From a virus (lineage: Duplodnaviria > Caudoviricetes), in IMG/VR virus record IMGVR_UViG_3300025674_000014: a stretch of 64,000 nucleotides of DNA. One strand, given 5' to 3'. The notes beneath the pieces were generated by a model that ran no database searches, was not told the origin of the DNA, and saw only the letters and a program-made list of their open reading frames with translations. Of the stretch, positions 1-64,000 are shown piece by piece (positions within the stretch are counted from its first letter, which is position 1; the number at the start of each line of letters is the position of its first letter). The translations under genes were made by a program, and so were the position numbers.

Positions 1-613
1 CTAGTTCTTCTTCTAATTCAGATGCCTCATCACACACTAGAAAGTTTTTACGTTTAACATGTCCAGGTAAACTCAAAAACATCTTATAGTTAAGAACTGA
101 AAACTGACTAGTAAGTGCATGATTACGATTTGTATAATAATTACAGCAACCTTTAGCCCAGCATTGGTTTTTAAGATTCTTAGTATATGTACAAGGGGCA
201 GTATCTACATCAAATGAATCATCTATATCACAAAGATAGTTTTGTTTACCTTTTAGAGTATCAATATCATCAAATAGTTTCTTATACTGATCTTGAAGCT
301 GTTTAGTAATAGTTAATGCAAATGTACCAAATGATGGTTCAGCTAAACACTCTGCCTCGTTAACAAAATTACCTGCAAAGTCTTGAGCATAAGCATCGTA
401 TGATTCAACTAACGAACGGAATTCTTTAGTCGGTCTAGCACTGACATTACCTAAAGTTCTAGGTACAAAACTCTTACCAGTACCGGTAGGGGCAGAAGCA
501 ATAACAAACCTATAGCCATCATTGAAAGCTTTTTCGATTTCTTTGATAAGTTTGACTTGAGCCTCTGATGGATTGTAACCATATGGAAATTTACTCAAAT
601 ATTTACTAAACAT
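1..613 (-). CDS. DinG/XPD(Rad3)-like SF2 helicase, N-terminal part (runs off window edge)
   Basis: Not in ORF track; read manually from ATG at 613: MFSKYLSKFPYGYNPSEAQ...APTGTGKS (Walker A), Cys cluster LC..APC..QCWAKGCC (Fe-S like), LVCDEAS (Walker B). Confidence 0.75.
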   Translation of the reverse strand, partial: MFSKYLSKFPYGYNPSEAQVKLIKEIEKAFNDGYRFVIASAPTGTGKSFVPRTLGNVSARPTKEFRSLVESYDAYAQDFAGNFVNEAECLAEPSFGTFALTITKQLQDQYKKLFDDIDTLKGKQNYLCDIDDSFDVDTAPCTYTKNLKNQCWAKGCCNYYTNRNHALTSQFSVLNYKMFLSLPGHVKRKNFLVCDEASELEEEL

Positions 614-616
614 ATA

Positions 617-919
617 TCATGAGTATATGTCATCGACTATAGAATCAAAGTCAGATTTTTTAGTATGAAGAGTAACATCTTCTACTTGATGTTCTGACAT
701 AATCTTTAACATAGATGGGGTAGCTTCTTTCATTGTACAATTGCACAACGTGTAGTGGTCTGTTTTTATATTTTTATGTGTATGGCCTTTACCATAACAT
801 TTCTTACAATTACTTTTTGGGTGATTAGTTATCTCAAGTTGACCACAATCTAAGTTGTTAGTAAACTCTTCTTCAAGTTCATAAATCACTCCAGTAAATA
901 CGCTGAAAAATATTCTCAT
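617..919 (-). CDS. hypothetical protein with one CxxCxGxG (DnaJ-type) Zn-finger motif
   Basis: CKKCYGKG...CNC; overlaps upstream ORF by 4 nt (ATGA). Confidence 0.55.
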   Translation of the reverse strand: MRIFFSVFTGVIYELEEEFTNNLDCGQLEITNHPKSNCKKCYGKGHTHKNIKTDHYTLCNCTMKEATPSMLKIMSEHQVEDVTLHTKKSDFDSIVDDIYS

Positions 920-1263
920 ACTATTTTCATTATCATTTGAACATCATAAAATTTTGAGTTCTTTTTTGGTTTAAAATTTCTTGCTTTAACAAATTTATAA
1001 GTATCGTTTTGAGTTAACGTACAAAGCCTATAATCAAAATTAACAAACGACTTTTTATTTTCAATTCCAAAGGGGTAGGGTATCTCAAAAGTTTTAATAC
1101 CTCCTTTAGGTATTTCTAATTGAAATATAATAAAAAAATCCTTTACTGATAGATTAATAAGTTTGCCTTTCTTAATAATTTTTTCATTAATTACAAAATT
1201 AACATTATTAAGAAAAAAATCTTTAAAATTATTTTCTATTTCATCTATAACTTTAACAATCAT
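916..1263 (-). CDS. hypothetical protein
   Basis: 115 aa ORF with 4-nt ATGA overlaps on both sides. Confidence 0.55.
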   Translation of the reverse strand: MIVKVIDEIENNFKDFFLNNVNFVINEKIIKKGKLINLSVKDFFIIFQLEIPKGGIKTFEIPYPFGIENKKSFVNFDYRLCTLTQNDTYKFVKARNFKPKKNSKFYDVQMIMKIV

Positions 1264-1640
1264 GTATTTTGAAAATTTAGTTTTTCTTGTGGTGTTAAAG
1301 TTTGTAGGTTTTCAGTAAAATATTTCCAAAATTCCTCATTAGCAGGAATCGTTCTAATTAATTCTACACCATTAGTACAATTAATTTGTCTATAATTTTG
1401 CATGAATATATCCCATACAATAATTAAATTTTTTATCGTTGGGTCATAATCAGGTAAACGAGTGGTAGGTCTATAGTTTAGAGTTAACCTACCGTTCTCG
1501 CTATTCAAAAGAGTAAAACTATTTGTACACAACATACGACGAGTAGGTGGTGCACCAGTCTTAATAACACGTCTTGCAAATTTTACTTCACAGACATTGT
1601 TTTTAAGAATGTTTATAAGTTGTCCTCTACTAACCTTCAT
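1260..1640 (-). CDS. phage SH3/Sm-like protein (DUF2693/WYL_2-like)
   Basis: L..N.CEVKF.R......RRMLCT...V.WDI....YRQIN pattern typical of this T4-like phage family. Confidence 0.5.
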   Translation of the reverse strand: MKVSRGQLINILKNNVCEVKFARRVIKTGAPPTRRMLCTNSFTLLNSENGRLTLNYRPTTRLPDYDPTIKNLIIVWDIFMQNYRQINCTNGVELIRTIPANEEFWKYFTENLQTLTPQEKLNFQNT

Positions 1641-2040
1641 TAGGCTTTACGATGCCGAAAATTCTAGCCTCGTTTAAGAACAATCCTTTCTTTACCTTAC
1701 CGATACCGTCAACGTCGAGATTATTAATAGGAATGCCAAGATTGTTTGGAAACATAACGTGATCACCAACATTGACATATTCACATTTAGTACCCTTAAG
1801 TAATACTTCTCCAATACGCCATGCTTTAGTATCAGCATTAATTGGAACAAGAATACCGTTACGCACGATAGCTGTACCATCTTCATTAGAGTCAACATAA
1901 CGAACAAGGATAACATCTTCCATCAAAGTGGAAAGGGAATACCCCATCAAGGTAGAATCGAATCCTTGAGTGGGGTCTGATAAGTCGATTAGACTCTTTT
2001 TAGGAGCTAATAAGTCAATACTTTTTTCTGCCTGAGACAT
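1630..2040 (-). CDS. groES: GroES/Cpn10-like co-chaperonin (gp31 analogue)
   Basis: DVILVR...NGILVP...GEVLLKG..C.YVNVGDHVMF...LNEARIFGIV. Confidence 0.75.
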   Translation of the reverse strand: MSQAEKSIDLLAPKKSLIDLSDPTQGFDSTLMGYSLSTLMEDVILVRYVDSNEDGTAIVRNGILVPINADTKAWRIGEVLLKGTKCEYVNVGDHVMFPNNLGIPINNLDVDGIGKVKKGLFLNEARIFGIVKPNEG

Positions 2041-2045
2041 GTAAA

Positions 2046-2073
2046 GACTTATTAACCTTACATGTTATTTCAA
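2046..2073 (-). promoter_or_regulatory. early/middle-type promoter (imperfect -10) for groES
   Basis: TTGAAA-N16-TAAGTC, ATG 5 nt later. Confidence 0.5.
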
Positions 2074-2466
2074 TGCTGATTTAATTTTAGTTACATCTAT
2101 TTTACCTGAATCAAGATATTGTTCTACTTCACGTCTAGATATTTCAAAACGTTTAGCAAGAAACTTTACTATCTCATCAAAGTTATTAATATCTTTTCTT
2201 TTCTCTTTTTTGATATAATGAATACGTCCAGGTGAACCTTTTGGTAATATTTTAATCAGATAATCATACCACTCTCTCTTCGTATCAAATACGTTATAAT
2301 GCTTGTTAGTAGTCTCATTAATAATCTGAGCATACTCAGGAGAGTACATACTCAACCACCTACAAACAATATAAGGAAGAAACTGATCTTCATCCTCAAC
2401 GTTATCCAAAAGGTTACCCTTCTTAGTAACAATTATATCATTTAGAATTTCAAAGATATTGAGCAT
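2065..2466 (-). CDS. 62: clamp loader small subunit (T4 gp62-like)
   Basis: F.PYIV.RWLSM...YDYL...LPK....YIKK...LAK.FEIS.REV.QYL; size 133 aa. Confidence 0.7.
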   Translation of the reverse strand: MLNIFEILNDIIVTKKGNLLDNVEDEDQFLPYIVCRWLSMYSPEYAQIINETTNKHYNVFDTKREWYDYLIKILPKGSPGRIHYIKKEKRKDINNFDEIVKFLAKRFEISRREVEQYLDSGKIDVTKIKSALK

Positions 2467-2471
2467 TACAA

Positions 2472-3062
2472 TTACTTAATGATAACTTTAGACGTAGCAA
2501 CGAACATATCGTCATTCAACTCATAGAATGCTTTGTTTACTTCACTACAGAAATTATTCACTTGCTCATCAGTAAAATTAGTACTAAATGCAAATGCAGG
2601 AGCTTTCTTACCAGCTACTACATTGATACCAGTATGACCAAGAGCAACACCATCTTTAACATACGTAATACTAACACTTACTTTACCTTCTTGCTGCGTA
2701 ACACCACCTTGAGTAAATTCTTTCTGCACCATAATATCATCTCCATCCATATAGATAGGACAATTCAGGTATTCAGGCTTAGCTAGAATATTAGCAATAC
2801 AAGTATTAAGTAATCTCTGATATGCTACTGCACCAAAAGGATTATCTAGGATAGGAATTTCCCATAGAAAGTTAATTGAGTCATCACTCCAGATGAATTC
2901 TTGCTTATCTACATCTTCCTGATCGATCATTCCATCAGCAAGCACTTCCATAGGAGCTCTAAATGATACTAGATTACCAATTGGTAATACTTTATCTTTG
3001 AAAAACTTATATGCAAATCTGCTATGAAGAAGATTACCGTCATATTTTTCTACATTAAACAT
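2472..3062 (-). CDS. DUF366 family protein (BPL/LplA-like fold)
   Basis: YDG..L...FAY...G..VSFR.PM....MIDQEDV...I.SDD.INF..E....AV..QRLL....GDDI...KVSVSI....LGH.GINV. Confidence 0.7.
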   Translation of the reverse strand: MFNVEKYDGNLLHSRFAYKFFKDKVLPIGNLVSFRAPMEVLADGMIDQEDVDKQEFIWSDDSINFLWEIPILDNPFGAVAYQRLLNTCIANILAKPEYLNCPIYMDGDDIMVQKEFTQGGVTQQEGKVSVSITYVKDGVALGHTGINVVAGKKAPAFAFSTNFTDEQVNNFCSEVNKAFYELNDDMFVATSKVIIK

Positions 3063-3068
3063 ATAGTC

Positions 3069-3096
3069 ATTATATCACCTCTGCAAAGAAGACCAA
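3069..3096 (-). promoter_or_regulatory. early/middle-type promoter for DUF366
   Basis: TTGGTC-N16-TATAAT, ATG 6 nt later. Confidence 0.75.
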
Positions 3097-3596
3097 CGTT
3101 TATGAGCGGTATTTATAATTTTTTTTGCTTCAGATTTACCCAACCATCCATTAATTTTTACATCTTTATCTTCAAGGTCTTTATAATGAGAAAAGAAATT
3201 AAATGTAGTTGAAACCCAATGTGGGTCTAGATCTTTTAGAGAACGATAATCCTTTACGTGAGAAACAGGTACCGTAATAATCTTAAAATCTTTATCACCA
3301 TTATCATCCATATCTAAAACAGCTATTGGATAAACTTCTACTAAAGTACCAGTTTTGATAGGTACGTTATTATAAACACAAACATCTAGAGGGTCATTAT
3401 CTAAAGCTAAAGTTTGAGGTACAAATCCATACGAACAGGTGTATCTCATACTACTGTAAAGACATCTGCTAAGTTTAAAGATACCTAATTGTTCATCGTA
3501 CTCATACTTGGCATTGGTATCTTTTTCAACTTCAATTATAGCATTTATCCTTAAAGGAGCATCTATACCTATTGGAATATCATTTACTAAATTCAT
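3075..3596 (-). CDS. ppa: family I inorganic pyrophosphatase
   Basis: AKYEYD, YGFVPQTL..DNDPLDV, D.G.KD.KII, FF..YKDLE. Confidence 0.92.
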   Translation of the reverse strand: MNLVNDIPIGIDAPLRINAIIEVEKDTNAKYEYDEQLGIFKLSRCLYSSMRYTCSYGFVPQTLALDNDPLDVCVYNNVPIKTGTLVEVYPIAVLDMDDNGDKDFKIITVPVSHVKDYRSLKDLDPHWVSTTFNFFSHYKDLEDKDVKINGWLGKSEAKKIINTAHKRWSSLQR

Positions 3597-4521
3597 TAAA
3601 ATAAATGTCTAAGAATTTTTTAGTTTCATCTGGTATTAAATCACTATTTAGAGTACAGCAATTTAACACCCACGATAAAGTATTTCTATAACCTATAATT
3701 TCTTTTTCTAAATTAGTAATTAAATCTTGCTCGTTTCTATTTTGATAAACCGATGCTTTATCAAATATAACTTGATTAGGTTTTATTTTGGTTTGAAGAT
3801 AATAACCACCCCAAATATCATCCATTCTACCTACATGAGGCCAAACAGCATAATGAGGTATAACATCTCTGGATAAAAATGTATTTTGAGAATTAAAAGG
3901 GTGAATATTTTCGCTAGTAAAGGGGAACAATCCTTTTTCAGAATTAAAATCACAATAAGGCTTTACTGTTAGTCTTGCCATTGCGTCAATATCAGGATCT
4001 CCATTCCAAAAATCAGCTTGCACTTTAACCTCTACTTCCTTATCTTGAAGTAAAATAGCTTTCTTTCTTTCAGGTACATAATCTAAAGGAAAACCTCTAT
4101 GCCAAATTTTATCATGATAAGACGTAGGTGAAATAGGATCAAAAACATAAGTGTTACCTCTATAATGGTTAATATTCACTTTTGTATTAACTTTAATATC
4201 AGACCCCCAATCATCATAAGGTATATTATCGTCATCAATTGTAGCAATAACTTTATTATTGCTTTCTTTATATGCTTCAACAAACCCAATGTTTCTTCTT
4301 TGAATAGATCTCCATCCTATACTATCACTAAGTTCTTTATATTTCTTTTCCTGATAGTCTGGGTGAAGGTAAGTAACACCAGCCATATCTTCGTAAAGCT
4401 TATGAGGTGTTTTAGTATCTCCTACTACATAAAAAGTCCAATCATTATTGAGAGCTAATTTAGCATACCTTTTAGTTGCTTCAGTAGGCTCGTTAATAGT
4501 TGTTGTTACAATGCTTAACAT
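3580..4521 (-). CDS. STELLO/RGP(GT75)-like glycosyltransferase or sugar mutase
   Basis: VVGDTKTP, RRNIGF..A, IATIDDDN (DxD), W.GDPDIDA, PFNSQNT, RMDDIWG. Confidence 0.65.
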   Translation of the reverse strand: MLSIVTTTINEPTEATKRYAKLALNNDWTFYVVGDTKTPHKLYEDMAGVTYLHPDYQEKKYKELSDSIGWRSIQRRNIGFVEAYKESNNKVIATIDDDNIPYDDWGSDIKVNTKVNINHYRGNTYVFDPISPTSYHDKIWHRGFPLDYVPERKKAILLQDKEVEVKVQADFWNGDPDIDAMARLTVKPYCDFNSEKGLFPFTSENIHPFNSQNTFLSRDVIPHYAVWPHVGRMDDIWGGYYLQTKIKPNQVIFDKASVYQNRNEQDLITNLEKEIIGYRNTLSWVLNCCTLNSDLIPDETKKFLDIYFNEFSK

Positions 4522-5318
4522 ATAAAATCTAGAATAAAGTTTTTAACTGTGTAATTATTAATCGCTAAATCATAAGTCTTTTCCACCATATCATGATAAG
4601 ACTCATAGTTGTTTAAAATTTCGTCTAAACGTTCTTTTAATTTACCTTCCTCAAAAGTAACAAAATGTTCATCCTTTACAAACCAAGGGTCCATATAATT
4701 ACTAAATTTTTCGCAACATAATATTAAACTCTTATTAAACGCTGCTTCAAATGATCTGCTCTTTAACTGAGCATAAGCTCGGGTGGAGTTATGAGTTACA
4801 GTTACCTTGGACTCGCTTATCAACTGCAATTTTTGTTTATATGTAACATTTGTATGTGTACCTCTAGAAAAAGAAGCTAGCACATACTTACCGTAACTCA
4901 TACCTCCTAAAGTGTTAAAGATTTCCGGTACCGGTGGTGTATTATTGTGATTACCAGTATAACAGGCATCATAAATTTTTTCTGATGGAGCTAAAATCTT
5001 TTCTGGTAAATATTTTTCGTTCAAAGGAAAGTAAACATATTTTCTATTAGGCTTCTTTTCAGCAGCAGTTTTACTAATAGTAAGCATCTCATTACAATAA
5101 GGTGCAATAAGAGTTTCCGTACCATCTAAATCATCATATACCTCTTCAAAATGACAGCAAATTTTTTTACCAGTAACATTTGAATTTTTCATTGCGTCCC
5201 AATCACACCCAATGTAAACGTGAATATCATCAGAAACCAAATCCTTATATTGTTCAAAATCCCAATATCTTAAAGGGTCTTCCCAATAATTTTTATTTAA
5301 ATTGTTATGTACTATCAT
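4515..5318 (-). CDS. GT-B glycosyltransferase (CgeB/Glyco_trans_1_2-like)
   Basis: C-terminal L..SK...N...KSR.FEAA...LIL...F..DEHFV.F....L. Confidence 0.55.
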   Translation of the reverse strand: MIVHNNLNKNYWEDPLRYWDFEQYKDLVSDDIHVYIGCDWDAMKNSNVTGKKICCHFEEVYDDLDGTETLIAPYCNEMLTISKTAAEKKPNRKYVYFPLNEKYLPEKILAPSEKIYDACYTGNHNNTPPVPEIFNTLGGMSYGKYVLASFSRGTHTNVTYKQKLQLISESKVTVTHNSTRAYAQLKSRSFEAAFNKSLILCCEKFSNYMDPWFVKDEHFVTFEEGKLKERLDEILNNYESYHDMVEKTYDLAINNYTVKNFILDFIC

Positions 5319-5950
5319 AATGGGTACACTATTACATATCCTTGATCTCTATAAACCTTTTTAAAGTCATGTGTCTTACCAAAAGTTTCATATAACATTG
5401 AAAGATCTCTTCCATCAGGGTTAATATCATTTAAAGTTATGTTATGTCCGTGAGCTTTACAATGCTCATCAAAAGAAGGTCTCTTTTTGTCCTCCCCGGC
5501 CTTTATTGATTCGTAAACCCATAAATCATCACAAATCAAAACATCTTTATACTTACCTAACCTTTTTGATATTAGATTTATTTCATCTTCTAAAGGTAAA
5601 TTTAAATTAAAATCTAATTTTTTAATTTCATCATATGATTTTAATTTAGCATCTGCACCAGGAAAATGAGCATCTAACCAAAATAAAATATTACTATCAA
5701 TAGTAGGTAAAATTTCTTCTAATACAGAGGTTGAATGACCTGTAATTATTTCTACTCTCGATTCATTTCTGAATCTATGTCTAGCTTTTTCTGCTACCGT
5801 TGGTTCTATTTCTATAGATATGATTCTATCAAAGTCATATCTTAATGCTTGAACAATTCCATCTCCATATAAAGTACCGGTTTCAATAAACACAGATGCT
5901 TTATTAAGTTGTATTAGTTCATTTAAATTAAAAATTGTTAAATTACCCAT
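5315..5950 (-). CDS. class I SAM-dependent methyltransferase
   Basis: FIETGT..GDG, ISIEI, G.S..VL, FWLDAHF, I.DD. Confidence 0.65.
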   Translation of the reverse strand: MGNLTIFNLNELIQLNKASVFIETGTLYGDGIVQALRYDFDRIISIEIEPTVAEKARHRFRNESRVEIITGHSTSVLEEILPTIDSNILFWLDAHFPGADAKLKSYDEIKKLDFNLNLPLEDEINLISKRLGKYKDVLICDDLWVYESIKAGEDKKRPSFDEHCKAHGHNITLNDINPDGRDLSMLYETFGKTHDFKKVYRDQGYVIVYPL

Positions 5951-5951
5951 T

Positions 5952-6644
5952 TTACCATTCAGTTAATTCCCATTTTACATTTTTAGGAATATGTTTTATT
6001 ACATTAAAATTAGCAGGATTAAACCTACTATATAATTTAAATTTAGATGCTTTAAGGTCAAGTTTTTCCATCAAATACATAAAAGATGTATCGACCATAT
6101 AAATTTCAGATGCATTTTCTAATACTTTACACCAATCAAATAAGTTGTAGTTAGGTAATACTTTTACATCGATAATTTTTTTATTAGTTTCAACATTAAT
6201 TTGTCTTGCTGAATATTGAGGAGGAGAACCCACATTACAACTTCTTAAAATATATTCTTCATTATTAGGATTTAACTCATTATATAATTTTTCTTCTCTT
6301 TCATAATTTCTGAAAAAATCAAAATAATCTAATGCATCACTAGAATCAATGTTAGCTAAATCATATTTAGCTTGCATAGTATTATTATCATATTGAGGTT
6401 TGCCTACATCGGCATCTCTTAAATTTAAAATTTGTTTTTTATCATCTTGATCAACAAAATCATTAAATGAAGTAAATTTAAGTTTTGGAATTTTTATATA
6501 ATCTTTTATATAAGAGAACTCGTCTATCACCGGCCATTCAATTGTTTTAACATTTTTATCAAAGAAAGATATATAGTAAGCTATTTTTAAGCAATAAAAA
6601 ATATCACCTATACCAGCTGGTTGAAATATAATTACAGTTTCCAT
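5952..6644 (-). CDS. putative glycosyltransferase (GT9/GT-B-like)
   Basis: N-terminal QPAGIGDI; C-terminal W..VLENA..I..VDTSF..L; position inside glycan operon. Confidence 0.4.
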   Translation of the reverse strand: METVIIFQPAGIGDIFYCLKIAYYISFFDKNVKTIEWPVIDEFSYIKDYIKIPKLKFTSFNDFVDQDDKKQILNLRDADVGKPQYDNNTMQAKYDLANIDSSDALDYFDFFRNYEREEKLYNELNPNNEEYILRSCNVGSPPQYSARQINVETNKKIIDVKVLPNYNLFDWCKVLENASEIYMVDTSFMYLMEKLDLKASKFKLYSRFNPANFNVIKHIPKNVKWELTEW

Positions 6645-7459
6645 GAAAAACTATATTCCTTTACTTGTTCATAAGACATAGCTCTCATTTCTTCTAACAC
6701 TTGTCTATTTGTTTCCATGTACTTACACATTGCAGTACCTCTTTTTGCTCCTTCATGTACCATATGAAAGATAGGATCACCGTCATCTATAAATTTTACC
6801 GGGTTACCAAACTTAGCAAATCTTTCACGAGTTTCATCATCCTCAAAACCCCAGCCTTTAAATTTAGGATTAAATCCATTCATTGAAATAAAAGTATTTT
6901 TATTACCAGCTAACCCACCACCAGGACCACCCATATTATTACGTCTGAAAAGATTATTTTCATAAACATGGAAATTTTGATACTCATTCAAATATGTATT
7001 ATAGTCTAAAGTTTCTTTAAACTTTTCTATTAACGGTACTTTTACATCAATAAAATTAGGACCGGAAGGAATAAGAATCTTATTTTCGTTATTAATAAGA
7101 TCATAAGCTTTAACTATATCTTGTGGGTTAAAAATAGTATCAACATCATTAAAGAAAATAGTATCATATGAAGCATATTTTAACCCAAAGTTATATGCTG
7201 TCATTTTATTCCAATACTCTGTATCTTCTAATAATCTATGATGAAATATATTTTCATTACGGAAGATAGGTAAAGGTTTAAGATTATCTCTTTGCTCTTT
7301 ATCTATATATTGCTGAAGTACTAAGATTTCTAAATCAGTATAATTTTTTAAAAGATAATGAAGTAGAATATTTAAATTACGTTCTCTATCGTCATGATCT
7401 TTTTGATAAAAAATACAGAATGTAGATTTGATAGGAATCATGCCTTTATAATAGTCCAA
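6632..7459 (-). CDS. GT2/GT7-C (galactosyltransferase-like) glycosyltransferase
   Basis: RERNL, WNK..AYN.G, FNDVD, NGFN..F.GWG.ED.E. Confidence 0.7.
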   Translation of the reverse strand: MDYYKGMIPIKSTFCIFYQKDHDDRERNLNILLHYLLKNYTDLEILVLQQYIDKEQRDNLKPLPIFRNENIFHHRLLEDTEYWNKMTAYNFGLKYASYDTIFFNDVDTIFNPQDIVKAYDLINNENKILIPSGPNFIDVKVPLIEKFKETLDYNTYLNEYQNFHVYENNLFRRNNMGGPGGGLAGNKNTFISMNGFNPKFKGWGFEDDETRERFAKFGNPVKFIDDGDPIFHMVHEGAKRGTAMCKYMETNRQVLEEMRAMSYEQVKEYSFSWKL

Positions 7460-8223
7460 TTATCATCAAGTAAATCTTTATACTCTGGACCTTTTGGTCC
7501 AAACCAAGGTACCGGGGCTATTACTTTTTCTTTCTTTTTACCAAGATAACTTGACCATGCAGCAAAAGTACTATTACCCATAATAATAGAATCGCAACAA
7601 CTTAATGTATAAAAATCTTCTAACTCACTCTCACCATTCACGTAAATGTTATTATCATCAAATTTAAACTCTTTTGATACGGTTGCAAAGTCATCAGTTG
7701 CATATATGAAAACGTGATCTTTAAACATGTTTTTAGCTTTATCGTAAAAGCTTTTAGGAATGGAAGGGTGGATGTCAGGGTTATGAGTATAATCACCTCT
7801 TCTAACATGCACACCTACAACCTTTTTACCCGTTTTTTCTCTTAACTGATTAATTTTGTTTTCTATAGGAGAATATTTTTCTTCATCAAAACAAAACCAA
7901 TCATTAAGCTCATCTCTATACTTTGCAAAGTATTTGGGAGACTGATAATAACCTTCGTAAACAATGTTTTCATCTGTTTTTTCTATTTCGTTATATGTAA
8001 ATTGTGGTTCTTGTAAAAGTTTAAAGTCATCAGTTATTTTGCCGGTTTTAAAATTCTTATAAAAGTTATCTTTATACATTACCGGGTGTTTACCTTGACC
8101 ACAACCAAATCTTGCACTATAATCAATAAAGAACTCCTCATCATTATCTTTACAGTAAGCATTAATTGCAGCTATTTGATAAAGCTGATTACCTAAACCT
8201 CCTTTTAATAAAATAGTTTTCAT
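7438..8223 (-). CDS. GT11 alpha-1,2-fucosyltransferase-like
   Basis: GGLGNQLYQ, EGYYQS.KYF, GVHVRRGDY, ATDD, NSTFAAWSSYL. Confidence 0.85.
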   Translation of the reverse strand: MKTILLKGGLGNQLYQIAAINAYCKDNDEEFFIDYSARFGCGQGKHPVMYKDNFYKNFKTGKITDDFKLLQEPQFTYNEIEKTDENIVYEGYYQSPKYFAKYRDELNDWFCFDEEKYSPIENKINQLREKTGKKVVGVHVRRGDYTHNPDIHPSIPKSFYDKAKNMFKDHVFIYATDDFATVSKEFKFDDNNIYVNGESELEDFYTLSCCDSIIMGNSTFAAWSSYLGKKKEKVIAPVPWFGPKGPEYKDLLDDNWTIIKA

Positions 8224-9044
8224 TCAAATAAAAATTTATAATTTTCGAATATCCAATCTTCTGGTACCCTAAACTGTTCCACCTTGCTATAATTTTCTTC
8301 AACAGCAGAAAGACGCATATTGTAATCATCTTCTGACATATTACTTAAAACAAGATCAATATCATTTAATGAGTTAAAATAAATGATACCATTTTTGTTG
8401 AAAAATTTATTTACTGAATCTTTATCACCATAATAGATAGGAATAGTTTTTGTTGCAAAACAATCTAATAATTTTTCAGTCCAATAACCAGGTAAGATAG
8501 CATTTTCAATTGTAACTGAATACCTGTAATCATTAAGACCGTCTTCTTTATTTTCAAGCCTGTTAAGAACATATTCACCAAAACAATCCATTTGCTCACC
8601 ATTATAATCTATTACTTGGTGACGTAAACGATGACCTTCAGTCATTGCTTTTTCTGAAGCAAAGATACTGCACATTTTTGTTTTAGGTTTATCTACATAA
8701 TTTTTAATCCAACATCTACCATGAGGGTAATAAAGATAATTTTCACCTCTATCTATAAGATTTTGATCAAAGGTTAATACAAAGTCAAACAGTTTGTTAT
8801 TTTTTTCAATCCATGCATATGAATGAGGATGAATGCTTCTTGGTTCTAATATCCAAGCTACCTTTCTTTTTACACCTGAAGCCTTCTTTACGTCTTCAAG
8901 ACACATGTCAGTAATAAAACATACATCACTAACAGGTACGTTGTCTCTAACCCACTCAATGTATTTGCTTGGGGTATTAGCGCAAGATGATATATCGTGA
9001 CCAAAATTTCTATCTCTAATATTAACCTTCATTACATTTTCCAA
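8220..9044 (-). CDS. GT10 alpha-1,3/4-fucosyltransferase-like
   Basis: YRYSV.IEN....YWTEKL.DCF....IPIYYG. Confidence 0.7.
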   Translation of the reverse strand: MENVMKVNIRDRNFGHDISSCANTPSKYIEWVRDNVPVSDVCFITDMCLEDVKKASGVKRKVAWILEPRSIHPHSYAWIEKNNKLFDFVLTFDQNLIDRGENYLYYPHGRCWIKNYVDKPKTKMCSIFASEKAMTEGHRLRHQVIDYNGEQMDCFGEYVLNRLENKEDGLNDYRYSVTIENAILPGYWTEKLLDCFATKTIPIYYGDKDSVNKFFNKNGIIYFNSLNDIDLVLSNMSEDDYNMRLSAVEENYSKVEQFRVPEDWIFENYKFLFE

Positions 9045-9835
9045 GTGTTGCTGTATAGGTAGAGAAGTTTACTATCTATCTTTTCTACAAAGTTACATAA
9101 ATTGTTATTCTGTTTATAATATGGGTTAGTTTCTCTTTCAGCACTCTCATGATTAATATGAAACAGAGGCTTAAAGTCTCCCGTAAGTCTACATACCGTA
9201 TAACCCATTTTATTAAAACGAGCTAAAGTTTCGTTATCCTCATATCCCCAACCTAAGAAGTTAGGGTTAAAACCATTACAGTTAAAAATATTTCTTTTCT
9301 TAGTGACAAACCCACCACCAGGTGTACTTGTATGTCCTATATGAATTTTATCGTTTTGAAAATTAATTTGATTGTAATGATTAGGGTCTATTTGATCGCA
9401 AAGATAACCGTAATCTAAATTATCGATAAATTTATCTCTTACCCCTTCTTTTACACAAACAAAATGACCGTCGTTAGGTAAAATAATTTTCTTATTATCT
9501 TTAGTTAAAATATCTAAAGTTTCATTTATATGTTCAGGTCCAAAAATTACATCTACGTCATTAAAGATAAGATTTTCATAAAATGAATCTTTAACCCCTT
9601 CATTATAACCTTTCATTTTATTCCATGTATCTTGTAGATCAGGAAGTACTATATGTTTAAGGTTTTCATAAGAAGAGAAGTCTATATTACTTTCTAAATG
9701 TTTTTGTTCAGAAACTATAAACTCGAAATTTTCGTAATGTTTGTAGTAAAAGTTTAAAAGAGTTTTTAAATTTAACTCCCTATCTTCACTATCTTTACGA
9801 TAGAATACAATTACAGATGCATTTAAGTTAGTCAT
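9032..9835 (-). CDS. GT2/GT7-C glycosyltransferase (paralogue of 6632..7459)
   Basis: DRELNL, WNKM..YN.G, FNDVD, NGFNPNF.GWGYEDNE. Confidence 0.7.
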   Translation of the reverse strand: MTNLNASVIVFYRKDSEDRELNLKTLLNFYYKHYENFEFIVSEQKHLESNIDFSSYENLKHIVLPDLQDTWNKMKGYNEGVKDSFYENLIFNDVDVIFGPEHINETLDILTKDNKKIILPNDGHFVCVKEGVRDKFIDNLDYGYLCDQIDPNHYNQINFQNDKIHIGHTSTPGGGFVTKKRNIFNCNGFNPNFLGWGYEDNETLARFNKMGYTVCRLTGDFKPLFHINHESAERETNPYYKQNNNLCNFVEKIDSKLLYLYSNTWKM

Positions 9836-10053
9836 CAGTCAAACAAATCAGTAAAGAAACCTTTTCTTGGAATATCTTCTTTGTTCTTATCTGCTCTATC
9901 TTTTGCAACTTTTAGTTCTCTTTCAGTAAACAAAAGACAAAATTCATCATTAGATTGATTTTCAACCCAAATAGCAAGATATTCAGGATTAGCACCGAAT
10001 TTTCTTTCCTTGTTATCTACTCTGATAATTTTACCTGCTTTAACTTTGGTCAT
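9835..10053 (-). CDS. hypothetical protein, first gene of glycan operon
   Basis: 72 aa ORF directly after a promoter motif; 1-nt overlap with next gene. Confidence 0.55.
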   Translation of the reverse strand: MTKVKAGKIIRVDNKERKFGANPEYLAIWVENQSNDEFCLLFTERELKVAKDRADKNKEDIPRKGFFTDLFD

Positions 10054-10059
10054 TATTGT

Positions 10060-10087
10060 ATTTTAGATTAAATACTTAAAATGTCCA
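10060..10087 (-). promoter_or_regulatory. early/middle-type promoter for 10053-3075 glycan operon
   Basis: TGGACA-N16-TAAAAT, ATG 6 nt later. Confidence 0.7.
10069..10074 (+). promoter_or_regulatory. gp55-type late promoter
   Basis: TAAATA, ATG 6 nt later. Confidence 0.7.
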
Positions 10088-10986
10088 CAGGAAACGACAA
10101 TTTCATTACGTTAGATAACATAGCGGAAATACAAGATATAGTCAATGGTGATTATATGTTTACTATTTCAAATGGAGTTATCTATAAATTAGATTTTCAA
10201 AATTTTATTATTAGTAAAGAAAATACCGATTTCTTTACGACAATAGATACATTATCTGCCCAGGTTGTAACTAATACCCAATCATTATGTTCTATAAATG
10301 CATATATTAACGATACAGTTAAACCTAATTTTGGTAAATTAGATTCAATTTATAATACTATAAACTCATTAAGTGGTAATTGGGAATCAACATACACTAC
10401 AATTAACTCTTTAAGTGCTCAAGCATTCTTACCTATAAGTACCGATTCTAATAATATACAAGCAGGTAGTATGGTATATTATGATGGTAGTAATTCAAGT
10501 TTTGTTACATTAGCGCCTGGTGGGATAGGAGAAATTTTAAATATACAAAGTAATGGTTTACCAGGGTTCTTAGATGTAGCAGAATCAAATATAGGGGCTA
10601 CTGTATTAACTACAGGTAGACATGAAATAACTCCAAATTTTAACGCCGGTGGAGAATATAATGTTACAGAAACATTTACCGTATTTTCATCTGATTCGAA
10701 ATCATATAAAAATGTAAGAATAGCAACTAACGTAAATACAGTAGAAGATGTATTTAGAAGTCAAATAGCAGGTAGAAGTGAAAAAAGAATAAGAACACAA
10801 GAAGTTACTTTAAGTGTTAATGGGACAAATATACCAACAACGAATGGTGTTGGGGTAATAGAATTATTAAACCCAAGTGAATCTATATTTATTACTTTTA
10901 AAAGTAGAGGTATAAGATCTAACTACAAATCTCTTCAATTTAATTTAAATTACAGTATTACTGGATTTGAACAAGTAAATAGTTAA
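10081..10986 (+). CDS. putative virion structural protein (fibre/collar-like)
   Basis: Late TAAATA promoter; repeated T(I/L)(D/N)(T/S)LS(A/G) and NWESTYTT motifs; S/T/N-rich. Confidence 0.45.
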   Translation: MSTGNDNFITLDNIAEIQDIVNGDYMFTISNGVIYKLDFQNFIISKENTDFFTTIDTLSAQVVTNTQSLCSINAYINDTVKPNFGKLDSIYNTINSLSGNWESTYTTINSLSAQAFLPISTDSNNIQAGSMVYYDGSNSSFVTLAPGGIGEILNIQSNGLPGFLDVAESNIGATVLTTGRHEITPNFNAGGEYNVTETFTVFSSDSKSYKNVRIATNVNTVEDVFRSQIAGRSEKRIRTQEVTLSVNGTNIPTTNGVGVIELLNPSESIFITFKSRGIRSNYKSLQFNLNYSITGFEQVNS

Positions 10987-11735
10987 CGTCTATTCTTAGT
11001 GTTTTGAATTTGGCGCATCAGTTCTTCTGCTTGCGCCTTTTCTTTGTTCATTTCACGTTGTTGATCGCGAAGAATTTGTTCCATATCAAGAACTTCTTCA
11101 CCTAAAATAGAGCTGCTATTTTCACCTAACAGGTCGCCTTCAGCATCAATGTATTGTCTCATCATATGTAAACGCTGTTCACGGTTACCGAATACTTCTA
11201 CAATAGCAGGACACTCTTCATTAGGTAGAAAAGGTGAAGCTTTTTGTCCTTCTAAATATTGTCGTTCAATACCTTTGAAAATATTATCAATTTCAGTGAT
11301 AAACTCTTCATCAGTATCTCTTAAATCATCTTCAACAATTTTTATTGGAGCAGCTTTAGTAATAGGTATGAAAAATATTACATCTAAAAATCTTAAACTC
11401 TCTCTTACTACAGGTATGCATTTCTTTATAAAATCTCTATCAAGGTCGCTATTATCTTTTTCATGAGCCCAAAGAGAATATACCATGTTATCAAGAGGGC
11501 AGCGATCAAAAATAACTTTATCACCCTTTGAATATTGTTGAAGCGTATCGACCATAAAATTAAGGATGTCCCACTGCGTATCCTTCGTTGTCTCTTTGCT
11601 GTGTGGTAAGTTGTTTTCTGTAAGGTAGTCACGGTATGTTTTTTCAGGAGTGGTATACATATCCCACTCTTTTAAAAAGTCTTTTATCAATGTCGATTTT
11701 CCTTGACAAGCTGTTCCTGAAATTGCTATACGCAT
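10983..11735 (-). CDS. P-loop nucleotide kinase (AAA_28/dNMP kinase-like)
   Basis: MRIAISGTACQGKSTL Walker A; IFDRCPLD; downstream of thyX and dNTP diphosphohydrolase. Confidence 0.65.
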   Translation of the reverse strand: MRIAISGTACQGKSTLIKDFLKEWDMYTTPEKTYRDYLTENNLPHSKETTKDTQWDILNFMVDTLQQYSKGDKVIFDRCPLDNMVYSLWAHEKDNSDLDRDFIKKCIPVVRESLRFLDVIFFIPITKAAPIKIVEDDLRDTDEEFITEIDNIFKGIERQYLEGQKASPFLPNEECPAIVEVFGNREQRLHMMRQYIDAEGDLLGENSSSILGEEVLDMEQILRDQQREMNKEKAQAEELMRQIQNTKNRR

Positions 11736-11750
11736 AATAACATTTATGAA

Positions 11751-12086
11751 TTATCTAGGAAACTCAATCCGGTCATCTAAATCTTCTCTCTTACCTTCAA
11801 ACTGCATCATTGACATAATATTCCAAGCTGCAGCTGCAAGATGGTCTTCACTAGTATCGCCAGCCCAGAACTGCATCATATGTCTTTGAGCACTATCATA
11901 CAATACTGAGAAAGGTTGACCCTTTAGCCAATTATTCTCTCCATAAGTTTCAGCACCGTCTAGATATCTTTTCATGACTCTATTCATTGCTGTGTGAGGC
12001 ATTAAGCTCATTCGAAGTTTACCCTTACGATCATCACGTTGGGCTCCTGTTGAAAACTGCGTATTGTTATCTGATTGTTTGTTCAT
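11751..12086 (-). CDS. dATP/dGTP diphosphohydrolase (DUF5664-like)
   Basis: GA.RD...GK....LMP..A...V....G...YG.NNW.KG.....S..RH......HLAAAAWN; likely start 12086 (ATGA overlap with thyX). Confidence 0.75.
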   Translation of the reverse strand: MNKQSDNNTQFSTGAQRDDRKGKLRMSLMPHTAMNRVMKRYLDGAETYGENNWLKGQPFSVLYDSAQRHMMQFWAGDTSEDHLAAAAWNIMSMMQFEGKREDLDDRIEFPR

Positions 12087-12760
12087 TTCCATTCAAGGGC
12101 TTCTGCTACAGTTGGAAACTGCTCATTGAATATATTTTTAATACTCTCCGCAATAAGTCGATGTTCTTTTTGAGTATCTTCTTTTGTTCTTAGATCAATA
12201 TAATGAACCCAAGATCTTACTGAACCTTTCATATAAAGACATGATTGAGTTGCAAGAGGTAGAACTAAACGAGCCTGCTCTCTTGCAACTCCTTCTTTTA
12301 TCAACTTCTCATACGTTTGTACAGCGTGATCAATTGCATATTGAACGACATTATTGATTACTGGTTCGTCAATTACTTGCTCACTACTTTGTCTGTTGGT
12401 CTCCGCTTGTTTCCTCAGTTCGATAGGTTCAATTTCAGTAACTGAGCTATAACGTTGAGAGAACTCTTGGAAGGAAAAACTACGATGTCTAAGAATTTGA
12501 GCTGCTATTGCTCTACTTGTCTTAATCTCAACACACATATCTACCATTTCAAATGGACTCCAATGTTTATGCTTGATAAGATATTTTAACAAACGAGGAG
12601 CAGTCTCCATATTCATTTGATTAGATGGATTGGAAACTCTAGCACAATAAGCAATTAGCTCTTCTGAATTTAAAGATCTCCTACTCCAACGTTCAGATTT
12701 GTTTTGGTTATCTTCAGTAAAAATTTTAGGATCAGTAACAGAAATAAGATTAACTTCCAT
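12083..12760 (-). CDS. thyX: FAD-dependent thymidylate synthase
   Basis: HWSPFE, RHRSFSFQEFSQRY, REQAR.VLP, TQ.EH. Confidence 0.95.
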   Translation of the reverse strand: MEVNLISVTDPKIFTEDNQNKSERWSRRSLNSEELIAYCARVSNPSNQMNMETAPRLLKYLIKHKHWSPFEMVDMCVEIKTSRAIAAQILRHRSFSFQEFSQRYSSVTEIEPIELRKQAETNRQSSEQVIDEPVINNVVQYAIDHAVQTYEKLIKEGVAREQARLVLPLATQSCLYMKGSVRSWVHYIDLRTKEDTQKEHRLIAESIKNIFNEQFPTVAEALEWK

Positions 12761-12767
12761 ATTTTCT

Positions 12768-12795
12768 ATTATATGGAAGTATCTTTTAAATTCAA
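12768..12795 (-). promoter_or_regulatory. early/middle-type promoter for thyX
   Basis: TTGAAT-N16-TATAAT, ATG 7 nt later. Confidence 0.8.
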
Positions 12796-13923
12796 TTATT
12801 GTTTTGGAAGTAATTTATTTTTTAGTAAATAGTCGATAATTAATGGATTACCTACGCTGTTAAAAGCATCATTATATGCTTTATCGGGTGGTACCCCTTG
12901 TCTAAATTTATCAACAAAAATATCTAATATAATATTTGCCAGGTGAGCAGCAGTTGTAATAGGTTTTCTTCTTTTTAGAATATCACTATATTTTGGTATA
13001 CCGGCTGCTTCTTGCTCTCTTGTACTTGAAAGCCCTGTAAAATGACCAGTTTTAGGGTCAATAGATACAGATTGACCGAAAAGATTAGCAACTTGCTGAT
13101 TTAAATTAGTATCTTTATCTCTTGGATATATATAAGTGTTTCTATAGTTTTGTATAGCTCTTTGTTGTTCAATACCAGTTTTTTTATCATATATATCAAG
13201 TTTACCACCAGTACCTTTTATAAACTTACTAGCTGCAGCATAAGGGTTACCTGCTCCTGATCTAGCCCAGTTTTCTGCATTTCTAGCTGCAGTAGCAGCT
13301 TTTCCTAATAAACCTTGTTTACTAAATGGGTCTACAGCTTTAGCGCCATATTCTAATGCTTTACCTAAACCTTTAAAACCTTTTTTGACGAAATTTTTAA
13401 AAGTTGATGGTTGATTAACATTAGGTGTAGGTTGTTGCTGTTGTTGAACAGGTTGAACAGGTTGAGGAGCGGGTGCTGGTTGTGGTGCTGGTTGAGGTTG
13501 TGATGCTGGTGCTGGTGCTGGTGCTGGTAATTGGTTAGGATCTACTACTTCACCTTGTGTTAATTTTTTTCTTTCCGGATTTTCACCTGTACTTCTACCT
13601 GCGGGTTTTGCTCCATATAATGGATCTCCTGAATCAGGATCGGAATATGTAAACTTTACGCTTGGGTCCTGAGGTAAATCATCTTGTATATCGTCGCTTG
13701 AAAAAGATCTAGAATAAGTTTTAGAATCATTATCTTTATCTTCTATCTTTTGAAGTCTATTCCTAGGTTCAATTTCATTATTTTTTTTAAGTGAATTTTT
13801 ATCCTTATCCTTAAATTCGTCATCATCTTCTTTAGTAGGGCCAATATACTTTATTTCACTTAAAGTAACATATTTCTCAAATAAATTGTGAGAGTCTTTA
13901 TCCACGTAAATATTTAATCTCAA
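12796..13923 (-). CDS. hypothetical late protein with acidic region and Pro/Gln-rich linker
   Basis: Last gene of TAAATA-led operon; LFE/LSE propeptide-like N-terminus. Confidence 0.55.
   Translation of the reverse strand: MRLNIYVDKDSHNLFEKYVTLSEIKYIGPTKEDDDEFKDKDKNSLKKNNEIEPRNRLQKIEDKDNDSKTYSRSFSSDDIQDDLPQDPSVKFTYSDPDSGDPLYGAKPAGRSTGENPERKKLTQGEVVDPNQLPAPAPAPASQPQPAPQPAPAPQPVQPVQQQQQPTPNVNQPSTFKNFVKKGFKGLGKALEYGAKAVDPFSKQGLLGKAATAARNAENWARSGAGNPYAAASKFIKGTGGKLDIYDKKTGIEQQRAIQNYRNTYIYPRDKDTNLNQQVANLFGQSVSIDPKTGHFTGLSSTREQEAAGIPKYSDILKRRKPITTAAHLANIILDIFVDKFRQGVPPDKAYNDAFNSVGNPLIIDYLLKNKLLPKQ
13431..13528. repeat. coding low-complexity microrepeat (GCTGGT tandem; PA/PQ linker)
   Basis: gctggt x4 at 13505-13528 plus ggttga/gttgaaca variants. 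Confidence 0.7.
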
Positions 13924-14555
13924 TCACTGATAAAAATAGTATTACAATGATTCCAGTGAACAATCTTAAAGAAGTTATTAATCCATTCTCCTCTTTCTGG
14001 ACCGTTCATAAGATAATAAGCATGTTCCCATACATCGCAACCTAGTATAGGTTTACCAGCATTACTCATAAGGGGATTATCTTGATTAGGAGTATGTACT
14101 ACTTCCAACCTATTATCTTTTTTAACCAACCATACCCACCCTGATCCAAACTGGGACTTGCCAGATTCAACGAACTCGTTCCTAAAGTTATTGAAGGAAC
14201 CGAAAGTGCTTTTAATTGCTTTACCGAGCTCGGATTTACCTTCAAATGGAGTCCCTCCTGGATGCATGTATTTCCAGAAGAGTGAGTGATTGTAGTAACC
14301 ACCAGCATTGTCTCTAACTTTATCATCGTATTTCTTAATATTCTTAATTAACTCAACAATAGGTGGTTTTGGTTTATTACCTAAAGCTTCATTTAATTTT
14401 TTGATGTAACCCTTATAATGAACATTATAATGAAAGTTCATCGTTTGTCTATTAATTACTGGTGCTAAGTCCTTTAATCCATAGGAAAGTTTTTCAGCAT
14501 AGTATTTTGCTGTATTAGCTTCTAATAATTGATATACTTTAGACTCGTAACTCAT
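13920..14555 (-). CDS. sodA: Fe/Mn superoxide dismutase, Mn-type signature, with N-terminal extension
   Basis: HYNVHY, NAGGYYNHSLFW, FGSGWVWL, PNQD, DVWEHAYY. Confidence 0.92.
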   Translation of the reverse strand: MSYESKVYQLLEANTAKYYAEKLSYGLKDLAPVINRQTMNFHYNVHYKGYIKKLNEALGNKPKPPIVELIKNIKKYDDKVRDNAGGYYNHSLFWKYMHPGGTPFEGKSELGKAIKSTFGSFNNFRNEFVESGKSQFGSGWVWLVKKDNRLEVVHTPNQDNPLMSNAGKPILGCDVWEHAYYLMNGPERGEWINNFFKIVHWNHCNTIFISD

Positions 14556-15172
14556 TTCTTCTTACCACCCTTCATATTAGCACACCAATGGTACATCTTT
14601 CCTTTTTCACCACCGGCTTTTTTAGCTTTTGCTCTTAATGAAGTAACAGAGCCTTTACAACTAGCTCCTGATCTTTTTACTCTACCGGGTCTGCTTTTAC
14701 CTTTAACTTTACCATCGGCGTAATTTTCATGAACACTACCTTCTACTTTTTTAAGCTTAGAGTAATATTTTGGATCTTCAGCTAGGTGTTGTAAAGCAAT
14801 AGTTTTAGCTGCTTTATCACTTGTAGTGTGTTCCTTTTCAACTTTTATACCCATGGCTAATTCTTTAGGATCAGCTTTAATATGTGGTCTTGGTTTAAGT
14901 TGTTCGTTTATTTTTTTAAGCTGAATTTCAGTCTTATCTAAAACATCACCCTTTTTATATGTAGGACCATCATTTAAGACTTTATAACGTATAAATTTAC
15001 CAATTGTGTTATTAGGTTCTTTTAATTTAAAGACTTTTAATACTTTACCTTTACTACCGTAATGATCACATTCTTTGTTTGTGTTTAAACAAAGATCACC
15101 AGGACGAAGTTCATTAGCGTCTAAATCAGTCTTTTCTAAGATTTTATTAATCTTATCATTAAAGAGGCTCAT
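14552..15172 (-). CDS. basic modular head protein (contains DUF5661-like module)
   Basis: MGIKVEKEHT...IALQHL.EDPKYYSKL; K/R-rich C-terminal module with HWC. Confidence 0.6.
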   Translation of the reverse strand: MSLFNDKINKILEKTDLDANELRPGDLCLNTNKECDHYGSKGKVLKVFKLKEPNNTIGKFIRYKVLNDGPTYKKGDVLDKTEIQLKKINEQLKPRPHIKADPKELAMGIKVEKEHTTSDKAAKTIALQHLAEDPKYYSKLKKVEGSVHENYADGKVKGKSRPGRVKRSGASCKGSVTSLRAKAKKAGGEKGKMYHWCANMKGGKKK

Positions 15173-15177
15173 GCATA

Positions 15178-15183
15178 TATTTA
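15178..15183 (-). promoter_or_regulatory. gp55-type late promoter (15172-sodA-12796 operon)
   Basis: TAAATA, ATG 5 nt later. Confidence 0.7.
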
Positions 15184-16158
15184 TGCAATTTTGTTAACCC
15201 AATACTGAAGTAAGTCTTCCATAGTTTGGTCTAAATTATATTTCGGAGCCCAGCCAGTAAGTTCTGTAATTGATTCACTATCACCATGCTGGTAATCAAT
15301 ATCGATAGGACGATAGAACTTATCGTAGATTTTCTTTTCAACGTTATCAAGACCAGAATGTTTAATTAGAAGATCTGTATAATAACCCATCTTATGAGGT
15401 TCTTCACCACATACATTATATACCTGACCATCTGAACCGTCAGCTAACATAAGGAGATAATATGCATTTACACAATCTCTTACATCAATTACAACTCTAA
15501 TTGTTTCTAAGTTACCAACAAGTAAAGTTTTATCCTGATAACCTTTCATCATACGAGCTATTTGAAATGCATCGGATGATATGGAGAACGTTTTACCTCT
15601 TCTAGGTCCAGTATGTGAAAAGGCCCTAGTAATAAAACCTCGGATAGCTTTATTCTCAAATCTCTCTTGTAAGTAAAGATCAGTTGCTACTTTGCTAGCA
15701 CCATACGGGTTAGCTGGAAGGAGCTGATCTGTTGTTTGAATCTTTCTACCATCTCTTCCAACATTACCGTATACTTCAGATGTACTGCAAAACATTAGCT
15801 TAGCTTCAGGGTTGTGAAGTTCAATTGTTTGAATAAGATTTGCTGAACCCATAACATTCTCTTCCATAGTACCAATAGGGTTAACAAAACTTGTAGGAGG
15901 ATGAGATTGAGCAGCTAAATGAAATACACCATCAAATTTATTTGCTTCGAAAACTTTTGAGATGGAAAGATAGTTACGAAGATCACCGTATACAAATTTA
16001 ATTTGCCTAAAGTGTTCGTCTGGTACCACATCAAGGATATCAGTCTCGCGTCCATTAGAGTGTCTAACTAAACCAAAAACTTCATGACCATTTTCAATAA
16101 GAAGGTTAGCTAAGTGAGGTCCAGCAAAACCTGTAATACCAGTAATAAGAAATTTCAT
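15181..16158 (-). CDS. GDP-mannose 4,6-dehydratase / GDP-4-keto-6-deoxymannose reductase (Gmd/Rmd-like SDR)
   Basis: LITGITGFAG, HLAAQSH...SF..P, STSEVYG, NPYGASK, RAFSHTGPR, LLVGNL...R...DVRD.V. Confidence 0.8.
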   Translation of the reverse strand: MKFLITGITGFAGPHLANLLIENGHEVFGLVRHSNGRETDILDVVPDEHFRQIKFVYGDLRNYLSISKVFEANKFDGVFHLAAQSHPPTSFVNPIGTMEENVMGSANLIQTIELHNPEAKLMFCSTSEVYGNVGRDGRKIQTTDQLLPANPYGASKVATDLYLQERFENKAIRGFITRAFSHTGPRRGKTFSISSDAFQIARMMKGYQDKTLLVGNLETIRVVIDVRDCVNAYYLLMLADGSDGQVYNVCGEEPHKMGYYTDLLIKHSGLDNVEKKIYDKFYRPIDIDYQHGDSESITELTGWAPKYNLDQTMEDLLQYWVNKIA

Positions 16159-16231
16159 TAATATATTTTAATGAAAAACTATAATAATCAATTATCTTAA
16201 TCAATTAGAAAATAGGTTAATATATTTGTTG

Positions 16232-17137
16232 TTACGGTTTCCATAATTCTTTATTTATTACTATATTATTCCATATATTATAAAAATATACTCCAAAAAA
16301 TTTAAAAATTTCTCTATCTCTTTCTGTTATTTTAATATTTTGTTTTTTTAAATCATTAATTTCAATACAATGTTTATTTATTTGTGTAATATGAGCGATA
16401 ATACCCCCGAAGAGGCCATAATTTAAAATTTTACAACGCCAAAGTATATAAATTTCTTTCATTAATGAATCAACATTATCTTTTTCTGTAAGACCTTTTG
16501 TTCTTATATTATCAGAGATATGTGTGAATAAATGAAGAGGTAAAAAATTGGTACTTCTTACAGTATCTAATGTTCTTACATTAGGAAATTTTTCTTTTAA
16601 AATATTTAAAGAATAATAATTATCTGAACACAAGAAAATAATTTTATCTTTGTATTCCCTCATATGTTCTTCATAAAATAAAGTAGGTAAAGGACAATTA
16701 TAATCATCAAATTTGTCTGTTTCTCTAATTTGATAAGCTATTTCAGGTCTATCTAAATCATCATAAATTTTTTCACACTGATTACTGAAAGATTTATTAA
16801 ACATATAATTTTTTTTCATTAATGAAAACACTTCATCATCATACCAATCATAATTATATTTTTCATATTTAAACTGATCAGGTAATGAATAAACAAGATC
16901 ATAATCATCTAAATTTATTTCTGGTCTATTAAAATATTTACCATAAACATCCTCAAAAACCCCGTCACCGCAATCAACAGTAAACATAGGATAAAATTTA
17001 CAACCACTTTTTTCAATTTTTTCTTTAAAATAGTTTTGAATAGCAAATTGACCAGTAGTACCTATACCTTTAAACTGTTCAAAATCAGTGGTTCTTTTAG
17101 TTTCTCCAATATCATATATATAAAGTTTTTCCTTCAT
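16232..17137 (-). CDS. hypothetical protein, possibly glycosyltransferase-related
   Basis: Very AT-rich ORF in glycan block; IFLCSDN motif. Confidence 0.4.
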   Translation of the reverse strand: MKEKLYIYDIGETKRTTDFEQFKGIGTTGQFAIQNYFKEKIEKSGCKFYPMFTVDCGDGVFEDVYGKYFNRPEINLDDYDLVYSLPDQFKYEKYNYDWYDDEVFSLMKKNYMFNKSFSNQCEKIYDDLDRPEIAYQIRETDKFDDYNCPLPTLFYEEHMREYKDKIIFLCSDNYYSLNILKEKFPNVRTLDTVRSTNFLPLHLFTHISDNIRTKGLTEKDNVDSLMKEIYILWRCKILNYGLFGGIIAHITQINKHCIEINDLKKQNIKITERDREIFKFFGVYFYNIWNNIVINKELWKP

Positions 17138-17142
17138 TTACA

Positions 17143-18819
17143 TTATTCTACAACAGGTAATTGAAAATTAAAATTTTCTTTAAAAGGAAACCATGATACA
17201 TCTAATGTATCATAATCACATGCACTACAACGGAAGGATTCCCAACAAAGAACGGGTCTTTCATTTAATTTAAAATTATCGTCAAATATATTACCTATAG
17301 GTTGATAATGAGGCATAGCTGAATAATCAAATAATTTTGATCTATCTATTGCACTCATACATGTAAAAACATTACCATCTGAATCTATATTAATACGTCT
17401 CATTCCTGCTGCACAATATGTAGGTTTTCTTCCTTTTATATCAGTTAAGTTTTCTAATTTATAAGAGTTAGATATACTTTCTATCTTTACTTCTTTTTGA
17501 TCTAATACTTCATCACCATCCATAGAAGGAACATTACTATATACAAAATTATCTAAATGTGGATCCACTAAACCATGTTTGTTAGAAAAATCAATAATTC
17601 GTTGAGGGTCAACTAATTTTAGGTTATCGGGATGTAAAACCATTTCAATACCTATTCTATTTTTATGTACATTTTTTAATGTGAAAAATTCTTCTAATTT
17701 ATTGAAAAAATCATCTGGGTGATCCCATTGTGTGGGGTGAATACTAAAAGCACAATAATCCCATCTAGAAAAATCGACATCTTTCCATTCATCTAAAATA
17801 AATGTTTTACCAAAATTTGAAGTCATATCAAATCTTGTATAATTATCAATAAGGTTAGTTAATGTAGGTAAACCTTTAAACAAAGAAGGTTCCCCTCCTG
17901 TAAAATAAATTTTTCTAGGTCTAATTTCATTAATTTTTTCAGCCCATTGTTCAACAGGTATGTCAAATCTAGATTTAAGTTTTCTATAAATGGATTTAGC
18001 TGACTCTTGCCAACAATAACCGCATTTCATATTACATTTCCAAGTAACAAACCATTGAATAGCTAATGGTATTGTATTAGCTACTTGAATGCTTTTCTTT
18101 AGGTTATTTTCACTTTCTTCATCTTTTAACTGCTCTAAACCTAAAAAGTCAAAATAATTCTCTCTATTAATAATACTTTTTACATCAACATTACCGGGAG
18201 ATGAAAGTTGTAGTTCAAAGTCTTCATTAAAATCTTCGTCATGTATCTCATAAGATACTGATCTTTCTCCACCTGAATAAATTTCAACTGACTCTTTTCT
18301 ATTTTGAGTTTCAATTGTCAATCTTGTTCGTTTTTCTTGATGTAATATATAAATTATGTCAATAAATTTTGACTTTAATTTTTCAGGTTTATATACGTTA
18401 AATTTTATATCATCGTCAATAAAAAAATCTGAAGCTTGAAAAGCTAACTCTTTAATAAAATCTCTATCTTCAGATATATAATCTATACATTCAAATCTTA
18501 TATTATTAAAATATATATTTTCTACAAATTCTTTATCTTGTTCTTGTATTAAATCGTGTAAGTTAATAGGTATTTTATAATAATGCCAACCAGGGTTAAT
18601 ATTTAATTCTTTAGCAATAATATCATATTTTTCTACATGCGGATAATATATTATAATTTTTTTACTTTTAGCAGTACCGATATTGAAATATAAAAATCTT
18701 TTATTGTCTGAATTTTCAAAAAATAAACTACAATTTTTACTTGCCCATCTAAAATTACGGCCTGTATCATCCTGTTCAATTATATCCCAACCAGCTGTGA
18801 AATTTTTATCGTTCATCAT
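17143..18819 (-). CDS. radical SAM protein with SPASM/Twitch domain and long N-terminal extension
   Basis: CNMKCGYC, FTGGEP, TSN, C.AG...I.IDSDG.V..C...GNI...C...C..CD. Confidence 0.8.
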   Translation of the reverse strand: MMNDKNFTAGWDIIEQDDTGRNFRWASKNCSLFFENSDNKRFLYFNIGTAKSKKIIIYYPHVEKYDIIAKELNINPGWHYYKIPINLHDLIQEQDKEFVENIYFNNIRFECIDYISEDRDFIKELAFQASDFFIDDDIKFNVYKPEKLKSKFIDIIYILHQEKRTRLTIETQNRKESVEIYSGGERSVSYEIHDEDFNEDFELQLSSPGNVDVKSIINRENYFDFLGLEQLKDEESENNLKKSIQVANTIPLAIQWFVTWKCNMKCGYCWQESAKSIYRKLKSRFDIPVEQWAEKINEIRPRKIYFTGGEPSLFKGLPTLTNLIDNYTRFDMTSNFGKTFILDEWKDVDFSRWDYCAFSIHPTQWDHPDDFFNKLEEFFTLKNVHKNRIGIEMVLHPDNLKLVDPQRIIDFSNKHGLVDPHLDNFVYSNVPSMDGDEVLDQKEVKIESISNSYKLENLTDIKGRKPTYCAAGMRRINIDSDGNVFTCMSAIDRSKLFDYSAMPHYQPIGNIFDDNFKLNERPVLCWESFRCSACDYDTLDVSWFPFKENFNFQLPVVE

Positions 18820-20728
18820 ATACCTTTCTTATAATTTGTTCTGCATGGTCTTTTTTAGGTACACCCCAAAGATGTAAGCTATCATACCATTTATTAAATT
18901 CACCCATATTTTTAACGTTTTTAATATTATAATTTATTAAGTATGGGTAATCTTTACCTAAAAAATCTTCCTGACCTCCATATGCATTAGTTGCAATTTT
19001 TTTACCATAATTATAAGCTTCATGTAGAACTAATCCAAAAGCTTCACCTCTATGCATACTAAAATAGCAATCACCAACGCTATGAAAAGATTGCAATTCT
19101 TTTTGAGATAATTTTTCTACTATTATAAAAATATTTGGTTTTATTATATATTCATTTAATTTATCTAAAACATATTTTTTATTTTCTTCTGTATAATCTT
19201 TATAGTGAGTTTTTATTAAAAATTGTACATCTTTGTTGTTATTAAAAACTTTATCAAAAACTTCTAAAGAATCTATTATACCTTTTCTTTCATTAAATTC
19301 ACTTATATTATAAAATGTAAATTTGTTATTATCTAATTTTTTACCATCTATAGAAACGATATTAACATCATCTATATTAGGTAATTCTTCTTTAAAAAAT
19401 AAATGAGGTTTTATTTCAATTGGTACGGTAATGCCGCTTTCAATATAAACTCTTTTATTATATTCGGAAGGTACCTGAAGCAAATCTACATTTTCGTTAA
19501 TTAAAGGTACCCATGAATGATGTAATGTTTCAGTTTCCCAAACCGAATAACCAATTACCTTTGTATCTTTAAATGTTTCTCCATATACTTCTCTATATGA
19601 AGGCCAAAGATCTGGTGTACAATGTAAATAAATTTCATCATATTTCAAATCAGTATGCTCTATTTGTAACCCCTTACAAATTAAATCTAATTCTGTTCTA
19701 CATTCAACACTTTGATCAAATTTTAAAGGTAACCAATCAACATGATGACCTTGTTTGTAAAAATCGTATATATAACCTTTTGCTGCTTTAGCATAACCAC
19801 TAGTACCGGATTGACCGATATAAAATATTTTCTTTTTATTGGATTTTATAGTAACTGTATTAGGTTCATTTAATTTTTTAAAACCATTTTTTCTTAAAAA
19901 GAAATCAACATCAGAAAAGTTACAATTTTCACCATTTTTAAAAATTAAACTATTATCTCTAAAGTATTGACAGTTTGATACCCATGTATCGGTTTCCTGA
20001 ATACAATTCTTTTTTAAACCTTCAGCTAGTGAATAACAAAAAGATTGGTTACCTATAAAAACCGCACATTCGGAAATAATATTAAAAACATCAATTAATT
20101 TAGGTGTTTCTATATAATTTACTTCACCAAATCTGTTACAAAAATCTTCATATTCTTCTTTATGACCAACAAATCGTATATTTTTATTAAAGTTAGAAAC
20201 TATTTCAGTCCATGGAAATTTATCATTATGGTATTTTAATGATCTGTTTACTACAATAAATTCAGATTGAGATATTTTATTTGTTAGCCATTTGTTACGA
20301 CAGACAGTAGTTGGTACTTTTAGTAAATTTGAAAAAAGAGTCGAAATATTTGTATGTCTTAATTTATCAACTTCATTATCATTTAATTTATTATTATTCC
20401 AATCAATAAATCTATTTTTAAATTGATTTAAGTCAATAGCATTTTCAGGTAATGTTTCAGAAAAATAAACATTTTTTATATAAGACTGTTGAAGTAAAAT
20501 TTCAGATAATTGATTTACTAAATTTTCATCTAAAACTTTATAATTAGGGAATTTATTAAATTGACCCCCTATATATAAATTACCACCACCTAAATATTTT
20601 ATAGAAGGTAGGCTGTATATAATATCCCCTAGTTCGCCACAAATATAAAAATCATTTTGATTTTTATTATTTTTAGCCTCCGCGGTTAATTTTTTTTTTA
20701 TTCTTTTTACTAAGATACCAGGCATCAC
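18806..20728 (-). CDS. two-domain glycosyltransferase (GT9-like N-terminal + GT4-like C-terminal)
   Basis: GELGDIIYSLP...FIGNQSF.YSLAEG; then GTSGYA.AA...RKG...HRGEAFGL...EA. Confidence 0.7.
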   Translation of the reverse strand: MMPGILVKRIKKKLTAEAKNNKNQNDFYICGELGDIIYSLPSIKYLGGGNLYIGGQFNKFPNYKVLDENLVNQLSEILLQQSYIKNVYFSETLPENAIDLNQFKNRFIDWNNNKLNDNEVDKLRHTNISTLFSNLLKVPTTVCRNKWLTNKISQSEFIVVNRSLKYHNDKFPWTEIVSNFNKNIRFVGHKEEYEDFCNRFGEVNYIETPKLIDVFNIISECAVFIGNQSFCYSLAEGLKKNCIQETDTWVSNCQYFRDNSLIFKNGENCNFSDVDFFLRKNGFKKLNEPNTVTIKSNKKKIFYIGQSGTSGYAKAAKGYIYDFYKQGHHVDWLPLKFDQSVECRTELDLICKGLQIEHTDLKYDEIYLHCTPDLWPSYREVYGETFKDTKVIGYSVWETETLHHSWVPLINENVDLLQVPSEYNKRVYIESGITVPIEIKPHLFFKEELPNIDDVNIVSIDGKKLDNNKFTFYNISEFNERKGIIDSLEVFDKVFNNNKDVQFLIKTHYKDYTEENKKYVLDKLNEYIIKPNIFIIVEKLSQKELQSFHSVGDCYFSMHRGEAFGLVLHEAYNYGKKIATNAYGGQEDFLGKDYPYLINYNIKNVKNMGEFNKWYDSLHLWGVPKKDHAEQIIRKVYDER

Positions 20729-21561
20729 TCGATGTCAATGTTTCTGCTCAAAACTTTTTTCTCAAAACCATAAGGTAATTCAAAGTCCTGAACATCTTCT
20801 GTTAAGTTAATAAAATTGTTAATACAACTACACATTGCATTACCTTCAACTCTTACATTATTAGGTTTAACAACAACAGGTGTAATGTGTTTATCCTTAA
20901 AACCTAACTGTTCAATATATGTAAAATCTTTAGCTTGTTCAATCTGAGTTTGACCGTCTGGTAATTTAAAAGATTCTTGATCAATATTTCCTTTTTCATC
21001 CCAGTCAAAATCCTTTAACTGACTCATATCCTGATAAACGTAAAGAATATGGAATTTGTCGTTACCATATTGATTGGTTAAAATATCAGATACTTGAGAT
21101 AATTGATCTAAATCATAACTTACAGGGTTAGCATCATATTGAGCAGCATGATCTGGCCACTTAGACCAGTACCATACATATTTGTGTCTAACAAAAAGTA
21201 AACGACGTTTATTCTCTTTAATTAGTTTAACTAAACGCTTACTTCTTCTAGTATATATCTCAGTTGTAGCTTCTACATTGATCTTATCGGTTTCCTGATC
21301 ATTTTCATCATTGTAATAAATTACATGAGCAAAATCGACACCACTGTCAGGGTAAAAATCTTTAAACTCATTTTTGAATATTTTAGGAAGTACGTCAATT
21401 TTAGTAACTTGCCAATCGAAAGGGAAAGATGATTTCCTCATGTAGTTTAGTGATTGCCCAACACAACAACGGTGTCCTAAACTTACGAAATAATCGAATT
21501 CTTTGTCGAATAAAGAATCTTCAGGGGCTTTATGAAAATTAGGAACTATCCAATCTGACAT
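20725..21561 (-). CDS. DUF1796 putative papain-like cysteine peptidase
   Basis: FVSLGHRC......SFPFDW, F.H, Y.RR..RL. Confidence 0.6.
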   Translation of the reverse strand: MSDWIVPNFHKAPEDSLFDKEFDYFVSLGHRCCVGQSLNYMRKSSFPFDWQVTKIDVLPKIFKNEFKDFYPDSGVDFAHVIYYNDENDQETDKINVEATTEIYTRRSKRLVKLIKENKRRLLFVRHKYVWYWSKWPDHAAQYDANPVSYDLDQLSQVSDILTNQYGNDKFHILYVYQDMSQLKDFDWDEKGNIDQESFKLPDGQTQIEQAKDFTYIEQLGFKDKHITPVVVKPNNVRVEGNAMCSCINNFINLTEDVQDFELPYGFEKKVLSRNIDIE

Positions 21562-21566
21562 ATATT

Positions 21567-21594
21567 AATTTAAGTTACTAAATTAAACTTTCAA
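21567..21594 (-). promoter_or_regulatory. early/middle-type promoter for 21561 glycan block
   Basis: TTGAAA-N16-TAAATT, ATG 5 nt later. Confidence 0.7.
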
Positions 21595-22332
21595 TGCTTT
21601 ATCCCAAAGTAGCAAATGTAACCTAGGACTAAAGTTAAAGTGATACTCTTTAGCAAGCTCAGCAACATCTGCTGCAACTCTAATATGTTCTTCACGACTA
21701 CCAGCACAAGGCATCAACCAAACACGACCAGTTGGTATATCAAACTTATCAACATACTCAGTCATAATTTCTTCCATATCACGGTGACTTTGTACTACAA
21801 ACTTAAACCCTGAATTATGCATTGTATGCCAATCGAGCACCTCTTCAATATAACGCTTGCCTTTAGGATCGCCATTTGACTTTAGTTTAGGTGAAGTAGT
21901 AAATGTAGCTTGGAACTCATCTATCCATCGATCTGAAGGATATATAGTTGCATTAGTTTCAAAATCGATACGAGGTACAAAACCCCACTCTTGTTTCAAG
22001 TAATCGATGAACTTAAGAAGTTTAGCTTGCTGGATAAGAGGTTCGCCACCAGTTAGTTTAAGAATAGCACCATTAAATAAATGATCTTTATAACCATTAT
22101 CTTCTAGCATACACCTAATATGGTAAAATGACATCTTATTCTTAATACTCCATGAAATATAACTATCACAACCATATGGTGCATCTTCAGACTTAAACCC
22201 AATACACGTTAGGTTACACATCGACATTCTCATAAACACCGATGGCATGCCTACATACTCACCTTCACCTTCTATAGTATAGAAAATTTTATCATCACTA
22301 AGAAATATAGTCTCATCCTTAAGTTCAATCAT
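21583..22332 (-). CDS. queE: 7-carboxy-7-deazaguanine synthase (radical SAM)
   Basis: FYTIEGEG...G.PSVF.R...CNL.C, LTGGEPL, ETN, SPKL, KFVV, LMP, FSPRLH..LW. Confidence 0.85.
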   Translation of the reverse strand: MIELKDETIFLSDDKIFYTIEGEGEYVGMPSVFMRMSMCNLTCIGFKSEDAPYGCDSYISWSIKNKMSFYHIRCMLEDNGYKDHLFNGAILKLTGGEPLIQQAKLLKFIDYLKQEWGFVPRIDFETNATIYPSDRWIDEFQATFTTSPKLKSNGDPKGKRYIEEVLDWHTMHNSGFKFVVQSHRDMEEIMTEYVDKFDIPTGRVWLMPCAGSREEHIRVAADVAELAKEYHFNFSPRLHLLLWDKALKV

Positions 22333-22338
22333 ATTATT

Positions 22339-22366
22339 ATTATAGTATAGACAACTAACTCTTCAA
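22339..22366 (-). promoter_or_regulatory. early/middle-type promoter for queE
   Basis: TTGAAG-N16-TATAAT, ATG 6 nt later. Confidence 0.8.
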
Positions 22367-22369
22367 GCA

Positions 22370-22375
22370 TAAATA
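22370..22375 (+). promoter_or_regulatory. gp55-type late promoter (phoH)
   Basis: TAAATA, ATG 7 nt later. Confidence 0.65.
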
Positions 22376-22382
22376 CTTGTAT

Positions 22383-23123
22383 ATGGGAAGAAAAAACTCG
22401 CGGTTAGCCGCAATTTTCGAACCGGAATCATTTAATACAAATGATTATGAACAACAAAATTGGGAACTAAACTTTAACATTAAGTCGAAGTTTAAATTTT
22501 CTGAAAAGCATCAAAGGTTTATACAAACCTTAATAGATGAAAAGACGAAAATGGTATTTGCAGATGGGTTTGCAGGTACAGCTAAAACATATTTGTCAGT
22601 TTATGGAGCATTGACATTATTAGAAGCGAGAAAGGTAGAGCAAATTATTTACCTGCGAAGTGTAGTTGAATCAGCTACGCAAAAGATTGGCCATTTGCCA
22701 GGTGAATTAGATCAAAAATTCCAACCTTATTCCTTACCATTAATAGACAAACTTGATGAGTTAGTTTCTAAGACCACTTCAGATAAATTAGTTAAACAAG
22801 AGTATATCAAATGTCTCCCTGTTAATTTCACAAGAGGTTTAACATTTCATAACTCCGTTGTTATAATTGATGAAGCACAAAATCTCACAAGGCAAGAGCT
22901 TGTTACTTTATTAACAAGATGCGGTGAAGAAACAAAGTATGTTATTATTGGTGATACTAACCAAAGTGACATTAACGGTAAATCAGGGTTTAAACCTATC
23001 TTACAGGCATTTGATACCGATAATAGTGTAGTTAACGGTATTCATACATTTAAGTTTGAAAAATCTGAAATTGTAAGAAGCAAGTTACTTAAACACATTG
23101 TTCAGGTATTGGAATCTGTTTGA
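22383..23123 (+). CDS. phoH: PhoH-like ATPase
   Basis: G.AGTAKT, IGHLPG...K, RG.TF....IIDEAQN, GD..QSD, IVRS; start moved to 22383 to match late promoter. Confidence 0.9.
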   Translation: MGRKNSRLAAIFEPESFNTNDYEQQNWELNFNIKSKFKFSEKHQRFIQTLIDEKTKMVFADGFAGTAKTYLSVYGALTLLEARKVEQIIYLRSVVESATQKIGHLPGELDQKFQPYSLPLIDKLDELVSKTTSDKLVKQEYIKCLPVNFTRGLTFHNSVVIIDEAQNLTRQELVTLLTRCGEETKYVIIGDTNQSDINGKSGFKPILQAFDTDNSVVNGIHTFKFEKSEIVRSKLLKHIVQVLESV

Positions 23124-23287
23124 TTCTTTTCCATCTCAAGTAACTCTTTAAGAGCCTCTTCAGGCGATATTGTTTTTATATCAGCCTGAAGAGGTATTTT
23201 TTCGTCTGGAGAAGGCTTTGATATCTCTGCCATTTTAGCAAAAACATCTTGCTGTAATTTATTAATTGTTGGATCTCTTTCTATCAT
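23102..23287 (-). CDS. hypothetical protein
   Basis: 61 aa; ATGA overlap with queD. Confidence 0.5.
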   Translation of the reverse strand: MIERDPTINKLQQDVFAKMAEISKPSPDEKIPLQADIKTISPEEALKELLEMEKNQTDSNT

Positions 23288-23967
23288 CTCATACTATCAC
23301 CACTCTTGGTAGACCAAGAAGTACCACCAAACATATCACCTAAACCTTGTGATACTTTATTTCCAACAGCTGCTGGAATAGAACCATCTGGGTTAATTTT
23401 CAACCCTTCTTTAGTATACTTAGTTTCATCTTTGATTGCTGGTGTATTTTCAGGTGTAATAGGTTGGAATTCATCTTTTTTAATTTCTTCTTTACTTTCT
23501 TCTTCCTTAAAGGTCATTTTCTGTACATGCTTATTAGTATATGTAGCACTATTGCTCTCATGTTCCCAAACTTCAACCTTTTCTACATCACACCTACCTT
23601 CAGTCATTGCTGATACATAGATACTTGCAATATCAAAACACTTCTTAGCAAACATTTCAATACCAACTCCATCATCAATACGAAGATCAATAACACCTTT
23701 ACGATTTAAATCATTAAAGTCATCAAGGAAAGGATCGTGCTTAGAAATAATAGTAGTATGATCGAAGTGTTGTTGTAGTTTTTCTTTTAGCCCTTTAAGG
23801 CCACCAAAATCTACAACCCAGTTATTTTCATCTAGTTCATTACAACTAAACCAAAATTTAGCAGTTAACCTATAACCGTGAAGAAATCTACAATGTGACT
23901 TAGCTTGAGGTTGACGAAACGCACAGCTACCAAGTTCAATTACTTTAGTACTTTCAAAATTAGCCAT
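23284..23967 (-). CDS. queD: 6-carboxy-5,6,7,8-tetrahydropterin synthase with C-terminal extension
   Basis: SHCRFLHGY, VVDFG, DH, E.FA, V.VWEH..N.A. Confidence 0.85.
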   Translation of the reverse strand: MANFESTKVIELGSCAFRQPQAKSHCRFLHGYRLTAKFWFSCNELDENNWVVDFGGLKGLKEKLQQHFDHTTIISKHDPFLDDFNDLNRKGVIDLRIDDGVGIEMFAKKCFDIASIYVSAMTEGRCDVEKVEVWEHESNSATYTNKHVQKMTFKEEESKEEIKKDEFQPITPENTPAIKDETKYTKEGLKINPDGSIPAAVGNKVSQGLGDMFGGTSWSTKSGDSMR

Positions 23968-23972
23968 ACCTT

Positions 23973-24000
23973 ATACTAAGATATGTTCCGTTTCTTTCAA
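23973..24000 (-). promoter_or_regulatory. early/middle-type promoter for queD
   Basis: TTGAAA-N16-TAGTAT, ATG 5 nt later. Confidence 0.75.
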
Positions 24001-24302
24001 CTCTTTTTCTTTTTAAACGGTCTAGGACACTTAGTTCCTTTAACATGGGTATGACCACATCTACCGCAATAAGTAGCTTTTTTAGCCTCTAATAAAGCAT
24101 CTTTACTAATATATTGTGAGGCTATTTCATCCATTTTAGATTTACCAGCTTGGTTAAGAGCTATAGCTACTGCTTGTTTCTGAGCTTTATTTTTAGAAGA
24201 AGGTTTACTAGTACCTATTTTACCTTTTTTCTTATAGGATCCCATAAGCTCACTAATGTTATCACCTATAATCTTGTCTGTTTTACCTTTCTTAAGCGGC
24301 AT
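23997..24302 (-). CDS. small basic protein with C-terminal CxxC-H-C knuckle
   Basis: MPLKKG...NISELM...QAVAIAL..AG; [14 protein letters not shown]. Confidence 0.55.
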
Positions 24303-24741
24303 TTTTTAATACTTTCTTATATAATGTAGTTAAATCTTTATCCGATAGACCACTTTGTTTTAGATATACTTCAATATCTTCAATATCGTTAGTATTCTTT
24401 ATTTGTTCCATAACTTTATTATCTAATTGTTTAGATAATTTTTTAGCAATAAACTTCTTAAACATTTTTACAGCTCCTGGTTTATTAGGTGTTATTACTG
24501 GTTTCTTTACACTAAAAATACCTGGCATTGAACCACCTGGCATTAAAACTTTTAGCAAAGGAGGTATACCACCGACCATTGGTCCACCACAAGCCTCGTT
24601 TGTAAGTTCATGTAAAACAAACCCTTCATAACTTTCACTCTCTTCAAAGCCCTGATTAAGAGTTGGATCTACTTTGAACCTAATATACCTTAACCCTTTG
24701 CTCTTTAAGCACTCGGTTAATATACTGTCAAAGTCTTTCAT
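24292..24741 (-). CDS. hypothetical late protein
   Basis: TAAATA promoter; [11 protein letters not shown]-terminus. Confidence 0.55.
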
Positions 24742-24748
24742 ACATTAG

Positions 24749-24754
24749 TATTTA
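24749..24754 (-). promoter_or_regulatory. gp55-type late promoter
   Basis: TAAATA, ATG 7 nt later. Confidence 0.7.
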
Positions 24755-25819
24755 ATCAGATTTGTAATTGATTACGTCAAGTAGGGTTGTATAAAATGGT
24801 TTCTTACTGTTACCATGATAACAAGGTTCACCTTCATGACCGTGATTCCAGTTATCGAACCAAAATAGATTATAACCATGAATTTGAGATATAATACTAT
24901 AATAAGGTTCCTCAGTAAACGGAACTAAATCATGTTCATCAGTAAACCTGTTAAATATTTTCATATATAAAGGTAGTATAACATTATCTAGTTCTTCAAA
25001 TTTACCTCCAAAGAAAGTACCTACTGTCCAGGCAGGGTATTCCTGATTAACATCAGGTGCATTTACACAAGTTTTTATATTGAAAATCTTTTTGTTTGGA
25101 TTATCATTACCCCACCTTCTATTACCTACTTCCCAATCAAATAGTTCTTTAAATATTAAACTTGTTTTTACACCGAAATCTTCCCAATCAGCTTCTGATA
25201 ATCTATCGTTTTGTTGATCTTGGGTGATAAAAAACCAATCTTTATCTTCAAATATACGTTTTATACCGTCAGTAATTTTTTCGTTAAAAATATTATTTTT
25301 ATTTTCAGGCCAAAAATGTGAATCAGGGTATTGTTCGTCAAGTTGGTGTGGGTATACATATTCTGCACCACCTAATGATAAAGGAATTTTACACCATTCA
25401 GATACACCAGCATCAATCCAAAAAACCCTATCACAACCCCATGGGTTATCTTTTGCCATACTACACCATTTTAACTTCCAATGGCAAAGTAATTCATTTC
25501 TTGGTGCATAAATCATTTTACGTTTATTACCTTCATGATCTACATCGTGCCAAATAAATTTGTTTTTAGTTTCTAAAATTTCATATGATCTTGGCCATTC
25601 AAATAAATCTAAACCAATAACTTGAAAATCTTTCCAAAAAGGTTTTAACCATTCGGTTATTTGATCAACCATATGAGGCCAGCAATATAATTGCATTGGC
25701 ATATTAAGCTTAGATAAATTTTTTAAGGAACCTACATATAAAGCCTCGTCATTATCCTTACCACCCATTACCCAATCGGATCTACCATTGTAAACACATG
25801 TAACTAAAACCGGTTTCAT
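24752..25819 (-). CDS. HtrL/YibB (WlaTC-like) glycosyltransferase-like protein
   Basis: LVT.VY, K...C...NP.....FWIDAG, G.FFGG, TEE; paralogue at 43281. Confidence 0.55.
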   Translation of the reverse strand: MKPVLVTCVYNGRSDWVMGGKDNDEALYVGSLKNLSKLNMPMQLYCWPHMVDQITEWLKPFWKDFQVIGLDLFEWPRSYEILETKNKFIWHDVDHEGNKRKMIYAPRNELLCHWKLKWCSMAKDNPWGCDRVFWIDAGVSEWCKIPLSLGGAEYVYPHQLDEQYPDSHFWPENKNNIFNEKITDGIKRIFEDKDWFFITQDQQNDRLSEADWEDFGVKTSLIFKELFDWEVGNRRWGNDNPNKKIFNIKTCVNAPDVNQEYPAWTVGTFFGGKFEELDNVILPLYMKIFNRFTDEHDLVPFTEEPYYSIISQIHGYNLFWFDNWNHGHEGEPCYHGNSKKPFYTTLLDVINYKSD

Positions 25820-26400
25820 ATCATTTCGTATTTTAAAAACTCAAAATCCTCTTTATAATAATTGTTTAAAAGATCTAATGTTTCTCTTTTTATCTCACTA
25901 ACTAACTCAGATGTATTTATACTACTCTTATTCTCATGAGGTAAACTTGGAGAGAAATTGTTTGAAGTTGCTAGTAACTCAAAATCTTCCTTTAAATTTT
26001 CAAATCTTAATATCTGACTATAAACTATATTGTTATTAAAATATCTCTTTTGTGGTAAATTATGGTCTGTTATAGCTAAAGGAATTCTGGTAACAAAATT
26101 ATGAAATTTATCTGGTGTAAATTCACCCTCTCTATATATAAACTCAGATATCATTTTTGTATAAGGGTTTCTTACTATGGTAAATTTTTTACTGTTTTTG
26201 TACAATTCTGGGTAATGTTGTTCAATTAAATCTGGAGTAAAATGCTGAGGAGCAAATATTATATTGTTATAACGTTCTTCAGTATAGGTAAAACATTCAT
26301 CTCTATTTTGTTTATCTATTCCAAACTTCTTTTCAATTGAAGAACCACCGGTTTTAGGTATATGTACAAATAGTAAGTTGTAATCTAAAAGGAATGGCAT
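25816..26400 (-). CDS. sulfotransferase family 2
   Basis: FVHIPKTGGSS (5'-PSB), FTIVRNPY..MISEF (3'-PB), RFENL.EDF, Y.EDF..L.Y. Confidence 0.8.
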   Translation of the reverse strand: MPFLLDYNLLFVHIPKTGGSSIEKKFGIDKQNRDECFTYTEERYNNIIFAPQHFTPDLIEQHYPELYKNSKKFTIVRNPYTKMISEFIYREGEFTPDKFHNFVTRIPLAITDHNLPQKRYFNNNIVYSQILRFENLKEDFELLATSNNFSPSLPHENKSSINTSELVSEIKRETLDLLNNYYKEDFEFLKYEMI

Positions 26401-26406
26401 TAAGTT

Positions 26407-26412
26407 TATTTA
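26407..26412 (-). promoter_or_regulatory. gp55-type late promoter (sulfotransferase-HtrL operon)
   Basis: TAAATA, ATG 6 nt later. Confidence 0.7.
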
Positions 26413-26417
26413 AACAG

Positions 26418-26445
26418 TTGAACCTAAAAGTAAATATCCTATTAT
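26418..26445 (+). promoter_or_regulatory. early/middle-type promoter for folE
   Basis: TTGAAC-N16-TATTAT, ATG 6 nt later. Confidence 0.8.
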
Positions 26446-26451
26446 TTTAGT

Positions 26452-27108
26452 ATGACTGACGAACAGAGAGTAAAAGAATTTGTACTACCGACGGCTAATA
26501 GTTCGGTAGCATTGACAGATGAACAGCAAAGCATTGTTATTGAAAATGCTGCTAAAGCTTATGAAGCATTCCTAGATGCACTTGGTTTTGATTGGCGTAA
26601 AGACCCTAATAGTGATAATACACCGCATCGTGTAGCTAAGTCTTTCGTTAAAGATCTTATTGCAGGTTGTTATAATGCACCTCCAAAAGTTACTTCGTTT
26701 CCATCTGATGGTTACGATGGTATAGTTGCTCAGACTAATATTCCCGTTAAAAGTCTCTGCAGTCATCATCATCTTGCGTTCACCGGTCGAGCGCATGTTG
26801 CATACATACCTTCACTAGAAGGGCGTGTTATTGGTCTGAGTAAACTAAACCGTATTGTCGAATATTATGCTCGTCGTCCTCAAATTCAGGAAGGTATGAC
26901 AATGCAAATTCATAAAGCTATTGATAAGGTTTGTGAATTGAATAAAGGTGTTGCTGTAGTTATTAAAGCTACCCATACTTGTGCATGTCTTAGGGGTGTT
27001 AAGCATGATGGTTGTTCGATGGTTACTTCTAAACTATCAAAAGACTTTATGGATGATGTTAAGACTCGTAAAGAGTTTTATGACTTTATCCGTATGGCTG
27101 AGTCTTGA
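26452..27108 (+). CDS. folE: GTP cyclohydrolase I
   Basis: TP.RVAK, SLCSHHHL.F.G, GLSKL.R.V....RRPQIQE, H.C...RG, R.EF. Confidence 0.95.
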   Translation: MTDEQRVKEFVLPTANSSVALTDEQQSIVIENAAKAYEAFLDALGFDWRKDPNSDNTPHRVAKSFVKDLIAGCYNAPPKVTSFPSDGYDGIVAQTNIPVKSLCSHHHLAFTGRAHVAYIPSLEGRVIGLSKLNRIVEYYARRPQIQEGMTMQIHKAIDKVCELNKGVAVVIKATHTCACLRGVKHDGCSMVTSKLSKDFMDDVKTRKEFYDFIRMAES

Positions 27109-27126
27109 TTCAAAAATTTAGTTGAA

Positions 27127-27132
27127 TAAATA
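27127..27132 (+). promoter_or_regulatory. gp55-type late promoter (also has TTGATT 16 nt upstream)
   Basis: TAAATA, GTG 5 nt later. Confidence 0.6.
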
Positions 27133-27137
27133 ATTCC

Positions 27138-27695
27138 GTGGCTAAGAAAAGTACAGATGATTTAGGTTTTGAAAAGGCTATACTTAAAGTATGTAGTTTA
27201 AGAGAAAAAAATCTTTATGGTCCTGCTTCTAAAGCCGCGGACGATCCTGAAACCGGTATTGTTATTAAACAAAAACCGGCCTTCTTTGTTATTAAGGACT
27301 GTGCTACTATTGCTAAACGATATATGTTTATCATGTGTTACGGTTCCTTAACTGATCCAATTGGGCAACTAAAAGGTAAAGTAAGTGTTGAGGATATTGA
27401 GAATTTTGTATCTAGAAGTCGTAATAAAGCTAATTATGAAACTCGTCAATTACTCAACCTTATTTTTTCTGATATTAATAGTTATATACCTGGTTTAAGA
27501 GAAACTGGTGCTGATGAGTTAGATATTAACTTTGATACTATTGATGAAGAAAATGTATACGGTGATTACGAAGATTTAGGTAATGAACGTATTAAAGAAA
27601 TGGAAAAACAACAGGAGATTCAAAAATCCAAAATCGATTTGAATAATGATCAAGCTGTTGTTGATAAATTAGTTGAAGTATTTGTACTAGACTAA
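27138..27695 (+). CDS. hypothetical protein
   Basis: GTG start 5 nt after TAAATA; acidic C-terminal half. Confidence 0.55.
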   Translation: MAKKSTDDLGFEKAILKVCSLREKNLYGPASKAADDPETGIVIKQKPAFFVIKDCATIAKRYMFIMCYGSLTDPIGQLKGKVSVEDIENFVSRSRNKANYETRQLLNLIFSDINSYIPGLRETGADELDINFDTIDEENVYGDYEDLGNERIKEMEKQQEIQKSKIDLNNDQAVVDKLVEVFVLD

Positions 27696-28129
27696 ACTTC
27701 TTCCTTATCTACATCGATAAGTTTATCAATTTTTGATACAAAATCTTTTCCAACAAGTACTGGGTACTCATTTTCTGATCTATCAGCTATAGAAAAAGGA
27801 ACGTCTTTATATTTTTTACCGTCAAATACAATATCGAATAAAACCACAGGTCTTTCTTCTTTATTACCTGAACCAATATGTATAACAACGGTATCTACTA
27901 CTTGCTTTTTAAGTTTTTTGTTGTTAACGGTACCTATAATAATATTATCACCGCGTTTACTTAATATATCACCGTGTAATACGTTATAAGCTCCATTACC
28001 TGAATCTACTTTAGCTTCAACATCACCTACTGAATCAATAGTAATAGGTTCAACTAAGCCGATAACATCATTATCGGCTATTTCGTTTAAAAAGTAGTTT
28101 CTATATATTGTATTAAACCCTTTATTCAT
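27692..28129 (-). CDS. retropepsin-like peptidase (RimK-associated/Zn_protease-like)
   Basis: AKVDSGNG (D-S/T-G), ERPVV, YPVLVGKDF; likely start 28129. Confidence 0.7.
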   Translation of the reverse strand: MNKGFNTIYRNYFLNEIADNDVIGLVEPITIDSVGDVEAKVDSGNGAYNVLHGDILSKRGDNIIIGTVNNKKLKKQVVDTVVIHIGSGNKEERPVVLFDIVFDGKKYKDVPFSIADRSENEYPVLVGKDFVSKIDKLIDVDKEEV

Positions 28130-28307
28130 CGTTTTTTCGTGACTCAAGAATATTTTTTCTTTCGTCTCTTGCTAGTTTAACTAAATCTGCTAAAGCTTTA
28201 CGTGCTCTAGTAGAAGCAGACTTATTATTCTTTTCAGTAAATAAGTCAATATTTTTAACATAAGATGCTACTAAGTCCAAAATTTCTTGTTTTTTAGATT
28301 CTGACAT
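28122..28307 (-). CDS. histone H1-like Hc1-family nucleoid protein
   Basis: NKSASTRARKAL.DL.KLA...RK pattern of the Hc1 N-terminal domain. Confidence 0.6.
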   Translation of the reverse strand: MSESKKQEILDLVASYVKNIDLFTEKNNKSASTRARKALADLVKLARDERKNILESRKNDE

Positions 28308-28366
28308 AATAATAATTATGGTTATGTTAATATTTATCTACGCAAGTTGATTAATATGGTATTTAT

Positions 28367-28372
28367 TAAATA
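28367..28372 (+). promoter_or_regulatory. gp55-type late promoter (outer membrane protein)
   Basis: TAAATA, ATG 8 nt later. Confidence 0.6.
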
Positions 28373-28380
28373 ATATGTAC

Positions 28381-29136
28381 ATGAAGAAACTTATTTTTTC
28401 TGTATTATTGGCTGCCGTTACTACTGCTGGTAACGCGCAGGTTAGTGTTGATGCAGGCTATACCTCTGATTTTACAATCGCTGGTACAGCAAGAGCAAAG
28501 GACACAGCTGTCATTGGAATCACGGGGGCAAAGGCTTTAGGAAAAGGATTTACTCTTTACGGGTTTAATTACTTCTTGCCAACAAATGACGGACGTTCTA
28601 AATCTTATACTGATCATCCAGGTTCGGGTCATCAGCATGTAGATGGTATTAAGAATGCTCTTGAAACTAGTAGTCAAAACCATTTTGGTGTTGGACTTGC
28701 TTATGACGTTAATTCACTCGGTGATTTTTCTTTCACCGCTGACGTTCAAGCTGTTTATCACTTGGTAAACGGTCCTCTTCAGGATTCTTTCCAGTATGGA
28801 ATTGGTGCAACATTTGATAGCCTTCCTTTAATTAGTAAGGTTGCAAGTGTTTCTGTTTACTACATGGAAGATATTGATCTTGAAATGGATGGTTTTCAGA
28901 TTGGTTTGAGTAGAGTCTTTGAAAACGTGTTAGTTGATAACGTTAATTTGACTCCTAAGGCCGGTGTCTATTTGTTTGATAGTTTTGATGCTTATTATGC
29001 TTCATTGAGAGCTGATTATACTAAGTATGCTATCAGACCTTATGTTCAGGTAAGTTATTTTGATAACGACTTGACTGGAGATCTTGCACTTGACAATGAT
29101 GTTCAGTATACGGTCGGTCTTAACTATTCCTTCTAA
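28381..29136 (+). CDS. outer membrane beta-barrel protein (TIGR02001/porin-like)
   Basis: Signal peptide MKKLIFSVLLAAVTTAGNA|Q; alternating amphipathic strands; C-terminal YTVGLNYSF BAM-type signal. Confidence 0.75.
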   Translation: MKKLIFSVLLAAVTTAGNAQVSVDAGYTSDFTIAGTARAKDTAVIGITGAKALGKGFTLYGFNYFLPTNDGRSKSYTDHPGSGHQHVDGIKNALETSSQNHFGVGLAYDVNSLGDFSFTADVQAVYHLVNGPLQDSFQYGIGATFDSLPLISKVASVSVYYMEDIDLEMDGFQIGLSRVFENVLVDNVNLTPKAGVYLFDSFDAYYASLRADYTKYAIRPYVQVSYFDNDLTGDLALDNDVQYTVGLNYSF

Positions 29137-29156
29137 ATTATTATCAATAAAAGCAC

Positions 29157-29182
29157 AAAGCCCGCTTCGGCGGGCTTTTTTT
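29157..29182 (+). terminator. rho-independent terminator (cUUCGg loop), between convergent genes
   Basis: aaagcccgc-ttcg-gcgggc-ttttttt. Confidence 0.92.
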
Positions 29183-30590
29183 ATGCATCTTCAAGCCAGT
29201 TAGCAGAAGCAAAGTATAACCCTGATCCTGAACCGCTCTTAAGAGGTGTAACAAAAATATGATATTCATCGGAATTACCTTGAATATCATGACCAAACGT
29301 AACAAAACTTTCTTTTAATGTAGCTAAATCAGCAGCGTTATCTTTAGATACAAAATACGTTGCAAGAACTTGACCACCACTTATGTAAGTAAATCCACTA
29401 CCACCTACACCGTAAGCTACAGCAGAATCTTGAATAGATTTTAATGTAAATGTACCGGTATATGAAGGGTTTCTAATTATTCTAATTCTAGTGTCAATAT
29501 TAGAATCAGTATTAAGAACACTAAAATCAGAAGGCGTAACAACAGCGTTTAATCTTGTAGATGATAAAGCTAACATCATGATAGAACATTCTGTTTTAAC
29601 TGGAATAGAAATTTCTACATTACTTGTTTCTAATGCAGTATCAATTGAACGTAGTGAACCTTGTTTACTAACACCGCCTTCAGAATTAACATTAGCACAA
29701 ATTTGTAATAATTGACCAGGTGTCGAACCGTTTTGTCTTATTTCAGCTCTAATAGGTAAGTTAGGATTTTGAATGAAAACAGAACTAATAGCATTAGCAT
29801 TAGTAACTTGATGACAATAGTAAGTTAACCCATCAACAACAAAACCATATCTAATTCTACCTACACCTAACCATTCAAAATCGATAGTAAATATCTGAGA
29901 TTTAGTAAAATCTAATGTTATACCGCTCGCTCCATTACCATCCATTGTATCGATGTTCCAACTACTTTGAGGTACGGTAATATCAGCAGCGTTACCATTA
30001 TAATTAGATACATTTACAGAAACAACATTATTACTATTTTTAAAATAAACACCATTATACTGATCGTAATCACCAGACGTGTTAGATTTGTATGCACCAT
30101 AAAGCATATCTATATCATTACCACCACTTAATATCCCTGTAAAAAGAAACTGTTGTGATTTGCCTGGTTGATACCCAAAACTTTGAAATGTTTGTCTTAT
30201 AGCATAATCACCGCTGTTTACGGTATACATTTTAGTACCGGAATCTCCAGAACTAAATTCACAAGCTCCTCCACCATTACCAAAATCATCGTATACAAAA
30301 TCTCTCTTACTGTATAACTGTTTTGCTGAAAATATTGCAGTAGGGTTACTAACTCTTAAACGACCAAAAGCATCTATAGCACCACCATCACCAAATGGTA
30401 CGGGGTTGGTTTGTGATTGACCTATATCGTATGTTAAAACTGCTGTTTTAGGAAAAACCTGCGTTTTACTACTTAAATCATTTTCCCAATAAGCAGTAAC
30501 TGGAGGAAAATTAGTATCATTAATTATTTCAACAAACTTTTGATATTCATAGGTTTGAAACCCACCGTTTAATACTGTTTTGAGTGACAT
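29181..30590 (-). CDS. putative virion structural protein
   Basis: DAFGRLRVS.P...F, IF.IDFEWLGVG.IR.G motifs typical of large aquatic phage structural proteins; last gene of late operon. Confidence 0.5.
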   Translation of the reverse strand: MSLKTVLNGGFQTYEYQKFVEIINDTNFPPVTAYWENDLSSKTQVFPKTAVLTYDIGQSQTNPVPFGDGGAIDAFGRLRVSNPTAIFSAKQLYSKRDFVYDDFGNGGGACEFSSGDSGTKMYTVNSGDYAIRQTFQSFGYQPGKSQQFLFTGILSGGNDIDMLYGAYKSNTSGDYDQYNGVYFKNSNNVVSVNVSNYNGNAADITVPQSSWNIDTMDGNGASGITLDFTKSQIFTIDFEWLGVGRIRYGFVVDGLTYYCHQVTNANAISSVFIQNPNLPIRAEIRQNGSTPGQLLQICANVNSEGGVSKQGSLRSIDTALETSNVEISIPVKTECSIMMLALSSTRLNAVVTPSDFSVLNTDSNIDTRIRIIRNPSYTGTFTLKSIQDSAVAYGVGGSGFTYISGGQVLATYFVSKDNAADLATLKESFVTFGHDIQGNSDEYHIFVTPLKSGSGSGLYFASANWLEDA

Positions 30591-30593
30591 ATA

Positions 30594-30851
30594 CTATTTC
30601 TTTTTCTTCCAATTAACTCTTTTAGAGCTTTTCTTTTGATACATTTTACCCTTTATACTTTTACATGCACTTTTAGTAGGTCTGCATGCAGGGTAGCTAC
30701 CACCTGACTTTTTAGATTTACGTCCACAAGGACCACCAGTTTTACAATTTACCCATCCAGAGAATTTCTTACCGGTTTTAGGGTCCTTACCACCTCTTTT
30801 AAACCATTGATGTAAATTATCTGAAGCTTCGTAAAACTGTTTAAAAGTCAT
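30594..30851 (-). CDS. small basic Cys-containing head protein
   Basis: MTFKQFYEA; LHQWF...WVNC..GGPCGR...YPACRP. Confidence 0.65.
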   Translation of the reverse strand: MTFKQFYEASDNLHQWFKRGGKDPKTGKKFSGWVNCKTGGPCGRKSKKSGGSYPACRPTKSACKSIKGKMYQKKSSKRVNWKKKK

Positions 30852-30949
30852 TTTCTCTTCTTACCTACACGCTTTTTGGTAACGGTTACTGTCTTGCGTG
30901 TACGAATTCCGTTTTTTGTACTCTCTTTTACTATTTGTCTTTTTCCCAT
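30848..30949 (-). CDS. 33-aa highly basic peptide (not in ORF track)
   Basis: MGKRQIVKESTKNGIRTRKTVTVTKKRVGKKRK; TAAATA 5 nt upstream; ATGA overlap with next gene. Confidence 0.65.
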   Translation of the reverse strand: MGKRQIVKESTKNGIRTRKTVTVTKKRVGKKRK

Positions 30950-30954
30950 ATTAT

Positions 30955-30960
30955 TATTTA
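30955..30960 (-). promoter_or_regulatory. gp55-type late promoter
   Basis: TAAATA, ATG 5 nt later. Confidence 0.7.
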
Positions 30961-31125
30961 CTATTTTTTATTTTTCTTCCAAATTTTACCTTTACGGCAT
31001 CTAACTATAGCGCCTGATTTATATGCAGATGTTTTCTTACCATATACTTTATCAGCACGTGATTTACAACGATCTTCTGATAGTAAGTTAAGTATATCTT
31101 CTATTTTTTTGTTAAAGTTATTCAT
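30961..31125 (-). CDS. 54-aa basic protein (not in ORF track)
   Basis: MNNFNKKIEDILNLLSEDRCKSRADKVYGKKTSAYKSGAIVRCRKGKIWKKNKK; TAATG overlap with upstream gene. Confidence 0.7.
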   Translation of the reverse strand: MNNFNKKIEDILNLLSEDRCKSRADKVYGKKTSAYKSGAIVRCRKGKIWKKNKK

Positions 31126-31427
31126 TACCAATTTTGACATGAAAGTTTCTTAGCTGTACCGGGTTTTGCAGAAGAACATTTGTGTCTTGCTCTAAAGCTT
31201 TTACGTCTTTTAGGATTACTCTTCTTAATGCGACTATTAGGGTCTCCGTAATGGACCCTTTTGTATCCCTTACCGGAAGGGTTCTTTACACACTTCATAT
31301 ACTTCTTACTTTTAAGGTAAGAGCTAGCTTGTTTAGTAGCTTTAGTGCAACGGCTACCTTTTTTCTCCATAATCTTAACCAATTCAAAGTCTTCGGTAAG
31401 AAAATCACACAATGCATCAAAATCCAT
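31125..31427 (-). CDS. small basic Cys-containing head protein
   Basis: VHYGDPN..IKKSNP.RRKSFRARHKC...SC.NW; TATAAATA promoter. Confidence 0.65.
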   Translation of the reverse strand: MDFDALCDFLTEDFELVKIMEKKGSRCTKATKQASSYLKSKKYMKCVKNPSGKGYKRVHYGDPNSRIKKSNPKRRKSFRARHKCSSAKPGTAKKLSCQNW

Positions 31428-31432
31428 ACAAT

Positions 31433-31444
31433 TATTTATAAATA
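31433..31444. promoter_or_regulatory. palindromic bidirectional late promoter TATTTATAAATA
   Basis: Full T4 consensus TATAAATA on both strands; ATG 5 nt away on each side (31427 and 31450). Confidence 0.85.
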
Positions 31445-31449
31445 TTAGT

Positions 31450-31977
31450 ATGAATAAAGACGAAAAGAGTTTACAAGAACTCTATGAAGCTACACTTTCA
31501 CCTCTTAACGGTGTAGGGTTAGGTCCTCAAGCTGAAGATTCAGCAGGTGGATTAGGAAGCCCTACTATGACCAAAATAGATGTTCAAGATGTTGAAACAC
31601 CTGAAGATGAAGAAAGGGAACAGATTGACGATCACGAGGTTGATATGGCTAAATCAGAGCTTTATAAATTAGCTGAATACGCCCCTAAGTTACTTGATCT
31701 AATTAAAAATTATGATGAATTAGAAGGATGGGTTCAAGCTAAACTTACCAAAGCAAGTGATTATGTTTCTGATATCTACCACTACCTTAAGTATGAAGAA
31801 GAAGCTAATGTACATAGTCATGAAGTTGATGAAGTGCCTCCTGCCCCTATGGGTGGTTGTGGTGGTCCTGCAGCAGTTGAAGTCGATATTGATGAACAAC
31901 CACCAGGTGAAATGGGTGATGAAGAGAAAAAGGGTGTAAACGACGAAGTTATTAAAATGTTAATGAGTCGTTTCTAA
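31450..31977 (+). CDS. acidic late protein (prohead core/internal protein-like)
   Basis: Start at 31450 (MNKDEKSLQELYEA) 5 nt after TATAAATA; MAKSEL...EGWVQAKLTKA.DY. Confidence 0.6.
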   Translation: MNKDEKSLQELYEATLSPLNGVGLGPQAEDSAGGLGSPTMTKIDVQDVETPEDEEREQIDDHEVDMAKSELYKLAEYAPKLLDLIKNYDELEGWVQAKLTKASDYVSDIYHYLKYEEEANVHSHEVDEVPPAPMGGCGGPAAVEVDIDEQPPGEMGDEEKKGVNDEVIKMLMSRF

Positions 31978-32585
31978 TCAGAAGGTAAGTTACTTAATTT
32001 ATCAAATACATAACCTACGAGGCTTTTATTGTTTCGTAGGTTTTCTGGTATATATGGTAACAAATTTTCGATCGAAAGGTTATCTAACAAGTCTCTGAAG
32101 TTGCTAGCACTAAATGCTCCAGATTCATCACCAACCACATCGGCGACATCTATATTAACTGTTACACCGGCGGGTAAACCTTTTAATATACCTGAATATC
32201 TAGCTTTATCATTTCCTTTACCACCAACACCAACTATAATTTGATCCCCTGGTAAAGCATCTTCTCTTACAAAGTCATAAACTTCACCTACTGCATTTTT
32301 AGCTGTGGTTACATTAACACCTCTTAACCCCATTTCAGCAACATAACGTCTTAAAATATCAGCTGCTACATCAGCTGGTACATATTTACCACCCGGGGTA
32401 TATCTTCTTGATTTAGGTGAAGGGTCGGTTACGATAACATTTACAATGCCATCTTGACCAACTTTATTTTTAAAGCTTTCAATTAACTTAAAATGACCAA
32501 GGTGAGGTGGTTTAAATGAACCAGGAAAAAGAACTATCTTTCTACCTGTTTGCTCTTTGATGAAAAACCACTTAAATGCTGTCAT
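31974..32585 (-). CDS. HIGH-superfamily nucleotidyltransferase (NadD/CoaD/cytidylyltransferase-like)
   Basis: FPGSFKPPHLGH, G..D..RY, SASNFR. Confidence 0.75.
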   Translation of the reverse strand: MTAFKWFFIKEQTGRKIVLFPGSFKPPHLGHFKLIESFKNKVGQDGIVNVIVTDPSPKSRRYTPGGKYVPADVAADILRRYVAEMGLRGVNVTTAKNAVGEVYDFVREDALPGDQIIVGVGGKGNDKARYSGILKGLPAGVTVNIDVADVVGDESGAFSASNFRDLLDNLSIENLLPYIPENLRNNKSLVGYVFDKLSNLPSD

Positions 32586-33921
32586 TTTTATTATTTAATG
32601 TTTTATACCATTCTATATAACATAGTTTAAAGTACTCTCTAAATTTTGTCAATAGATTTTCCATATAAGGTAACAAACAAACGTCTCCTTTATTATATGT
32701 TGATGGATCTACATTACAAGCTTTTTCAAATATACTATAGTCTACTTTTATATCTAAATTATCAACAAAGTCTTTTATTTTATCTCCAAATAAAATATCA
32801 AAAACAAAAAATTCAATATTATTAAATTTTTGAAGTAAAATAATGAAGAAATGGTATCTTATATTTTTTATTGTCTTGTCATAATCATTATGATCTAATT
32901 CAAAATATCTTTCATACCCTTCCTCAACTTGTTTCTTAATTAACTCGTCATCTGCATTAGTAAAAATGTTATCTTGAACTTGTATAATTTGTCTACAACC
33001 AAACATATCAACATTGTTATGTTCAATAAGATAATTATTAGCTCTTGTTACTTTTATACTCGGTAACCCAACAACACCAAACTCGGCATCTCTAATAGTG
33101 TTAAATACCAAACCATCCATTGATATACCAATACCTTTTTCACCTAATACTAAATCAGTTAAACTTTCATTACCATAAACTACATTTTTATAATGCACTT
33201 TTGTACTATCTTTTATAGCTCCAGTTACATTGTTTCTAATACTTGTATATAAGTTACCGTACCATATTAATTTACCGGGTTCAAAATTTGTTTTAAGTCT
33301 TTGTTCCCAAAGTTCGTCTGGTGAAGTATCTTTTATACTATAAAGTTTATGGAATGATTCACACATGAACCCTTGTTTACAAAATCTAAAATTTTTAAAT
33401 CGAGTTTCATCTTCTTCTTTAGGTGGTGTGTTATAACCAATAGAATGATAACATATGTTTTTATAATCTAATTCATCAACATAGAACCAATCTGGTTTAT
33501 CATGTATTTCACCGTAATAGAAGTTTTGCTCTTTTTGAAGATAAACAATTAAACGATCATCATAGTAACCTAACTCTTTTATGTCGTTTTCTATTTTAAA
33601 CTTACATTGTTTATGGTAGTTATTAACTAAACATTCTGGTATAATTAAAATACCGGGTTTTTGTTCTAAAAGATCTTTTTTAAGTAAGTCCCAATCTATC
33701 TCTACTATTTTACCTCCAAGATCAGGTGATATGTAACCACCCATACTATTTTCCCATAAGAAAGGACCGTCTTCATTAAGGAAGTAAATAAGATCGTAAT
33801 TGAATATAGTACAATCTGGTATAGGAATATAATCACCTAAACGTTGGTGATATTTTAAGAAGGACATAAAGTTACTTAACTGATTTGGCTTTAAATCCAG
33901 AACCACCTGGGTCCTTTTCAC
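32572..33921 (-). CDS. hypothetical protein
   Basis: 449 aa ORF; no recognised motif; true start uncertain (50-nt overlap upstream). Confidence 0.5.
   Translation of the reverse strand: MKRTQVVLDLKPNQLSNFMSFLKYHQRLGDYIPIPDCTIFNYDLIYFLNEDGPFLWENSMGGYISPDLGGKIVEIDWDLLKKDLLEQKPGILIIPECLVNNYHKQCKFKIENDIKELGYYDDRLIVYLQKEQNFYYGEIHDKPDWFYVDELDYKNICYHSIGYNTPPKEEDETRFKNFRFCKQGFMCESFHKLYSIKDTSPDELWEQRLKTNFEPGKLIWYGNLYTSIRNNVTGAIKDSTKVHYKNVVYGNESLTDLVLGEKGIGISMDGLVFNTIRDAEFGVVGLPSIKVTRANNYLIEHNNVDMFGCRQIIQVQDNIFTNADDELIKKQVEEGYERYFELDHNDYDKTIKNIRYHFFIILLQKFNNIEFFVFDILFGDKIKDFVDNLDIKVDYSIFEKACNVDPSTYNKGDVCLLPYMENLLTKFREYFKLCYIEWYKTLNNKNDSI
32592..32597 (-). promoter_or_regulatory. gp55-type late promoter (HIGH nucleotidyltransferase)
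   Basis: TAAATA, ATG 6 nt later. Confidence 0.65.
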
Positions 33922-35188
33922 TTCTAGGGTTGGTAAAATATGATGAAAAACTCATACCACCGTTACCGAAGTTAGCAGCAGGAGCAGATTGATCTTCTTC
34001 ATCAGAAACTTTAGGTCTATTAGAAGCTAATTTACCACCCATACCACTAAGAATAAAATCGCCGGTGATTTTAATAGAATTAGGATTACCTAACTCATCT
34101 TTACCGTATACGGTATCGGTTAAAACTATACCTTCATGTTTGTCGGCATCACCATAATTATCAGTTTTATAATTTCGTAAAATTTCTTGACCTAATTCCT
34201 TAGTAATATGATAAGTTAAAGCCCCTGCAACTGCAGTATTAATATCTTCTTTTTTAAATACACTATCTAAAGGTGTACCATTAAGTACGGTAAGATAAAC
34301 ATCTTTACTGACAGCACCTCTATCTTTACCGTCTAAAGTTTTAACTCTAATTTTTTTAGGTATACCTTCCCCAACTTCTTTAATCCAAGTTTTAAGAGGT
34401 TTGATTACTCTTTCATTATTATCAAACTGTACTGTAAATGGTTTGTTTAAAACACTATCAAAATTAGGTACACCTTTTTTAGTAACATATATACCGGTAA
34501 TAACTTCAAACCCATACTGATTAGCTATTTTATTAACCTTTTCTCTTAAACTATTTAAAGCTTCATTATCATAGTTAATAACTCTAGATGTTTCCTTTAC
34601 ATTAGGTTTAGGTTTTAAACCAGGTCTTGTTAATTCACCTTTTCTATTTCGTTTTTCAACAAACTGATTAACGCTATGAAAAGCTATTATCTTTTTATCG
34701 CCATAATCTATAACATTTTCTTGACCGTCAATGTATTCGGTGTTTAAAAATTTTGTTGGGTCATTCCACATACCTAATTTTTCTAAATCATTTTTAATAA
34801 GTGGAATTGATTTATCCATAATAGTAAGAATTGTTTTACCTTTATCGATTAATCCATGACCCTCAGGAAAACGAGATGTAAGTCCATCTAATGTAATACC
34901 ATGTACATCTTCTACTTTTTGAGAACCTCTATCTAAAGCAAATTGTCTTTTAAATGTTTCATTACGTTCATCATTAACAACCTTTAAACTTAAATTAACA
35001 CCATCCAGTTTAACCGTAGCTGTACCTTTGTTAAGAATATCAACGCTGTTATATAACACATCTACTAAATCATCGACAGTGTTTACTTCAGGTAAGTCAA
35101 AAGGGTGATACATATGACCAGCAGCACCGCCTTCATTAAGAACGGTGTTGTTGTATGCTTCAAAAATTAGTTCTTGTTCAAATTTCAT
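33872..35188 (-). CDS. RNA ligase-like covalent nucleotidyltransferase (DUF6267-like)
   Basis: EGGAAGHM.HP; motif I KLDG, III LNTEY, IIIa IAFH, IV EGIVL, V IKITG. Confidence 0.65.
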   Translation of the reverse strand: MKFEQELIFEAYNNTVLNEGGAAGHMYHPFDLPEVNTVDDLVDVLYNSVDILNKGTATVKLDGVNLSLKVVNDERNETFKRQFALDRGSQKVEDVHGITLDGLTSRFPEGHGLIDKGKTILTIMDKSIPLIKNDLEKLGMWNDPTKFLNTEYIDGQENVIDYGDKKIIAFHSVNQFVEKRNRKGELTRPGLKPKPNVKETSRVINYDNEALNSLREKVNKIANQYGFEVITGIYVTKKGVPNFDSVLNKPFTVQFDNNERVIKPLKTWIKEVGEGIPKKIRVKTLDGKDRGAVSKDVYLTVLNGTPLDSVFKKEDINTAVAGALTYHITKELGQEILRNYKTDNYGDADKHEGIVLTDTVYGKDELGNPNSIKITGDFILSGMGGKLASNRPKVSDEEDQSAPAANFGNGGMSFSSYFTNPRSEKDPGGSGFKAKSVK

Positions 35189-36774
35189 GATTTTAATGTA
35201 ATACTAGTACCATGGTGTCTTTTTATATCCATACCCATGTCTACATTTAAAATTCCCTTATTAATATAATCTAAAATTTTGTTAAAAGAGTTAACAAATA
35301 TTTCTTTTTTACCTTCCCCGTCAAATGAAAATACCAAAGCATCTAATTTATTATTACAAAAAAGTAAATAATTGAATTTTTCATGAGCATGATATTGACA
35401 AATTTGTAAAGAAGCTATTATAGCTTCCAAAATATTTTTATTTTTATGTCTTTGCATTTCATCTAATAATTCAGGTGTTAATATTTCATTTAAACCTTCT
35501 TTATAAGATTTTCTCTCTAAAACTGTTTCACTTTCACTACTTAGTTGTAAAAATGCATCAACAATGTGTTTTTTATCTAAATTCCAATCATGAAGAAAAA
35601 ATGCAGGCACTACATGATTAGTAGTGTCATTTCTGTCAATTTTTAATTTATTTTTTTTGGCTCTAAGAAATGATTGTACGCTACTTATAAAATTATTTTT
35701 TTTATTATTAACTTGTTTAGTTGTTTCTTTATTTAATTTATCAATTAAAGCAGGGATTTGTTCGTGTTCTATCTCGTCTTGTTTACCAAAAAGTAAATTG
35801 TTAAAAGATATTTCAAAATCATCATAATTAAATTCTTTATCATTTACTACTAAATTATGTAAATTTTTTACAAGATCGTATAACTCGTTTAACTTGTTTG
35901 AATAAAAATTAAATTCATTCTGATTTTTAGATTTTTTTTCTATATTATTTTTAGGTTGAATGTAATTTAATAAATCATTTCTTGATTTTACTAACTCTTG
36001 ATATTTTTCTCTAACTTCATGTGCAGTATGTACATTATTATTAGTTTTAGATAAAAGTTTTTGAATATATTCAATTACTTCTGCAGGCTTACCGGTTGCT
36101 CCAGCTCTACCTTTTTCACCTTTTACCTCAATAGTACCAAATCCAGGTACAAAAACATCACCTTTTTGACCTTTGTTTTTCAATGATTGTACTGCATCAG
36201 AAAAAAATGTAAAACAAATTTCGCCTTTACCTACCCCTACACCACTTACCGCTCCTTCTACATCATAAACAGCTTTTATAGTTTCTTTAACATTGGAAAA
36301 TGTATCATTAACTAATTTAGTACTAAAAGAATCATAAAGACTAAAAATATCACCACTACTAGCAGAAGATTGTAAATCTGAAGAAAATTTTGTAAGTTTA
36401 TTTTTGTTATCTTTTATTAATTTAAGACTAAAATTATTAACATCTGACGTATCTTCAATAGCATTAACGACAGGAATTAATATTTTTGAATTATAAGATG
36501 TATTTTCACCCTTTTTATTATTTGAACTCTTCCAACCACCTTCTTGTAAAATTTCATCAATGTAACGAAATGATCCACCGGATCTATTAGCAACCTGTCT
36601 TTGTAATTTTTTAGCTTCTTCATCAGGTAAATACCCAACTATTTTTTGTTCACCGTCATCTGTTTTAAAAATAATTTGAGTATCTTCACCTATTACTCTT
36701 TGTCTTTGTAATTTGGGTATCTTTTTAAAAGCGTTATCGCCGTATATATCTGCTAATGATCTATATTTGCTCAT
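35185..36774 (-). CDS. protein with PD-(D/E)xK nuclease-like core
   Basis: GVGKGE..F.......GDV......IEVKG. Confidence 0.5.
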   Translation of the reverse strand: MSKYRSLADIYGDNAFKKIPKLQRQRVIGEDTQIIFKTDDGEQKIVGYLPDEEAKKLQRQVANRSGGSFRYIDEILQEGGWKSSNNKKGENTSYNSKILIPVVNAIEDTSDVNNFSLKLIKDNKNKLTKFSSDLQSSASSGDIFSLYDSFSTKLVNDTFSNVKETIKAVYDVEGAVSGVGVGKGEICFTFFSDAVQSLKNKGQKGDVFVPGFGTIEVKGEKGRAGATGKPAEVIEYIQKLLSKTNNNVHTAHEVREKYQELVKSRNDLLNYIQPKNNIEKKSKNQNEFNFYSNKLNELYDLVKNLHNLVVNDKEFNYDDFEISFNNLLFGKQDEIEHEQIPALIDKLNKETTKQVNNKKNNFISSVQSFLRAKKNKLKIDRNDTTNHVVPAFFLHDWNLDKKHIVDAFLQLSSESETVLERKSYKEGLNEILTPELLDEMQRHKNKNILEAIIASLQICQYHAHEKFNYLLFCNNKLDALVFSFDGEGKKEIFVNSFNKILDYINKGILNVDMGMDIKRHHGTSITLKS

Positions 36775-36775
36775 A

Positions 36776-37141
36776 TTAATAATCTATATCAGGGTCGTCT
36801 GAATAAGAATTTATAAACTGTTTAAGTTTAGACAATATTTCACGACCATTTTCTTCATTAATTTCTTCATCTAAGATGGAAGGAGGAATTGTACCTTCGG
36901 TTGGTTCTAAAACTAATGCTTTACGAATAAGTCTGATCAATTCAACTTCACCTTCAGGTGTTAACTGCTTTACTTCGGGTTCTGGTTCGGTAATTGTTTC
37001 AGACTGTTGAGCAACCATTTCCTGCCCTGGCTGAGCAGGAGGTACAGACATTTGAGCGGTTGGATCAACAGGCTGTTCTTCAAGCATTTTATACTTGTTA
37101 CCAATTAAACTAAAAAATTTGCTGTGCGTTTTTATTTTCAT
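36776..37141 (-). CDS. hypothetical acidic late protein
   Basis: Coupled in late operon; MLEE motif. Confidence 0.55.
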   Translation of the reverse strand: MKIKTHSKFFSLIGNKYKMLEEQPVDPTAQMSVPPAQPGQEMVAQQSETITEPEPEVKQLTPEGEVELIRLIRKALVLEPTEGTIPPSILDEEINEENGREILSKLKQFINSYSDDPDIDY

Positions 37142-37641
37142 TGTAATTGAGCTTTAATTTGTTTATTCATATCTGAATATTTTTTAGCAGCAAGCCCTAC
37201 TAACCTATCTCTTTCTTTAACTGCTGCAGCCGCGGCACCTCTACTACCAGCACCTACACCAAGAAAAGCACCTGCTTTTTGTAATTTATTAGCTTTTTCA
37301 GCAGCCCTTTCAACATGATCATCTAAATCATAGTTGGATGTGTTAGCTTTTATTTTTGGATCTATACTACCTTTACCGGTAGGGTCAGACATAGAAATTT
37401 CATCTTCAGGAAATTCTTCTTTCTTGGGAGCAAGTAAACTATCTACTTTAAAAATTAATTTGTTAATAGCTTTAAATAGTTCTGGGTTATCTCTATGCTT
37501 TTCTACAGCAATTTTAACTACGTCATCATCATTAATTAAATCTCTGATAGATTCTAAAACATCTCTACCAATAGAAATTTGATCTTCGTCTTCTGAGACA
37601 TAGTTTTCAAACCCTTCTTTAATGGCTTGGTCGAACTTCAT
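37138..37641 (-). CDS. hypothetical late protein
   Basis: TAAATA promoter; MKFDQAIKEG. Confidence 0.55.
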   Translation of the reverse strand: MKFDQAIKEGFENYVSEDEDQISIGRDVLESIRDLINDDDVVKIAVEKHRDNPELFKAINKLIFKVDSLLAPKKEEFPEDEISMSDPTGKGSIDPKIKANTSNYDLDDHVERAAEKANKLQKAGAFLGVGAGSRGAAAAAVKERDRLVGLAAKKYSDMNKQIKAQLQ

Positions 37642-37646
37642 ATCTA

Positions 37647-37656
37647 TATTTATTTA
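37647..37656 (-). promoter_or_regulatory. gp55-type late promoter (37641-33872 operon)
   Basis: TAAATAAATA, ATG 5 nt later. Confidence 0.7.
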
Positions 37657-38210
37657 AAAGCAATCTGTTTAGTTTTTATATTGTTAAAATATTCCCCAGA
37701 TAAAAAGTTAAGTTCATTTACCTTTGCAAACTTTTTTACCTTTTCAAAAGTAAAATTTTCTACTTTAAACTTATTAACTGTATCTACTATTCTAATTAAC
37801 GTGCCTCTAGCTCTACCATCATCTATAGTTAACAAATGACTGAAGAACTCTAAACTCTTACTCGAAATAACAACTTTAATAGGTAAAATAGTCCTTATCC
37901 TTAACAACATCTTAGTTACTAATTTCAAATATACGGATTCATCTATATATTTCAACACTTCACTATCGTAAAATTGTGTATTATTAAAGTAAAGTAGTAA
38001 TTTATTAGTGGTTTTATAAGAATTTAAATAGTCTACCGTTTCTTTAATTGTAAAATGAAGTATTAATTTTCTACAATCCTTAGATAAATCGTAAAGTGAG
38101 TCAAGTAACTGAAGATTATGGAGTTCATCTATTAACCGCTGCTCAAAAGACAAATGTATCTGTTGATAATCAATTAATGTAACATTATACTCTGGCAGAT
38201 CTAATCTCAC
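37650..38210 (-). CDS. hypothetical protein
   Basis: GTG start 6 nt after TTGAAC-N16-TAAAAT. Confidence 0.55.
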   Translation of the reverse strand: MRLDLPEYNVTLIDYQQIHLSFEQRLIDELHNLQLLDSLYDLSKDCRKLILHFTIKETVDYLNSYKTTNKLLLYFNNTQFYDSEVLKYIDESVYLKLVTKMLLRIRTILPIKVVISSKSLEFFSHLLTIDDGRARGTLIRIVDTVNKFKVENFTFEKVKKFAKVNELNFLSGEYFNNIKTKQIAFK

Positions 38211-38216
38211 AATGTG

Positions 38217-38244
38217 ATTTTAACGTGTCTGCAGACTAGTTCAA
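38217..38244 (-). promoter_or_regulatory. early/middle-type promoter for ORF 38210
   Basis: TTGAAC-N16-TAAAAT, GTG 6 nt later. Confidence 0.75.
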
Positions 38245-38657
38245 CTCTTTTTTATCTTACCTAGTCTTAAGTTAATTATTCCGTTGTAGAATTTATCCTC
38301 GTTTAACAGTACGTCGTTATCAAACTGTAACTTTGCTTCATAATATGCTAATTCAGATTTAGAATTACAGAATCTAACTATTTCGAACATAAACTTATCT
38401 TTACCGTACTCAATTAGATCGTGATTAACCTTATCAGATGAAGATGTGTATGTTTTCCAATCTGTTTCTTTAACTACATGTCTTCGGCGTGATTTACCTT
38501 TAAGAGGAGGAAGTTTTGCTATTTTTTGAGCCTGTTTTTTACCGATATATTTTTTACCAGTAACAGTATTGGTTATAATGTAGATAAAGCCGAAAAAGTT
38601 TTCAGGTATATCTTCTTTTTTACCATTATAAGTCCAATGCCCTAAATTATCAACCAT
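38241..38657 (-). CDS. GIY-YIG family endonuclease (Seg-like)
   Basis: GFIYIITN...KKYIGKK, YTSSS, F.FEI, E..LQ....VL..FYN; likely start 38657. Confidence 0.75.
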   Translation of the reverse strand: MVDNLGHWTYNGKKEDIPENFFGFIYIITNTVTGKKYIGKKQAQKIAKLPPLKGKSRRRHVVKETDWKTYTSSSDKVNHDLIEYGKDKFMFEIVRFCNSKSELAYYEAKLQFDNDVLLNEDKFYNGIINLRLGKIKKS

Positions 38658-38859
38658 TTTTCTTCTTTTTCTTTTTACGCTTCTTTTTAGTATTACGTCG
38701 TTGAACACTTCCTAATACTTTAGGCATTCTATAATCACCTGGAGCGTAATTATCACCAGAAAATTGGGACGATGTCCATGTACCTAAAGCCCCACCGGGT
38801 CCAGCTACATTACCATCTTCGTCAAGCAACTTTAAAAATATGTTTTTAAACGTTGACAT
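38650..38859 (-). CDS. small late protein with poly-K/R tail
   Basis: TATAAATA promoter; MSTFKNIFLKLLDED...KKKRKKKKKK. Confidence 0.6.
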   Translation of the reverse strand: MSTFKNIFLKLLDEDGNVAGPGGALGTWTSSQFSGDNYAPGDYRMPKVLGSVQRRNTKKKRKKKKKKNG

Positions 38860-38880
38860 TAATAGTATTTATAGCATAAT
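38853..38880 (+). promoter_or_regulatory. early/middle-type promoter for uvsY
   Basis: TTGACA-N16-CATAAT, ATG 8 nt later. Confidence 0.7.
38866..38873 (-). promoter_or_regulatory. gp55-type late promoter, full consensus
   Basis: TATAAATA, ATG 6 nt later. Confidence 0.8.
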
Positions 38881-38888
38881 CTATTTAG

Positions 38889-39287
38889 ATGTCTGAATTA
38901 ATAGATCAATATAATAATGAACTCAAAGAACATTTAGTGTTAGATGAGTTTAACATTAAAGATGCTCAAATGAAGTTACCAGGACGTAAACATCTTTGGG
39001 TTGGTCGTTTGATGAGACATAAACAGGAACTTAATAATTTAAAAACTAAAAAGAGTAAACTTATACAAAAGATAACTAAATCTATTCAAGAAAGTAGTGC
39101 TGTTAGATTATCAGTACCAGCTGCTGAAAAGGTAGCATGGAATACAGAACCAATTAAAGAACTTTCCTCACAAATTGGTGAACAAGAACTTATAATTGAG
39201 TTTTTAGAAAAGATTGAAAAAATATTTAGCGGTATGAGTTATGATATAAAAAATATTATTGAGATTCAAAAACTCGAAACAATGTAA
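38889..39287 (+). CDS. uvsY: recombination mediator UvsY
   Basis: Helical 132 aa protein; EFLE..EK.F..M.YDIKN.IE.; upstream of uvsW. Confidence 0.75.
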   Translation: MSELIDQYNNELKEHLVLDEFNIKDAQMKLPGRKHLWVGRLMRHKQELNNLKTKKSKLIQKITKSIQESSAVRLSVPAAEKVAWNTEPIKELSSQIGEQELIIEFLEKIEKIFSGMSYDIKNIIEIQKLETM

Positions 39288-39817
39288 TGAATAAACCTAA
39301 ACTAATTTTGTTTGATGTAGATGGTGTGTTAACAGACGGTAAAGCTACTTATGATAGTGTGAGTTATGTTGGATATAAACAATATAACTATAAAGATATA
39401 ACTGCATTAAGACGGTTTAAAAAGGAACTAGATATTGATGTTGCTCTTTTTACAGGCAGTAAGGAAATAAATCAAGCTTATGCTAAAAGTAAAAAGGTGA
39501 AATGTTATTATGTTAACCCTAATATAACTAACAAAGTAGAAAAACTAATTCACATTTGTAATTTAGATAGCATTAAACCTTCTCAAGTTGGTTATGTTGG
39601 TGATGATTACCAAGATTATGAAATTATGAAAGCAGTTGGGTTTAAATACTGTCCGTGTGATGCAATTTACGACATTAGAAATATTAAAGATGTAAATGTA
39701 TTACCTATACGTGGCGGTGAAGGTGTAGCTGACTGCGTTTTTTCAACAATTAAATACAAATTAAAGGATGATGAATATTGTAATTCCAATGGCAGGAAAA
39801 AGTTCTTCTTTTTCTAA
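39287..39817 (+). CDS. KdsC-like HAD (C0) phosphatase
   Basis: FDVDGVLTDG, D, K, YVGDD..D..IM..VG...CP.DA, GG.GV. Confidence 0.8.
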   Translation: MNKPKLILFDVDGVLTDGKATYDSVSYVGYKQYNYKDITALRRFKKELDIDVALFTGSKEINQAYAKSKKVKCYYVNPNITNKVEKLIHICNLDSIKPSQVGYVGDDYQDYEIMKAVGFKYCPCDAIYDIRNIKDVNVLPIRGGEGVADCVFSTIKYKLKDDEYCNSNGRKKFFFF

Positions 39818-40496
39818 TGAAGGTATAGAAACCCCAAAACCTTTTATTGATATAAAAGGCAAAACAATGGTTCAGCGTGCTTATGAATCATTAAACTTAG
39901 ATCATGTTGCAAATAATGTTTATTTCATAGCATTGGAAGAACATAAAGATGAATATGATGTAGATAACGTTATAAAAAGTTTTTGTGAAAAGGCTAAAGT
40001 AGTTTACTTACCTAAAGTTACTTCTGGGCCTGCTGAAACACTTTATCAATTAAAAGGTATTATTCCTGATGATGAACCAATGTTACAAACTAATGTTGAT
40101 CAGATACTTGATTGGGATAGTAACAGGTTTGTTGAGTTTGTTAAAAATGATGAGTATGATGCAGTGTTAGTCACCATTAATGTAGTTGATCCACATTACA
40201 GTTATGCAAGATATAACCATAAACGCGAAGCTATTGACGTTATGGAAAAAACTATCATATCAAATGAAGGGTTAATTGGTACTCATTACTGGAAAAAAGC
40301 TAGTGATTATTTTAGATCGTTTGAAAAAGCAAAAGAACAAGGTTTAACTTATAATGATGAAATATATGTATCATTAACTTTTAATCCTCTTATTGAAGAA
40401 GGTAAAATTGTAAAAGACTTTAAACTTAAACAATCTGAAAAACAAAACGTAGTAGGTGATGTACCTAGTTTAAGCCTTTATGAAGACAGACTCTGA
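39768..40496 (+). CDS. sugar-phosphate nucleotidyltransferase
   Basis: IVIPMAG..S.F...G...PKPFI.I.GKTM, T.GPA.T, N.DQ, G.HYW, E.YV. Confidence 0.75.
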   Translation: MMNIVIPMAGKSSSFSNEGIETPKPFIDIKGKTMVQRAYESLNLDHVANNVYFIALEEHKDEYDVDNVIKSFCEKAKVVYLPKVTSGPAETLYQLKGIIPDDEPMLQTNVDQILDWDSNRFVEFVKNDEYDAVLVTINVVDPHYSYARYNHKREAIDVMEKTIISNEGLIGTHYWKKASDYFRSFEKAKEQGLTYNDEIYVSLTFNPLIEEGKIVKDFKLKQSEKQNVVGDVPSLSLYEDRL

Positions 40497-41289
40497 TTTA
40501 ACCATTTTAGTTTTATCATCAGACCACTATCAACCTATTATCAAGGTGTGGGAAAAGTATTTTGTTAAACATTGGTCTGATTGCCCTTATAAAGTTGTTT
40601 CTGTTTGTAACTTTGATCACTATGATAGTGAGGTTATTAACTTTGAAACTACTAACATTAAACCACAACCTGATGCATCTCATTTTAAAGGTATGCTTCT
40701 TCATGCTTTAGACAAAATAGATACCAAATATATTTTGTACATGTGTGAAGATCAAATACTAGTTAGAGATGCAGTGACTGATAATTTTACACAAGCTATT
40801 AGTTATATGGACAAAAACGATATAACTAAAATTAGATGTTTATCAATGCCTGAACCTGATACTGATTTAGATATTGAAGAAGGTATCATTAATAATGAAA
40901 ATTTTGGTTTTATCTCACTTGATAATGAGTATAGAAATTCACTTCAAGCTGCTATCTGGAATAAAGAACGTTTTGTTGAGTTGCTTAAAACACGAGAAGA
41001 TGTATATTCTGGGTGGGTGCTTGAAACAGATGAAAACTTCAGAGAGTATTCTAAGAAATGGAAATATGTTGCATGTAAACACGGTAAAGGTGGTACATTT
41101 TTAGATAGGTATCCTGGTCAAGGTGATTCACCTTTGCTTAATTACGTGGAGTTAGTAAGGTGGGGTAAATTTGATAGGTTATATATTGAATATTTTCGCG
41201 ACATATTTAAAAAAGACAATTTCACCGTCGATGTTTCCGAATATGATAAATTCGGTGCAGGATTAACACCAGAAGAATTACCTCAGTAG
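40480..41289 (+). CDS. GT-A-like glycosyltransferase
   Basis: ILVLSSD.Y....W, YILYMCED, SLQAAIW, W..E. Confidence 0.5.
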   Translation: MKTDSDLTILVLSSDHYQPIIKVWEKYFVKHWSDCPYKVVSVCNFDHYDSEVINFETTNIKPQPDASHFKGMLLHALDKIDTKYILYMCEDQILVRDAVTDNFTQAISYMDKNDITKIRCLSMPEPDTDLDIEEGIINNENFGFISLDNEYRNSLQAAIWNKERFVELLKTREDVYSGWVLETDENFREYSKKWKYVACKHGKGGTFLDRYPGQGDSPLLNYVELVRWGKFDRLYIEYFRDIFKKDNFTVDVSEYDKFGAGLTPEELPQ

Positions 41290-41290
41290 C

Positions 41291-41318
41291 TTGACTGTTT
41301 AAGTATATATATTATTAT
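41291..41318 (+). promoter_or_regulatory. early/middle-type promoter for uvsW
   Basis: TTGACT-N16-TATTAT, ATG 7 nt later. Confidence 0.8.
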
Positions 41319-41325
41319 ATCTTAA

Positions 41326-42768
41326 ATGGCTAAGTTTATTTACGATAATAAAAAACGTAAAGCTACAATCTTTTCAGATCAGTTAGATCTAATTAGAGAA
41401 CATTTTTCTTACCCTAACGAAGGTGCAGTTTTTGCAAGAAGGCGTGGTGCATGGTTTATGCCCACGCGTTCCTATATTATAACCCCTGCTGGTAAGTATG
41501 ATGTGGGTATGACTTTAGATATAATCAAATATATTAAAAGAGAATTACCTAATGAACCTATTATAATAGACGAATCAATAAAAGATGTTATTAAACCTTC
41601 AATTAATGCAGAGAAGGTATCCCTAGCTTTAGAGTTACGTGATTATCAAGGTGAAATTGTTGATGAGTGCGTTAAGTTTGGTAGAGGGGTTGTAGTGTTG
41701 GCTACTGCTGGTGGCAAAACCTTAACTATGGCTAATTTGCTTGAACGTATCTATCAAACATCACAGAATAAAGAAACTTGGAAAGCTCTTATTATCGTAC
41801 CTGACTTAGGATTGGTAAATCAAACGTTTGCTGACTTTGAAAACTATAAAGTTAATTTTACCCACGGTAAATGGACCGGTAATAACCCGGTTAATATAGC
41901 TGACAATGTTATTATAGCTAATATGGGTATATTACAAAGTGATAAAAGTGATATTGACTTTATTAACTATGTAGATGTACTTGTTATTGATGAAGTACAT
42001 AAAATAAGAGCTAAAAATAAGATTAATAAAATAGTAACCAAAATTAACACTAGTAATAAATTTGGGTTTACAGGTACCTTACCCGATAATGATGCTGATA
42101 TGTGGAATATATTCGGTAAAATCGGGCCTGTTATATATGAAAAAGGTAGTTATGAGTTACGATTAGAAAATTATGTTAGTAATGCTTTGGTACAAGTAGT
42201 TAAACTTCATTACAAAACTAAACCTCGCTACTCTACTGAAATAAATGACCCCGGTGAACGGTATAGGCAAGAGTTTGAGTTTCTATTTACTAATAGTTTT
42301 AGGAACAATGTTATTAAAAAGTTATCTACAGGTGTAAAAAAGAACACTCTTATACTTGTAGACTTTATTAGACATGGGGAAGAGTTATATAATGTATTAA
42401 GTCAAGACGAAAGTAAAAAAGTATATTTTATTCAAGGAGACGTCGATGTTGAAGAACGTGATAAAATTAAAAAACTTATTGAAAGTAACGATAACATTAT
42501 TTGTATTGCTATTAGTAAAATATTCAGTACTGGGATTAGTATCAATAACCTTCATTACATTATTTTTGCTTCAGGAGGTAAAGCAAAAGTTAAAATATTA
42601 CAGTCAATTGGTCGTGGGTTACGTCTTCACAAAAACAAAAATAAATTAGTTATTATAGATATTGCCGATCAGTTAAGGTATAGTGAACAACATTCTGAAA
42701 AACGAATCGATTTATATCAGTCAGAAAATATTCAAACAAAAATCGTTGATTTTTACGAGAACAGTTGA
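41326..42768 (+). CDS. uvsW: SF2 DNA helicase UvsW
   Basis: LRDYQ, ATAGGKT, DEVH, FGFTGT, FSTGISI, LQSIGRGLR. Confidence 0.9.
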   Translation: MAKFIYDNKKRKATIFSDQLDLIREHFSYPNEGAVFARRRGAWFMPTRSYIITPAGKYDVGMTLDIIKYIKRELPNEPIIIDESIKDVIKPSINAEKVSLALELRDYQGEIVDECVKFGRGVVVLATAGGKTLTMANLLERIYQTSQNKETWKALIIVPDLGLVNQTFADFENYKVNFTHGKWTGNNPVNIADNVIIANMGILQSDKSDIDFINYVDVLVIDEVHKIRAKNKINKIVTKINTSNKFGFTGTLPDNDADMWNIFGKIGPVIYEKGSYELRLENYVSNALVQVVKLHYKTKPRYSTEINDPGERYRQEFEFLFTNSFRNNVIKKLSTGVKKNTLILVDFIRHGEELYNVLSQDESKKVYFIQGDVDVEERDKIKKLIESNDNIICIAISKIFSTGISINNLHYIIFASGGKAKVKILQSIGRGLRLHKNKNKLVIIDIADQLRYSEQHSEKRIDLYQSENIQTKIVDFYENS

Positions 42769-42792
42769 TATAAGCGTTCCCTATTCTATTAT
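42765..42792 (+). promoter_or_regulatory. early/middle-type promoter for gene 55
   Basis: TTGATA-N16-TATTAT, ATG 9 nt later. Confidence 0.75.
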
Positions 42793-42801
42793 TCATTTAG
42801 A

Positions 42802-43284
42802 ATGCAAGCTAAAAAACCTAAAAACGGTCAAAAGATTAAACCAAAGAGTAAAGAACATTACGTAAACTCTAAAGAATTTAAAGAAGCTATAGCTCGTTAT
42901 TATGAAACCGATGTTTGTAATGATGAATTAGGTGAAATGATTACTAAAATAGCTCATGGTTTAAGTTACGCACCTAATTTTATCAATTATTCATATAAAG
43001 ATGAAATGGTAGGTGATGCAGTAGTTAAAATGTTTACAGCATTGTTTAATAAAAAGTTTGATCTTGATGCTGTAGATAGTAAAGGTAACAAATATAACCC
43101 ATTTTCATATTTTACCACAATTGCATTCCATGCTTTTATTAATCGTATTAAGAAAGAAAAGAGACACTTCGATGCTATTAACGAATATAAGGAACGGGTG
43201 TATGAAGAGATGTTAAATAGCGAAGAGGTCGAACAACGTGTTTATGTCCGACCTCAATCTGAAGATGATTTAAATTACGATTAA
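42802..43284 (+). CDS. 55: late transcription sigma factor gp55
   Basis: HYVN..EF, NFINYSYKDEM.GDA, NPFSYFT.IAF.AFI.RIKKEK. Confidence 0.9.
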   Translation: MQAKKPKNGQKIKPKSKEHYVNSKEFKEAIARYYETDVCNDELGEMITKIAHGLSYAPNFINYSYKDEMVGDAVVKMFTALFNKKFDLDAVDSKGNKYNPFSYFTTIAFHAFINRIKKEKRHFDAINEYKERVYEEMLNSEEVEQRVYVRPQSEDDLNYD

Positions 43285-44324
43285 GCTGATCTATATTCCG
43301 GTGTGGGTTCAGGGGCATGTGTTTTTAATATGTCCCAAACTTTATAAAACTGAATCATACTTTTTCTAGCTTCATTTTCGGCCCCGTAATCAACGAATGC
43401 GGGGTCGTTTTCCCCATCATGTGGCCAATCTTGGAAGTGAATAGTAAACGGTTTTCGTATTAAATAGTATGCACTTAAAATAATTTCTTCAGTAAAGAAA
43501 TCAGATTCAGGTGGCCTGGTAGCTGCAAGGGTTTCTAACCCTTTTTCATAAAAAGAAAACAACTTATCAAATTCTTTTGGTTGTAGTCCAATAACACCAC
43601 CTACTAGCTGGTATCTCATTGAAGCATCTTCTTGAGAAAAACCATACTCTTTCATTAATAAGTTCTTAAGATGATTAACGTGATAACTATTATACCAAAT
43701 GTTACTATGTTTAAATTCAAACATACCATGTTTAGTAATTAAGTTATCTAAACCTTTACCAATTTCAGGAGTATAAATGTTATTCTTGTTCCAAGGCCAG
43801 TAATGCCTCTTATCAAAGAAATTATTAATCTCAACACCACCTTTACTAAACGGTGTCAAAGCCCAATGAGTTATACCCGAATCAATCCAACAGAAGTTTT
43901 CAGTATTAAATGGATTTTCCTCAGCAACACTTTTTACAAAGTAAAGTTTTCTGTGACACAAAATTTCACAACGTGCATGAAAGAAACCCGGTTCATCAGG
44001 ATTAGTTTTTTTACGTTCTTCTGCTTCCCATGTTTGATATTCAATGCAAGCTTCTCTATGCTTTCTAATAATATCTTTATATTTGAAATCACCAATCTCA
44101 CTCTTAATAATTTTCCATCTGTTTTCGCCTGTCACCATTGTTAGGTATTCCATATACCGTTTAACTTTGTGATAACCTCTATCATCACAATGGACAACAA
44201 TTGGTAAGCCGAAGTTGTAAATGTTTTGTAAGGAAGAGAAGTAATACTGTTCTTGCCAACTACGTCCTCCGAACTCTCCCTCTCTATCACTAAAATAAAT
44301 TCCTGTAACTAATGTAGTACTCAT
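43281..44324 (-). CDS. HtrL/YibB-like glycosyltransferase-like protein (paralogue of 24752..25819)
   Basis: LVTGIY, R.EILCH.KL, ENPF....CWIDSG, VGGVIG, TEE. Confidence 0.55.
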   Translation of the reverse strand: MSTTLVTGIYFSDREGEFGGRSWQEQYYFSSLQNIYNFGLPIVVHCDDRGYHKVKRYMEYLTMVTGENRWKIIKSEIGDFKYKDIIRKHREACIEYQTWEAEERKKTNPDEPGFFHARCEILCHRKLYFVKSVAEENPFNTENFCWIDSGITHWALTPFSKGGVEINNFFDKRHYWPWNKNNIYTPEIGKGLDNLITKHGMFEFKHSNIWYNSYHVNHLKNLLMKEYGFSQEDASMRYQLVGGVIGLQPKEFDKLFSFYEKGLETLAATRPPESDFFTEEIILSAYYLIRKPFTIHFQDWPHDGENDPAFVDYGAENEARKSMIQFYKVWDILKTHAPEPTPEYRSA

Positions 44325-44351
44325 GGATTATGCTTTGTTATAATATATTAT
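44324..44351 (+). promoter_or_regulatory. early/middle-type promoter for gene 47
   Basis: TGGATT-N16-TATTAT, GTG 7 nt later. Confidence 0.65.
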
Positions 44352-44358
44352 TTAAAAA

Positions 44359-45420
44359 GTGAAGCATATCTACTTTAAACAACCTAAAATATGTTGTGTA
44401 TCCGATATTCATCTTGGTGTACATCAAAATAATAGCAATTGGCATAAAGTTTTGTTAGATTGGGCTAATTGGTTAGACAAAGAACTAAAGTCTAATAATA
44501 TTCAAGATATAATGATATGCGGTGATTTGTTTCATTATAGAGATGAAATTGCAGTTAATAGTCTTCATGTTGCAAATGAACTGTTTGATATATTACAATC
44601 ATATAATATTGTAATGATAACAGGTAATCATGATTGTTATTACAAAGATAACAGTTTGGTTAATTCATTGTCTATTCTTAAAGGTAGACCTAATATTAGA
44701 ATTATAGACAAACCCGAAACAGTTGAAATATTCGATAAAACCGTTAGCTTTTGTCCGTGGGGTACTAAAATTAATGAACTTAAACGTAATATTGATATAG
44801 TATTTGGTCATTTTGAGTTTGTTGATTTTAAGATGAATAATTTCAAGGTTTGTGATCATGGTGATACACCTGAAGATATTCTTAAGAAAGGTAAAAAGGT
44901 TATAACTGGTCATTTTCATCTTAGAGATCACCGAAAGTTTGGTACCGGTGAAATTTTATATCTTGGTAACCCGTTTCAGATGGATTTTGGTGATGCTGGT
45001 AGTACTAAAGGTTGGTATGAATTAGACTTTAACACCAGTGAAACAACATTTCATCAAAATAAACTATCTCCAGTTCATATAAAATTACCTTTGAGTGAAC
45101 TTATCAAGTATGATGGTATAACTGATGAACTTAAAAAACTTTTAAAAGGTAATATTGTAAGATTAGTTGTAGATAAAAATGTTGAACCAGATGATTTGGA
45201 TATTATAACAATGTCAATAAACAGTTTGAAACCGTTTATGTTCAATCTGGATTACGACATTAATTTTAATAAATTTTCAGTAGAAGGTGATGTTGGTTAC
45301 GAGTATTCGGGCGTTGATTATGAAACAGCTATAACTGAGTTTGTTAACATGTTAGATATCAATAATAAATCTGAAGTAATACAATACACCATTGAGTTAT
45401 ATAAATCATGCAAAATTTAG
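44359..45420 (+). CDS. 47: recombination endonuclease gp47 (Mre11/SbcD-like)
   Basis: SDIHLG, CGDLFH, GNHD, GHFE, TGHFH, YLGNP....FGD. Confidence 0.9.
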   Translation: MKHIYFKQPKICCVSDIHLGVHQNNSNWHKVLLDWANWLDKELKSNNIQDIMICGDLFHYRDEIAVNSLHVANELFDILQSYNIVMITGNHDCYYKDNSLVNSLSILKGRPNIRIIDKPETVEIFDKTVSFCPWGTKINELKRNIDIVFGHFEFVDFKMNNFKVCDHGDTPEDILKKGKKVITGHFHLRDHRKFGTGEILYLGNPFQMDFGDAGSTKGWYELDFNTSETTFHQNKLSPVHIKLPLSELIKYDGITDELKKLLKGNIVRLVVDKNVEPDDLDIITMSINSLKPFMFNLDYDINFNKFSVEGDVGYEYSGVDYETAITEFVNMLDINNKSEVIQYTIELYKSCKI

Positions 45421-46190
45421 GAATAGTTTTATACACCCAAGGCAATAACAAACGTAATCTAAAAAATTGTCTTAAGTCTTTAACCAATTTTAAAGATAAA
45501 GTAATCGTAGTATGTGATGGTACATTGCCTAGTATTGATGAACTTGAAGGGTTTGAAACCAAAGAATATAAAAGTACCATTTTTGCATCTGGTTGTTATA
45601 ATTACGGGTTAAGACATTTGCTTAACAAAGGTGTAGAACATTTCTTTATCGTAAATGACAATGTAATGGTCTTAGAGGATAAGTTGTTTGATGATTATAT
45701 CAATGTTAATAGTCAAACTAAGATAGGTTTCATGGCAAGTAGTACTGAAAGTGATGACCCGTACGGTAAAGGTAAAAATAATAAACTTACTTTAGAATTA
45801 AAAGAAGGTTATCAATTGTTACTCAACAAAGGATTTAATGGATACCTTTTATATCTTACTAGAGAAACTATTAAGAAGGTAGGTTTCTTTGATGAACGTT
45901 ATAAAGGTGCTTTCGAAGGTTCCGATTATTATAAACGTGCTTCTGATAAAGGTGTAACTTCATATTTTGGTTGGTTTGCTGATGTGAAAGGTTCATCAAA
46001 CAATATTCTATATCAAACTAATAGACCTGATAGTATTCACCCCGTGTTTAATTCTGATACTGTTGAAGATAGAATTATTAAAAGTATGAAAGTGTTTAAC
46101 CTCAAGTTTAAAACACAACCACAAAATCTTTTCGAGATTTATTCACAAAAAGACGTCGTACAAAAACTAAAAAATTTATCGAGTAGATAA
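45408..46190 (+). CDS. GT2-like glycosyltransferase
   Basis: IVVCDG, YN.GLR.L, FF.VNDN, KVGFFDE.Y....E..DY..RA. Confidence 0.65.
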   Translation: MQNLGIVLYTQGNNKRNLKNCLKSLTNFKDKVIVVCDGTLPSIDELEGFETKEYKSTIFASGCYNYGLRHLLNKGVEHFFIVNDNVMVLEDKLFDDYINVNSQTKIGFMASSTESDDPYGKGKNNKLTLELKEGYQLLLNKGFNGYLLYLTRETIKKVGFFDERYKGAFEGSDYYKRASDKGVTSYFGWFADVKGSSNNILYQTNRPDSIHPVFNSDTVEDRIIKSMKVFNLKFKTQPQNLFEIYSQKDVVQKLKNLSSR

Positions 46191-46218
46191 TCATAGAAGT
46201 TACATATAATCATATTAT

Positions 46219-48021
46219 ATGAAGCAAATTATCTTCAACGATATTGAGATAAAAAACTTTCTTTCTGCTGGTTCGGACCCTATTAAGGTTGATTTTAAAA
46301 AGGGCTTTCATGTTATTACCGGTCTTAATAAAGATAAACAAGATCGTCGTAACGGGGTGGGTAAAAGTACTATAGCAGATTCAATTAACTTTGCTATTTT
46401 TGGTTCAACTTTACGTGAACTTAAAAAGGAACTCATTCAAAATAACCTTACTAATGAAACGTGTTCGGTTAAGTTAGATTTTAACGTAAAGTCTCCTAGA
46501 GGTAATGATAATTTTCTTATACATAGGACTTTAGGACCTAATAAATGTTATATCTTTAAGAACGGTGACGACGTAACTCGTGATTCTATAATTAACACAA
46601 ACGAATACATTCAAGATGTAATTAATTGTACTGAAGAAGTGTTTCAGAACTGCGTTATTATGACTCTTAATAATACTATACCTTTCATGGCTAAAAAGAA
46701 GGTAGAAAAGAGAAAGTTTATTGAAGGTATATTCAATCTTGGAGTGTTTAGTGAAATGATATCTAATTTACGCTCTGATTATAATGAAACTAAAAAGGTA
46801 TTTGATATTGATTCTACTGTATTTACCGAAACTGATAATTCTCTTAAGAGTTATAGGGAACAACATACTAATATTATCAAAGAACGTAAAGAAAAGCTTG
46901 AACGCTATAAACAACGTGAAGAAAACAATAAAAGGGAGTTACTTGATATCAAAAGTAAATTAACTGATGTTAGTCAAGAGGTAATTGAAAAGAATAATAA
47001 GTTTATTGAAGCATTAAAAAATAAACTACCTGAACAATCTGATAAAAGAGATGATTTACTTAAAAAAATTACTATAGTTGATGTACAAAATGAACAAATA
47101 GAAAAAACTATTAGTAATATTGGTACAGATAAAGATACTTGCCCTGTTTGTTTACATTCTATTAATAATGATGATAGAGATCATATAGAAAAAGAAAAAC
47201 AAAAGTTAAAAGATAAAATAAAAAGTAATTTAGAAATAAAAGACAAGATTGAAGGTGTAATTTTTGTAACTGAAGGCAATATTAAAAAGATAAACGATGT
47301 AATCTATCAACTTAATGAAAAGAACAAAGTTATAGTTCAGCAAATTAACAGTCAAACCCTTCTTAAAGAGAAAGCTAAACAGTTAGTTGAGTGGCAAGGT
47401 CAGTTAAAGTTAGATATTAAGGAACTAAAAAGTACTGATACTGGTCTTGATAAGGTTATTCAAGAGTATGAAGCTAAACTTGATAAAGTTAAGGCTACAC
47501 TAGACACTACTAAGAATAAAATTAACATGCTTGACGTGGTTAAGTATGTAGTTTCAGAAGAAGGTGTAAAATCCTATATTGTTAAAAAGATGTTAACCTT
47601 ATTCAATAGTAGATTAGCTCATTATCTTAAGAAGATGGATAGTAATTGTGTTTGCATCTTTAATGAGTACTTTGAAGAACAAATTATTAATGAAAAAGGT
47701 AAAATATGTTCATACTTCAATTTTAGTGGAGCCGAACGTAAAAATATTGACTTAGCATGTTTGTTTGCTTTCATGGATATTCGTCGTTTACAAGGTGATG
47801 TTACGTACAACTTTAGTATGTATGATGAGTTGTTTGATAGTAGTCTTGATGAACGTGGCGTTGAGTTAGTTATTAATATTCTTAAGGAACGAGTTGAACA
47901 GTACAATGAATGTGTAATGGTTATTAGTCATCGTAAGGAAAGTGTTAAAGCAGCTCAAGGTGATGTTATTTATCTAGAAAAAGTTAATGGTATCACTAGA
48001 AGAGTTCAATATTCAGAGTAA
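46219..48021 (+). CDS. 46: recombination ATPase gp46 (Rad50/SbcC-like)
   Basis: KNFLS.G, NGVGKST, coiled coil with CPVC hook, FSGAE, DELFDSSLD, SH. Confidence 0.92.
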   Translation: MKQIIFNDIEIKNFLSAGSDPIKVDFKKGFHVITGLNKDKQDRRNGVGKSTIADSINFAIFGSTLRELKKELIQNNLTNETCSVKLDFNVKSPRGNDNFLIHRTLGPNKCYIFKNGDDVTRDSIINTNEYIQDVINCTEEVFQNCVIMTLNNTIPFMAKKKVEKRKFIEGIFNLGVFSEMISNLRSDYNETKKVFDIDSTVFTETDNSLKSYREQHTNIIKERKEKLERYKQREENNKRELLDIKSKLTDVSQEVIEKNNKFIEALKNKLPEQSDKRDDLLKKITIVDVQNEQIEKTISNIGTDKDTCPVCLHSINNDDRDHIEKEKQKLKDKIKSNLEIKDKIEGVIFVTEGNIKKINDVIYQLNEKNKVIVQQINSQTLLKEKAKQLVEWQGQLKLDIKELKSTDTGLDKVIQEYEAKLDKVKATLDTTKNKINMLDVVKYVVSEEGVKSYIVKKMLTLFNSRLAHYLKKMDSNCVCIFNEYFEEQIINEKGKICSYFNFSGAERKNIDLACLFAFMDIRRLQGDVTYNFSMYDELFDSSLDERGVELVINILKERVEQYNECVMVISHRKESVKAAQGDVIYLEKVNGITRRVQYSE

Positions 48022-48024
48022 ATA
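48019..48024 (+). promoter_or_regulatory. gp55-type late promoter (GT4-like gene)
   Basis: TAAATA using gene 46 stop codon, ATG 6 nt later. Confidence 0.6.
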
Positions 48025-48030
48025 ACTTTA

Positions 48031-49248
48031 ATGTTTATACCAATTAATCATGGTAATCCTTATGGGTCTAATCCTTTTGGTAACCCTTTTGGGAACGCAG
48101 GGTTTAAACAACCTAATCAAGAACAAAAACAACAACGGCCTCAAGATCAGGCTAGGATGCCTCGTTTTCTTAACTATGTAGCTGATTATGGTGGTTGTGG
48201 TTACTGGAGATGTATATGGCCTGAGTATCTTCTTAATGCCGACGGTAGGTGTATGGTACATACATCAACTGTTATGGTTACAGATCCTAATTATTATAAA
48301 GGACTTACAGCAGTTAAGTTTCAAAGACAAGCTGCACCTCATCAAAAACAATTTATTGAATTTATTAGTAAACTTTCTAAAGAATTTAACTTCAGGGTTA
48401 TCTATGAAATTGATGATATACCATTTAGAGAAGATATCCCTGATTACAATAAACATAAACACGCTTTTACTAGTGATGAAATAAGGAACAATATTCAATC
48501 TATTATGGAAACTTGTGGTAACATGTCTGTTACATGTAAGTTCATGAAAGATTATTTTGCATCTAAATTAGACCCATCAGTTGAAATAGATGTTATACCT
48601 AATTTTATTCCTAAGTTTTGGATTGGTAACTACTACTATAGGGAAAAGATTGAAGAGGATTATGAACGTAATAAGAAACGTCCTCGTATTTGCTGGGCTG
48701 GTTCTGGTGCTCATATTGACGTAGAAAGAAGAATAAAAGGTAAAGACGACTTCTATCATATTAATGAAGTTGTAAGAAAAACTGTTGATGATTTTAAATG
48801 GGTATTCTTTGGTGGTATTTCTCAAGAATTATCTGATTTAGCAAGATCTGGTAAAGTTGAATTCATACCTTGGGCTAAATTATATAATTACCCTGAAAAG
48901 CTATTCACATCTAACATTAATATGTTTATTGCTCCTTTGTCAGATAATAATTTTAACAAAGCTAAGAGCGATCTAAAGTATATTGAAGCTAGTGCTCTTG
49001 GTATCCCTATTGCATGTCAGGATATTTGTACATATGAGGATGCTCCAATTAAGTTCAAGACTGGAGATGAAATGATTGATCGGATAAAAGAGGTACTTGG
49101 GGATGAAAGACGGTATATTAAAGAGTCGGTCAATGGTCGTAATGTAGCAGAATCCAGATTCTTAGAAACTGAAGAGAATCTATATCAATATTATGACAAT
49201 TATATGTACGGTAGGAGTGATTCACGCCGTAAATATCTTACTACTTGA
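48031..49248 (+). CDS. GT-B (GT4-like) glycosyltransferase
   Basis: GCGYWR..WP, YEIDD, IPNF.P, ICWAGS..H, APL.DN.FN.AKSDLK.IE. Confidence 0.7.
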   Translation: MFIPINHGNPYGSNPFGNPFGNAGFKQPNQEQKQQRPQDQARMPRFLNYVADYGGCGYWRCIWPEYLLNADGRCMVHTSTVMVTDPNYYKGLTAVKFQRQAAPHQKQFIEFISKLSKEFNFRVIYEIDDIPFREDIPDYNKHKHAFTSDEIRNNIQSIMETCGNMSVTCKFMKDYFASKLDPSVEIDVIPNFIPKFWIGNYYYREKIEEDYERNKKRPRICWAGSGAHIDVERRIKGKDDFYHINEVVRKTVDDFKWVFFGGISQELSDLARSGKVEFIPWAKLYNYPEKLFTSNINMFIAPLSDNNFNKAKSDLKYIEASALGIPIACQDICTYEDAPIKFKTGDEMIDRIKEVLGDERRYIKESVNGRNVAESRFLETEENLYQYYDNYMYGRSDSRRKYLTT

Positions 49249-49272
49249 TGATATATAGATTGTTCATATACT
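49245..49272 (+). promoter_or_regulatory. early/middle-type promoter for DNA polymerase
   Basis: TTGATG-N16-TATACT, ATG 6 nt later. Confidence 0.8.
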
Positions 49273-49278
49273 ATTTGT

Positions 49279-51867
49279 ATGTATAGAAATGTAGTGTATG
49301 AATCTGTTAAGGAACAAATGCGGTTGTTTACCTGGGACGAGGATGGTAACCGTATTCAAGTTACTCAAAGCTACAATCCATATCTTTATATTGAACCTAA
49401 GGATAATAGACATAAGAATGCTGAGTCTATCTACAAAACCCCTTTACGTAAACTAATATTCAAACGTGGTTCTGATCGTCGACGTTTTATCAAACAGAAT
49501 AACGTTAAGAGGTTGTTTGAAAACCTACCTGAAAAGCAACAGTTCTTATTAGATAACTTCTGGCAAGTAAATGAAACTTCAGACTTTACTAAGAATGAGA
49601 TCAAGATGTTATTGCTTGATATCGAGACTTATTCACCAGATAGCTTTCCTAATATCGAAAATGCTAATCACCCGATTAACGTTATTACCGTTTATGATAA
49701 TCTTGAGAAACGGTTTTATACCTGGGGTACTAAACCATATAACGGTAAAGGTAGGCCTGATCTTGAGTACAAATACTGTGTAAGTGAACGTCAACTGTTT
49801 ACTGAGTTTCTTAACTACCTTGAGAAAGACTATCCTGATATTCTAAGTGGTTGGAACTCTGAGTTCTTCGATATTCCATATATTATCAAACGTTGTGAAC
49901 GTATTATGGGTGAGGAAGAGATGAAAAGACTATCACCGGTGGGTAACGTTCATTATAGAAGTATTCAAGGTCAGTTCGGTAGACAACAAATCAAATGGTA
50001 CATTGATGGTATTGCATTGCTTGATTACTTGGACGTGTATCGTAAGTTTGCTCCATTGCGTGAGTCATATAAACTTGATGCAATTGGTGAACTTGAGTTA
50101 AATGAACGTAAGGTTGGGTTTGAAGGCATGGACCTTGCAACGTTATCTGATGTTGATTGGGACAAGTTTATTGATTACAACATTCAGGACGTAAACATTC
50201 TTGTTAAACTTGAAGAAAAGTTACAATACATTGGTTTGGTACGTATGTTAGCTTACGTTGGTTGTACTACCTTTGATGCTGCAATGGGTGCACTATCAGT
50301 AATCAATGGTGCGTTTTGTATTCGTGCTAGACATCGTAAGCAAGTCATTCCTACTTTTATTCGTGGTGAAGATACCGGTAAGAACCCAGGTGCATATGTT
50401 GGTGAACCTCAACAAGGGTTTCAAAACTATGTACTATCCTTTGACGCTAATAGTCTATACCCGAATGTGATGATTACCCTTAACTTATCACCAGAAACTA
50501 AGATTGGTAAGATCTTAGAAAAAACTGATGACATGATAGTTATGGAACTAGTTAACGGTAAAGTTAAAGAATACTCAATACCGGTGTTTAGTAAAATGAT
50601 TAAGGAACATAATCTTACAATCAGTAAAGCTAACATTGTATTCCATCAGAAAGAAATGGGTCTTATTCCTGAAATTGTTGATTACTATTATCATAAACGT
50701 AAAGGATTTAAAGATGAGTATGTTGACTTGAAGAAGCAGCATGCTGCTATGAAAAAGTCAGACCCAGACTATGATAAAGTCGGGGTTGAACTACAACGTG
50801 CTGGTACTAAACAATTAACAGTAAAGATTCTAATCAATTCGATTTATGGATACTTTGGTAACAAGAACGCTCCTATTGGTGATGACGATATTGCATCATC
50901 AGTTACATTGAGTGGTCAAGCAGTGATTAAACAAAGTAACGTAATCATTAGAGACTTTATCAAACTAAAGACAGGACTAACTGATGAAGATCTTAAGAAG
51001 AAAGACCCTATTATTTACAACGACACGGATTCATCATATGCCTCGATTGAGTTACTTATCAAACATCTGGGACTTACCTTCAAAAATGAAAAAGGAGAAG
51101 TACATGAGGACATTTATAAACTTGAAGATGAGTTGGTTGGATACCTGAATAAGGAAATCATGATATGGGGTAAGAAGACGTTCAATAGTAAAGACTGTAG
51201 ATTCGTTTTCAAGCGTGAGTGTATTGGTGAAGTTGGTATCTTCTTACAGAAAAAACGTTACGTTCTAAACATCCTTGATGATGAAGGTGCAAAGGTTAAC
51301 AAGACGAAATACACTGGGGTAGAAGTTGTTAGAACTACCTTGCCTAACTCGTTGAAACCGTATATGAAAAACGTTATTGAGATCATGCTTAGTACCCAGG
51401 ATTATCAAAAGACTAATGAAGCAATGAAAATCGTGTATGATAAGTTTAAGGAACTAAGTATATCAGAAATTGCATCTGTCATGGGCATTAAGGGATATGA
51501 AAAGTATGCTGCTCAATGTAACGGTATGAGTGTTGTAAAAGGTATGCCTATACATTGTAAGGCTGCCTATTACTATAATAACTTACTTAAAGCTAATAAA
51601 CTTGGTAAGAAGTATGAATCAATCGGTTCTGGCGACAAGGTTAGGTTCTTTTATGTAAAGAAACCAAATAAGTACAACATCGATAGTATCGCGTTTAAGT
51701 ATGAGTGGCCTGAAGAGTTTGATAAGTTCTTTAAACCTGATTATGATAAGATTTTTGAGAAGTTAATCTTTCAACCTATCGAACGTTTTTATCAAGCAGT
51801 TAGTTGGAAGTGTTATTTACCTAATCAAGCAGTGCAGTGTGATTTGTTTAGTCTATTAGGAGAATAA
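49279..51867 (+). CDS. 43: family B DNA polymerase gp43
   Basis: DIET, GWNSEFFDIPY, YNIQDV, SFDANSLYP, K.LINS.YG, YNDTDS, KKRY. Confidence 0.97.
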   Translation: MYRNVVYESVKEQMRLFTWDEDGNRIQVTQSYNPYLYIEPKDNRHKNAESIYKTPLRKLIFKRGSDRRRFIKQNNVKRLFENLPEKQQFLLDNFWQVNETSDFTKNEIKMLLLDIETYSPDSFPNIENANHPINVITVYDNLEKRFYTWGTKPYNGKGRPDLEYKYCVSERQLFTEFLNYLEKDYPDILSGWNSEFFDIPYIIKRCERIMGEEEMKRLSPVGNVHYRSIQGQFGRQQIKWYIDGIALLDYLDVYRKFAPLRESYKLDAIGELELNERKVGFEGMDLATLSDVDWDKFIDYNIQDVNILVKLEEKLQYIGLVRMLAYVGCTTFDAAMGALSVINGAFCIRARHRKQVIPTFIRGEDTGKNPGAYVGEPQQGFQNYVLSFDANSLYPNVMITLNLSPETKIGKILEKTDDMIVMELVNGKVKEYSIPVFSKMIKEHNLTISKANIVFHQKEMGLIPEIVDYYYHKRKGFKDEYVDLKKQHAAMKKSDPDYDKVGVELQRAGTKQLTVKILINSIYGYFGNKNAPIGDDDIASSVTLSGQAVIKQSNVIIRDFIKLKTGLTDEDLKKKDPIIYNDTDSSYASIELLIKHLGLTFKNEKGEVHEDIYKLEDELVGYLNKEIMIWGKKTFNSKDCRFVFKRECIGEVGIFLQKKRYVLNILDDEGAKVNKTKYTGVEVVRTTLPNSLKPYMKNVIEIMLSTQDYQKTNEAMKIVYDKFKELSISEIASVMGIKGYEKYAAQCNGMSVVKGMPIHCKAAYYYNNLLKANKLGKKYESIGSGDKVRFFYVKKPNKYNIDSIAFKYEWPEEFDKFFKPDYDKIFEKLIFQPIERFYQAVSWKCYLPNQAVQCDLFSLLGE

Positions 51868-51868
51868 A

Positions 51869-52618
51869 ATGAATAGAAAAGGTATAATTTTAGCAGGTGG
51901 TAAAGGTACAAGACTTTACCCATTAACATACGGAACTACAAAAGCGTTATTACCGGTTTATGATAAACCGTTGATATATTACCCTATATCCACGTTGTTA
52001 AGCTTTGGTATTAATGAAATTTTAATTATAGGACCCACCTCTACACATCTAGAGCATATGGTAGAAGCTACTTACCCAATTAAAGATGTAACATTTAAGT
52101 ATGAGTTACAACCAGAACCTAAAGGATTAAGTGATGCATTTATTGTTGGTGAAAAGTTTATAGGTGATTCTAATGTAACATTAATACTTGGGGATAATAT
52201 ATTTGATGGTGTTTTTCCAACATTAAATCATAATAATACTATATATGGTGTTAAAGTTAAAGACCCTAAAGCATATGGTGTGTTAGATATCGACAATAAT
52301 TTAGGAATGGTTAAACGTATAGTCGAAAAACCCGAACACCCACCTTCAGATAAAGCAGTACCCGGTTTATATCATTTTGACAATACGTGTGTTGAAAAAG
52401 CTAAACAAGTTAAACCTTCTGCAAGAGGTGAAATAGAAATAACTGATCTAATAAACATGTATATTAATGAAGGTAAATTAACCGTTTCAATATTACCTGA
52501 TGATATGGCTTGGTTTGATTGTGGTACCCATGATCATCTTTTAGAAGCCGGTAATTACGTAAAAGCTATTCAAAATAGAACAGCTAGAGTGGTTGGAAAT
52601 ACTCAGATAATTTGTTAA
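51869..52618 (+). CDS. rmlA: glucose-1-phosphate thymidylyltransferase
   Basis: GIILAGGKGTRLYPLT, LLPVYDKPLIYYP, Q.EPKGL, LGDN, SARGE.EITD, WFDCGT. Confidence 0.9.
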   Translation: MNRKGIILAGGKGTRLYPLTYGTTKALLPVYDKPLIYYPISTLLSFGINEILIIGPTSTHLEHMVEATYPIKDVTFKYELQPEPKGLSDAFIVGEKFIGDSNVTLILGDNIFDGVFPTLNHNNTIYGVKVKDPKAYGVLDIDNNLGMVKRIVEKPEHPPSDKAVPGLYHFDNTCVEKAKQVKPSARGEIEITDLINMYINEGKLTVSILPDDMAWFDCGTHDHLLEAGNYVKAIQNRTARVVGNTQIIC

Positions 52619-52621
52619 TAT
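52594..52621 (+). promoter_or_regulatory. early/middle-type promoter for ORF 52628
   Basis: TGGAAA-N16-TAATAT, ATG 6 nt later. Confidence 0.65.
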
Positions 52622-52627
52622 AGTTAT

Positions 52628-52996
52628 ATGGCAGACAGTAAACTTAAAATTATTATCGATCAGGTAGGTCGCACTATTATTGGTGAAATCGTTGAAGATA
52701 ACGACACCGCTTATGTTCTTAAGAATGCAGCAACTATTTACGTGCAACCTAATGAATCGGGTCAGCTTCAAGTTCAAACAATTCCTCTATTCTTTAAAGA
52801 ATTTATTACTGAGGAAGGTCGTGAAAATGGAGTTCAATTCACGTTCAATAAAGCTACCGTTACCGATACTACTGCAGCTGACATCCTTGACGATAAGTTA
52901 GTTAATCAGTATCAAAAGATTGTTGATAATCTTGCATCACCAAGTGAGCCTGCTGCAGCACCAGAAGGTGATGTAGTTAAGCTATTTGATGAATAA
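52628..52996 (+). CDS. hypothetical protein (Sm-like fold possible)
   Basis: 122 aa; followed by strong terminator. Confidence 0.55.
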   Translation: MADSKLKIIIDQVGRTIIGEIVEDNDTAYVLKNAATIYVQPNESGQLQVQTIPLFFKEFITEEGRENGVQFTFNKATVTDTTAADILDDKLVNQYQKIVDNLASPSEPAAAPEGDVVKLFDE

Positions 52997-53010
52997 AAAA
53001 ATATTTTTTT

Positions 53011-53033
53011 AAGCCCCGAAAGGGGCTTTTTTT
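53011..53033 (+). terminator. rho-independent terminator (GAAA loop)
   Basis: aagcccc-gaaa-ggggc-ttttttt. Confidence 0.92.
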
Positions 53034-53038
53034 GTGTC

Positions 53039-53066
53039 TTGATATAATTAGGTTATATCTTATTAT
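53039..53066 (+). promoter_or_regulatory. early/middle-type promoter for uvsX
   Basis: TTGATA-N16-TATTAT, ATG 6 nt later. Confidence 0.8.
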
Positions 53067-53072
53067 AGGTTT

Positions 53073-54161
53073 ATGGCTAAAAAAGATGAATTAAATGATG
53101 TATTTGCAAGTTTAGATAAACTTAACCCTGAAGCTACTTACCTTAAAGATAATGCACTTTCAAATGTTGATACTTGGTATGATACCGGTTGTTATGCACT
53201 AAATGCTATCCTAGGTGGTAGTTGTCGTGAGGGTGGGGTTCCTAAAGGTAGGTTAGTTGGGTTTTCTGGACCATCACAATCTGGTAAGACATTTATTATT
53301 AATAAGATTTTAGGTAATGCACAGAAACAAGGTATTCACCCTGTTATTTTTGATACCGAGTTTGCTGTAGATGCTGCTAGTACTGAAGGGGTTGGGCTAG
53401 ATGCTAGTAGAACTAAGTATGTACCTGTATATACTGTTGAACAATGTCGTAATCAGGTAGTTGCCCTTTTGGATTCTATTAAGGAAAAAGGTTTACAAGG
53501 TAAGTTTATTATTTCTATTGATTCATTAGGTAACCTTGCATCCCAAAAAGAAGTAGATGATGCTGCTAAAGATAAGTCTGCAATGGATATGGGTCTTAGA
53601 GCTAAACAGCTTAAGTCCATGATGCGTATTCTTACTTATAAGGCAGGTGCAGCTGGTTGTACCATTCTATTCAGTAATCATACCTATGACGATCCATCTG
53701 CTTTGATGCCTTCATTGATTAAGCAAGCAGCTGGTGGTAGTGGGCCACAGTATATGGCTTCCATTCTATGTCAGCTTGCTAAGAAAAATGAACGTCAAGA
53801 TGCAAGTAACGATGAAGACGAAATTCTACCTGAAGCTCGTAACTATTCTGGTACCACTCTAAGGTTTCTAACTACTAAGAATCGTTTTGTACCGCCTCTA
53901 CTACAGGCTGAGATTTATCTTAACTATAAATCAGGTCTTGATAGGTATAGTGGTGTTAAAGATATGGCTGTTAATCATGGTGTACTAACTCAAACAGGAT
54001 CAACCTTTCAGATTAACATTGATAGTGAAGATGGTAAACGTAAAGTAGGTGATAAAATCGGTTATTACAAGAATTGGCGTAAAGATGAAGATCTTTGGGA
54101 AAACTATATTATACCAGAATTGGATAAAAAGTTGAAATCCGCCTATAAGTACGGTAAATAG
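53073..54161 (+). CDS. uvsX: RecA-like recombinase UvsX
   Basis: DTG.YALNAILG, GPSQSGKT, FDTE, IDSLGNL, NHTY, GG.G..Y, KNR. Confidence 0.92.
   Translation: MAKKDELNDVFASLDKLNPEATYLKDNALSNVDTWYDTGCYALNAILGGSCREGGVPKGRLVGFSGPSQSGKTFIINKILGNAQKQGIHPVIFDTEFAVDAASTEGVGLDASRTKYVPVYTVEQCRNQVVALLDSIKEKGLQGKFIISIDSLGNLASQKEVDDAAKDKSAMDMGLRAKQLKSMMRILTYKAGAAGCTILFSNHTYDDPSALMPSLIKQAAGGSGPQYMASILCQLAKKNERQDASNDEDEILPEARNYSGTTLRFLTTKNRFVPPLLQAEIYLNYKSGLDRYSGVKDMAVNHGVLTQTGSTFQINIDSEDGKRKVGDKIGYYKNWRKDEDLWENYIIPELDKKLKSAYKYGK
54155..54160 (+). promoter_or_regulatory. gp55-type late promoter (carbamoyltransferase)
   Basis: TAAATA, ATG 7 nt later. Confidence 0.6.
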
Positions 54162-54167
54162 CCTTAT

Positions 54168-55769
54168 ATGGCTAACATCGCAATCTACGGCTCGCATAAT
54201 GGCGCTATTGCCTTGGAAAATAACGGTGAATATCACGTTATTGAATTTGAACGTTTTTTTAATGTAAAAAATATTGGTCTAGCACAATACAAGCCTCTTC
54301 GTTATAGAGAAGAAGCTGTTTATGCAATGTTAGACTACATTGATAAGGAACTAGGATTTAAAGCTCCTTTCGATAACATGATTCACATTAATACTGAATG
54401 TGTTCATGACGATATTACTTACAGTTACAAGGATTATATTCCTGCTAAGAACGTTTATGAAGGTTGGCACCATCATGCACATGCAAGTGGATCCTTCTAT
54501 CAATCTGATTTTAAACAGGCCTTAATTTTTAGTTTCGACGGCGGTGGTAATGATGGTTTTTTCAACATCTTTTTAGCCGATAGAAAAAATGGTGTTACAT
54601 ATCTTGATAAAACCAACCCCGCCGATCGAACTAAATACGACTTCGACTTTGGGTTCCCATATATGTGTTTTGCACACTTTTGCAAAGACATTAAACAGGA
54701 ATGGATTTCAGATGGTAACCTAGTATACAGTGGTAAGATCATGGGACTCTGTAACTTTGGTAAGAGCAGAGATGAATGGTTACCTCACTTTAAGAAATTT
54801 TATTATGCTAAACCAGATGGTGAAAATTATATTAGATTCTTAAAAGAGTATATTGGAGATCCTTGTGGTTTGGTGTTTGATGAAAACAATAGACTTGAAG
54901 GTCAGTTAAGTTGGGACGTTGCAGCTACATCTCAAAAGGCTTTTGAAGAGTGCTTTTATGAAGTAGCTAAGCCTTATTTAGACAAATATGAGTTACCTAT
55001 TATTATTACTGGTGGGTGTGGTCTTAACATATTACTTAGCACTGATCTACGGCAGCGTTATCCTGAACGGGGTGTCTTCGTGGCTCCTAACACTAATGAT
55101 TGTGGAATTGCTGTTGGGTTATTGGCCGGTTTTAATAAACCCGATACTCCTATTGATATTACATACGGTGGTACGGAACTAATCGATAAAAATACATACC
55201 CTGCTTGGATTGAAAGTAACGTTGCCAAGCCAGTTACATTTAATGCTATTGTTAGTGAACTATGTAGTGGTAAAATCTTTGGAGTTGCAAGAGGTAGGTG
55301 TGAACACGGCCCTAGAGCTCTTGGTAACAGGTCAATTATCTGTAACCCAGCCTTCCCTGAGATGAAAGATATTCTTAACCATAAAGTTAAGCATAGGGAA
55401 TGGTACAGACCATTTGCCCCGGTATGTAGACTAGAAGATGCGTCTAAGTACTTTGAATGGGAAGGAGAATCAAGGCACATGTTATATTGTCCAAGGGTAA
55501 GACCTGAATGGCAAGATAAGCTTTCATCTATTACCCATATTGATGGTACTGCAAGACTTCAAACAGTAACAAGAGAACAAAATGAATGGTTATATGACCT
55601 TCTTACTGAGTTTGAAAAGAAAGCAGGTCATGGGGTTCTTCTCAATACTTCATTTAATATTGCAGGTAAACCAATTCTCAATACTATTGCCGATGCTATG
55701 TGGGTGTTAGAACACTCACAAATGGATTATCTCATTATTGAAGATTTTTACTATGGTAAACATTGGTAA
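54168..55769 (+). CDS. NodU/CmcH-family carbamoyltransferase
   Basis: SHN, E.ERF...K, HH.AHA..SF, DGGG, GKIMGL, GG..LN, P..ND.G, G..E.GPRALGNRSI, K.RE.YRPFAP, DGT.R.QTV, LNTSFN. Confidence 0.92.
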   Translation: MANIAIYGSHNGAIALENNGEYHVIEFERFFNVKNIGLAQYKPLRYREEAVYAMLDYIDKELGFKAPFDNMIHINTECVHDDITYSYKDYIPAKNVYEGWHHHAHASGSFYQSDFKQALIFSFDGGGNDGFFNIFLADRKNGVTYLDKTNPADRTKYDFDFGFPYMCFAHFCKDIKQEWISDGNLVYSGKIMGLCNFGKSRDEWLPHFKKFYYAKPDGENYIRFLKEYIGDPCGLVFDENNRLEGQLSWDVAATSQKAFEECFYEVAKPYLDKYELPIIITGGCGLNILLSTDLRQRYPERGVFVAPNTNDCGIAVGLLAGFNKPDTPIDITYGGTELIDKNTYPAWIESNVAKPVTFNAIVSELCSGKIFGVARGRCEHGPRALGNRSIICNPAFPEMKDILNHKVKHREWYRPFAPVCRLEDASKYFEWEGESRHMLYCPRVRPEWQDKLSSITHIDGTARLQTVTREQNEWLYDLLTEFEKKAGHGVLLNTSFNIAGKPILNTIADAMWVLEHSQMDYLIIEDFYYGKHW

Positions 55770-55781
55770 TAGTTCTATAAT
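55754..55781 (+). promoter_or_regulatory. early/middle-type promoter for queC
   Basis: TGGTAA-N16-TATAAT, ATG 7 nt later. Confidence 0.7.
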
Positions 55782-55788
55782 ATAGCAT

Positions 55789-56586
55789 ATGAGTGAAAGA
55801 AAACTACGTAGAGCTGTAATGCCATTTAGTGGTGGTATGGATAGTGCTGTTATGCTTAACATGGCTCAAACAGCACATGATGAATTATATTGTATTACTT
55901 TTGATTACGGTCAACGTCATAAGCGTGAGATCGAATGTGCTAAAACTCAAATTGAACATAATGAAGTAAGGTCATTTAGTCACTCGTTTGAGTTTCATCG
56001 TATCTATCATAAGATTATCGATGTGTCATTTATTAAGGAACTTGCAACTACTAGTTCACTTACTAATACTGATATTGATAACCCTGATGTTAAAGATATG
56101 GTTGGTGAAGCTCAACCAGCTAGTTATGTACCTTTTAGGAACCAGTTGTTTCTAAGTATTGCATGTGCTTATGCTGAGTCTATTGGTGCTGATACCGTAT
56201 ATCATGGTGCAACCCAAGTTGATAGTCTTGCTGGTTACTGGGATGGTAGTCCTGAATTCCAAGATAGTTTTAATAAACTGATTAGTCTTAATAGACAAAA
56301 TCAAATTGTAGTTAAATGTCCATTGATTAACCTTAGCAAGAAAGACATTATTCTATCTGGTATTAGTAACAGGGTAGATTTTGGTGAAACATATACGTGT
56401 TATAGTGGTGATGAAATTGCTGATGCAACTACACCAAGTAGTGCACTACGTATTAAGGGTTTTTGTGATGCTGGTTATATTGACCCTCAACCATATAAGC
56501 AAGATCTTACATCATTATGGGAAGAGCATGACTGTAAGCCATGCCCTACTGGGTTCTTTTTACAAAAAGGAGGTACTAGAGGTTAA
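55789..56586 (+). CDS. queC: 7-cyano-7-deazaguanine synthase QueC, degenerate Zn site
   Basis: FSGGMDS, F.YGQRH..E, SSLT, YVPFRN..FLS.A, Y.D....F, P....SK..I, TY.CY. Confidence 0.88.
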   Translation: MSERKLRRAVMPFSGGMDSAVMLNMAQTAHDELYCITFDYGQRHKREIECAKTQIEHNEVRSFSHSFEFHRIYHKIIDVSFIKELATTSSLTNTDIDNPDVKDMVGEAQPASYVPFRNQLFLSIACAYAESIGADTVYHGATQVDSLAGYWDGSPEFQDSFNKLISLNRQNQIVVKCPLINLSKKDIILSGISNRVDFGETYTCYSGDEIADATTPSSALRIKGFCDAGYIDPQPYKQDLTSLWEEHDCKPCPTGFFLQKGGTRG

Positions 56587-57167
56587 TAGTCCTCTAAATC
56601 GTCGTCCTGATATTCGGACATATCATCATCAGGGCGATCATCAATTTCATCATACTCCGTGTCCATAGAAGCGGTGGGATCAACATAATCAGCAGTAGTT
56701 GGTTCCACCGCTTCGCCACCTTTAATGTTAATTTCGTCTAAGTAACCATCAGCTATCATTCCACCTAAAAGTACTTCTGCTTCCTTTTTATCCATTCCTG
56801 TTTTAGTAAGGAACTCCATTATGTCTTTAGCTTTTGCTGAATCGTCTGCTTCAACATATCTTACAACATCACGTTGAGCTGTGTTTAATCTTTCTTCGTA
56901 CGATTTATCAGCAACTTTAAATTCTCTATTACCAAGTTTAACCTTATTACTGGTTTTTTCTTTTCGTTGTCTTGTTGCTCTTGATCTTACACCAGAACCT
57001 TTACCTTTTAACCTCATCATCATTTCATAATAAGACTCTTTTCTTTCTTCACCGGTGTCAGGATCTACGACAGTTTTACGTTCTCTATCTTTGTATTGTT
57101 TTTTACGCCCTTCTTCAATGGACTGCATATACGATTCAAATAGAAATTGATTTTCTCTGTCTTTCAT
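56583..57167 (-). CDS. hypothetical late protein (basic N-half, acidic C-tail)
   Basis: TAAATA 6 nt upstream; MKDRENQFLFESYMQSIEEG. Confidence 0.6.
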   Translation of the reverse strand: MKDRENQFLFESYMQSIEEGRKKQYKDRERKTVVDPDTGEERKESYYEMMMRLKGKGSGVRSRATRQRKEKTSNKVKLGNREFKVADKSYEERLNTAQRDVVRYVEADDSAKAKDIMEFLTKTGMDKKEAEVLLGGMIADGYLDEINIKGGEAVEPTTADYVDPTASMDTEYDEIDDRPDDDMSEYQDDDLEDY

Positions 57168-57173
57168 TATTAT

Positions 57174-57179
57174 TATTTA
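57174..57179 (-). promoter_or_regulatory. gp55-type late promoter
   Basis: TAAATA, ATG 6 nt later. Confidence 0.7.
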
Positions 57180-57183
57180 ATAT

Positions 57184-57795
57184 ATGTGTGCAATATTTGG
57201 TACAAAAAATAAAGAACAATTTGATTCATTATATGAACTAAATCATAAACGTGGTGGGTTTGCATTCAGTGCAGTTTTTAGGAACAAAGAAGGTAAGTTT
57301 ATGACTACTAAAGGTCGTAAATATATCAAACCACTAAGTAATGCAAAGTATATTCTAGCCCATGACCAAGCCCCTACTTCTTCAGTTCGGTTGTATGATT
57401 ACCGTACTTCTCACCCGTTTGTTTGTGGTGAGTGGGTGGTGGCACATAATGGTGTATTAACTAATCATAAGGAACTGTTAAAAGAACACAATTGTGATGT
57501 TGATAGTAGTTATATACCCGCTCTTCTCGATAAGGAGACTAAAGGAGAAGTAACTTCTATTGAAAATGTGTGTAGTTTATTAGAAGGTACATTTGCTTGT
57601 TGGATAGTTAATAGAACAAGTGGTAACATTTACTTGGTTAAACAAGGTAGTACGCTATTTTATGATGGTGCTACATTTTCATCGGTAAAATTTACTGGTA
57701 GTTATGCATTGAGAGACGGGGTTGTTTATCTTGTTGAAGATACAATTGCTCCAATTGGTAAGTTTAAAAGTAACAGTCCTTTTGCATTGATATAG
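57184..57795 (+). CDS. class II (Ntn) glutamine amidotransferase
   Basis: N-terminal MC.IFG, RG, AH..APT, HPF, VAHNG, DS. Confidence 0.8.
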   Translation: MCAIFGTKNKEQFDSLYELNHKRGGFAFSAVFRNKEGKFMTTKGRKYIKPLSNAKYILAHDQAPTSSVRLYDYRTSHPFVCGEWVVAHNGVLTNHKELLKEHNCDVDSSYIPALLDKETKGEVTSIENVCSLLEGTFACWIVNRTSGNIYLVKQGSTLFYDGATFSSVKFTGSYALRDGVVYLVEDTIAPIGKFKSNSPFALI

Positions 57796-57820
57796 ACAGC
57801 TACTTTATAAAATATTTTAT

Positions 57821-58900
57821 ATGAAAAGAGCACTCGTATGCGGCGGAGGTGGTTTCATTGGAAGTCACCTCGTTTCCCGTCTTAAAGAAGAAGGATACTG
57901 GGTTAGAGCAGTAGACCTTAAGGAACCGGAATTTTCAACAACCAAAGCTGATGAATTTGTTGGTGGTGATTTAACTGACTATAACTTTGTTCGTGAAGTA
58001 ATTGTAACTGGTGATTATTTCCATAAACCACCTATTCAATATAGAGAGCAGTTCGATGAAATCTATCAACTTGCTGCTGATATGGGTGGCGCTGGTTATA
58101 TTTTTACTGGTGAAAACGATGCTAATGTTATGCAGAACTCAGCATCTATTAACTTAAATATATTAAAGGCTGTAGATGAGTCGAACCTGTTTTTTCGATC
58201 TGATTGGTATCATGAGGCACGTTTAGAACACACTTCTTATAAACCTATTGATACTAAGATATTCTACAGTAGCTCAGCGTGTATGTACCCTGAACATAAC
58301 CAATTAGACCCGGAGAACCCTAACTGTGAAGAAAGTTCCGCATACCCGGCCAACCCAGATAGTGAATATGGATGGGAAAAGCTATTTAGCGAAAGGTTAT
58401 ACCTTGCTTATAATCGGAATAGGGGTATACCCGTTCGTATTGCACGTTTTCACAATATTTTCGGACCTGAAGGAACATGGAAAGGTGGAAGAGAAAAGGC
58501 CCCAGCAGCATTATGTAGAAAGTTTGCCGAAGCCGAATCAGGAGACACCATAGAAGTATGGGGTGACGGTGAACAAACACGGTCTTTCTTATATGTTCAT
58601 GAGTGTGTTGAGGGTATCCGTCGTTTAATGGAATCAGACTTTACCGGTCCAGTTAATATTGGTTCAGATGAGATGGTAACTATTAATAAAATGGTAGAAT
58701 ACCTTAAATCCATTAGCGGTAAATCACTAAAACCAGTACATAAGTTAGATGCACCAACAGGAGTGCGTGGAAGAAACAGTGATAATAAGCTTATCCAAGA
58801 AAAGCTTGGTTGGTCACCTAATTTTTCCTTAAAAGATGGGTTACAACTTACCTATAGATGGATTCTTGAACAAGTAAAACTTGATAAACAAAAGGCATAA
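57821..58900 (+). CDS. GDP-mannose 3,5-epimerase-like NAD-dependent epimerase
   Basis: GGGGFIGSH, QLAADMGGAG.I, YSSSAC.YP, YG.EKL, RFHNIFGP.G.W.GGREKAPAA.CRK. Confidence 0.85.
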   Translation: MKRALVCGGGGFIGSHLVSRLKEEGYWVRAVDLKEPEFSTTKADEFVGGDLTDYNFVREVIVTGDYFHKPPIQYREQFDEIYQLAADMGGAGYIFTGENDANVMQNSASINLNILKAVDESNLFFRSDWYHEARLEHTSYKPIDTKIFYSSSACMYPEHNQLDPENPNCEESSAYPANPDSEYGWEKLFSERLYLAYNRNRGIPVRIARFHNIFGPEGTWKGGREKAPAALCRKFAEAESGDTIEVWGDGEQTRSFLYVHECVEGIRRLMESDFTGPVNIGSDEMVTINKMVEYLKSISGKSLKPVHKLDAPTGVRGRNSDNKLIQEKLGWSPNFSLKDGLQLTYRWILEQVKLDKQKA

Positions 58901-58909
58901 GTATATAAT
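58881..58909 (+). promoter_or_regulatory. early/middle-type promoter for gene 41 (17-nt spacer variant)
   Basis: TTGATA-N17-TATAAT, ATG 11 nt later. Confidence 0.6.
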
Positions 58910-58920
58910 CGTCTACGTAT

Positions 58921-60249
58921 ATGAGTAGACAAACGTTAGACTTAGATTATTTCGAAAAAGTCGTGGTGTACAAGAGTCTTACTGATGATCGTTACTTAGC
59001 ATCAGTTATAGACCATGTACAGCCACGATTTTTTACTGATGAAAGCTTTAAACGTGTATTTACGTTAATTACGTCTTTCTTTCAAAAGAGATTTACCGTA
59101 CCTACTAAGACAGAGATATTATCTTTCTGTAATACACCTGAACTTAAGGAAGATTTCAAGAACACCGTTAAGAAGATAAAAGATATTGATAAAAACTTAA
59201 ATGTTGACGAGTTATATCAAAATACGGAACGGTTTCTTAAAGAAAAGTCAGTTTACCATACAATGACTGATGTGGCTGATGATTGTTCTAAAGGTGATAT
59301 TAACCCAGCTTCTATTTTTGATAAGTTTGAGAAGTGTTGTAGTATTAATCTATCAGTAGATACAGGGTTTGACTTCTTACGTTCATATTCACGGTTGATT
59401 GAAGACCTTAAGACCGAAGAACCGACTATATCATCAGGTTGGCAATGGTTAGATAATAAGCTTGATGGTGGGTTCCTTGAGAACGGTAGGTCTATTTACA
59501 TATTTGCTGGTGAAACTAATGTTGGTAAGTCAATTGTGTTAGGTAACATAGCATGTAACATAGCTAAACAAGGTAAGACAGTATTATTGGTTAGTCTTGA
59601 GATGTCTGAAATGGTTTATGCTAAGAGATTAGCTGGTAACTTAACAGGTATTGAAGTTAATAATCTTAGATATGAATTACCTCAGTTAGAAGATAAGTTA
59701 CAATCATTTATTACTAATAACCCAACTAGTAGATTGTTAATTAAGGAGTTTCCACCTAGTACTATTACGCCTTCCCAATTAGGTGCCTTTATTAAGAAGA
59801 TACAACAGAATGGAGTTGAGTTAGATGCTATTGTACTTGATTATGTTAACCTAATGCATTCACCAATGGGTAATAACAGCTATGAAAGAGTTAAGATAGC
59901 TACAGAACAGGTACGAGCCTTGTCATATCAGTATAACTGCCCTGTTATTACTGCAACACAGTTGAATAGGTCAGGTTATGATAAGGAAGATCCTAGTCTT
60001 GATACTATTGGTGAAAGTATGGGGTTGGCAATGGGTGCTGATGCTATCTTTTCCGTATTTCAGAAAGAAGAAGACAGGGACTTAGACATCATTCGTATGG
60101 GTGTTATGAAGAACCGTTTCGGACCTAATCATGGTACTAGTGAGTTTAGTATTCATTACCCAACTCTTACTATTAGTGATGGTGATATACATGACATTGG
60201 TAGTACTTCGGCTGATGTTATATCAGTCATGGATGGTTTAGGTAAATAG
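58921..60249 (+). CDS. 41: replicative DNA helicase gp41 (DnaB-like)
   Basis: AGETNVGKS, VSLEMSE, IKEFP, LDYVNL, TATQ.NR.G, KNRFG. Confidence 0.92.
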   Translation: MSRQTLDLDYFEKVVVYKSLTDDRYLASVIDHVQPRFFTDESFKRVFTLITSFFQKRFTVPTKTEILSFCNTPELKEDFKNTVKKIKDIDKNLNVDELYQNTERFLKEKSVYHTMTDVADDCSKGDINPASIFDKFEKCCSINLSVDTGFDFLRSYSRLIEDLKTEEPTISSGWQWLDNKLDGGFLENGRSIYIFAGETNVGKSIVLGNIACNIAKQGKTVLLVSLEMSEMVYAKRLAGNLTGIEVNNLRYELPQLEDKLQSFITNNPTSRLLIKEFPPSTITPSQLGAFIKKIQQNGVELDAIVLDYVNLMHSPMGNNSYERVKIATEQVRALSYQYNCPVITATQLNRSGYDKEDPSLDTIGESMGLAMGADAIFSVFQKEEDRDLDIIRMGVMKNRFGPNHGTSEFSIHYPTLTISDGDIHDIGSTSADVISVMDGLGK

Positions 60250-60277
60250 TTGAAGAAATGATGTTTATTACTAATTA
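60250..60277 (+). promoter_or_regulatory. early/middle-type promoter (imperfect -10) for DHH gene
   Basis: TTGAAG-N16-TAATTA, ATG 6 nt later. Confidence 0.55.
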
Positions 60278-60283
60278 TTCTTA

Positions 60284-61180
60284 ATGTCCGGTAGGTGTTA
60301 TGTATTTACTGATGCTGATTTAGATGGTGTTGGTAGTTTTATGGTTAGTAGGTGGTTAAAGGGTATAACATCCTTTACCACAACTACTCATAAACACTTT
60401 AGAGAAGATTTTGTTAGGTGGTTGTCGTCTAATAAGCTTTCCGACTATGAAAAAGTCTATATATTCGACATCAACGTTGCTGAACATTTTGATTTACTTG
60501 ATCATCCTAACGTTAACGTTATTGATCACCATAATGGTAAAGATGGTTACGTAAATTTTAATAAAGCTACGTTGGTGCTCGACCAAGACTTTAGTTCTAC
60601 TACTAAGTTAGTACTTAAAACATTTCTTCGTGAAGATCCTTCCTTAAGTTCCAAGTTAACTCATCAAATAGCCAAGTTTGTTAACCTTGTGGATGATTAT
60701 GATAGCTATAAATTAGCTTTACCTGACAGTATCGGTCTTAATAACGTGTTATGGTCGTATACCGGTAACCGTGTTACTAAGTTCTTAGAAGAGTTTAGTT
60801 TAGGCTTTAATGGTTTCAGTACGTTCCATAAAAACATGATAGCTATAGCCGAAAAGAAGGTACAAGATACAGTTAATACTGTTGATACGTTCATGGTTAA
60901 CTTTCCTATAGATGGAAAGGAACGTAAAGTGGTGTGTATTCAATGTGACCATAACATAAATGAAGTAGCTTATGAAGTTTTAAAGAAACATAACGCAGAT
61001 ATTTGTTTAGTTGTTAATTTAAAATCAAAAAGTGTAAGTTTTAGAAAATCAAAGTCGTGTAACGTTAACCTTTCTAAGTTAGCTAACAAGTTATGTGACG
61101 GTGGAGGTCATTCTGACTCTGCAGGCGGAGCAGTTAATGAAAAATTTCTTAAATTAAGTAAGATGTTTACTAAAATATGA
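60284..61180 (+). CDS. DHH/DHHA1 phosphoesterase (RecJ/NrnA-like)
   Basis: D.DLDG, FDI, IDHH, D, GGGH..SAG. Confidence 0.8.
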   Translation: MSGRCYVFTDADLDGVGSFMVSRWLKGITSFTTTTHKHFREDFVRWLSSNKLSDYEKVYIFDINVAEHFDLLDHPNVNVIDHHNGKDGYVNFNKATLVLDQDFSSTTKLVLKTFLREDPSLSSKLTHQIAKFVNLVDDYDSYKLALPDSIGLNNVLWSYTGNRVTKFLEEFSLGFNGFSTFHKNMIAIAEKKVQDTVNTVDTFMVNFPIDGKERKVVCIQCDHNINEVAYEVLKKHNADICLVVNLKSKSVSFRKSKSCNVNLSKLANKLCDGGGHSDSAGGAVNEKFLKLSKMFTKI

Positions 61181-61470
61181 AAATCTCAAGTAACAACCCT
61201 TTAGAAAATACGTATGTTAAAGAGACAACTCATACGTTTATGGGGTTTTGTTCCTTTATTTCTATTTTACATAACAAAAAAATTAATTTACCTAACATCT
61301 TTATAATGCTTCTTAAAGATAGGAAGCTTAGAACATTTTTTAAAGAACTTTTAGACATTGATACTGATTATGAATTTGTTCAAATGTTTTTATTCTTTGA
61401 TCCCTCTCTTCATAAAAGCAAATACATAATGAAGTATGTCAATAGTAGGAGAAAAAACTTGATATTGTAG
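61177..61470 (+). CDS. hypothetical protein (position and size of T4 gp33)
   Basis: 97 aa; positional argument only. Confidence 0.45.
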   Translation: MKISSNNPLENTYVKETTHTFMGFCSFISILHNKKINLPNIFIMLLKDRKLRTFFKELLDIDTDYEFVQMFLFFDPSLHKSKYIMKYVNSRRKNLIL

Positions 61471-61486
61471 AGTTTATCTTTATTAT
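61459..61486 (+). promoter_or_regulatory. early/middle-type promoter for ORF 61494
   Basis: TTGATA-N16-TATTAT, ATG 7 nt later. Confidence 0.8.
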
Positions 61487-61493
61487 TGACTTA

Positions 61494-62138
61494 ATGACTG
61501 ACTTTGAAAAGTTAATTTATAATCGACATCTTGCTGAAACTAGATCTAGTCAAGGCAAACCTTTTAAACTAAGACAAAACTTCGATAAAATTGACGAGTC
61601 AACAAAAGTATACCTTACCCGCTTATCAAACTTCTTTAATAAACATAAAAATATTAACATAAATAAATTTTTTAGAGCTCCATTTAAGATATACAAAGAT
61701 AAACCTCATCTTGGGCTTGATTTTTATCTAAGTATGAAAGCAGTCAAGCTTTATCGAGAGTATATCAATTCAATTAACAGGCAATCTCCAGATTCAGATG
61801 ATGCTAAATTAGGTTTTAAACAATCTATGGAGTTTGTTATCAAGTTTTGCAAAGATAAACAAATTAAATTTTCTGATTATGTTAATCACAAGGAGGAAAA
61901 TGCAATGAATTCGTTTTTTGAGCATTTAAAACACGGAAAAGTTACATTACTTTTTCTTTTTATGTATCCATCTTTTGAACTGCAACTTAAAACCGTAGAC
62001 GTTGAAATGAGACAACATATTTTAGGTGATACATTTAATGATATTACCAATATGAGAGTTAAATTTTACAATTGTTCAGAACAAACCAAAGGTATATTCA
62101 AAAAACATTTTGATAATGCCGTAAAAGTAATGGGTTGA
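61494..62138 (+). CDS. possible helicase loader (gp59-like)
   Basis: 214 aa, directly upstream of gene 32 as in T4; no motif confirmed. Confidence 0.4.
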   Translation: MTDFEKLIYNRHLAETRSSQGKPFKLRQNFDKIDESTKVYLTRLSNFFNKHKNININKFFRAPFKIYKDKPHLGLDFYLSMKAVKLYREYINSINRQSPDSDDAKLGFKQSMEFVIKFCKDKQIKFSDYVNHKEENAMNSFFEHLKHGKVTLLFLFMYPSFELQLKTVDVEMRQHILGDTFNDITNMRVKFYNCSEQTKGIFKKHFDNAVKVMG

Positions 62139-62162
62139 TTTAAAATCGGTTTCTTCTATAAT
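62135..62162 (+). promoter_or_regulatory. early/middle-type promoter for gene 32
   Basis: TTGATT-N16-TATAAT, followed by a long leader. Confidence 0.8.
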
Positions 62163-62169
62163 TAATTTT

Positions 62170-62230
62170 GTAAGGTGGCGAGTGTTACCTATACGAAAAA
62201 TAACGAAATAAAAACTAAAACTAAACTAAA
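62170..62230 (+). promoter_or_regulatory. gene 32 5' leader: hairpin plus unstructured A-rich tract (putative autogenous operator)
   Basis: gtaAGGTGGC-gagt-GTTACCTatac stem-loop then gaaaaataacgaaataaaaactaaaactaaactaaa. Confidence 0.6.
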
Positions 62231-63097
62231 ATGACAAATATTAATACATTATTCGAAAGCATCAAAGGTTCTATGGAAAAAGCAACTGGACAATCAACCA
62301 GAGGTCAGTTTCTTAGGACAGAAGTAGGTAATACATATACGGTTAGGTTGATTCCTAACGTTAAAGACCCAGCTAAGACATTCTTCCATTACTATACACA
62401 TGGATGGACATCGTTTGCAACTGGTCAGTACGTTAATCATATCAGTCCTAATACGTGGGGTGAACGTGATCCTATTGCAGAGACAAGGTATAGGTTGTCT
62501 AAGACTGGTTCTGAAGAAGAAAAGTCAAAAGCATCATCTATTCTTCGTCGTGAAAACTGGATGGTCAATGTACTTGTTATAAATGACCCGGTTAATCCTG
62601 ATAATAATGGTACGATTAAGTTGCTTCGCTTTGGTAGACAGTTGCATAAGATCATTATGGAAGCTATGCAAGGTGAAGAAGCTGAAGATTTCGGTCCTCG
62701 CATCTTTGACGTTGCTAATGGCTGTGATTTTCGTATCAAAGTTGAGAAGCAAGGTGATTATCCTACCTATGTTTCATCAAAATTCGGTATGCCTAAGTCA
62801 CTCACCACTGATTATGAAGGTGGTGCTGATGCAATTCATAACGATGCATTTGATCTTGAGTCAGTCTTTACAGTAAAATCGTATGACGAACTAAAAGAAG
62901 TGTTGAACGAGCATTTTTACTGTGTAAGTAATGATGAAGAAGCTAGTACCGCTACAAGTCCGGTAGCTGCAGCAGCAGTAGTAACTGAAAGTGTTGCAGC
63001 AGTCACAAAAACAGTGACTGATTCACCTGTAGAAACTAAATCTACTGATGAAGACATTGATGACTTGTTGGCGAGTCTAGGTGACCTATCATCATAA
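62231..63097 (+). CDS. 32: single-stranded DNA-binding protein gp32
   Basis: VRLIP, F.YY.H.W, P..WG..DPI, NV.VI.DP..P.N.G....R.G..L.K, G.DF.IK; acidic tail DIDDLLA.L. Confidence 0.9.
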   Translation: MTNINTLFESIKGSMEKATGQSTRGQFLRTEVGNTYTVRLIPNVKDPAKTFFHYYTHGWTSFATGQYVNHISPNTWGERDPIAETRYRLSKTGSEEEKSKASSILRRENWMVNVLVINDPVNPDNNGTIKLLRFGRQLHKIIMEAMQGEEAEDFGPRIFDVANGCDFRIKVEKQGDYPTYVSSKFGMPKSLTTDYEGGADAIHNDAFDLESVFTVKSYDELKEVLNEHFYCVSNDEEASTATSPVAAAAVVTESVAAVTKTVTDSPVETKSTDEDIDDLLASLGDLSS

Positions 63098-63098
63098 C

Positions 63099-63602
63099 AT
63101 GTCTGAAGAACGTACAAATGTAAATTACGACGCGGTTAGTCCGGCTCCAACAGGGCCGGACAACCCTTACGATGATGCCTTAGCTTTTCGTTCACTATTA
63201 GGGGCTGTTCACGGTGAATTTGATAGAATGGTGAATAGTAACATGGTGTCAGAATCAAAAACCCTACAAAAAGTAAATGGTAAAGCCATTTTAGAAAAGG
63301 GGGTAAAAGAATTAATGGGTAAACAACAACCTGTTAATCAAATACCACATCATGTTGAACAACAAATAGCCCAACAACAACCTATCCCTCAACCAGCTCC
63401 TCAAATTCAAGCTGCTCCACAACCAGTTCCTGTAGTACAACCTGCTGTAGATCCAAATCAACTTGAATTAAACTTTGATAAGTCTGCAACAGTTAATGAA
63501 ATTTTTGAAAAACTAGAAGATATTGAAATAAAACTTTCCAATATCACAAAAGTTTTAGAAAATATAACTCCTACCAAAAAAAAGACTCTTGTAAAAAAGT
63601 AG
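63099..63602 (+). CDS. hypothetical protein with P/Q-rich linker
   Basis: Likely start 63099, 1 nt after gene 32 stop; QLEL.F motif. Confidence 0.55.
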   Translation: MSEERTNVNYDAVSPAPTGPDNPYDDALAFRSLLGAVHGEFDRMVNSNMVSESKTLQKVNGKAILEKGVKELMGKQQPVNQIPHHVEQQIAQQQPIPQPAPQIQAAPQPVPVVQPAVDPNQLELNFDKSATVNEIFEKLEDIEIKLSNITKVLENITPTKKKTLVKK

Positions 63603-63616
63603 ATAGCTTCTATAAT
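63589..63616 (+). promoter_or_regulatory. early/middle-type promoter for sliding clamp
   Basis: TTGTAA-N16-TATAAT, ATG 5 nt later. Confidence 0.75.
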
Positions 63617-63621
63617 AGGGT

Positions 63622-64000
63622 ATGGTCATTAATATCCTAGATAAGAGTCAGTTTATTAATAGTTTTCTCAAGCCTATTAGTGCATTGACTGATGCGGTCG
63701 TCATAAAGAACGTAAATAACAAACTATTGTGCATTGCAAACAATGAGCAAGGTTTAATTTTATGTGCAACTTATGGTATCGAACTTGAAGATAGCGTTCA
63801 GCTTAATATTCCTAATGTTAAACGTTTAGAAAAAGTACTTTCATTTATTGAAGGTGAAAATCTTAAGTTAGAATATAGGTCAAATGCACTATCTTATAAA
63901 GATAAAAAGATTAGATTTAAGTATCACTTTCTAGATGATAATATTATTCAATCACCAAAGCTTAGTCTAAAGAAAATTAGTAGTCTTGAGAGTGATATTG
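63622..64000 (+). CDS. 45: sliding clamp gp45-like, N-terminal part (runs off window edge)
   Basis: Not in ORF track; MVINILDKSQFINSFLKPISALTDAVVIK...LNIPNVKRLEKVLS...IRFKYHFLDDNII. Confidence 0.7.
   Translation, partial: MVINILDKSQFINSFLKPISALTDAVVIKNVNNKLLCIANNEQGLILCATYGIELEDSVQLNIPNVKRLEKVLSFIEGENLKLEYRSNALSYKDKKIRFKYHFLDDNIIQSPKLSLKKISSLESDI

Follow-up and report, generated by a model that had tools for sequence, protein, structure and literature searches.

The 64,000-nt stretch of DNA that we analyzed (hereafter, the window) comes from a ~230-kb estuarine/marine T4-like phage whose clade is widespread in the oceans. The best explanation for what follows is that this clade inherited a DpdA3-containing 7-deazaguanine system of the type found in Flavobacterium phage immuto_2-6A, a phage that has this module and in which fdPreQ1 replaces 100% of dG (PMC10516641), and later rebuilt it. 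On the basis of gene content, we consider it possible, at slightly below an even chance, that the clade makes a preQ1-type base into a nucleotide that is then incorporated by the polymerase, so that dG is replaced without a DNA transglycosylase. DpdA-family transglycosylases (DpdA1–4) are the signature proteins of phage 7-deazaguanine DNA-modification systems (Hutinet 2019; Cui 2023), and a modified-dGTP route for phages lacking them has been proposed before (PMC6884629); the earlier note on this DNA had read the window in the same sense. Our comparisons make use of clade records reaching from ~−55 kb to +135 kb around the window, including one of the same species (G060, 96.7% nucleotide identity), and thus cover ~190 kb of the ~230-kb genome; beyond the window and G060, coverage comes from relatives at 80–97% identity.

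The 7-deazaguanine pathway described in the earlier note is genuine and dispersed, with strong family scores for folE, queD, queE, queC, and a Gat domain (Table 1). QueE, which is weak in Pfam, aligns at full length with annotated viral QueE at 33–35% identity (tblastn), and QueD is 227 aa long, versus 166 aa in the DpdA3-positive relative G034. QueC aligns over residues 6–209 to 2pg3 and over residues 5–226 to 3bl5, including the SGGxDS PP-loop motif. It is indeed altered, as had been noted: in alignments with 3bl5, 2pg3, and sequences from relatives, three of the four Zn-binding cysteines are missing and the first Cys alone is kept, leaving no cysteines in the CxxCxxC stretch. The same stretch is likewise devoid of cysteines in a second DpdA3-positive relative, G006; orthologs of the Gat domain, which is likely the ammonia donor to QueC, adjoin QueC in both G034 and G006; and the DUF366 protein (80% aa identity to clade member G005) has an ortholog at 57% identity in G034. 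Because these three features (a Cys-less QueC, a free Gat, and DUF366) recur in DpdA3-positive relatives, they are not markers of DpdA-less chemistry, and the suggestion that they hint at an undescribed base is weakened. The proposal that folE, queD, queE, and queC each have their own promoter stands for the first three, each of which carries a TTGAxx-N17-TATAAT-like pair ending 4–8 nt 5′ of the ATG. In front of queC there is a sole −10 box, and queC itself lies 19 nt behind a carbamoyltransferase gene, so co-transcription of the two may occur.

Table 1. Features of the window, ordered by position, with the matches on which each assignment is based.
Feature	Coordinates	Strand	Evidence
DUF366 protein	2472-3062	-	Pfam PF04017 1.1e-19
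Inorganic pyrophosphatase	3075-3596	-	Pfam PF00719 1.1e-50
P-loop kinase 1 (AAA_28/dNK-like)	10983-11735	-	Pfam AAA_28 1.1e-11, dNK 0.0026
Stand-alone DUF5664/dGTP_diPhyd_N	11751-12092	-	Pfam PF18909 1.4e-21, above Pfam cut-off
ThyX thymidylate synthase	12083-12760	-	Pfam PF02511 2e-48
QueE, radical-SAM CDG synthase	21583-22332	-	tblastn viral QueE 1e-36; five NCBIfam QueE models
QueD/PTPS, CPH4 synthase with C-terminal extension	23284-23967	-	Pfam PTPS 1.8e-18; NCBIfam QueD
FolE, GTP cyclohydrolase I	26452-27108	+	Pfam 1.8e-48
PolB, family B DNA polymerase (gp43-like)	49279-51867	+	Pfam DNA_pol_B and exonuclease domain
NodU/Nol-type carbamoyltransferase	54168-55769	+	Pfam 1.1e-61; NCBIfam NodU 5.6e-45
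QueC variant with C-terminal extension	55789-56586	+	Pfam 1.6e-51; PDB 3bl5, 2pg3 alignments
Free-standing class-II (Ntn) Gat domain	57184-57795	+	Pfam GATase_6/7 ~5e-7; Met-Cys N-terminus

The pathway genes are constrained as strongly as replisome genes: across sublineages of the clade, with synonymous sites saturated, their pN is 0.12–0.31, similar to that of the replisome. We accordingly disfavor, as very improbable, the idea that the pathway is a functionless remnant decaying since DpdA3 was lost. The loss of DpdA3, the hallmark insertion enzyme, and of DpdN, along with a QueC lacking its Zn site, would be in keeping with decay, but all of the genes are intact across these sublineages, the Cys-less QueC also occurs in DpdA3-positive G006, and new genes have been recruited beside those of the pathway.

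The absence of DpdA, TGT, and QueF from the window, likewise claimed previously, holds up by several approaches. Among its 63 ORFs, none has a Pfam match to TGT or QueF; a six-frame search with three DpdA3 HMMs returned noise alone (best E 0.016–0.2); and hhalign gave DpdA probabilities of at most 19%, for all window ORFs of 120–700 aa as for 553 clade ORFs, compared with 99% for remote positive controls. DpdA3 is not recognizable by eye. A DpdA, whether TGT, DpdA3, or DpdA4, was not found in the window, and extending the search to the clade relatives revealed no DpdA3, TGT, or DUF6610 over ~190 kb of the ~230 kb, G060 included. Thus, FolE, QueD, QueE, and QueC of a phage 7-deazaguanine system are present, and a DpdA-family member was found neither in the window nor in those ~190 kb. 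A transglycosylase could still insert the base after replication if it were a DpdA encoded outside the region covered, an unrecognized diverged or non-homologous protein (e.g., a deoxyribosyltransferase), or a DpdA of the host. DpdA3 and DpdA4 were themselves overlooked for years, many ORFs of the window and clade have no family assignment, and the genome was covered incompletely and partly through relatives; nevertheless, we judge this explanation unlikely given the gap between the hhalign scores and their controls, the loss of DpdN along with DpdA3, and the occupation of the ancestral DpdA3 site by another gene in ~40 loci.

That site can be followed through the QueF locus. More distant relatives, represented by a complete genome of 200.8 kb and a collinear contig of 105 kb, have a module of DpdA3, the formyltransferase DpdN, a kinase, and QueF. 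The order in G034 is QueF, kinase, a 116-aa ORF, formyltransferase, and DpdA3; G006 has the same arrangement plus two extra genes; in immuto_2-6A, a phosphoribosyltransferase (PRTase) is followed further along by DpdA3, DpdN, kinase, and QueF; and DpdA3 lies beside DpdN in these three as well as in L084. In the clade, where the hub and gp23 flanks are the same, the locus instead consists of an ApaH-like metallophosphoesterase (MPE), kinase, and QueF, with neither DpdA3 nor DpdN at any of ~40 loci from IMG/VR, JGI, ENA, and Tara. The MPE is intact, with every metallophosphoesterase motif invariant, and sits inside the QueF operon with overlapping reading frames. This operon, which joins QueF and a second kinase and adjoins the major capsid gene, lies outside the window; the bimodular QueF, the adjacent P-loop kinase, and a small PRTase were identified in relatives within the clade rather than in the window, and the sequencing runs that contain the window also contain an MPE-type locus at 95–99% identity. 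The presence of QueF in the relatives places the pathway product at the preQ1 level. The PRTase is Gpt/XGPRT-like, is syntenic in an ENA contig, and may serve plain purine salvage; a class II ribonucleotide reductase (RNR) is also encoded in clade relatives. QueF, the second kinase, the PRTase, and the RNR are enzyme classes new to the reading of this DNA, and since the PRTase, both kinases, and the RNR occur in DpdA3-positive relatives too, by themselves they are no sign of a DpdA-free route.

The ThyX/DUF5664/kinase block and the PolB are present where the earlier note had placed them. Kinase 1 weakly matches the deoxyguanosine kinase 2jaq and is 59% identical to G034_165042-165809; its ortholog adjoins QueE in G034 and G006. 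The neighboring DUF5664 protein is likely a dNTP pyrophosphohydrolase, and G005 is the sole carrier among 30 related records compared. [quoted passage not shown] ThyX probably falls outside the module, as G005 has no ortholog. PolB, ~32% identical to cyanophage gp43, is presumed to be the enzyme that would incorporate the analogue. The carbamoyltransferase (81% aa identity to G003) is adjacent to QueC in all eight QueC-holding clade records, as against 0 of 16 other QueC-bearing relatives. Its family, however, is common in cyanophages and jumbo phages, and in the window it is found among many glycan genes, which weakens the argument that it hints at an undescribed base; as both its family and that of DUF5664 are common in ordinary phages, each is weak evidence alone.

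In the route that we propose, the PRTase would join the free preQ1-type base, possibly carbamoyl-capped in place of DpdN's formylation, to PRPP; the two kinases would phosphorylate the product; the class II reductase would convert it to the deoxy form; and PolB would insert the deoxy analogue into DNA. DUF5664 and the pyrophosphatase, perhaps with the MPE, would drain dGTP, and the pyrophosphatase would also pull the PPi-releasing steps (PRTase, QueC, DUF5664) forward. A nucleotide-level, pre-replicative route is compatible with the pathway, the undetected DpdA, and the MPE at the former DpdA3/DpdN site. To this extent the modified-dGTP interpretation survives, while its arguments from DUF5664, ThyX, QueC, Gat, DUF366, and the carbamoyltransferase have lost force. 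A fuller version, in which a preQ1-derived base (possibly N-carbamoyl-preQ1, an undescribed base formed by the QueC-linked carbamoyltransferase where DpdN would add a formyl group) would become a dNTP via the PRTase, two kinases, and RNR and replace dG wholesale, independently of DpdA and with DUF5664 and MPE clearing dG nucleotides, appears unlikely.

The clade, unlike G034, shows a mild depletion of GATC and CATG (O/E 0.71–0.89), which would fit lesser, not greater, DNA protection and thus counts against the proposed route. The depletion would suit a different outcome, which we regard as somewhat unlikely, in which DNA modification has been abandoned and FolE-QueD-QueE-QueC-QueF supplies preQ1 to the host tRNA-guanine transglycosylase, or supplies some other small molecule. 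More queuosine in host tRNA would then aid translation of the AT-rich phage genome, and DUF5664, MPE, and the carbamoyltransferase would have housekeeping or glycan functions unconnected with the pathway; the first and last of these are indeed common in phages with ordinary DNA. The same idea was put forward for DpdA-less pathway phages by Hutinet 2019; moreover, bimodular QueF makes preQ1, the substrate of bacterial TGT, and joint loss of DpdA3 and DpdN is the expected appearance of a dropped DNA branch. A pathway ending in a free base would nevertheless not readily account for the close linkage of two kinases with QueE and QueF or for the MPE inserted in the QueF operon, and all other tested phage groups with the pathway modify their DNA (PMC10516641). 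The window also has no tRNA genes, although this is little informative.

From 2023 onward, the presence of a DpdA-family gene has been regarded as the signature of all viruses with 7-deazaguanine DNA, and DpdA3 has been credited with 100% replacement, although its activity has never been demonstrated. The clade represents a natural deletion-replacement of DpdA3 and DpdN in which the remaining machinery is still under selection. Should the clade prove to build a 7-deazaguanine genome from nucleotides without DpdA, perhaps using a novel base, or else to have diverted the pathway to host tRNA, either result would clarify the roles of DpdA3, the PRTase, and the conserved kinases. Were the fuller version of the pre-replicative route true, DpdA3 would be dispensable for complete replacement, and the PRTase and kinases of DpdA3 phages would be the real main route.

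Among known systems, immuto_2-6A shares with the clade FolE, QueD, QueE, QueC, the bimodular QueF, a P-loop kinase beside QueF, and a small purine-type PRTase, and is, like the source phage, a myovirus of aquatic habitat. G034 and G006 share its DpdA3-DpdN-kinase-QueF module, the DpdA3 of G034 being 46% identical to that of immuto_2-6A. The window's clade differs in having the MPE in place of DpdA3 and DpdN, in the addition of DUF5664 and the QueC-adjacent carbamoyltransferase, in using PolB rather than PolA, and in having dispersed rather than clustered genes. The Campylobacter firehammerviruses (CP220, with dG fully replaced by dADG) resemble the window in being T4-like, in their dispersed folE, queD, queE, and queC, and in having a radical-SAM gene and a cytidylyltransferase-like gene nearby; CP220 was formerly believed to be DpdA-less, and a modified-dGTP route was proposed for it. 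Unlike the window, CP220 encodes DpdA3, keeps the QueC Zn cysteines, and has no QueF, and its PolB is distantly related. Z-genome (2-aminoadenine) phages (PurZ with DatZ, MazZ, DUF550 or DUF5664, plus DpoZ) follow the same scheme as the proposed route, with wholesale substitution prior to replication: the analogue nucleotide is synthesized, the canonical dNTP is degraded, and polymerization follows. A DUF5664-family pyrophosphohydrolase occurs in both, while PurZ, DatZ, and DUF550 are lacking here and the purine would be G, not A. Finally, in toyocamycin/sangivamycin biosynthesis, a bacterial secondary-metabolite pathway, the phosphoribosyltransferase ToyH acts on preQ0. The pathway ends in a nucleoside antibiotic rather than in DNA, but as in the proposed route, a purine-type PRTase uses PRPP to make a free 7-deazaguanine base into a nucleotide.

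Phages once thought to lack DpdA carry a short, distant relative of TGT, the DNA-inserting transglycosylase DpdA3, and the study that reported this (Cui/Hutinet 2023, PMC10516641), in which the DpdA3 phages CP220, phiST and immuto_2-6A have 100% replacement, concluded that DpdA is encoded by every 7-deazaguanine virus. DpdA3 could not have been recognized by a reader working by eye, such as the author of the earlier note, which saw no DpdA in the window and suggested that a modified dGTP might be polymerized instead. That observation nevertheless stands: HMMs built from the phiST and CP220 DpdA3 proteins (120 homologs collected), the Pfam TGT family and hhalign all returned nothing from the window, with remote positive controls at 99%, and direct comparison with phiST and CP220 DpdA3 by tblastn, phmmer and HMM gave noise only. 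Two candidates were rejected along the way. The top noise match to DpdA3, an ORF at 10081-10986, is fibre-protein-like by language-model features, and a weak match on another contig (L160, 15168-15899) is of low complexity.

Nor was a dpdA found outside the window, where the earlier note had asked whether one might lie. DpdA3, TGT and DUF6610 are absent from eight records of the window's clade (G060, G059, G005, G003, G004, G042, G056 and G045), which together span about -55 kb to +135 kb around it; these include the 69-kb G059, the 61.6-kb G045, and G060, which is of the same species (96.7% nucleotide identity), overlaps the window at 1-15164 and extends 26.6 kb leftward. Further leftward extension with a fibre-like protein as query gained no additional records. 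A hidden transglycosylase seems unlikely to us. As far as it is testable, the absence of DpdA is real, and a specific gene replacement, common to a large marine clade, accounts for it.

The replacement becomes apparent by comparison with relatives. IMG/VR contigs related by PolB divide into the window's own clade, with PolB identities of 80-100%, and a more distant set at 31-57%, of which several members encode DpdA3. In G034, a complete genome of 200,819 bp with terminal repeats, QueF, an AAA_28 kinase, a 116-aa ORF, a formyltransferase (DpdN) and DpdA3 form a row, with a PRTase nearby. The same DpdA3 module is found in the 105-kb G006, the closest DpdA3-positive relative, which is collinear with the window through a series of genes (kinase, QueE, PhoH, QueD, FolE, gp47/46, PolB, UvsX, QueC, Gat, gp41). 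Between DpdN and DpdA3, G006 also has two genes without family assignment (526 and 439 aa; 99559-102521, L277/L278). On a 229.7-kb DpdA3-positive contig, a GMP reductase/IMPDH-like gene lies between DpdN and the kinase (L084:11378-12343:+), a hint that DpdA3 clusters may involve chemistry at the nucleotide level.

The corresponding locus of the window's clade has the gene order metallophosphoesterase, kinase, QueF, the reading frames overlapping, and is flanked on one side by a baseplate-hub gene and a gene of about 384 aa, and on the other, beyond QueF, by the gp23 capsid gene. The metallophosphoesterase is weakly ApaH-like and keeps every catalytic motif. This locus was found in IMG/VR contigs, in ENA/Tara contigs, the longest of 221 kb, and in about 40 loci from JGI/Tara (metallophosphoesterase identity to the query 42-100%), and DpdA3 or DpdN occurs in none of those roughly 40; runs containing the window also contain a locus of this type at 95-99% identity. 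Some sublineages have an extra gene of 214-247 aa, without family assignment, after QueF in the operon (L373:12220-12864:+, L384:9185-9907:+), which is missing in the G003 lineage.

The genes named in the earlier note were all confirmed at the positions it gives, with family scores far above chance, as was the alteration of QueC, in which three of the four zinc cysteines are missing. Of the four genes to which it gave promoters of their own, folE, queD and queE show a TTGAxx-N17-TATAAT-like pair that ends a few bases ahead of the ATG; queC, with only a -10 box, lies 19 nt behind the carbamoyltransferase gene and may be co-transcribed with it. QueD (23284-23967, minus strand) has 227 aa as against 166 aa in G034, the difference being a C-terminal extension of some 60-75 residues that matches no family. 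Homology leads for the ORF between QueC and Gat (56583-57167) were sought and none obtained, and identity of the window's Gat with that of the phage 9g Gat-QueC was ruled out. ThyX has no counterpart in the clade member G005. DUF366, Gat, the first kinase and the cysteine-less QueC are not specific to the clade, because the DpdA3-positive relatives have them as well.

Among 30 related records, DUF5664 is confined to the window's clade, the complete G034 lacking it, with the caution that homologs are present in 655 phage records, mostly of actinophages. A NodU-like carbamoyltransferase directly precedes QueC in 8 of 8 clade records with QueC and in 0 of 16 other QueC-bearing relatives; it is conserved at the level of PolB, although cyanophages and jumbo phages commonly carry members of its family. 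The clade further encodes a Gpt/XGPRT-like PRTase, two dNK/AAA_28-type kinases, a class II RNR and a pyrophosphatase, a set to be read with the caution that the PRTase and kinases occur together with DpdA3 elsewhere. A scan of IMG/VR with the PRTase recovered the query itself only, and a PDB search with DUF5664 and the metallophosphoesterase gave no usable match. The stand-alone DUF5664 of Arthrobacter phage Wayne is a dNTP pyrophosphohydrolase (dATP > dUTP > dGTP; PMC12884076), and the natural deoxyribose-5-phosphate transferase documented in the same work is a precedent for base exchange at the nucleotide level. Judging from gene content, we tentatively favor the reading that the clade may have a 7-deazaguanine genome made pre-replicatively. 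That the pathway is instead directed at tRNA, the queuosine alternative offered for DpdA-less phages by Hutinet 2019, we regard as rather doubtful. The window, G045 and G059 show a mild but consistent shortage of GATC and CATG (O/E 0.71-0.89, z about -3 to -4) that is not seen in DpdA3-positive G034 (0.93-0.97); palindrome statistics are otherwise uninformative.

The window has a GC content of about 31%, and CheckV figures for fragments suggest a genome of about 210 kb. With a PolB that shares only some 32% identity with cyanophage and pelagiphage gp43, the phage is a deep-branching T4-like one. Estuarine, freshwater and marine metagenomes contain near-identical fragments. A 2023 public run (X10), labelled as a single organism and not as a metagenome, also contains about half of the words sampled from the PolB-QueC stretch and may lead to the host or to a culture with a relative. 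A large set of glycan genes, interspersed with replication and replisome genes, takes up much of what remains of the window.

Additional features of the window
Feature	Position	Strand	Remarks
Glycan toolkit	3580-10053, 15181-20728, 25816-26400, 39287-41289, 43281-44324, 45408-46190, 48031-49248, 51869-52618, 57821-58900		GT11, GT10, GT7C-type transferases; fucosyl-/galactosyltransferases; Gmd-like and RmlA-like enzymes; epimerases; sulfotransferases; HtrL-like and GT1 proteins; HAD and nucleotidyltransferase pair
Fe/Mn superoxide dismutase	13920-14555	-	among apparent late/head genes
Radical-SAM protein	17143-18819	-	558 aa
SegE-like GIY-YIG homing endonuclease	38241-38708	-	Pfam 4.4e-34

An additional radical-SAM gene is also found close to queE in CP220. 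The Flavobacterium phage immuto_2-6A, whose DNA carries fdPreQ1 at 100%, has the gene order PRTase ... DpdA3, DpdN, kinase, QueF, and its DpdA3 is 46% identical to that of G034. Since the immuto-type module is shared by G034, G006 and immuto_2-6A, such a system is the ancestral state.

Follow-up and report, generated by a model that had tools for sequence, protein, structure and literature searches.

The capsid targeting sequence (CTS) of phage T4 is MKTYQEFIAE, and the internal proteins (IPs) of this phage are highly basic (PMC8442874). The T4 protease gp21 cleaves after L/I-x-E, and the 10-residue CTS is enough for packaging (PMC9026906). In phiKZ, 201phi2-1 and SPN3US, diverged gp21 homologs process the propeptides of head and inner-body proteins, cutting after S/A-x-E in phiKZ or after comparable short motifs that end in Glu (PMC9026906). 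The gp21 family processes 19 head proteins after Glu in 201phi2-1 and about as many in phiKZ; sites are often redundant within a propeptide, and ejected proteins are among the cargo (PMC9026906). A viral superoxide dismutase (SOD) is also known as packaged cargo: the Cu/Zn SOD A245R of chlorovirus PBCV-1 is made late and packaged in virions, and its proposed role is to reduce superoxide soon after infection starts (PMC7019647).

We analyzed a stretch of 64,000 nucleotides (the window) from an AT-rich, divergent, uncultured marine T4-like phage, IMG/VR record IMGVR_UViG_3300025674_000014, in whose proteins Leu, Ile, Phe, Lys and Glu are abundant. Fifteen of its predicted proteins begin with a putative leader of 8-22 residues, located at the extreme N-terminus and before the folded domain. 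A first-pass annotation had pointed to such a set; the N-termini that it cited are found at the genes it named, and all 15 proteins are at least plausible members. We consider it probable that the leaders are propeptides of the T4 CTS type, and that the proteins are packaged into the head after gp21-type processing. The genes are listed below, where a slash marks a predicted cut and promoter boxes are placed relative to the start codon.

12796..13905, minus strand: Pro/Gln-rich protein; leader MDKDSHNLFE/KYVTLSE/I; TAAATA at -11
13920..14555, minus strand: Mn/Fe superoxide dismutase; leader MSYESKVYQLLE/ANT...
14552..15172, minus strand: basic protein containing DUF5661 (Pfam); leader MSLFNDKINKILE/K; TAAATA at -11; mature pI 9.8
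24292..24741, minus strand: 149-aa basic protein; 10-residue leader, cut before C; TAAATA at -13
27692..28129, minus strand: PF05618 (retropepsin-like 'Zn_protease') protein, by Pfam match; leader MNKGFNTIYRNYFLNE/I
30594..30851, minus strand: 85-aa very basic protein; leader MTFKQFYE/A; mature pI 10.5
30961..31140, minus strand: 59-aa basic protein; long leader ...ILNLLSE/D with Glu at residue 22; mature pI 10.5
31125..31427, minus strand: 100-aa basic protein; leader MDFDALCDFLTE/D; TATAAATA at -11; mature pI 10.8
31450..31977, plus strand: 175-aa acidic protein; leader MNKDEKSLQELYE/A; TATAAATA at -11
31974..32585, minus strand: HIGH-motif nucleotidyltransferase (NTase, PF01467); leader MTAFKWFFIKE/QTG; TAAATA at -12
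33872..35188, minus strand: RNA-ligase (Rnl2)-like protein; two-site leader MKFEQELIFE/AYNNTVLNE/GGAAGHM...
36776..37141, minus strand: 121-aa acidic, Pro-rich protein; leader ...KYKMLEE/Q
37138..37641, minus strand: 167-aa protein; leader MKFDQAIKE/G; TAAATAAATA at -15/-11
38650..38859, minus strand: 69-aa basic Gly-rich protein; leader MSTFKNIFLKLLDE/D; TATAAATA at -12; mature pI 10.7
56583..57167, minus strand: 194-aa protein; two-site leader MKDRENQFLFE/SYMQSIEE/G; TAAATA at -12

Nine of these genes, those listed with a box, have their own TAAATA at 11-13 nt upstream. The other six are operon-internal, lying downstream on the same strand, with overlaps of 4-16 nt in most cases. For example, 14552..15172 is the first gene of the SOD operon, and 30594..30851 lies downstream within the late operon of the gene starting at 31427. 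The gene 37138..37641 is the first of the late operon that contains the ligase-like gene, and its stop overlaps the start of 36776..37141. The Pro/Gln-rich protein had been assigned a TTG start at 13923, but GTG at 13905, which has the TAAATA box, is most likely the start instead; the ORF 12796-13923 has no ATG close to its 5′ end. In the syntenic relatives G003 and G004, the structural genes are preceded by the same TAAATA box. On this promoter evidence, the leader genes appear to be expressed late, together with the head genes.

All 15 leaders finish in [L/I/F/V]-x-E (hereafter phi-x-E), so that Leu, Ile, Phe or Val always occupies P3. Like the T4 CTS, they are N-terminal, are about 10 residues long and run from aromatic or hydrophobic residues to an aliphatic-x-Glu end. 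They also resemble it in belonging to late proteins with unrelated mature parts (SOD, DUF5661, PF05618, PF01467, an Rnl2-like fold, and small basic, acidic or Pro-rich proteins). Once cut as predicted, five of the proteins would be small and very basic (pI 9.8-10.8), a further likeness to T4 cargo. Examples in the window that resemble the T4 CTS are MKFEQELIFE and the leader of 24292..24741, and relatives have MKTFRQFLIE, MKSFKQYVIE and MVTFKQFFYE.

Other properties differ from T4. At least 15 putative carriers occur in 64 kb, compared with four in all of T4, and the predicted cargo includes ordinary enzymes. The predicted leaders vary in length and are of at least two types in sequence (xTFKxFFxxE and MDxDxKxxxE[AK]Y). 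Two phi-x-E sites, 7-10 residues apart, are present in several. The strict T4 spacing (an aromatic residue at 4, hydrophobic ones at 7 and 8 and Glu at 10), in which positions 4 and 7 of the CTS determine targeting and positions 8 and 10 processing, is seen in only two window leaders, one of them that of 24292..24741, and in several leaders of relatives. Between orthologs at about 51% polymerase identity, the aliphatic P3 and the Glu at P1 are kept, and the remaining leader residues drift. The predicted cut after Glu and the redundant sites of some leaders are also reminiscent of phiKZ-type propeptides, but all 15 share with T4 an aliphatic or aromatic P3 in place of Ser, Ala or Gly, and the phage is a T4-type myovirus by gp15, T4 portal, gp23 and gp43, not phiKZ-like. 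This is probably a CTS-type system as in T4, enlarged in the number of carriers and the type of cargo.

In such a system, the leader proteins would be made late, and the amphipathic, aromatic-rich leader would bring each of them into the scaffold core as the prohead forms. A prohead protease of the gp21 type (Peptidase_S77) would cleave after the Glu of phi-x-E, and the mature protein would be freed and retained alongside the DNA in the head. Predicted mature N-termini are, for example, GGAAGHMYHPFD... or ANTAKYYAEK.... Given that the leaders end in a T4-type head protease site, the cargo is most likely loaded into the capsid like the T4 internal proteins. The predicted cargo comprises several small, very basic IP-like proteins, the Mn/Fe-SOD, the ligase-fold enzyme resembling Rnl2, its partner HIGH nucleotidyltransferase and the retropepsin-like protein. 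We infer targeting, gp21-type cleavage and retention in the head; more tentatively, analogy with the T4 IPs and Alt suggests that the cargo may also be ejected into the host.

Three unrelated enzyme families allow the leader to be delimited. In the SOD, the Pfam domain Sod_Fe_N begins at residue 18, and alignments to solved SODs start at residues 16-22 of the phage protein and at residues 1-7 of the solved ones, leaving the phage protein 15 residues longer. Cellular SODs begin MAFELP or MSFKLP. A leader ending in phi-x-E 7-13 (about 10) residues ahead of LPY is present in 78 of the 120 best homologs. The late-type expression of this viral SOD recalls PBCV-1 A245R, although packaging is only predicted here, and A245R belongs to the Cu/Zn family, comes from a eukaryotic giant virus and has no known cleavable targeting leader. 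In the NTase, the Pfam match starts at residue 19, and the alignment to PPAT 3nd5 begins at residue 15. Each of the 11 standalone homologs has ...FKxFFxKE, placed 8-9 residues ahead of FPGSF in the first strand.

Of the homologs of the ligase-like protein, seventy-six are leaderless and start with MGGAAGHM, while 41 have varied leaders, every one ending in phi-x-E directly before GGAA. The AF2 model gives low pLDDT to residues 1-24 and values above 90 to the core, which starts at residue 25; the top fold matches of the model are T4 Rnl2. The ligase-like and NTase domains are fused in G001 and in most homologs, with a single leader or none. By contrast, they are split in the window phage, with a separate leader on either half. 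Many ligase-like homologs work without a leader, so packaging would not be intrinsic to the enzyme. In all three families the end of the leader coincides with a phi-x-E site, and the leaderless ligase-like homologs begin at the predicted mature N-terminus. These comparisons, which are the strongest evidence, give good support to the view that the leaders are discrete, portable and optional N-terminal modules ending in a gp21-type site.

The leaders could instead be uncleaved amphipathic helices that serve some other function, for example oligomerization, docking to a membrane or phage structure, or translation control on near-leaderless late mRNAs, the Glu being merely part of the helix. Residues beyond the Glu are indeed conserved (E-[ASNK]-Y in the window, E-NWRKY in G001); therefore, the first Glu may sit within a longer functional helix, and the actual cut site is uncertain. 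Moreover, the start codon lies only 5-7 nt beyond the promoter box, which could restrict the sequence of the first codons. However, late genes without a leader (tail/baseplate-type genes in G003 and G004, metabolic enzymes in the window) have the same spacing between promoter and ATG, which argues that the motif is not an mRNA constraint. Similar leaders are also written in different codons, for instance those of 37138..37641 and the MKFEQ leader at 35188, a sign that selection acts on the peptide. A helix that stays in place would give no reason for a module that ends at the leaderless start, always in phi-x-E, in three enzyme families, nor for the likeness to the experimentally defined T4 CTS. 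We therefore regard this explanation as unlikely.

Cleavage of the leaders by a gp21-type enzyme is suggested by the relatives. A Peptidase_S77 protease is encoded by the syntenic relatives G003, G004 and G001; the closer fragments G002 and G005-G010 do not span the head region, and the nearest cultured phages have only about 32% polymerase identity. In G003 and G004 the protease begins MALRLLVE/T, resembling T4 gp21 (MNEPQLLIE/T), the scaffold is packed with phi-x-E sites, as is T4 gp22, and gp23 has VNE/A at the place of T4 LTE/A. The head module itself is outside the 64-kb window. Near-identical contigs have T4 gp15 and the T4 portal just beyond the window, and no S77 match was found in the 10 kb past the portal in these contigs.

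Another protease might do the cutting: a putative trypsin-like one beside the portal or the retropepsin-like protein 27692..28129. Alternatively, the destination might be the tail, baseplate or envelope, or the proteins might be expelled from the prohead and not injected. The near-identical contigs do have a 453-aa gene two genes before the portal gene, with no Pfam family on record there, and the PF05618 protein itself has a leader. Most T4 scaffold fragments exit the head once cleaved (PMC9026906), a precedent for expulsion. Yet a cut that follows Glu, with P3 aliphatic, is typical of gp21-type enzymes (PMC9026906) and not of trypsin-like or retropepsin-like ones, and the same type of site occurs in the S77 protease, scaffold and gp23 of the relatives. 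The tail/baseplate-type late proteins of the relatives lack leaders, which argues against another destination. This family of explanations is improbable, and gp21-type processing in the head is preferred.

The association of the motif with late genes is statistically clear. We defined a loose rule, [LIF]xE ending at residues 6-17, and called genes late-type if TAAATA lies 11-13 nt upstream of the start codon. The rule fits 10 of 14 TAAATA genes and 15 of the 66 other window genes (Fisher p=0.00082). When residues 2-25 of the late proteins were shuffled, a mean of 3.1 retained the motif, against 10 observed (P=0.0002). Motif density per position at residues 6-17 is 6.5% in late proteins and 2.0% in others, and 1.2-1.9% deeper in the sequences; the enrichment, 3-4-fold, does not extend beyond residues 6-17 of the late proteins. 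Leaders are also richer in aromatic residues over positions 2-12 (mean 2.07, against 1.06 for the remaining proteins; p=0.0004). Seven of 14 late genes, compared with 11 of 66 others, encode an aromatic residue at the third or fourth position. In the early and replication genes, which the first-pass annotation described as lacking the pattern, the motif occurs in one of six TATAAT (early-type) genes and in three of 24 genes of the plus-strand replication block. A PSSM trained on the leaders of G003 and G004 alone places six of the first-pass examples in the top six window N-termini. The best scores are those of 56583..57167 (15.6) and 30594..30851 (11.2), and 31450..31977 reaches 10.3.

Chance, or the composition of an AT-rich genome with this amino acid content, would account for the 15 of 66 other proteins and for about 3 of the 14 late genes, but for the set as a whole this explanation is refuted by the shuffling result, the position-limited enrichment, the cross-genome PSSM and the conservation of the site across hundreds of homologs, and it applies at most to individual weak members. 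The weakest of the 15 cases, 30961..31140, could be such a chance match; it has a weak match to DUF5872 and no orthologs in G002-G005. PhoH (22383-23123) fits the loose rule, yet its orthologs do not retain the site, and this match appears to be chance. Since the loose motif is found in about 20% of unrelated proteins, cargo prediction must also draw on a late promoter or operon, on orthologs that keep the site, or on a boundary between leader and leaderless forms. The earlier reading of the leaders as CTS-like substrates of a prohead protease is partly supported, by their modularity, their phi-x-E ends and the S77 enzyme of relatives, but its claim to predict the injected proteome from the motif by itself was too strong.

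Orthologs of several smaller genes retain recognizable leaders. The leader of 12796..13905 is in the same MDxDxKxxxE[AK]Y class as those of G003_60 and G004_40, and 31450..31977 has orthologs with leaders, G003_81 and G004_19. Four orthologs of 24292..24741 keep [LI]-x-E, and four orthologs of 36776..37141 retain [LI]-x-E/Q ahead of the Pro-rich part. The G005 orthologs of 14552..15172 and 37138..37641 begin MMTRFQLRCNELLE/H and MKFDQAINE/G, respectively. Orthologs of the PF05618 protein have IINE/I, IVNE/I, LFIE/Q..GLFE/G and FFYE/Q..GLTE/G. Those of 38650..38859 begin MKSFKQYVIE/M and ...KTFFYE/M, and the G002 ortholog has Asp at P1. Both sites of 56583..57167 recur in its G002 ortholog, which begins MKDQDTQFLYE/SYQKTIIE/G.

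Judging by homologs of three enzyme families, the short N-terminal leaders on about 15 late proteins in the window are modules that end where leaderless homologs begin. Each leader ends in phi-x-E, with a hydrophobic residue at P3 and Glu at P1 (a slash marks the predicted cut). One example is the 438-aa protein of 33872-35188. Its AF2 model has a mean pLDDT of 83, with residues 25-385 above 90 and residues 1-24 low, and T4 RNA ligase 2 gives its best fold matches. Among its best 120 homologs, MGGAAGHMxHP is the direct start in 76, and 41 have leaders that range from 4 to 25 residues and differ widely in sequence (for example MKFEQELIFEAYNNTVLNE, MNTFKQYYNTVLNE, MNNFKSYFLTE, MINFKEYFDVILE, MDTKLVRSLIKSLITE, MKKHLSE and MLLKE). 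In all 41, phi-x-E directly precedes GGAA, so the predicted mature protein equals a leaderless homolog minus its Met.

Two other enzymes exhibit a similar boundary. The Mn/Fe-SOD (13920-14555) is 15 residues longer than solved SODs, and a leader is present in 78 of its best 120 homologs, its phi-x-E lying 7-13 residues ahead of the LPY start (ending ...LLLE/Q, ...LILE/K, ...IILE/Q or ...LVLE/G). Cellular SODs start MAFELP... or bear signal peptides; one leader-bearing SOD is encoded on a contig of 221.7 kb that shares synteny with the window. In 11/11 standalone homologs of the HIGH nucleotidyltransferase (31974-32585), the first strand, FPGSF, is preceded at a distance of 8-9 residues by an N-terminal ...[TK]FKxFFx[KR]E. 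The ligase-like and nucleotidyltransferase proteins are fused in most homologs (76 of the best 120, 630-700 aa) and in G001, a more distant relative, whose 907-aa fusion (159088-161811) starts MKKKLLLE/G. In the window (31974-35188), the pair is split into two genes with one leader each, and an unrelated 431-aa gene lies between them. This enzyme pair is widespread in marine phage contigs and is uncharacterised.

Orthologs from relatives with about 51% polymerase identity keep an aliphatic residue at P3 and Glu at P1, while the remaining leader residues vary. Leaders end in ILTE, ILAE, LIE and LIE for 24292-24741, and in FLNE, IINE, IVNE, LFIE+LFE and FFYE+LTE for 27692-28129. Those of 36776-37141 end in LEE, LKE, LQE, LNE and INE, each followed by Gln and then a Pro-rich tract. 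For 38650-38859 the ends are LDE, SEE, VIE and FYE, and one ortholog has Asp at the predicted P1 (...ALLLDD; 59053-59613 in G002). In the T4 capsid targeting sequence (CTS), Asp at position 10 blocks processing and leaves targeting intact; by analogy, this ortholog may be packaged uncut.

The prohead protease of T4, gp21, cuts after L/I-x-E, and the first 10 residues of the internal protein IPIII (MKTYQEFIAE) are enough to load foreign proteins into the T4 head; targeting depends on CTS positions 4 and 7, and processing on positions 8 and 10 (PMC9026906; PMC8442874). A protease of the same family, Peptidase_S77, is encoded by G001 and by the relatives G003 and G004. The G003/G004 protease starts MALRLLVE/T or MPLRLLVE/T, much as gp21 starts MNEPQLLIE/T, and their scaffold starts MAKDIKAILKE/ATQDLLSE/E, where T4 gp22 has MLKE/QLIAE/A. 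In their gp23, ...WCVNE/ANVAGG precedes the conserved mature region; the T4 counterpart is ...FLTE/AEIGG. No S77 protease was found in the closest long fragments (G002, G005-G010), which do not span the head-protease region. Near-identical contigs, followed outward from the edge of the window, carry gp15, portal and fibre-like genes, and no protease within 10 kb. Nonetheless, T4-type core genes and synteny suggest that the window genome has its own S77 protease.

We consider it likely that the leaders are a propeptide system of the T4 CTS type, with more carriers and with ordinary enzymes added to the cargo. Some details do not match a plain copy of the T4 system. Many leaders conserve E-[A/S/N/K]-Y after the first Glu and have a second phi-x-E 7-10 residues on (for example FE/AYNNTVLNE/GG, FE/SYMQSIEE/G and FE/KYVTLSE/I). 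Given these conserved residues and the second site, the targeting helix may span about 20 residues and receive its final cut at the second of the two sites. In the ligase-like family, the leaderless start coincides with this second site. A distinct class, MKxLxE/NWRK[YF]... followed by a second phi-x-E, recurs on at least 4 proteins of G001 (L075-L084; for example 98382, 102502, 103410 and 169337), so the leader grammar differs between lineages. G001 also uses Shine-Dalgarno sites.

It is less likely that the leaders are cut by another protease or targeted to another destination, since the G003/G004 protease, scaffold and gp23 carry sites of the same kind. It is also less likely that the leaders are uncleaved helices with another role, since leaderless homologs begin where the leaders end.

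The first-pass annotation had tied the motif to late promoters, and each N-terminus that it cited was found in the window. With the motif defined as [L/I/F]-x-E ending at residues 6-17, it occurs in 10/14 genes with a TAAATA box starting 9-17 nt before the ATG, versus 15/66 other genes (Fisher p=0.00082). When residues 2-25 of the late proteins were shuffled, a mean of 3.1 had the motif, and 10 was reached in 0.02% of trials. Motif density per position at residues 6-17 is 6.5% in late proteins and 2.0% in other proteins, and is 1.2-1.9% deeper in the sequences. The F/Y/W count in residues 2-12 is 2.07 for leaders versus 1.06 (p=0.0004). The first-pass annotation saw no such pattern in the early-promoter replication and nucleotide genes; of the early-type genes 1/6 match, as do 3/24 of those in the plus-strand replication block. 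A PSSM, which had been suggested as a check, was trained on 23 leaders from G003/G004 only; its six top window N-termini are those of 56583-57167, 30594-30851, 31450-31977, 33872-35188, the SOD and 38650-38859. These results confirm the leader observation, apart from three corrections: the start at 13923, the weak membership of 30961-31140 and the rarity of exact T4 spacing.

Regarding spacing, a strict regular expression (aromatic at 4, hydrophobic at 7 and 8, Glu at 10) has 2 hits in the window, which is not a significant enrichment (P=0.11). We no longer claim that most leaders agree exactly with the T4 determinants. The ORF at 12796-13923 does carry a leader, but its TTG start is not retained. 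There is no ATG near its 5′ end, and we favour the GTG at 13905, which is 15 nt past the SOD stop codon and has a TAAATA box 11 nt upstream. From there it reads MDKDSHNLFE/KYVTLSE/I, a leader class common to genes G003_60 and G004_40. The protein has a long, low-complexity, Pro/Gln-rich centre.

Most window genes have a promoter-like box just 5-7 nt ahead of the start codon and lack a Shine-Dalgarno sequence. The box is TATAAT in early-type genes and TAAATA, often TATAAATA, in late-type genes. Examples lie at 31428-31449, 38860-38888 and 57168-57183, and divergent late promoters sit together in very short intergenic spacers. Most window mRNAs would thus be leaderless or nearly so, and a constraint on such mRNAs could conceivably shape N-termini. 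Against this, late genes without the peptide leader have the same promoter spacing; they include tail and baseplate-type genes in G003/G004, and the sulfotransferase, carbamoyltransferase and nucleotidyltransferase (39768-40496) genes of the window. Moreover, similar window peptides use different codons (for example ATGAAATTTGAA versus ATGAAGTTCGAC), so selection acts on the peptide. Chance, to which a loose rule fitting about one protein in five might point, is rejected for the set as a whole, together with the mRNA constraint, given the motif statistics, the late genes that lack the peptide leader and the codon differences.

Two proteins that fit the loose rule were rejected as cargo: PhoH (22383-23123), because the site is not kept in G003/G004 orthologs, and a 301-aa late protein (10081-10986), whose N-terminus has no evidence of a separable module.

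Predicted mature N-termini after the Glu include GGAAGHMYHPFD, ANTAKYYAEK, QTGRKIVLFPGSF and ASDNLHQWFK. Once cut as predicted, five of the leader proteins would be small and have a strongly basic pI of 9.8-10.8:

14552-15172, small basic leader protein
30594-30851, small basic leader protein
30961-31140, small basic leader protein, a weak member of the leader set
31125-31427, small basic leader protein
38650-38859, small basic leader protein

T4 internal proteins are likewise described as highly basic (PMC8442874). The remaining leader proteins are enzymes or enzyme-like (SOD, Rnl2-like, nucleotidyltransferase, PF05618) or acidic/Pro-rich. Ten of the fifteen leader genes lie within 30.6-38.9 kb, adjoining a segE-like GIY-YIG homing endonuclease gene (38241-38657, Pfam E=3.5e-34), itself an insertion between two late genes with leaders. 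Orthologs of the 29181-31427 genes are absent from G002-G005, which fits the fast turnover of T-even internal-protein loci (PMC3012670). The chlorovirus PBCV-1 packages a late-expressed SOD in its virion (PMC7019647) and so provides a precedent for what is here a prediction.

It is plausible, at slightly less than even odds, that an abundant uncultured marine T4-like lineage fills its heads with a large set of proteins, rich in enzymes, via interchangeable CTS-type leaders. This set, which counts 15 proteins in the window and probably exceeds 25 in the whole genome, would be an unexpected one: an antioxidant enzyme (Mn/Fe-SOD), an RNA-ligase-type enzyme (Rnl2-like) split from its nucleotidyltransferase partner, a retropepsin-like (protease-like) protein and many basic IP-like proteins, several DNA-binding-like. 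Injection of these proteins into the host, by analogy with T4, is a possibility that we rate slightly below even. If true, the SOD and the RNA-repair-type pair would enter the cell alongside the DNA and be active ahead of all phage gene expression, and the list would point to pre-made functions at infection, namely oxidative-stress protection, nucleic-acid repair or modification, and counter-defence.

Should the leaders function as they do in T4, capsid-carried proteins of an uncultivable ocean phage could be identified by sequence alone. Looking for an optional leader whose end is both a protease site and the start of leaderless homologs would be a general computational test for cargo, by which packaged proteomes could be read from metagenomes. 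The leaders are also candidate short tags for putting foreign proteins into non-model phage capsids. In the literature searched, capsid targeting sequences and cyanophages are mentioned together only in the T4 review, and we are not aware of any published description of such leaders on enzymes of marine T4-like phages.

The window spans 64 kb and has 31% G+C, zero tRNA genes and T4-type replication proteins. The closest cultured phages to its gp43-like polymerase (49279-51867) are cyanomyoviruses, at only about 32% identity. Megablast found no nucleotide-level match to cultured phages, tblastn of the leader proteins against them gave nothing useful, and PHROGs and Pfam gave most cargo proteins no informative names. 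An exact 38-mer of the window had no match in viral_contigs or metagenome_contigs. Many uncultured relatives are in IMG/VR. Polymerase identity is 80-81% for the fragments G002 and G005 and about 51% for G003 (127 kb) and G004 (105 kb), both of which are syntenic with the window genes at 21.5-63 kb; G001 is a 185-kb genome, 98% complete. Near-identical contigs place T4 gp15 (PF16724) and the T4 portal (PF07230) just past the window start.

Adjoining this gp15-portal region, glycosyltransferase-like genes (GT2/GT7C, GT10, GT11) are densely packed with pyrophosphatase and DUF366 genes (3580-10053; Pfam families taken from the near-identical contig L193). Genes of 7-deazaguanine/queuosine type are dispersed in the window (GTP cyclohydrolase I, 26452-27108; PTPS/QueD-like, 23284-23967), with PhoH, sulfotransferase (25816-26400) and carbamoyltransferase (54168-55769) genes interspersed (21583-27108 and 54168-57795). 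Finally, the product of a plus-strand gene (28375-29136) has a classical signal peptide, MYMKKLIFSVLLAAVTTAGNAQ, and may be a phage-made envelope or outer-membrane protein; the G002 and G005 orthologs are highly divergent (26-31% identity).

Follow-up and report, generated by a model that had tools for sequence, protein, structure and literature searches.

A predicted 12-stranded outer-membrane barrel of an aquatic T4-like phage and its unnamed family

Outer-membrane proteins of phage origin can change what the host takes up and which other phages attack it. A gene for such a protein, read as a stand-alone unit in the DNA of an uncultured T4-like water phage, raises the question of whether its product is a genuine barrel, when it would be made, where it comes from and what it may do in the infected cell. 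The stretch analysed here, hereafter the window, is 64 kb long with a G+C content of about 31%; it carries a T4-type replication module (family-B DNA polymerase, SbcCD-like proteins and helicases), the polymerase being about 32% identical to cyanomyophage gp43, together with folE, queD, phoH, sulfotransferase and glycosyltransferase genes, and has no tRNAs. The CheckV completeness of related fragments indicated a genome of about 175-215 kb, and a blastn search with 6 kb around the barrel gene against 50,697 phage records gave no match. The barrel protein was the sole credible Sec-exported protein encoded in the window. A diderm envelope, as proposed at the outset, and sigma-70-type promoters were the only host clues found. 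It was also noticed that the TTGAnn/TAtaaT elements, being canonical, speak against Bacteroidota as the host.

The open reading frame at 28375-29136 on the plus strand has two candidate ATG codons, at 28375 and 28381. Comparison of five homologous loci revealed that the ATG at 28381 (MKK...) was invariant, whereas that at 28375 was not conserved. Since only the former is kept, 28381 is the right start, as had been assigned in the original prediction, and the product (P0001; coding sequence 28381-29136, stop codon included) has 251 residues. Between loci the dN/dS ratio was 0.08-0.30, indicating purifying selection. Reading of the sequence by eye revealed a Sec signal peptide at residues 1-19 (28381-28437, plus strand) consisting of MKK, a 13-residue hydrophobic core and AGNA/Q, at which cleavage of the signal-peptidase-I type is predicted; M1, K2 and K3 were nearly invariant across the family, so that the n-region is conserved family-wide, and a helix was modelled at residues 2-15. 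The signal peptide has no Cys, and the protein is therefore not a lipoprotein. At the other end, the last strand carries the barrel-assembly signal YTVGLNYSF (29107-29133, plus strand), with hydrophobic or aromatic residues at -1, -3, -5, -7 and -9, and both F251 and G246 were invariant in 16 family sequences. The secretion signal and the terminal aromatic signal for the barrel-assembly machinery, both predicted originally, were thus recovered, as was every other element of that prediction in its place.

The AlphaFold2 model of P0001, built on a shallow alignment of 16 family sequences, had 12 strands, with a mean pLDDT of 83 and a pTM of 0.75; pLDDT fell below 50 only at residues 1-6, within the signal peptide, and at residues 71-91. 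A second model, that of a freshwater member only 28% identical (P0018), also had 12 strands, with a pLDDT of 87. The two faces of the strands alternate cleanly, V/A/Y/L/F/I lying on the lipid side and G/T/S/Q/D on the lumen side, which bears out the amphipathic strands expected from the sequence. All structural matches of P0001 were outer-membrane barrels, the best being small specific channels. The structure prediction, proposed earlier as a check, therefore returned a barrel, and nothing was found that ties the protein to a tail or baseplate; a location in the outer membrane is very probable. Small and polar residues predominate among those predicted to face the lumen (11 Gly, 10 Thr, 8 Ser, 7 Gln, 7 Asp, 5 Lys/Arg and 2 His). 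Polar positions conserved in the family, R38, Q99, H101, D121, H127, S136, D164 and N229, face the lumen rather than the lipid, and most of them lie, judged by strand order, toward the putative outer mouth, a pattern which in the model fits a functional interior. Loops and turns in the model are short except one, the other putative external ones having 2-10 residues. Because the loops are short apart from a single variable one, little conserved surface would be available for an external partner.

The sole long loop connects strands 3 and 4 (residues 67-98, 28579-28674, plus strand), has pLDDT values below 50, and is presumed to be extracellular, on the condition that both termini lie in the periplasm like those of known barrels. 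It contains the His-rich segment DHPGSGHQHVDG (residues 78-89, 28612-28647, plus strand) that had been pointed out originally as a hint of metal uptake. The segment itself was confirmed; its conservation was not. A 16-residue deletion removes it in relatives of 51-57% identity, more distant members are without it, and in a 78%-identical homologue Q, G and R replace the three His. The five closest homologues varied at 10 of 17 positions in the loop, against 60 of 215 elsewhere (Fisher p = 0.012). Environmental RNA contigs likewise differed from the window mostly at 28608-28650, one seawater contig having 13 differences within these 43 nt and only sparse ones elsewhere in the gene, and this stretch is a population-level hot spot over the His-rich loop. 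Since the segment is deleted, His-less or variable in relatives, we regard it as part of a variable surface loop and not as a conserved metal site, and the hint of metal uptake is weak.

The barrel gene lies between two genes on the minus strand. Upstream and divergent from it is a gene for an Hc1-type histone-like protein of 61 residues (28122-28307; PF07432, E 2e-13), and downstream, convergent with it, is a virion structural gene (29181-30590; phrog_1645). Beyond the Hc1-like gene, also on the minus strand, is the gene for a 151-residue protein (27692-28147) matching PF05618 (RimB-like, "putative ATP-dependent zinc protease"; E 5e-8); the PF05618 gene of relatives has as its neighbour a 2OG-Fe(II) oxygenase gene that is missing from the window. 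No transporter or binding-protein gene adjoins the barrel gene. The nearby phoH gene had been offered as a functional hint; it is 5.3 kb away and gives no evidence for any function of the barrel gene. With its own regulatory region and terminator, and with no partner gene recurring beside distant members, the barrel gene is a stand-alone unit, as had been proposed.

The divergent regulatory region shared by the Hc1-like gene and the barrel gene (28308-28380) had a mean column identity of 91% in six loci. A generic promoter consensus scan gave no enrichment over shuffled sequences (10 sites versus 8.8 expected). However, the 67 bp upstream of the barrel gene, at 91% mean column identity, are better conserved than the coding DNA, at 63-66% between the window and distant loci; a real regulatory element therefore lies there, in support of the promoter originally ascribed to the gene. 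This region contains a sigma-70-like promoter, TTGATT-16-AATAAT (28347-28374, plus strand), whose -10 element stops 6 nt short of the ATG; GTTGAT and TATTAAATAATA were invariant upstream of the barrel gene in the six loci. The same layout recurs in the window. TTGA peaked at -37 to -33 from start codons, and a sigma-70-like pair ending 4-9 nt before the start was present in 16 of 77 genes, as compared to 1.1% of all plus-strand ATGs; genes with this layout include those for DNA polymerase, helicase, folE and queD, and examples are found at 26412-26451, 41286-41325, 49239-49278 and 53033-53072. A Shine-Dalgarno-like motif preceded only 2 of 78 genes. These sequence patterns suggest that the phage uses mRNAs with no leader or almost none, and the barrel mRNA, with its start position deduced from the promoter, is apparently of this kind.

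A second class of start-proximal motif was also seen. The genes at 31974-32585 and 31125-31427 have nTAAATA 5-6 nt before the ATG, without TTGA at -35. In the region 30594-31977, which holds small K/R-rich genes and an ORF at 31450 for an acidic protein of 175 residues, TATAAATA motifs stand back to back (31433-31444), 5 nt before the ATGs, and they look like a phage late promoter class. Upstream of the barrel gene the exact T4 late promoter TATAAATA was absent, and a late-like motif, TTAAATAAT, shares positions with the -10 element. The invariance of the -35 element leads us to favour early or middle expression by the host polymerase, and we consider early timing of the barrel gene to be probable; given the overlapping TTAAATAAT motif, some late contribution is possible.

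An intrinsic terminator follows the gene at 29157-29182 (plus strand), between the two convergent genes. It consists of a hairpin (29157-29178) and a run of 7 T. The hairpin begins 20 bases past the stop codon, and its stem of 9 bp, 6 of them G-C, carries a C(UUCG)G loop; the terminator scores on the minus strand as well. The folding energy was -17.2 kcal/mol (z = -3.9 versus shuffles). The terminator was kept in all six loci, that is, in the window and in five others, and in L018 two compensatory changes in the stem (CCCG/CGGG to CTCA/TGAG) were observed, so that the strong cUUCGg terminator of the original prediction stands.

The stretch with the barrel gene was found in DNA runs of aquatic, freshwater, seawater, biofilm and fish-associated samples from many studies, and four metatranscriptome runs (salt marsh 2018 and seawater 2025) yielded RNA-library contigs that covered the gene. 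These RNA contigs began at 28390, 28416, 28435 and 28489, with sequencing adapter abutting 28390 and 28416. In three of the runs, from two habitats, they ended at 29142-29153, just before the hairpin, and in the fourth (X20) the last contig ended at 28880. No contig running from the Hc1 side into the barrel gene was present among the matches listed. These results are moderate evidence that the barrel gene is transcribed in nature, the contigs being assembled ones in which carried-over DNA is possible, and for the same reason of assembly their ends give a weak hint as to the transcript ends. Positions 29154-29277 and most of the virion gene were almost uncovered by RNA contigs, an observation that in assembled contigs carries no weight. 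It was also noticed that a seawater RNA contig has 23 different letters between 29442 and 30018, in place of 575 nt in the virion gene; this may be a strain variant of the virion structural gene.

Searches with P0001 revealed no family model in Pfam or NCBIfam (E up to 10) or PHROGs, the sole rows returned being at chance level (TDE1717, E 0.12; phrog_5474, E 0.35). No match was found by tblastn against the 50,697 phage records, and a profile search against PDB sequences returned nothing at E up to 10. A word-indexed search gave eight close homologues of 51-99% identity, phmmer run exhaustively on 1.84 billion representatives returned just 11 hits, and two profile searches of a 5.8-billion set added only P0020-P0022. 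No bacterial member with an informative context was found in the phmmer and profile searches, and all relatives with informative surroundings, down to about 25% identity, were in phage-like DNA. A locus search by close alignment gave five viral contigs and one contig (L020, JBDGYO010000117.1) from a "Gemmatimonadota MAG". The latter is 15 kb long, has a G+C content of 33% and carries the same Hc1-barrel synteny, and because of this composition and phage synteny we take it to be probably a phage fragment mis-binned into a bacterial MAG. In a structure search of the ESM Atlas, the five nearest clusters, with 50-236 members each, were all viral (TM 0.75-0.81), and the sixth (TM 0.74) was of the Gcw_chp type, which is commonest in Verrucomicrobiota. 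As judged from these searches, the barrel protein belongs to an unnamed family so far seen only in phage-like DNA.

The surroundings of the relatives are conserved to a considerable depth. The order Hc1-like gene, barrel gene, virion gene recurs at 54% identity (L001 and L002), and the pairing with the Hc1-like gene is kept at 32% identity (P0013). In L019 and L020 the barrel gene no longer adjoins the virion gene; the neighbours in the syntenic relatives were the Hc1-like gene and a virion protein or small ORFs. The freshwater contig that encodes P0018 is 140 kb long and has PhoH and sulfotransferase genes, and the 452-residue gene that follows this homologue is unrelated to the virion gene of the window. 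P0015 lies on a 62-kb contig among small ORFs and giant fibre-like genes, and P0016, on a contig of 1.1 kb, has an uninformative context. P0014 is flanked by a SET-domain gene and a ribonucleotide reductase gene, and P0012 and P0022 come after a dCMP deaminase gene. Three distant members thus lie beside nucleotide-metabolism genes, which, Tsx being a nucleoside channel, is a lead only. P0022 matched the family profile with an hhalign probability of 98.8% and is encoded by an unrelated siphophage with lambda-type tail genes. In that genome (L013, 10001-12310) it comes directly before three genes: a weak holin-like one, one whose 201-residue product has two membrane segments, situated at its termini, and a CHAP endolysin-like one.

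As to function, the role that we rank first, tentatively, is that of a small substrate-specific diffusion channel of the KdgM/NanC/Tsx type. The Sec pathway and barrel-assembly machinery of the infected cell would insert the 12-stranded barrel into the host outer membrane. Its monocistronic, probably leaderless mRNA would start at the sigma-70-type promoter and end at the UUCG terminator, and the promoter class, common to replication genes, suggests early or middle expression. The channel would then raise outer-membrane permeability for some small polar solute during phage replication. It is ranked first because of the conserved polar residues facing the lumen, the very short loops and the structural matches to small channels. 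In a survey of huge phages, the neighbours of 10- to 22-stranded barrels were mostly transport genes (bioRxiv 10.64898/2026.10.24.761521). The barrel gene of the window, however, has no transporter or binding-protein gene beside it and is accompanied by no other exported protein in the 64 kb, no channel family model matched the protein, and the TTAAATAAT motif overlapping the -10 element is late-like.

Remodelling of the cell surface is the second-ranked role, and a rather unlikely one. The barrel would mask, bind or displace a phage receptor, in the way reported for the lambda barrel Lom on LamB, and such superinfection exclusion would guard the infected cell from secondary infection or the progeny from loss on cell debris. 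The Lom-LamB precedent (cited in bioRxiv 10.64898/2026.10.24.761521) and the suitability of an early-type promoter class speak for it, as does the sole long loop, which is variable, indel-prone and a hot spot in natural populations, as expected of an exposed surface under pressure. That loop, however, is absent in the 51-57%-identical relatives, the other putative external loops have just 2-10 residues, and the family-conserved residues point to the lumen.

We consider a role in the envelope or in lysis improbable. In this case the protein would hold cell-wall or lysis proteins at the outer membrane as an anchor or scaffold, like MipA, the proposed scaffold for MltA and PBP1B, or a barrel replacing the outer-membrane half of a spanin. 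This possibility arises from P0022, which matches the family profile, passes the MipA threshold of Pfam (31.9 versus 24.2 bits) and is encoded directly upstream of the holin-like, two-membrane-segment and CHAP endolysin-like genes. The MipA hit of P0022 is, however, confined to its last 55 residues, and the family profile did not match E. coli MipA (probability 3%). The neighbours here and in the syntenic relatives are the Hc1-like gene and virion genes or small ORFs, not lysis genes, and the promoter class is that of replication genes.

Binding or uptake of a metal (Cu, Zn or Ni) via the His-rich loop, by comparison with the outer-membrane copper channels PcoB and CopB, is very improbable, since the three His are replaced in the 78%-identical homologue, a deletion removes the whole segment in the 51-57%-identical relatives, more distant members are without it, and no CopB or PcoB model matched. 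Hardly credible is a virion or other soluble beta-rich protein for which the barrel prediction would be misleading: the gene adjoins a virion structural gene and the model was built on a shallow alignment of 16 sequences, but this adjacency is lost in L019 and L020, the signal peptide, canonical C-terminal signal and clean lipid/lumen alternation indicate a membrane barrel, two independent models of members only 28% identical agree, and every structural match was an outer-membrane barrel.

Returning to the diffusion channel, a broader and more doubtful proposal is that the family is an old phage-specific lineage which serves as a dedicated early permeability tool. It would have been passed down vertically within a deep branch of aquatic T4-like phages, keeping a fixed locus next to an Hc1-like gene to about 30% identity, would occur also in unrelated siphophages, and would have no cellular counterpart detectable by sequence. 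If true, the lineage would represent an auxiliary function at the level of the envelope, not a recent acquisition from a host, importing for example nucleosides or another building block.

Among cellular barrels, the KdgM/NanC channels (PDB 4FQE, 4PR7, 2WJQ and 8XUA; PF06178) and Tsx (1TLW) are 10-14% identical to P0001. The predicted model agrees with the 12-stranded monomeric barrel fold of KdgM/NanC, whereas the KdgM model PF06178 did not match P0001 in the Pfam search (E up to 10), and KdgM/NanC are encoded by bacterial chromosomal genes, in contrast to the phage gene described here. In KdgM/NanC, tracks of basic residues bind acidic sugars, and Tsx conducts nucleosides. The Gcw_chp/TorF-type putative porins are similar in size and strand number. 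The original prediction had compared the protein to TIGR02001-like barrels of Verrucomicrobiota, and as a structural lead this comparison is fair: in the Atlas, a cluster that is 98% Gcw_chp had a TM of 0.74 (by query) or 0.61 (by target), both sides being predicted structures, between which a common 12-stranded fold would not by itself be kinship, and feature-based hits to Gcw_chp scored 0.95. Membership of that family and a donor were not established, however, as the Gcw_chp/TIGR02001 (PF09694) models did not match P0001 in Pfam and NCBIfam (E up to 10); nor was a Gcw_chp match found in the MAG holding contig L020 (E up to 1).

MipA/OmpV (PF06629), with 12 strands by AlphaFold (PMC10936184), is likewise similar in size to P0001. 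PF06629 matched neither P0001 nor the viral records G001 and G002, the family profile gave an hhalign probability of 3.4% with E. coli MipA, and MipA was not found in 41 Gemmatimonadota genomes; in one of the nearest viral Atlas clusters, 18% of the members had MipA hits. Partner genes of the MltA, PBP or MipB type are absent here. These links being weak, the protein is not filed under MipA, KdgM or Gcw_chp, and the 12-stranded architecture is the only demonstrable trait in common.

Phage-encoded barrels offer a closer comparison in setting. Lambda Lom has 8 strands, and the Phage_OMP/DUF680 proteins (PF24653) of cyanophages are half-barrels. P0001 differs from the 8-stranded Lom/Ail type in its 12 modelled strands and lack of a Pfam match, and PF24653 matched neither P0001 in the Pfam scan nor the four homologue-carrying viral records (E up to 1). 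The original prediction took such proteins to be uncommon in lytic T4-like phages, a view now out of date: BFVD contains annotated barrel proteins from phages phiAS5, nt-1 and S-CBWM1, and 1,603 barrel proteins of 6-22 strands, 12 included, have been described in 1,303 huge phages (18%), with evidence of transcription and with the same candidate functions (bioRxiv 10.64898/2026.10.24.761521). Like P0001, the known phage barrels (Lom, PF24653, phiAS5 and those of huge phages) bear signal peptides and are destined for the host outer membrane, their phages are likewise aquatic and large, and transcription in natural samples has likewise been reported. None of them matches the P0001 family in sequence, the "outer membrane protein" of Aeromonas phage phiAS5 being a structural match only (TM 0.56/0.62), and the P0001 family, unlike the known phage barrels, stays at a fixed locus, next to an Hc1-like gene, in members as distant as 32% identity.

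T4-like pelagimyophages carry CsgG/CsgF curli channel genes, and the CsgG pore has been suggested to enhance uptake (PMC7029224). CsgG is thus likewise an outer-membrane channel component from a lytic aquatic T4-like phage, although it is a lipoprotein nonamer encoded in an operon, whereas P0001 would be a single-chain 12-stranded barrel whose gene stands alone. The P0001 family is a reasonable candidate for the first functional test of a 12-stranded phage barrel, the outcome of which would bear on the handling of slow-growing hosts' envelopes by large aquatic phages, an incremental gain since the general idea is published. Outer-membrane barrels carried by phages, 12-stranded ones included, are already known; what is new is this particular unnamed family, how deeply it is conserved at a fixed locus, and the details of its regulation.

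Follow-up and report, generated by a model that had tools for sequence, protein, structure and literature searches.

A late operon of an uncultured T4-like marine phage encodes candidate head-internal cargo, including a putative pair of coupled nucleotidyltransferases

By analogy with phage T4, our favoured reading, which we hold to be somewhat probable, is that a late operon of this phage encodes head-internal cargo tagged in the T4 manner. The cargo would comprise two enzymes that form a unit (B and A), a nuclease-like protein (C) and a further protein (X), to be cut and ejected. We describe the folds and motifs of these proteins and three features that are new here: the coupling of B and A, the likeness of their leaders to those of T4, and a rule for the junction that precedes the B domain. 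A T4-type tag is thus seen on a conserved B-A enzyme pair and on a nuclease-like protein.

Phage and operon organization

As judged from its genes, the window (the whole stretch of 64,000 nucleotides analyzed here) comes from an uncultured, deep-branching T4-like marine myophage. A gp43-type polymerase, gp46, gp41 and uvsW are all encoded within it, and the polymerase shares only about 32% identity with those of the nearest cultured T4-like phages. The three open reading frames that a first-pass annotation had singled out (A, B and C) are real and all lie on the minus strand. They lie towards the downstream end of a late operon, in keeping with that annotation, which had placed all three in late operons: between 37641 and 31974, six minus-strand genes abut or overlap, and an ATAAATA motif lies just before the first ATG. 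Four other ATGs have the same motif 5-6 nt ahead of them, three on the minus strand (38859, 31427 and 15172) and one on the plus strand (31450). The features are listed below; here and in the text, a slash marks the end of a leader.

37647-37653, minus strand: ATAAATA, T4-late-promoter-like motif, 5 nt 5' of the first ATG of the operon
37138-37641, minus strand: acidic protein of 167 aa, product of the operon's first gene, capsid-targeting-like leader MKFDQAIKE/G
36776-37141, minus strand: 121-aa acidic, Pro/Glu-rich protein
35185-36774, minus strand: C, protein of 529 aa whose conserved leader has 30 residues (MSKYRSLADIY...VIGE/D)
33872-35188, minus strand: B, 438-aa putative ligase/capping-fold nucleotidyltransferase, leader at residues 1-19
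35009-35011, minus strand: codon of Lys60, predicted nucleotidyl-accepting lysine of B, invariant in the B alignment
32572-33867, minus strand: X, 431-aa conserved protein, optional insert between B and A
31974-32585, minus strand: A, adenylyltransferase-like enzyme of 203 aa from the HIGH superfamily (PF01467), leader MTAFKWFFIKE/Q

Family searches with the 167-aa protein returned no match, and it bears no likeness to T4 Inh. Loci L003 and L004 carry a gene of 116-122 aa at the position of the 121-aa protein, matched by size and place only. The neighbours in the operon are acidic, low-complexity proteins.

Protein B

B is best explained as an RNA-ligase-2-like covalent nucleotidyltransferase, with an adduct predicted on Lys60. 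The five nucleotidyltransferase motifs noticed at first reading hold in an alignment of 32 relatives (38-84% identity). K60, D62 and G63 of KLDG, N149 and E151 of LNTEY, H171 of IAFH, G353 and V355 of EGIVL, and K373, T375 and G376 of IKITG are invariant, as are D86-R87-G88-S89, and E352 is present in at least 90% of the sequences. Motifs III (N149/E151), IIIa (H171), IV (E352-G353-V355) and V (K373) are conserved in the expected order, motif V having a single Lys (K-I-T-G) and not KxK. The predicted mature N-terminus is GGAAGHMYHPFD.

The structural model of B has a ligase/capping nucleotidyltransferase fold, with RNA and DNA ligases as top matches. Foldseek returned T4 RNA ligase 2 as the best match (rnlB; PDB 2HVQ, 1S68), in agreement with the earlier RNA-ligase-like assignment, and T4 Rnl1, T4 Rnl2 and the fungal tRNA ligase Trl1 are among the nearest folds. 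An insert of about 180 residues separates motifs IIIa and IV. In the model, the conserved tail (residues 385-438) is disordered, only one short helix lies between motif V and this tail, and neither an OB domain nor an Rnl2-type C-terminal helical domain follows motif V. The leader region has low confidence (pLDDT 41-45), with a short helix modelled at residues 6-15. B did not match the Rnl2-type Pfam family PF09414; its relative P0109 scored 14.3 bits (cutoff 27, E = 0.047) over the whole profile. The sole local alignment between B and T4 Rnl2, non-significant alone, places Lys60 opposite the lysine of EKIHGTN (alignment residue 35). The nearest structural cluster in the ESM Atlas was DUF6267 (PF19782; TM 0.75), a family that we take to consist of uncharacterised phage proteins. 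Sister clusters of this Atlas cluster carry PF01467 fusions, and B itself scores nothing against the Pfam DUF6267 model. If the reading given here is confirmed, this large DUF6267-like protein family would gain a testable role.

Protein A

Profile comparisons identify A as an NMNAT/PPAT-like adenylyltransferase, closest to PPAT and NMNAT. Its score against Pfam PF01467 (CTP_transf_like) is 28.6 bits (cutoff 21, E = 1.8e-6), which upholds the HIGH nucleotidyltransferase call. In 18 sequences, P21, G22, F24, P26, G30 and H31 of PGSFKPPHLGH and R164 of SASNFR are invariant, and H28 is found in at least 90%. The HLGH and SASNFR motifs were therefore read correctly, and the catalytic residues proposed for the two enzymes, the lysine of B and the histidines of A, are conserved. 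E-values for the profile of A are 6e-10 with PPAT and 5e-9 with MJ0541, an archaeal NMNAT, PPAT providing the best matches. The profile also matches the NMNAT families NadM and NadR, and a NadM-like motif, GRFQPFHKGH, occurs in relatives of A. Searches of cultured phages by tblastn with A gave no match.

Protein C

C is probably a PD-(D/E)xK-type nuclease, as its motifs suggest. Among 43 sequences with 17-41% identity, the only invariant residues are G182, E185, G205, D206, E216, K218 and Y461, which include those of the GE...GD...IEVK core reported earlier. The model of C (pLDDT 86) has a helix at 185-191 and strands at 207-209 and 213-218 according to DSSP; D206 opens one strand, and E216 and K218 are on the next. 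The arrangement fits the PD-(D/E)xK motif, in which a beta hairpin bears the acid/acid/Lys triad and a helix upstream supplies a Glu. A helical bundle is inserted at about residues 247-378, and a further helix carries Q457xxxY461. Of the PD-(D/E)xK-like assignment, then, the E...D...ExK core stood, and the fold found no counterpart among solved nucleases, whole-model searches being swamped by the helical insert. Profile searches with the core only gave no significant match to solved or Pfam nucleases. One member of the C family matched the putative PD-(D/E)XK family DUF4420 at a non-significant E = 0.19, and the nearest named clusters in an Atlas feature search were all type II restriction endonucleases, at a score of 0.79 that serves as a lead only.

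C might instead be a structural or scaffold-like internal head protein whose conserved charged residues bind DNA or a head protein, which we consider rather unlikely but well worth weighing. A long helical bundle takes up about half of C, and fold searches with C return helical proteins only; the lack of a solved or Pfam nuclease match, core alone included, and its acidic low-complexity neighbours would also suit such a role. However, the sole invariants over 43 distant sequences form a pattern expected of a catalytic site rather than of a scaffold; they are placed as in PD-(D/E)xK cores, where a helix begins and in a beta hairpin; and the language-model neighbours, though weakly, all point to restriction endonucleases. 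As a nuclease, C may cleave unmodified DNA and spare the phage's own 7-deazaguanine-modified DNA, an activity proposed with lower confidence.

Leaders, cut sites and packaging

The leaders of A and B are, in sequence, similar to the capsid-targeting sequence of T4. T4 IPII and IPIII start with MKTYQEFIAE/A and IPI with MKTFKEF (read from NC_000866). B starts with MKFEQELIFE/AYNNTVLNE/GG, and relatives of A with MKTFKQFFLGE/ and MKSFKQYFLKE/. The predicted cut sites are LNE/GG in B, IKE/Q in A and IGE/D in C, and several relatives of C begin within a few residues of D31. Unrelated proteins of the window share this type of leader: besides A and B, it heads small basic proteins and a superoxide dismutase, in which the Pfam domain does not start before residue 18. 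Of the 10 leader-like starts counted in the window, seven cluster between 30.6 and 38.9 kb. Among the 80 genes of the window, 26 have [LI]xE at residues 8-20, where 12 would be expected (P = 7e-5, with the regular expression and the range picked after seeing the data).

The junction before the B domain follows a simple rule. Among 84 viral loci, [LIV]xE stands directly before GGAAGHM in 60, in 41 distinct contexts, and the initiator Met does so in 21; two loci are exceptions. In-frame stops lie 0-11 codons ahead of the Met starts of leaderless B genes and show these starts to be genuine, so the leader is dispensable for the domain. Fusion proteins retain an internal leader and LxE ahead of the second domain, which is a polyprotein pattern, and the cut-site junction of B is retained across three gene architectures. 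A-B fusions lack an N-terminal leader and have the A domain at the very start; together with the 21 leaderless B genes, this means that packaging is not universal or that another signal is used there. The junction rule also offers a simple way to predict, from sequence, which head cargo is processed by protease.

Published work supports the comparison. Internal proteins of T4 use a capsid-targeting sequence, and gp21 cuts after Glu, at ITE-6 and LTE-619 in Alt (PMC5694885). The cytidylyltransferase S-SZBM1_140, which starts with the leader-like MRFRQFIIE/A, was detected in CsCl-purified virions (PMC9146016). Cytidyltransferases are often detected in cyanophage virions, with the authors' caution that abundant late proteins can co-purify (PMC10665884). 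Since A, B and C each have a short N-terminal head-loading tag of the T4 type, they are probably loaded into the head and injected with the DNA. We infer packaging, cleavage and ejection, like every substrate named in this work, from such comparisons, which support packaging and protease processing well; the propeptides suggested by the first-pass annotation have gained from the T4-like leaders, the retained junction and the leader-bearing virion protein. Following T4, the leader would dock each product on the scaffolding core during prohead assembly, a gp21-type head protease, whose gene does not lie within the window, would cut after (L/I/V)-x-Glu, and the trimmed proteins would remain with the packaged DNA and be ejected into the cell.

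It is unlikely, in our estimate, that A, B and C are ordinary late cytoplasmic enzymes that stay unpackaged, with an N-terminus that is part of the fold or its regulation and a structural Glu before GGAAGHM. The 21 B genes that start with MGG, the A-B fusions without N-terminal leader, the short helix modelled at the start of B and the co-purification of late proteins would agree with this. Yet the sequence before the B domain ends in [LIV]xE in many contexts even though the domain can do without it, the leader closely matches those of IPI-III and is modelled at low confidence in B, and it recurs on unrelated proteins, superoxide dismutase included.

Gene X and the coupling of B and A

Gene X, the fourth gene, starts at ATG 33867 and not at GTG 33921, a correction made here. 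X was found in 10 of 13 loci with a gap of insert size (present in L004, missing from L003) and has 70 invariant residues; no Pfam or Atlas family matched it. In the 84 loci, B and A are fused in the order B-A in 29 and A-B in 16, and are split with A adjacent downstream in 26. C is directly upstream in 33. The A-B order is present in the Microcystis phage Mel-JY01, and 388 module matches confirmed by tblastn were obtained among uncultured marine phage contigs in IMG/VR. Fusion in both orders or adjacency in 71 of the 84 loci indicates one pathway, and B and A are thus, from gene arrangement, one functional unit and an obligate pair.

T4-type tRNA repair requires an end-healing kinase/phosphatase, and none is present in the module. 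No NAMPT- or Nudix-type partner was detected among the module genes or fusion proteins scanned, and the best profile matches of A are PPAT, not NMNAT. Two independent jobs, as first proposed, with B mending host-cleaved tRNA as an RNA ligase and A restoring NAD+ as an NMNAT in answer to NADase defences, are therefore very improbable for an obligate pair, despite the tRNA-ligase and T4 ligase folds near B, the NadM and NadR matches of A, the NadM-like motif of its relatives and the established use of NAD+ salvage by phages as counter-defence (reviewed in PMC9503650).

With B and A taken as one unit, B would require a free Gly-Gly N-terminus and A would act together with it, and the pair may adenylylate or seal the 5' end of a nucleic acid at the onset of infection, in an ATP- or NAD-linked reaction that is proposed with lower confidence. 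A more specific and doubtful proposal, offered tentatively, is an undescribed two-enzyme nucleotidyl-transfer system. A would make or recycle an adenylate donor, and B, through Lys60, would adenylylate, cap or seal the 5' end of the incoming phage genome or of host RNA, with its N-terminal glycine taking part in catalysis or substrate binding. Such a glycine would explain why there are three routes to its exposure, by Met removal, leader cleavage and polyprotein cleavage. If true, this capsid-delivered system would act before any phage gene expression.

Comparison with known systems

In T4, the known cargo of the tag-and-inject system is a single ADP-ribosyltransferase together with a few small proteins that counter restriction. 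T4 IPI-III and Alt resemble the proteins described here in having an N-terminal leader, MKT[YF][QK]EF..., that ends in hydrophobic-x-Glu, in late expression, and in forming a cluster of unrelated proteins with the leader alone in common; Alt is a precedent for an enzyme as capsid-targeted cargo. They differ in that the cargo here, whose packaging we infer, would combine an enzyme of ligase fold with a HIGH adenylyltransferase and a nuclease-like protein, kinds of protein that, to our knowledge, are not known from T4 heads, and in that relatives of the module string domains into polyproteins joined at cut sites. If confirmed, environmental T4-like phages would deliver a pre-made toolkit for modifying nucleic acids.

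B shares with T4 Rnl2 a KxDG-type lysine motif and the acidic residues of motifs III and IV. There is no significant sequence similarity between them, and B differs in the insert between motifs IIIa and IV, the missing C-terminal domain, the single Lys of motif V, a unique N-terminal GGAAGHMxHPFD motif and its obligate HIGH-transferase partner. The gene neighbourhoods are similar: T4 has uvsW-segE next to a divergent inh-hoc-24.3-24.2-rnlB block, and the window has uvsW followed by a divergent late operon with a segE-like gene and B.

A resembles PPAT (CoaD), NadM and NadR in its PGxFxPxHxGH and SxxxxR motifs and its size of about 200 residues, and is unlike them in having a capsid-targeting-like leader and in its constant coupling to the ligase-like B, the partners of known NMNATs being Nudix or kinase domains. 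The virion cytidylyltransferases of cyanomyoviruses (S-SZBM1_140 and S-CREM2 ORF154) belong to the same superfamily as A (hhalign probability 83% over the HxGH region); S-SZBM1_140 has a leader of the same kind, and the carriers of both are T4-like phages. Both are distant from A, with non-B-like neighbours and a different C-terminal part. With T4 Alt and IPI-III as precedents and cytidyltransferases in cyanophage virions (PMC10665884), the earlier statement that no characterised equivalent exists was too strong, and cargo of the type proposed here, if confirmed, would explain the unexplained 'cytidyltransferase' matches in cyanophage virion proteomes.

Organization of the module and its phage

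The window (G+C about 31%) is, judging by its gene sequences, from a T4-like myophage on a deep uncultured branch, since its gp43-type DNA polymerase (49279-51867) is only about 32% identical to those of its nearest cultured phages, the cyanomyoviruses. A gp46-like SbcC subunit, a gp41-like helicase and uvsW are also encoded. The module lies in a minus-strand run of six overlapping or abutting genes, from 37641 to 31974, in this order:

minus strand, first gene: 167-aa protein
minus strand, second gene: 121-aa protein
35185-36774, minus strand: C, candidate nuclease
33872-35188, minus strand: B, predicted ligase-fold enzyme
32572-33867, minus strand: X, 431-aa protein whose true ATG (33867) lies 4 nt past the B stop
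31974-32585, minus strand: A, predicted HIGH adenylyltransferase

The first ATG of this operon has ATAAATA 5 nt upstream, and the same heptamer lies 5-6 nt ahead of several start codons elsewhere in the window. The motif is similar to the T4 late promoter TATAAATA, and by this analogy only, it agrees with the late operon proposed in the first-pass annotation. Strict TATAAATA is rarer than chance in the window, and only the shorter ATAAATA is positioned ahead of starts. There are 16 ATAAATA sites in all (for example 37647, 38866, 31433 and 15178 on the minus strand; 31438 and 22369 on the plus strand), many of them 5-15 nt upstream of a start codon, a spacing at which the mRNAs of the putative late genes would have a very short leader or none.

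A ligase-fold enzyme coupled to an adenylyltransferase

B matched nothing in Pfam or PHROGs, nor any solved structure in PDB by single-sequence and profile searches. The five nucleotidyltransferase motifs previously read in it are all invariant or nearly so in 32 aligned relatives (38-84% identity; 193 relatives found), namely K60/D62/G63, N149/E151, H171, E352/G353/V355 and K373/T375/G376, and the DRGS motif (86-89) and the N-terminal GGAAGHMxHPF are likewise invariant. The AlphaFold model is good (pLDDT 82, pTM 0.77), and its top Foldseek match is T4 Rnl2 (E = 1.1e-3). PF09414 RNA_ligase gave a sub-threshold yet full-length match in one relative, and the ESM Atlas cluster structurally nearest to B (TM 0.75) partly carries DUF6267. 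On its modeled fold, B is a ligase-fold enzyme. It differs from known ligases in an insert of about 180 residues separating motif IIIa from motif IV, a motif V with a single lysine, the lack of an OB or Rnl2-type C-terminal domain, and a conserved yet disordered tail.

A clears the Pfam cutoff for PF01467, and its PGxFxPxHxGH motif and the Arg of SASNFR are invariant, which bears out the family and motifs (HLGH, SASNFR) first assigned to it. The family profile matches PPAT (6e-10), the archaeal NMNAT MJ0541 (5e-9) and the NadM/NadR NMNATs; A is by these matches a HIGH adenylyltransferase, and they do not single out a substrate. Among cultured phages, tblastn found Microcystis phage Mel-JY01 as the only match to B and none to A or C.

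HMMs of A, B and C were run over 84 loci, of which 80 came from IMG/VR, three from metagenomes and one was the window. The two genes were fused as B-A in 29 and as A-B in 16; in 26 they formed a split pair, A lying downstream, and 13 loci had B alone, several of these on truncated contigs. Many B relatives are proteins of about 650 aa with a C-terminal PF01467 domain, and Mel-JY01 has the opposite fusion order, A-B. Two relatives (L087:2596-7044 and L081:3634-7083) are polyproteins of 1149-1482 aa with the A domain N-terminal and the B domain C-terminal, separated by DUF192 (PF02643) and long unassigned stretches; DUF192 was the only extra domain recognized in these large proteins and gave no functional clue. 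Fusion in both orders and constant adjacency argue strongly that B and A form a single unit acting in one pathway. The first-pass annotation had given them separate jobs, B in tRNA repair as an RNA ligase and A in NAD+ rebuilding as an NMNAT. Both-order fusion and adjacency argue against this, as does the content of the module: it encodes no end-healing enzyme, and neither its genes nor the fusion proteins scanned showed a NAMPT or Nudix partner. Prediction of a B-A complex scored 0.00, which weighs neither for nor against pairing.

An X-sized insert separates B from A in 13 of the 26 split pairs. In 10 of these 13 it is X, a conserved protein of 418-431 aa with 70 invariant residues, which is absent from the 13 other split pairs and has no family in Pfam, PHROGs or Atlas. 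That X is a mobile insertion splitting a fused B-A gene was ruled out by its conservation and by the split forms having their own leaders.

The junction before B and the leaders

The most telling result is the junction ahead of the conserved N-terminus of B. Of the 84 loci, 60 have [LIV]-x-Glu directly before GGAAGHM and 21 have the initiator Met there; only 2 have anything else. The 60 [LIV]-x-Glu junctions occur in 41 distinct contexts, and every one of the 16 A-B fusions is among them, with the site lying inside the protein. About a quarter of the B genes have no leader, and their MGG starts are genuine, with in-frame stops 0-11 codons upstream and, in several, purine-rich sequence like GGAG immediately ahead of the ATG. 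In leader-bearing B-A fusions the A domain is also preceded by an internal leader-like segment, the second in the protein, which ends in LxE. Together these junctions suggest that a free Gly-Gly N-terminus of B would be reached by three routes: Met removal, leader cleavage, or cleavage out of a polyprotein. A T4-type head protease cuts after Glu and would leave this pattern; T4 Alt is processed at ITE-6 and LTE-619 (PMC5694885).

The leaders themselves are short N-terminal segments resembling the T4 capsid-targeting sequence (a slash marks the predicted cut). In the T4 internal proteins, taken from NC_000866, IPII and IPIII start MKTYQEFIAE/A and IPI starts MKTFKEFTSTTTPVSTITE/A. A of the window starts MTAFKWFFIKE/Q and its relatives MKTFKQFFLGE/, MKSFKQYFLKE/ and MKFDQLVNE/; B starts MKFEQELIFE/AYNNTVLNE/GG and its relatives MKTFKQYYNTILNE/GG and MTTFKEFYQLISE/GG. 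Like starts were found in the window on the 167-aa protein, two small basic proteins, a DUF5661 protein, a RimB-like protease and a superoxide dismutase, and 7 of the 10 leader-like starts fall within 30.6-38.9 kb. [LI]xE occurs at residues 8-20 in 26 of 80 window genes against 12 expected (P = 7e-5), both this pattern and the leader pattern having been picked after the data were seen. Some genes of the window deserve separate mention:

13920-14555, minus strand: Fe/Mn superoxide dismutase, with a 17-residue extension MSYESKVYQLLE/ANTAK before the Pfam domain, which starts at residue 18
14552-15172, minus strand: 206-aa DUF5661 (PF18905) protein, leader MSLFNDKINKILE/K
27692-28307, minus strand: Hc1 histone H1-like gene (PF07432, 61 aa) overlapping the start of a RimB/Zn_protease-like gene (PF05618), leader of the latter MNKGFNTIYRNYFLNE/
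28375-29136, plus strand: stand-alone gene inside the late region, with a signal peptide and an outer-membrane beta-barrel look (MKKLIFSVLLAAVTTAGNAQ...)
31450-31977, plus strand: 175-aa acidic protein, convergent with A, start MNKDEKSLQELYE/A, ATAAATA just upstream

The superoxide dismutase is a further enzyme with a capsid-targeting-like leader. DUF5661 is fused to PF01467 cytidyltransferase-like proteins in other phages (Atlas cluster), and the Hc1 and RimB-like pair also occurs in two relative loci, L003 and L004. The C-terminus of the acidic protein (...MLMSRF) resembles that of the T4 scaffold gp22 (...KVASRF), and this likeness makes the protein a possible scaffold or core component.

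The candidate nuclease C

In 33 of the 84 loci the gene immediately upstream of B is C; these include 23 of the 26 split pairs and 6 B-A fusions. A full HMMER scan found 219 relatives; in 43 of them (17-41% identity) the sole invariants are G182, E185, G205, D206, E216, K218 and Y461. In the model (pLDDT 86) a helix starts at E185 and a strand at D206, E216 and K218 lie on the next strand, and the Q457xxxY461 helix comes after a long helical-bundle insert. The modeled arrangement of E185/D206/E216/K218 is as expected of the PD-(D/E)xK core first suggested for C; a significant nuclease match was not obtained. C matched nothing in Pfam or PHROGs. Whole-model fold searches (PDB, VIA-wide, AFDB clusters, Atlas, BFVD) returned only helical-bundle look-alikes and unnamed phage proteins, because the helical insert swamps them, and a core-only profile gave nothing significant against PDB and Pfam, one member matching DUF4420 at noise level (E = 0.19). 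The Atlas feature search returned type II restriction endonucleases only (score 0.79), a lead and no more. On the modeled core, C is somewhat more probably a nuclease than not. Its 30-residue leader, MSKYRSLADIY...VIGE/D, is of a different type from those of A and B. No other part of the protein is as well conserved in the close family; the leader has low confidence in the model and is missing in several relatives that start within a few residues of D31.

Comparison with known systems

In T4, uvsW and segE adjoin the divergent block inh-hoc-24.3-24.2-rnlB, and the window has, after uvsW, a late operon running divergently, which includes a segE-like GIY-YIG gene and ends in the Rnl2-like B. The 167-aa first protein has no similarity to T4 Inh, and that of B to the rnlB product is not significant; from neighborhood and fold only, B may correspond to rnlB in position. 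The SegE-type gene (38241-38708, minus strand; PF19835, E = 4e-34) has the same place inside the late operon of L003 and L004 as in that of the window; homing endonucleases are supposed to be mobile, and such constancy is uncommon for one.

The cytidylyltransferase S-SZBM1_140 was among the proteins detected in virions purified on CsCl (PMC9146016). Its translation from OL473597 begins MRFRQFIIE/AVAAAAKK, and it has the HxGH region in common with A (hhalign probability 83%). The flanking ORFs 139, 141 and 142 were unrelated to the B profile by hhalign, so this cyanophage enzyme has no B-like neighbor. A cytidylyltransferase was also found in S-CREM2 virions; the same study remarks that cyanophage virions frequently yield enzymes of this kind, and cautions that they may co-purify (PMC10665884). 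Head packaging of NAD/ADP-ribose enzymes has been argued to be frequent in myoviruses generally (PMC9503650). Of the injected kit first proposed, the observation is confirmed and the interpretation partly supported: by analogy, the module is probably a version of the cargo system known from capsid targeting in T4, one that carries, on its sequence, a tightly coupled and uncharacterized pair of ligase-fold enzyme and adenylyltransferase.
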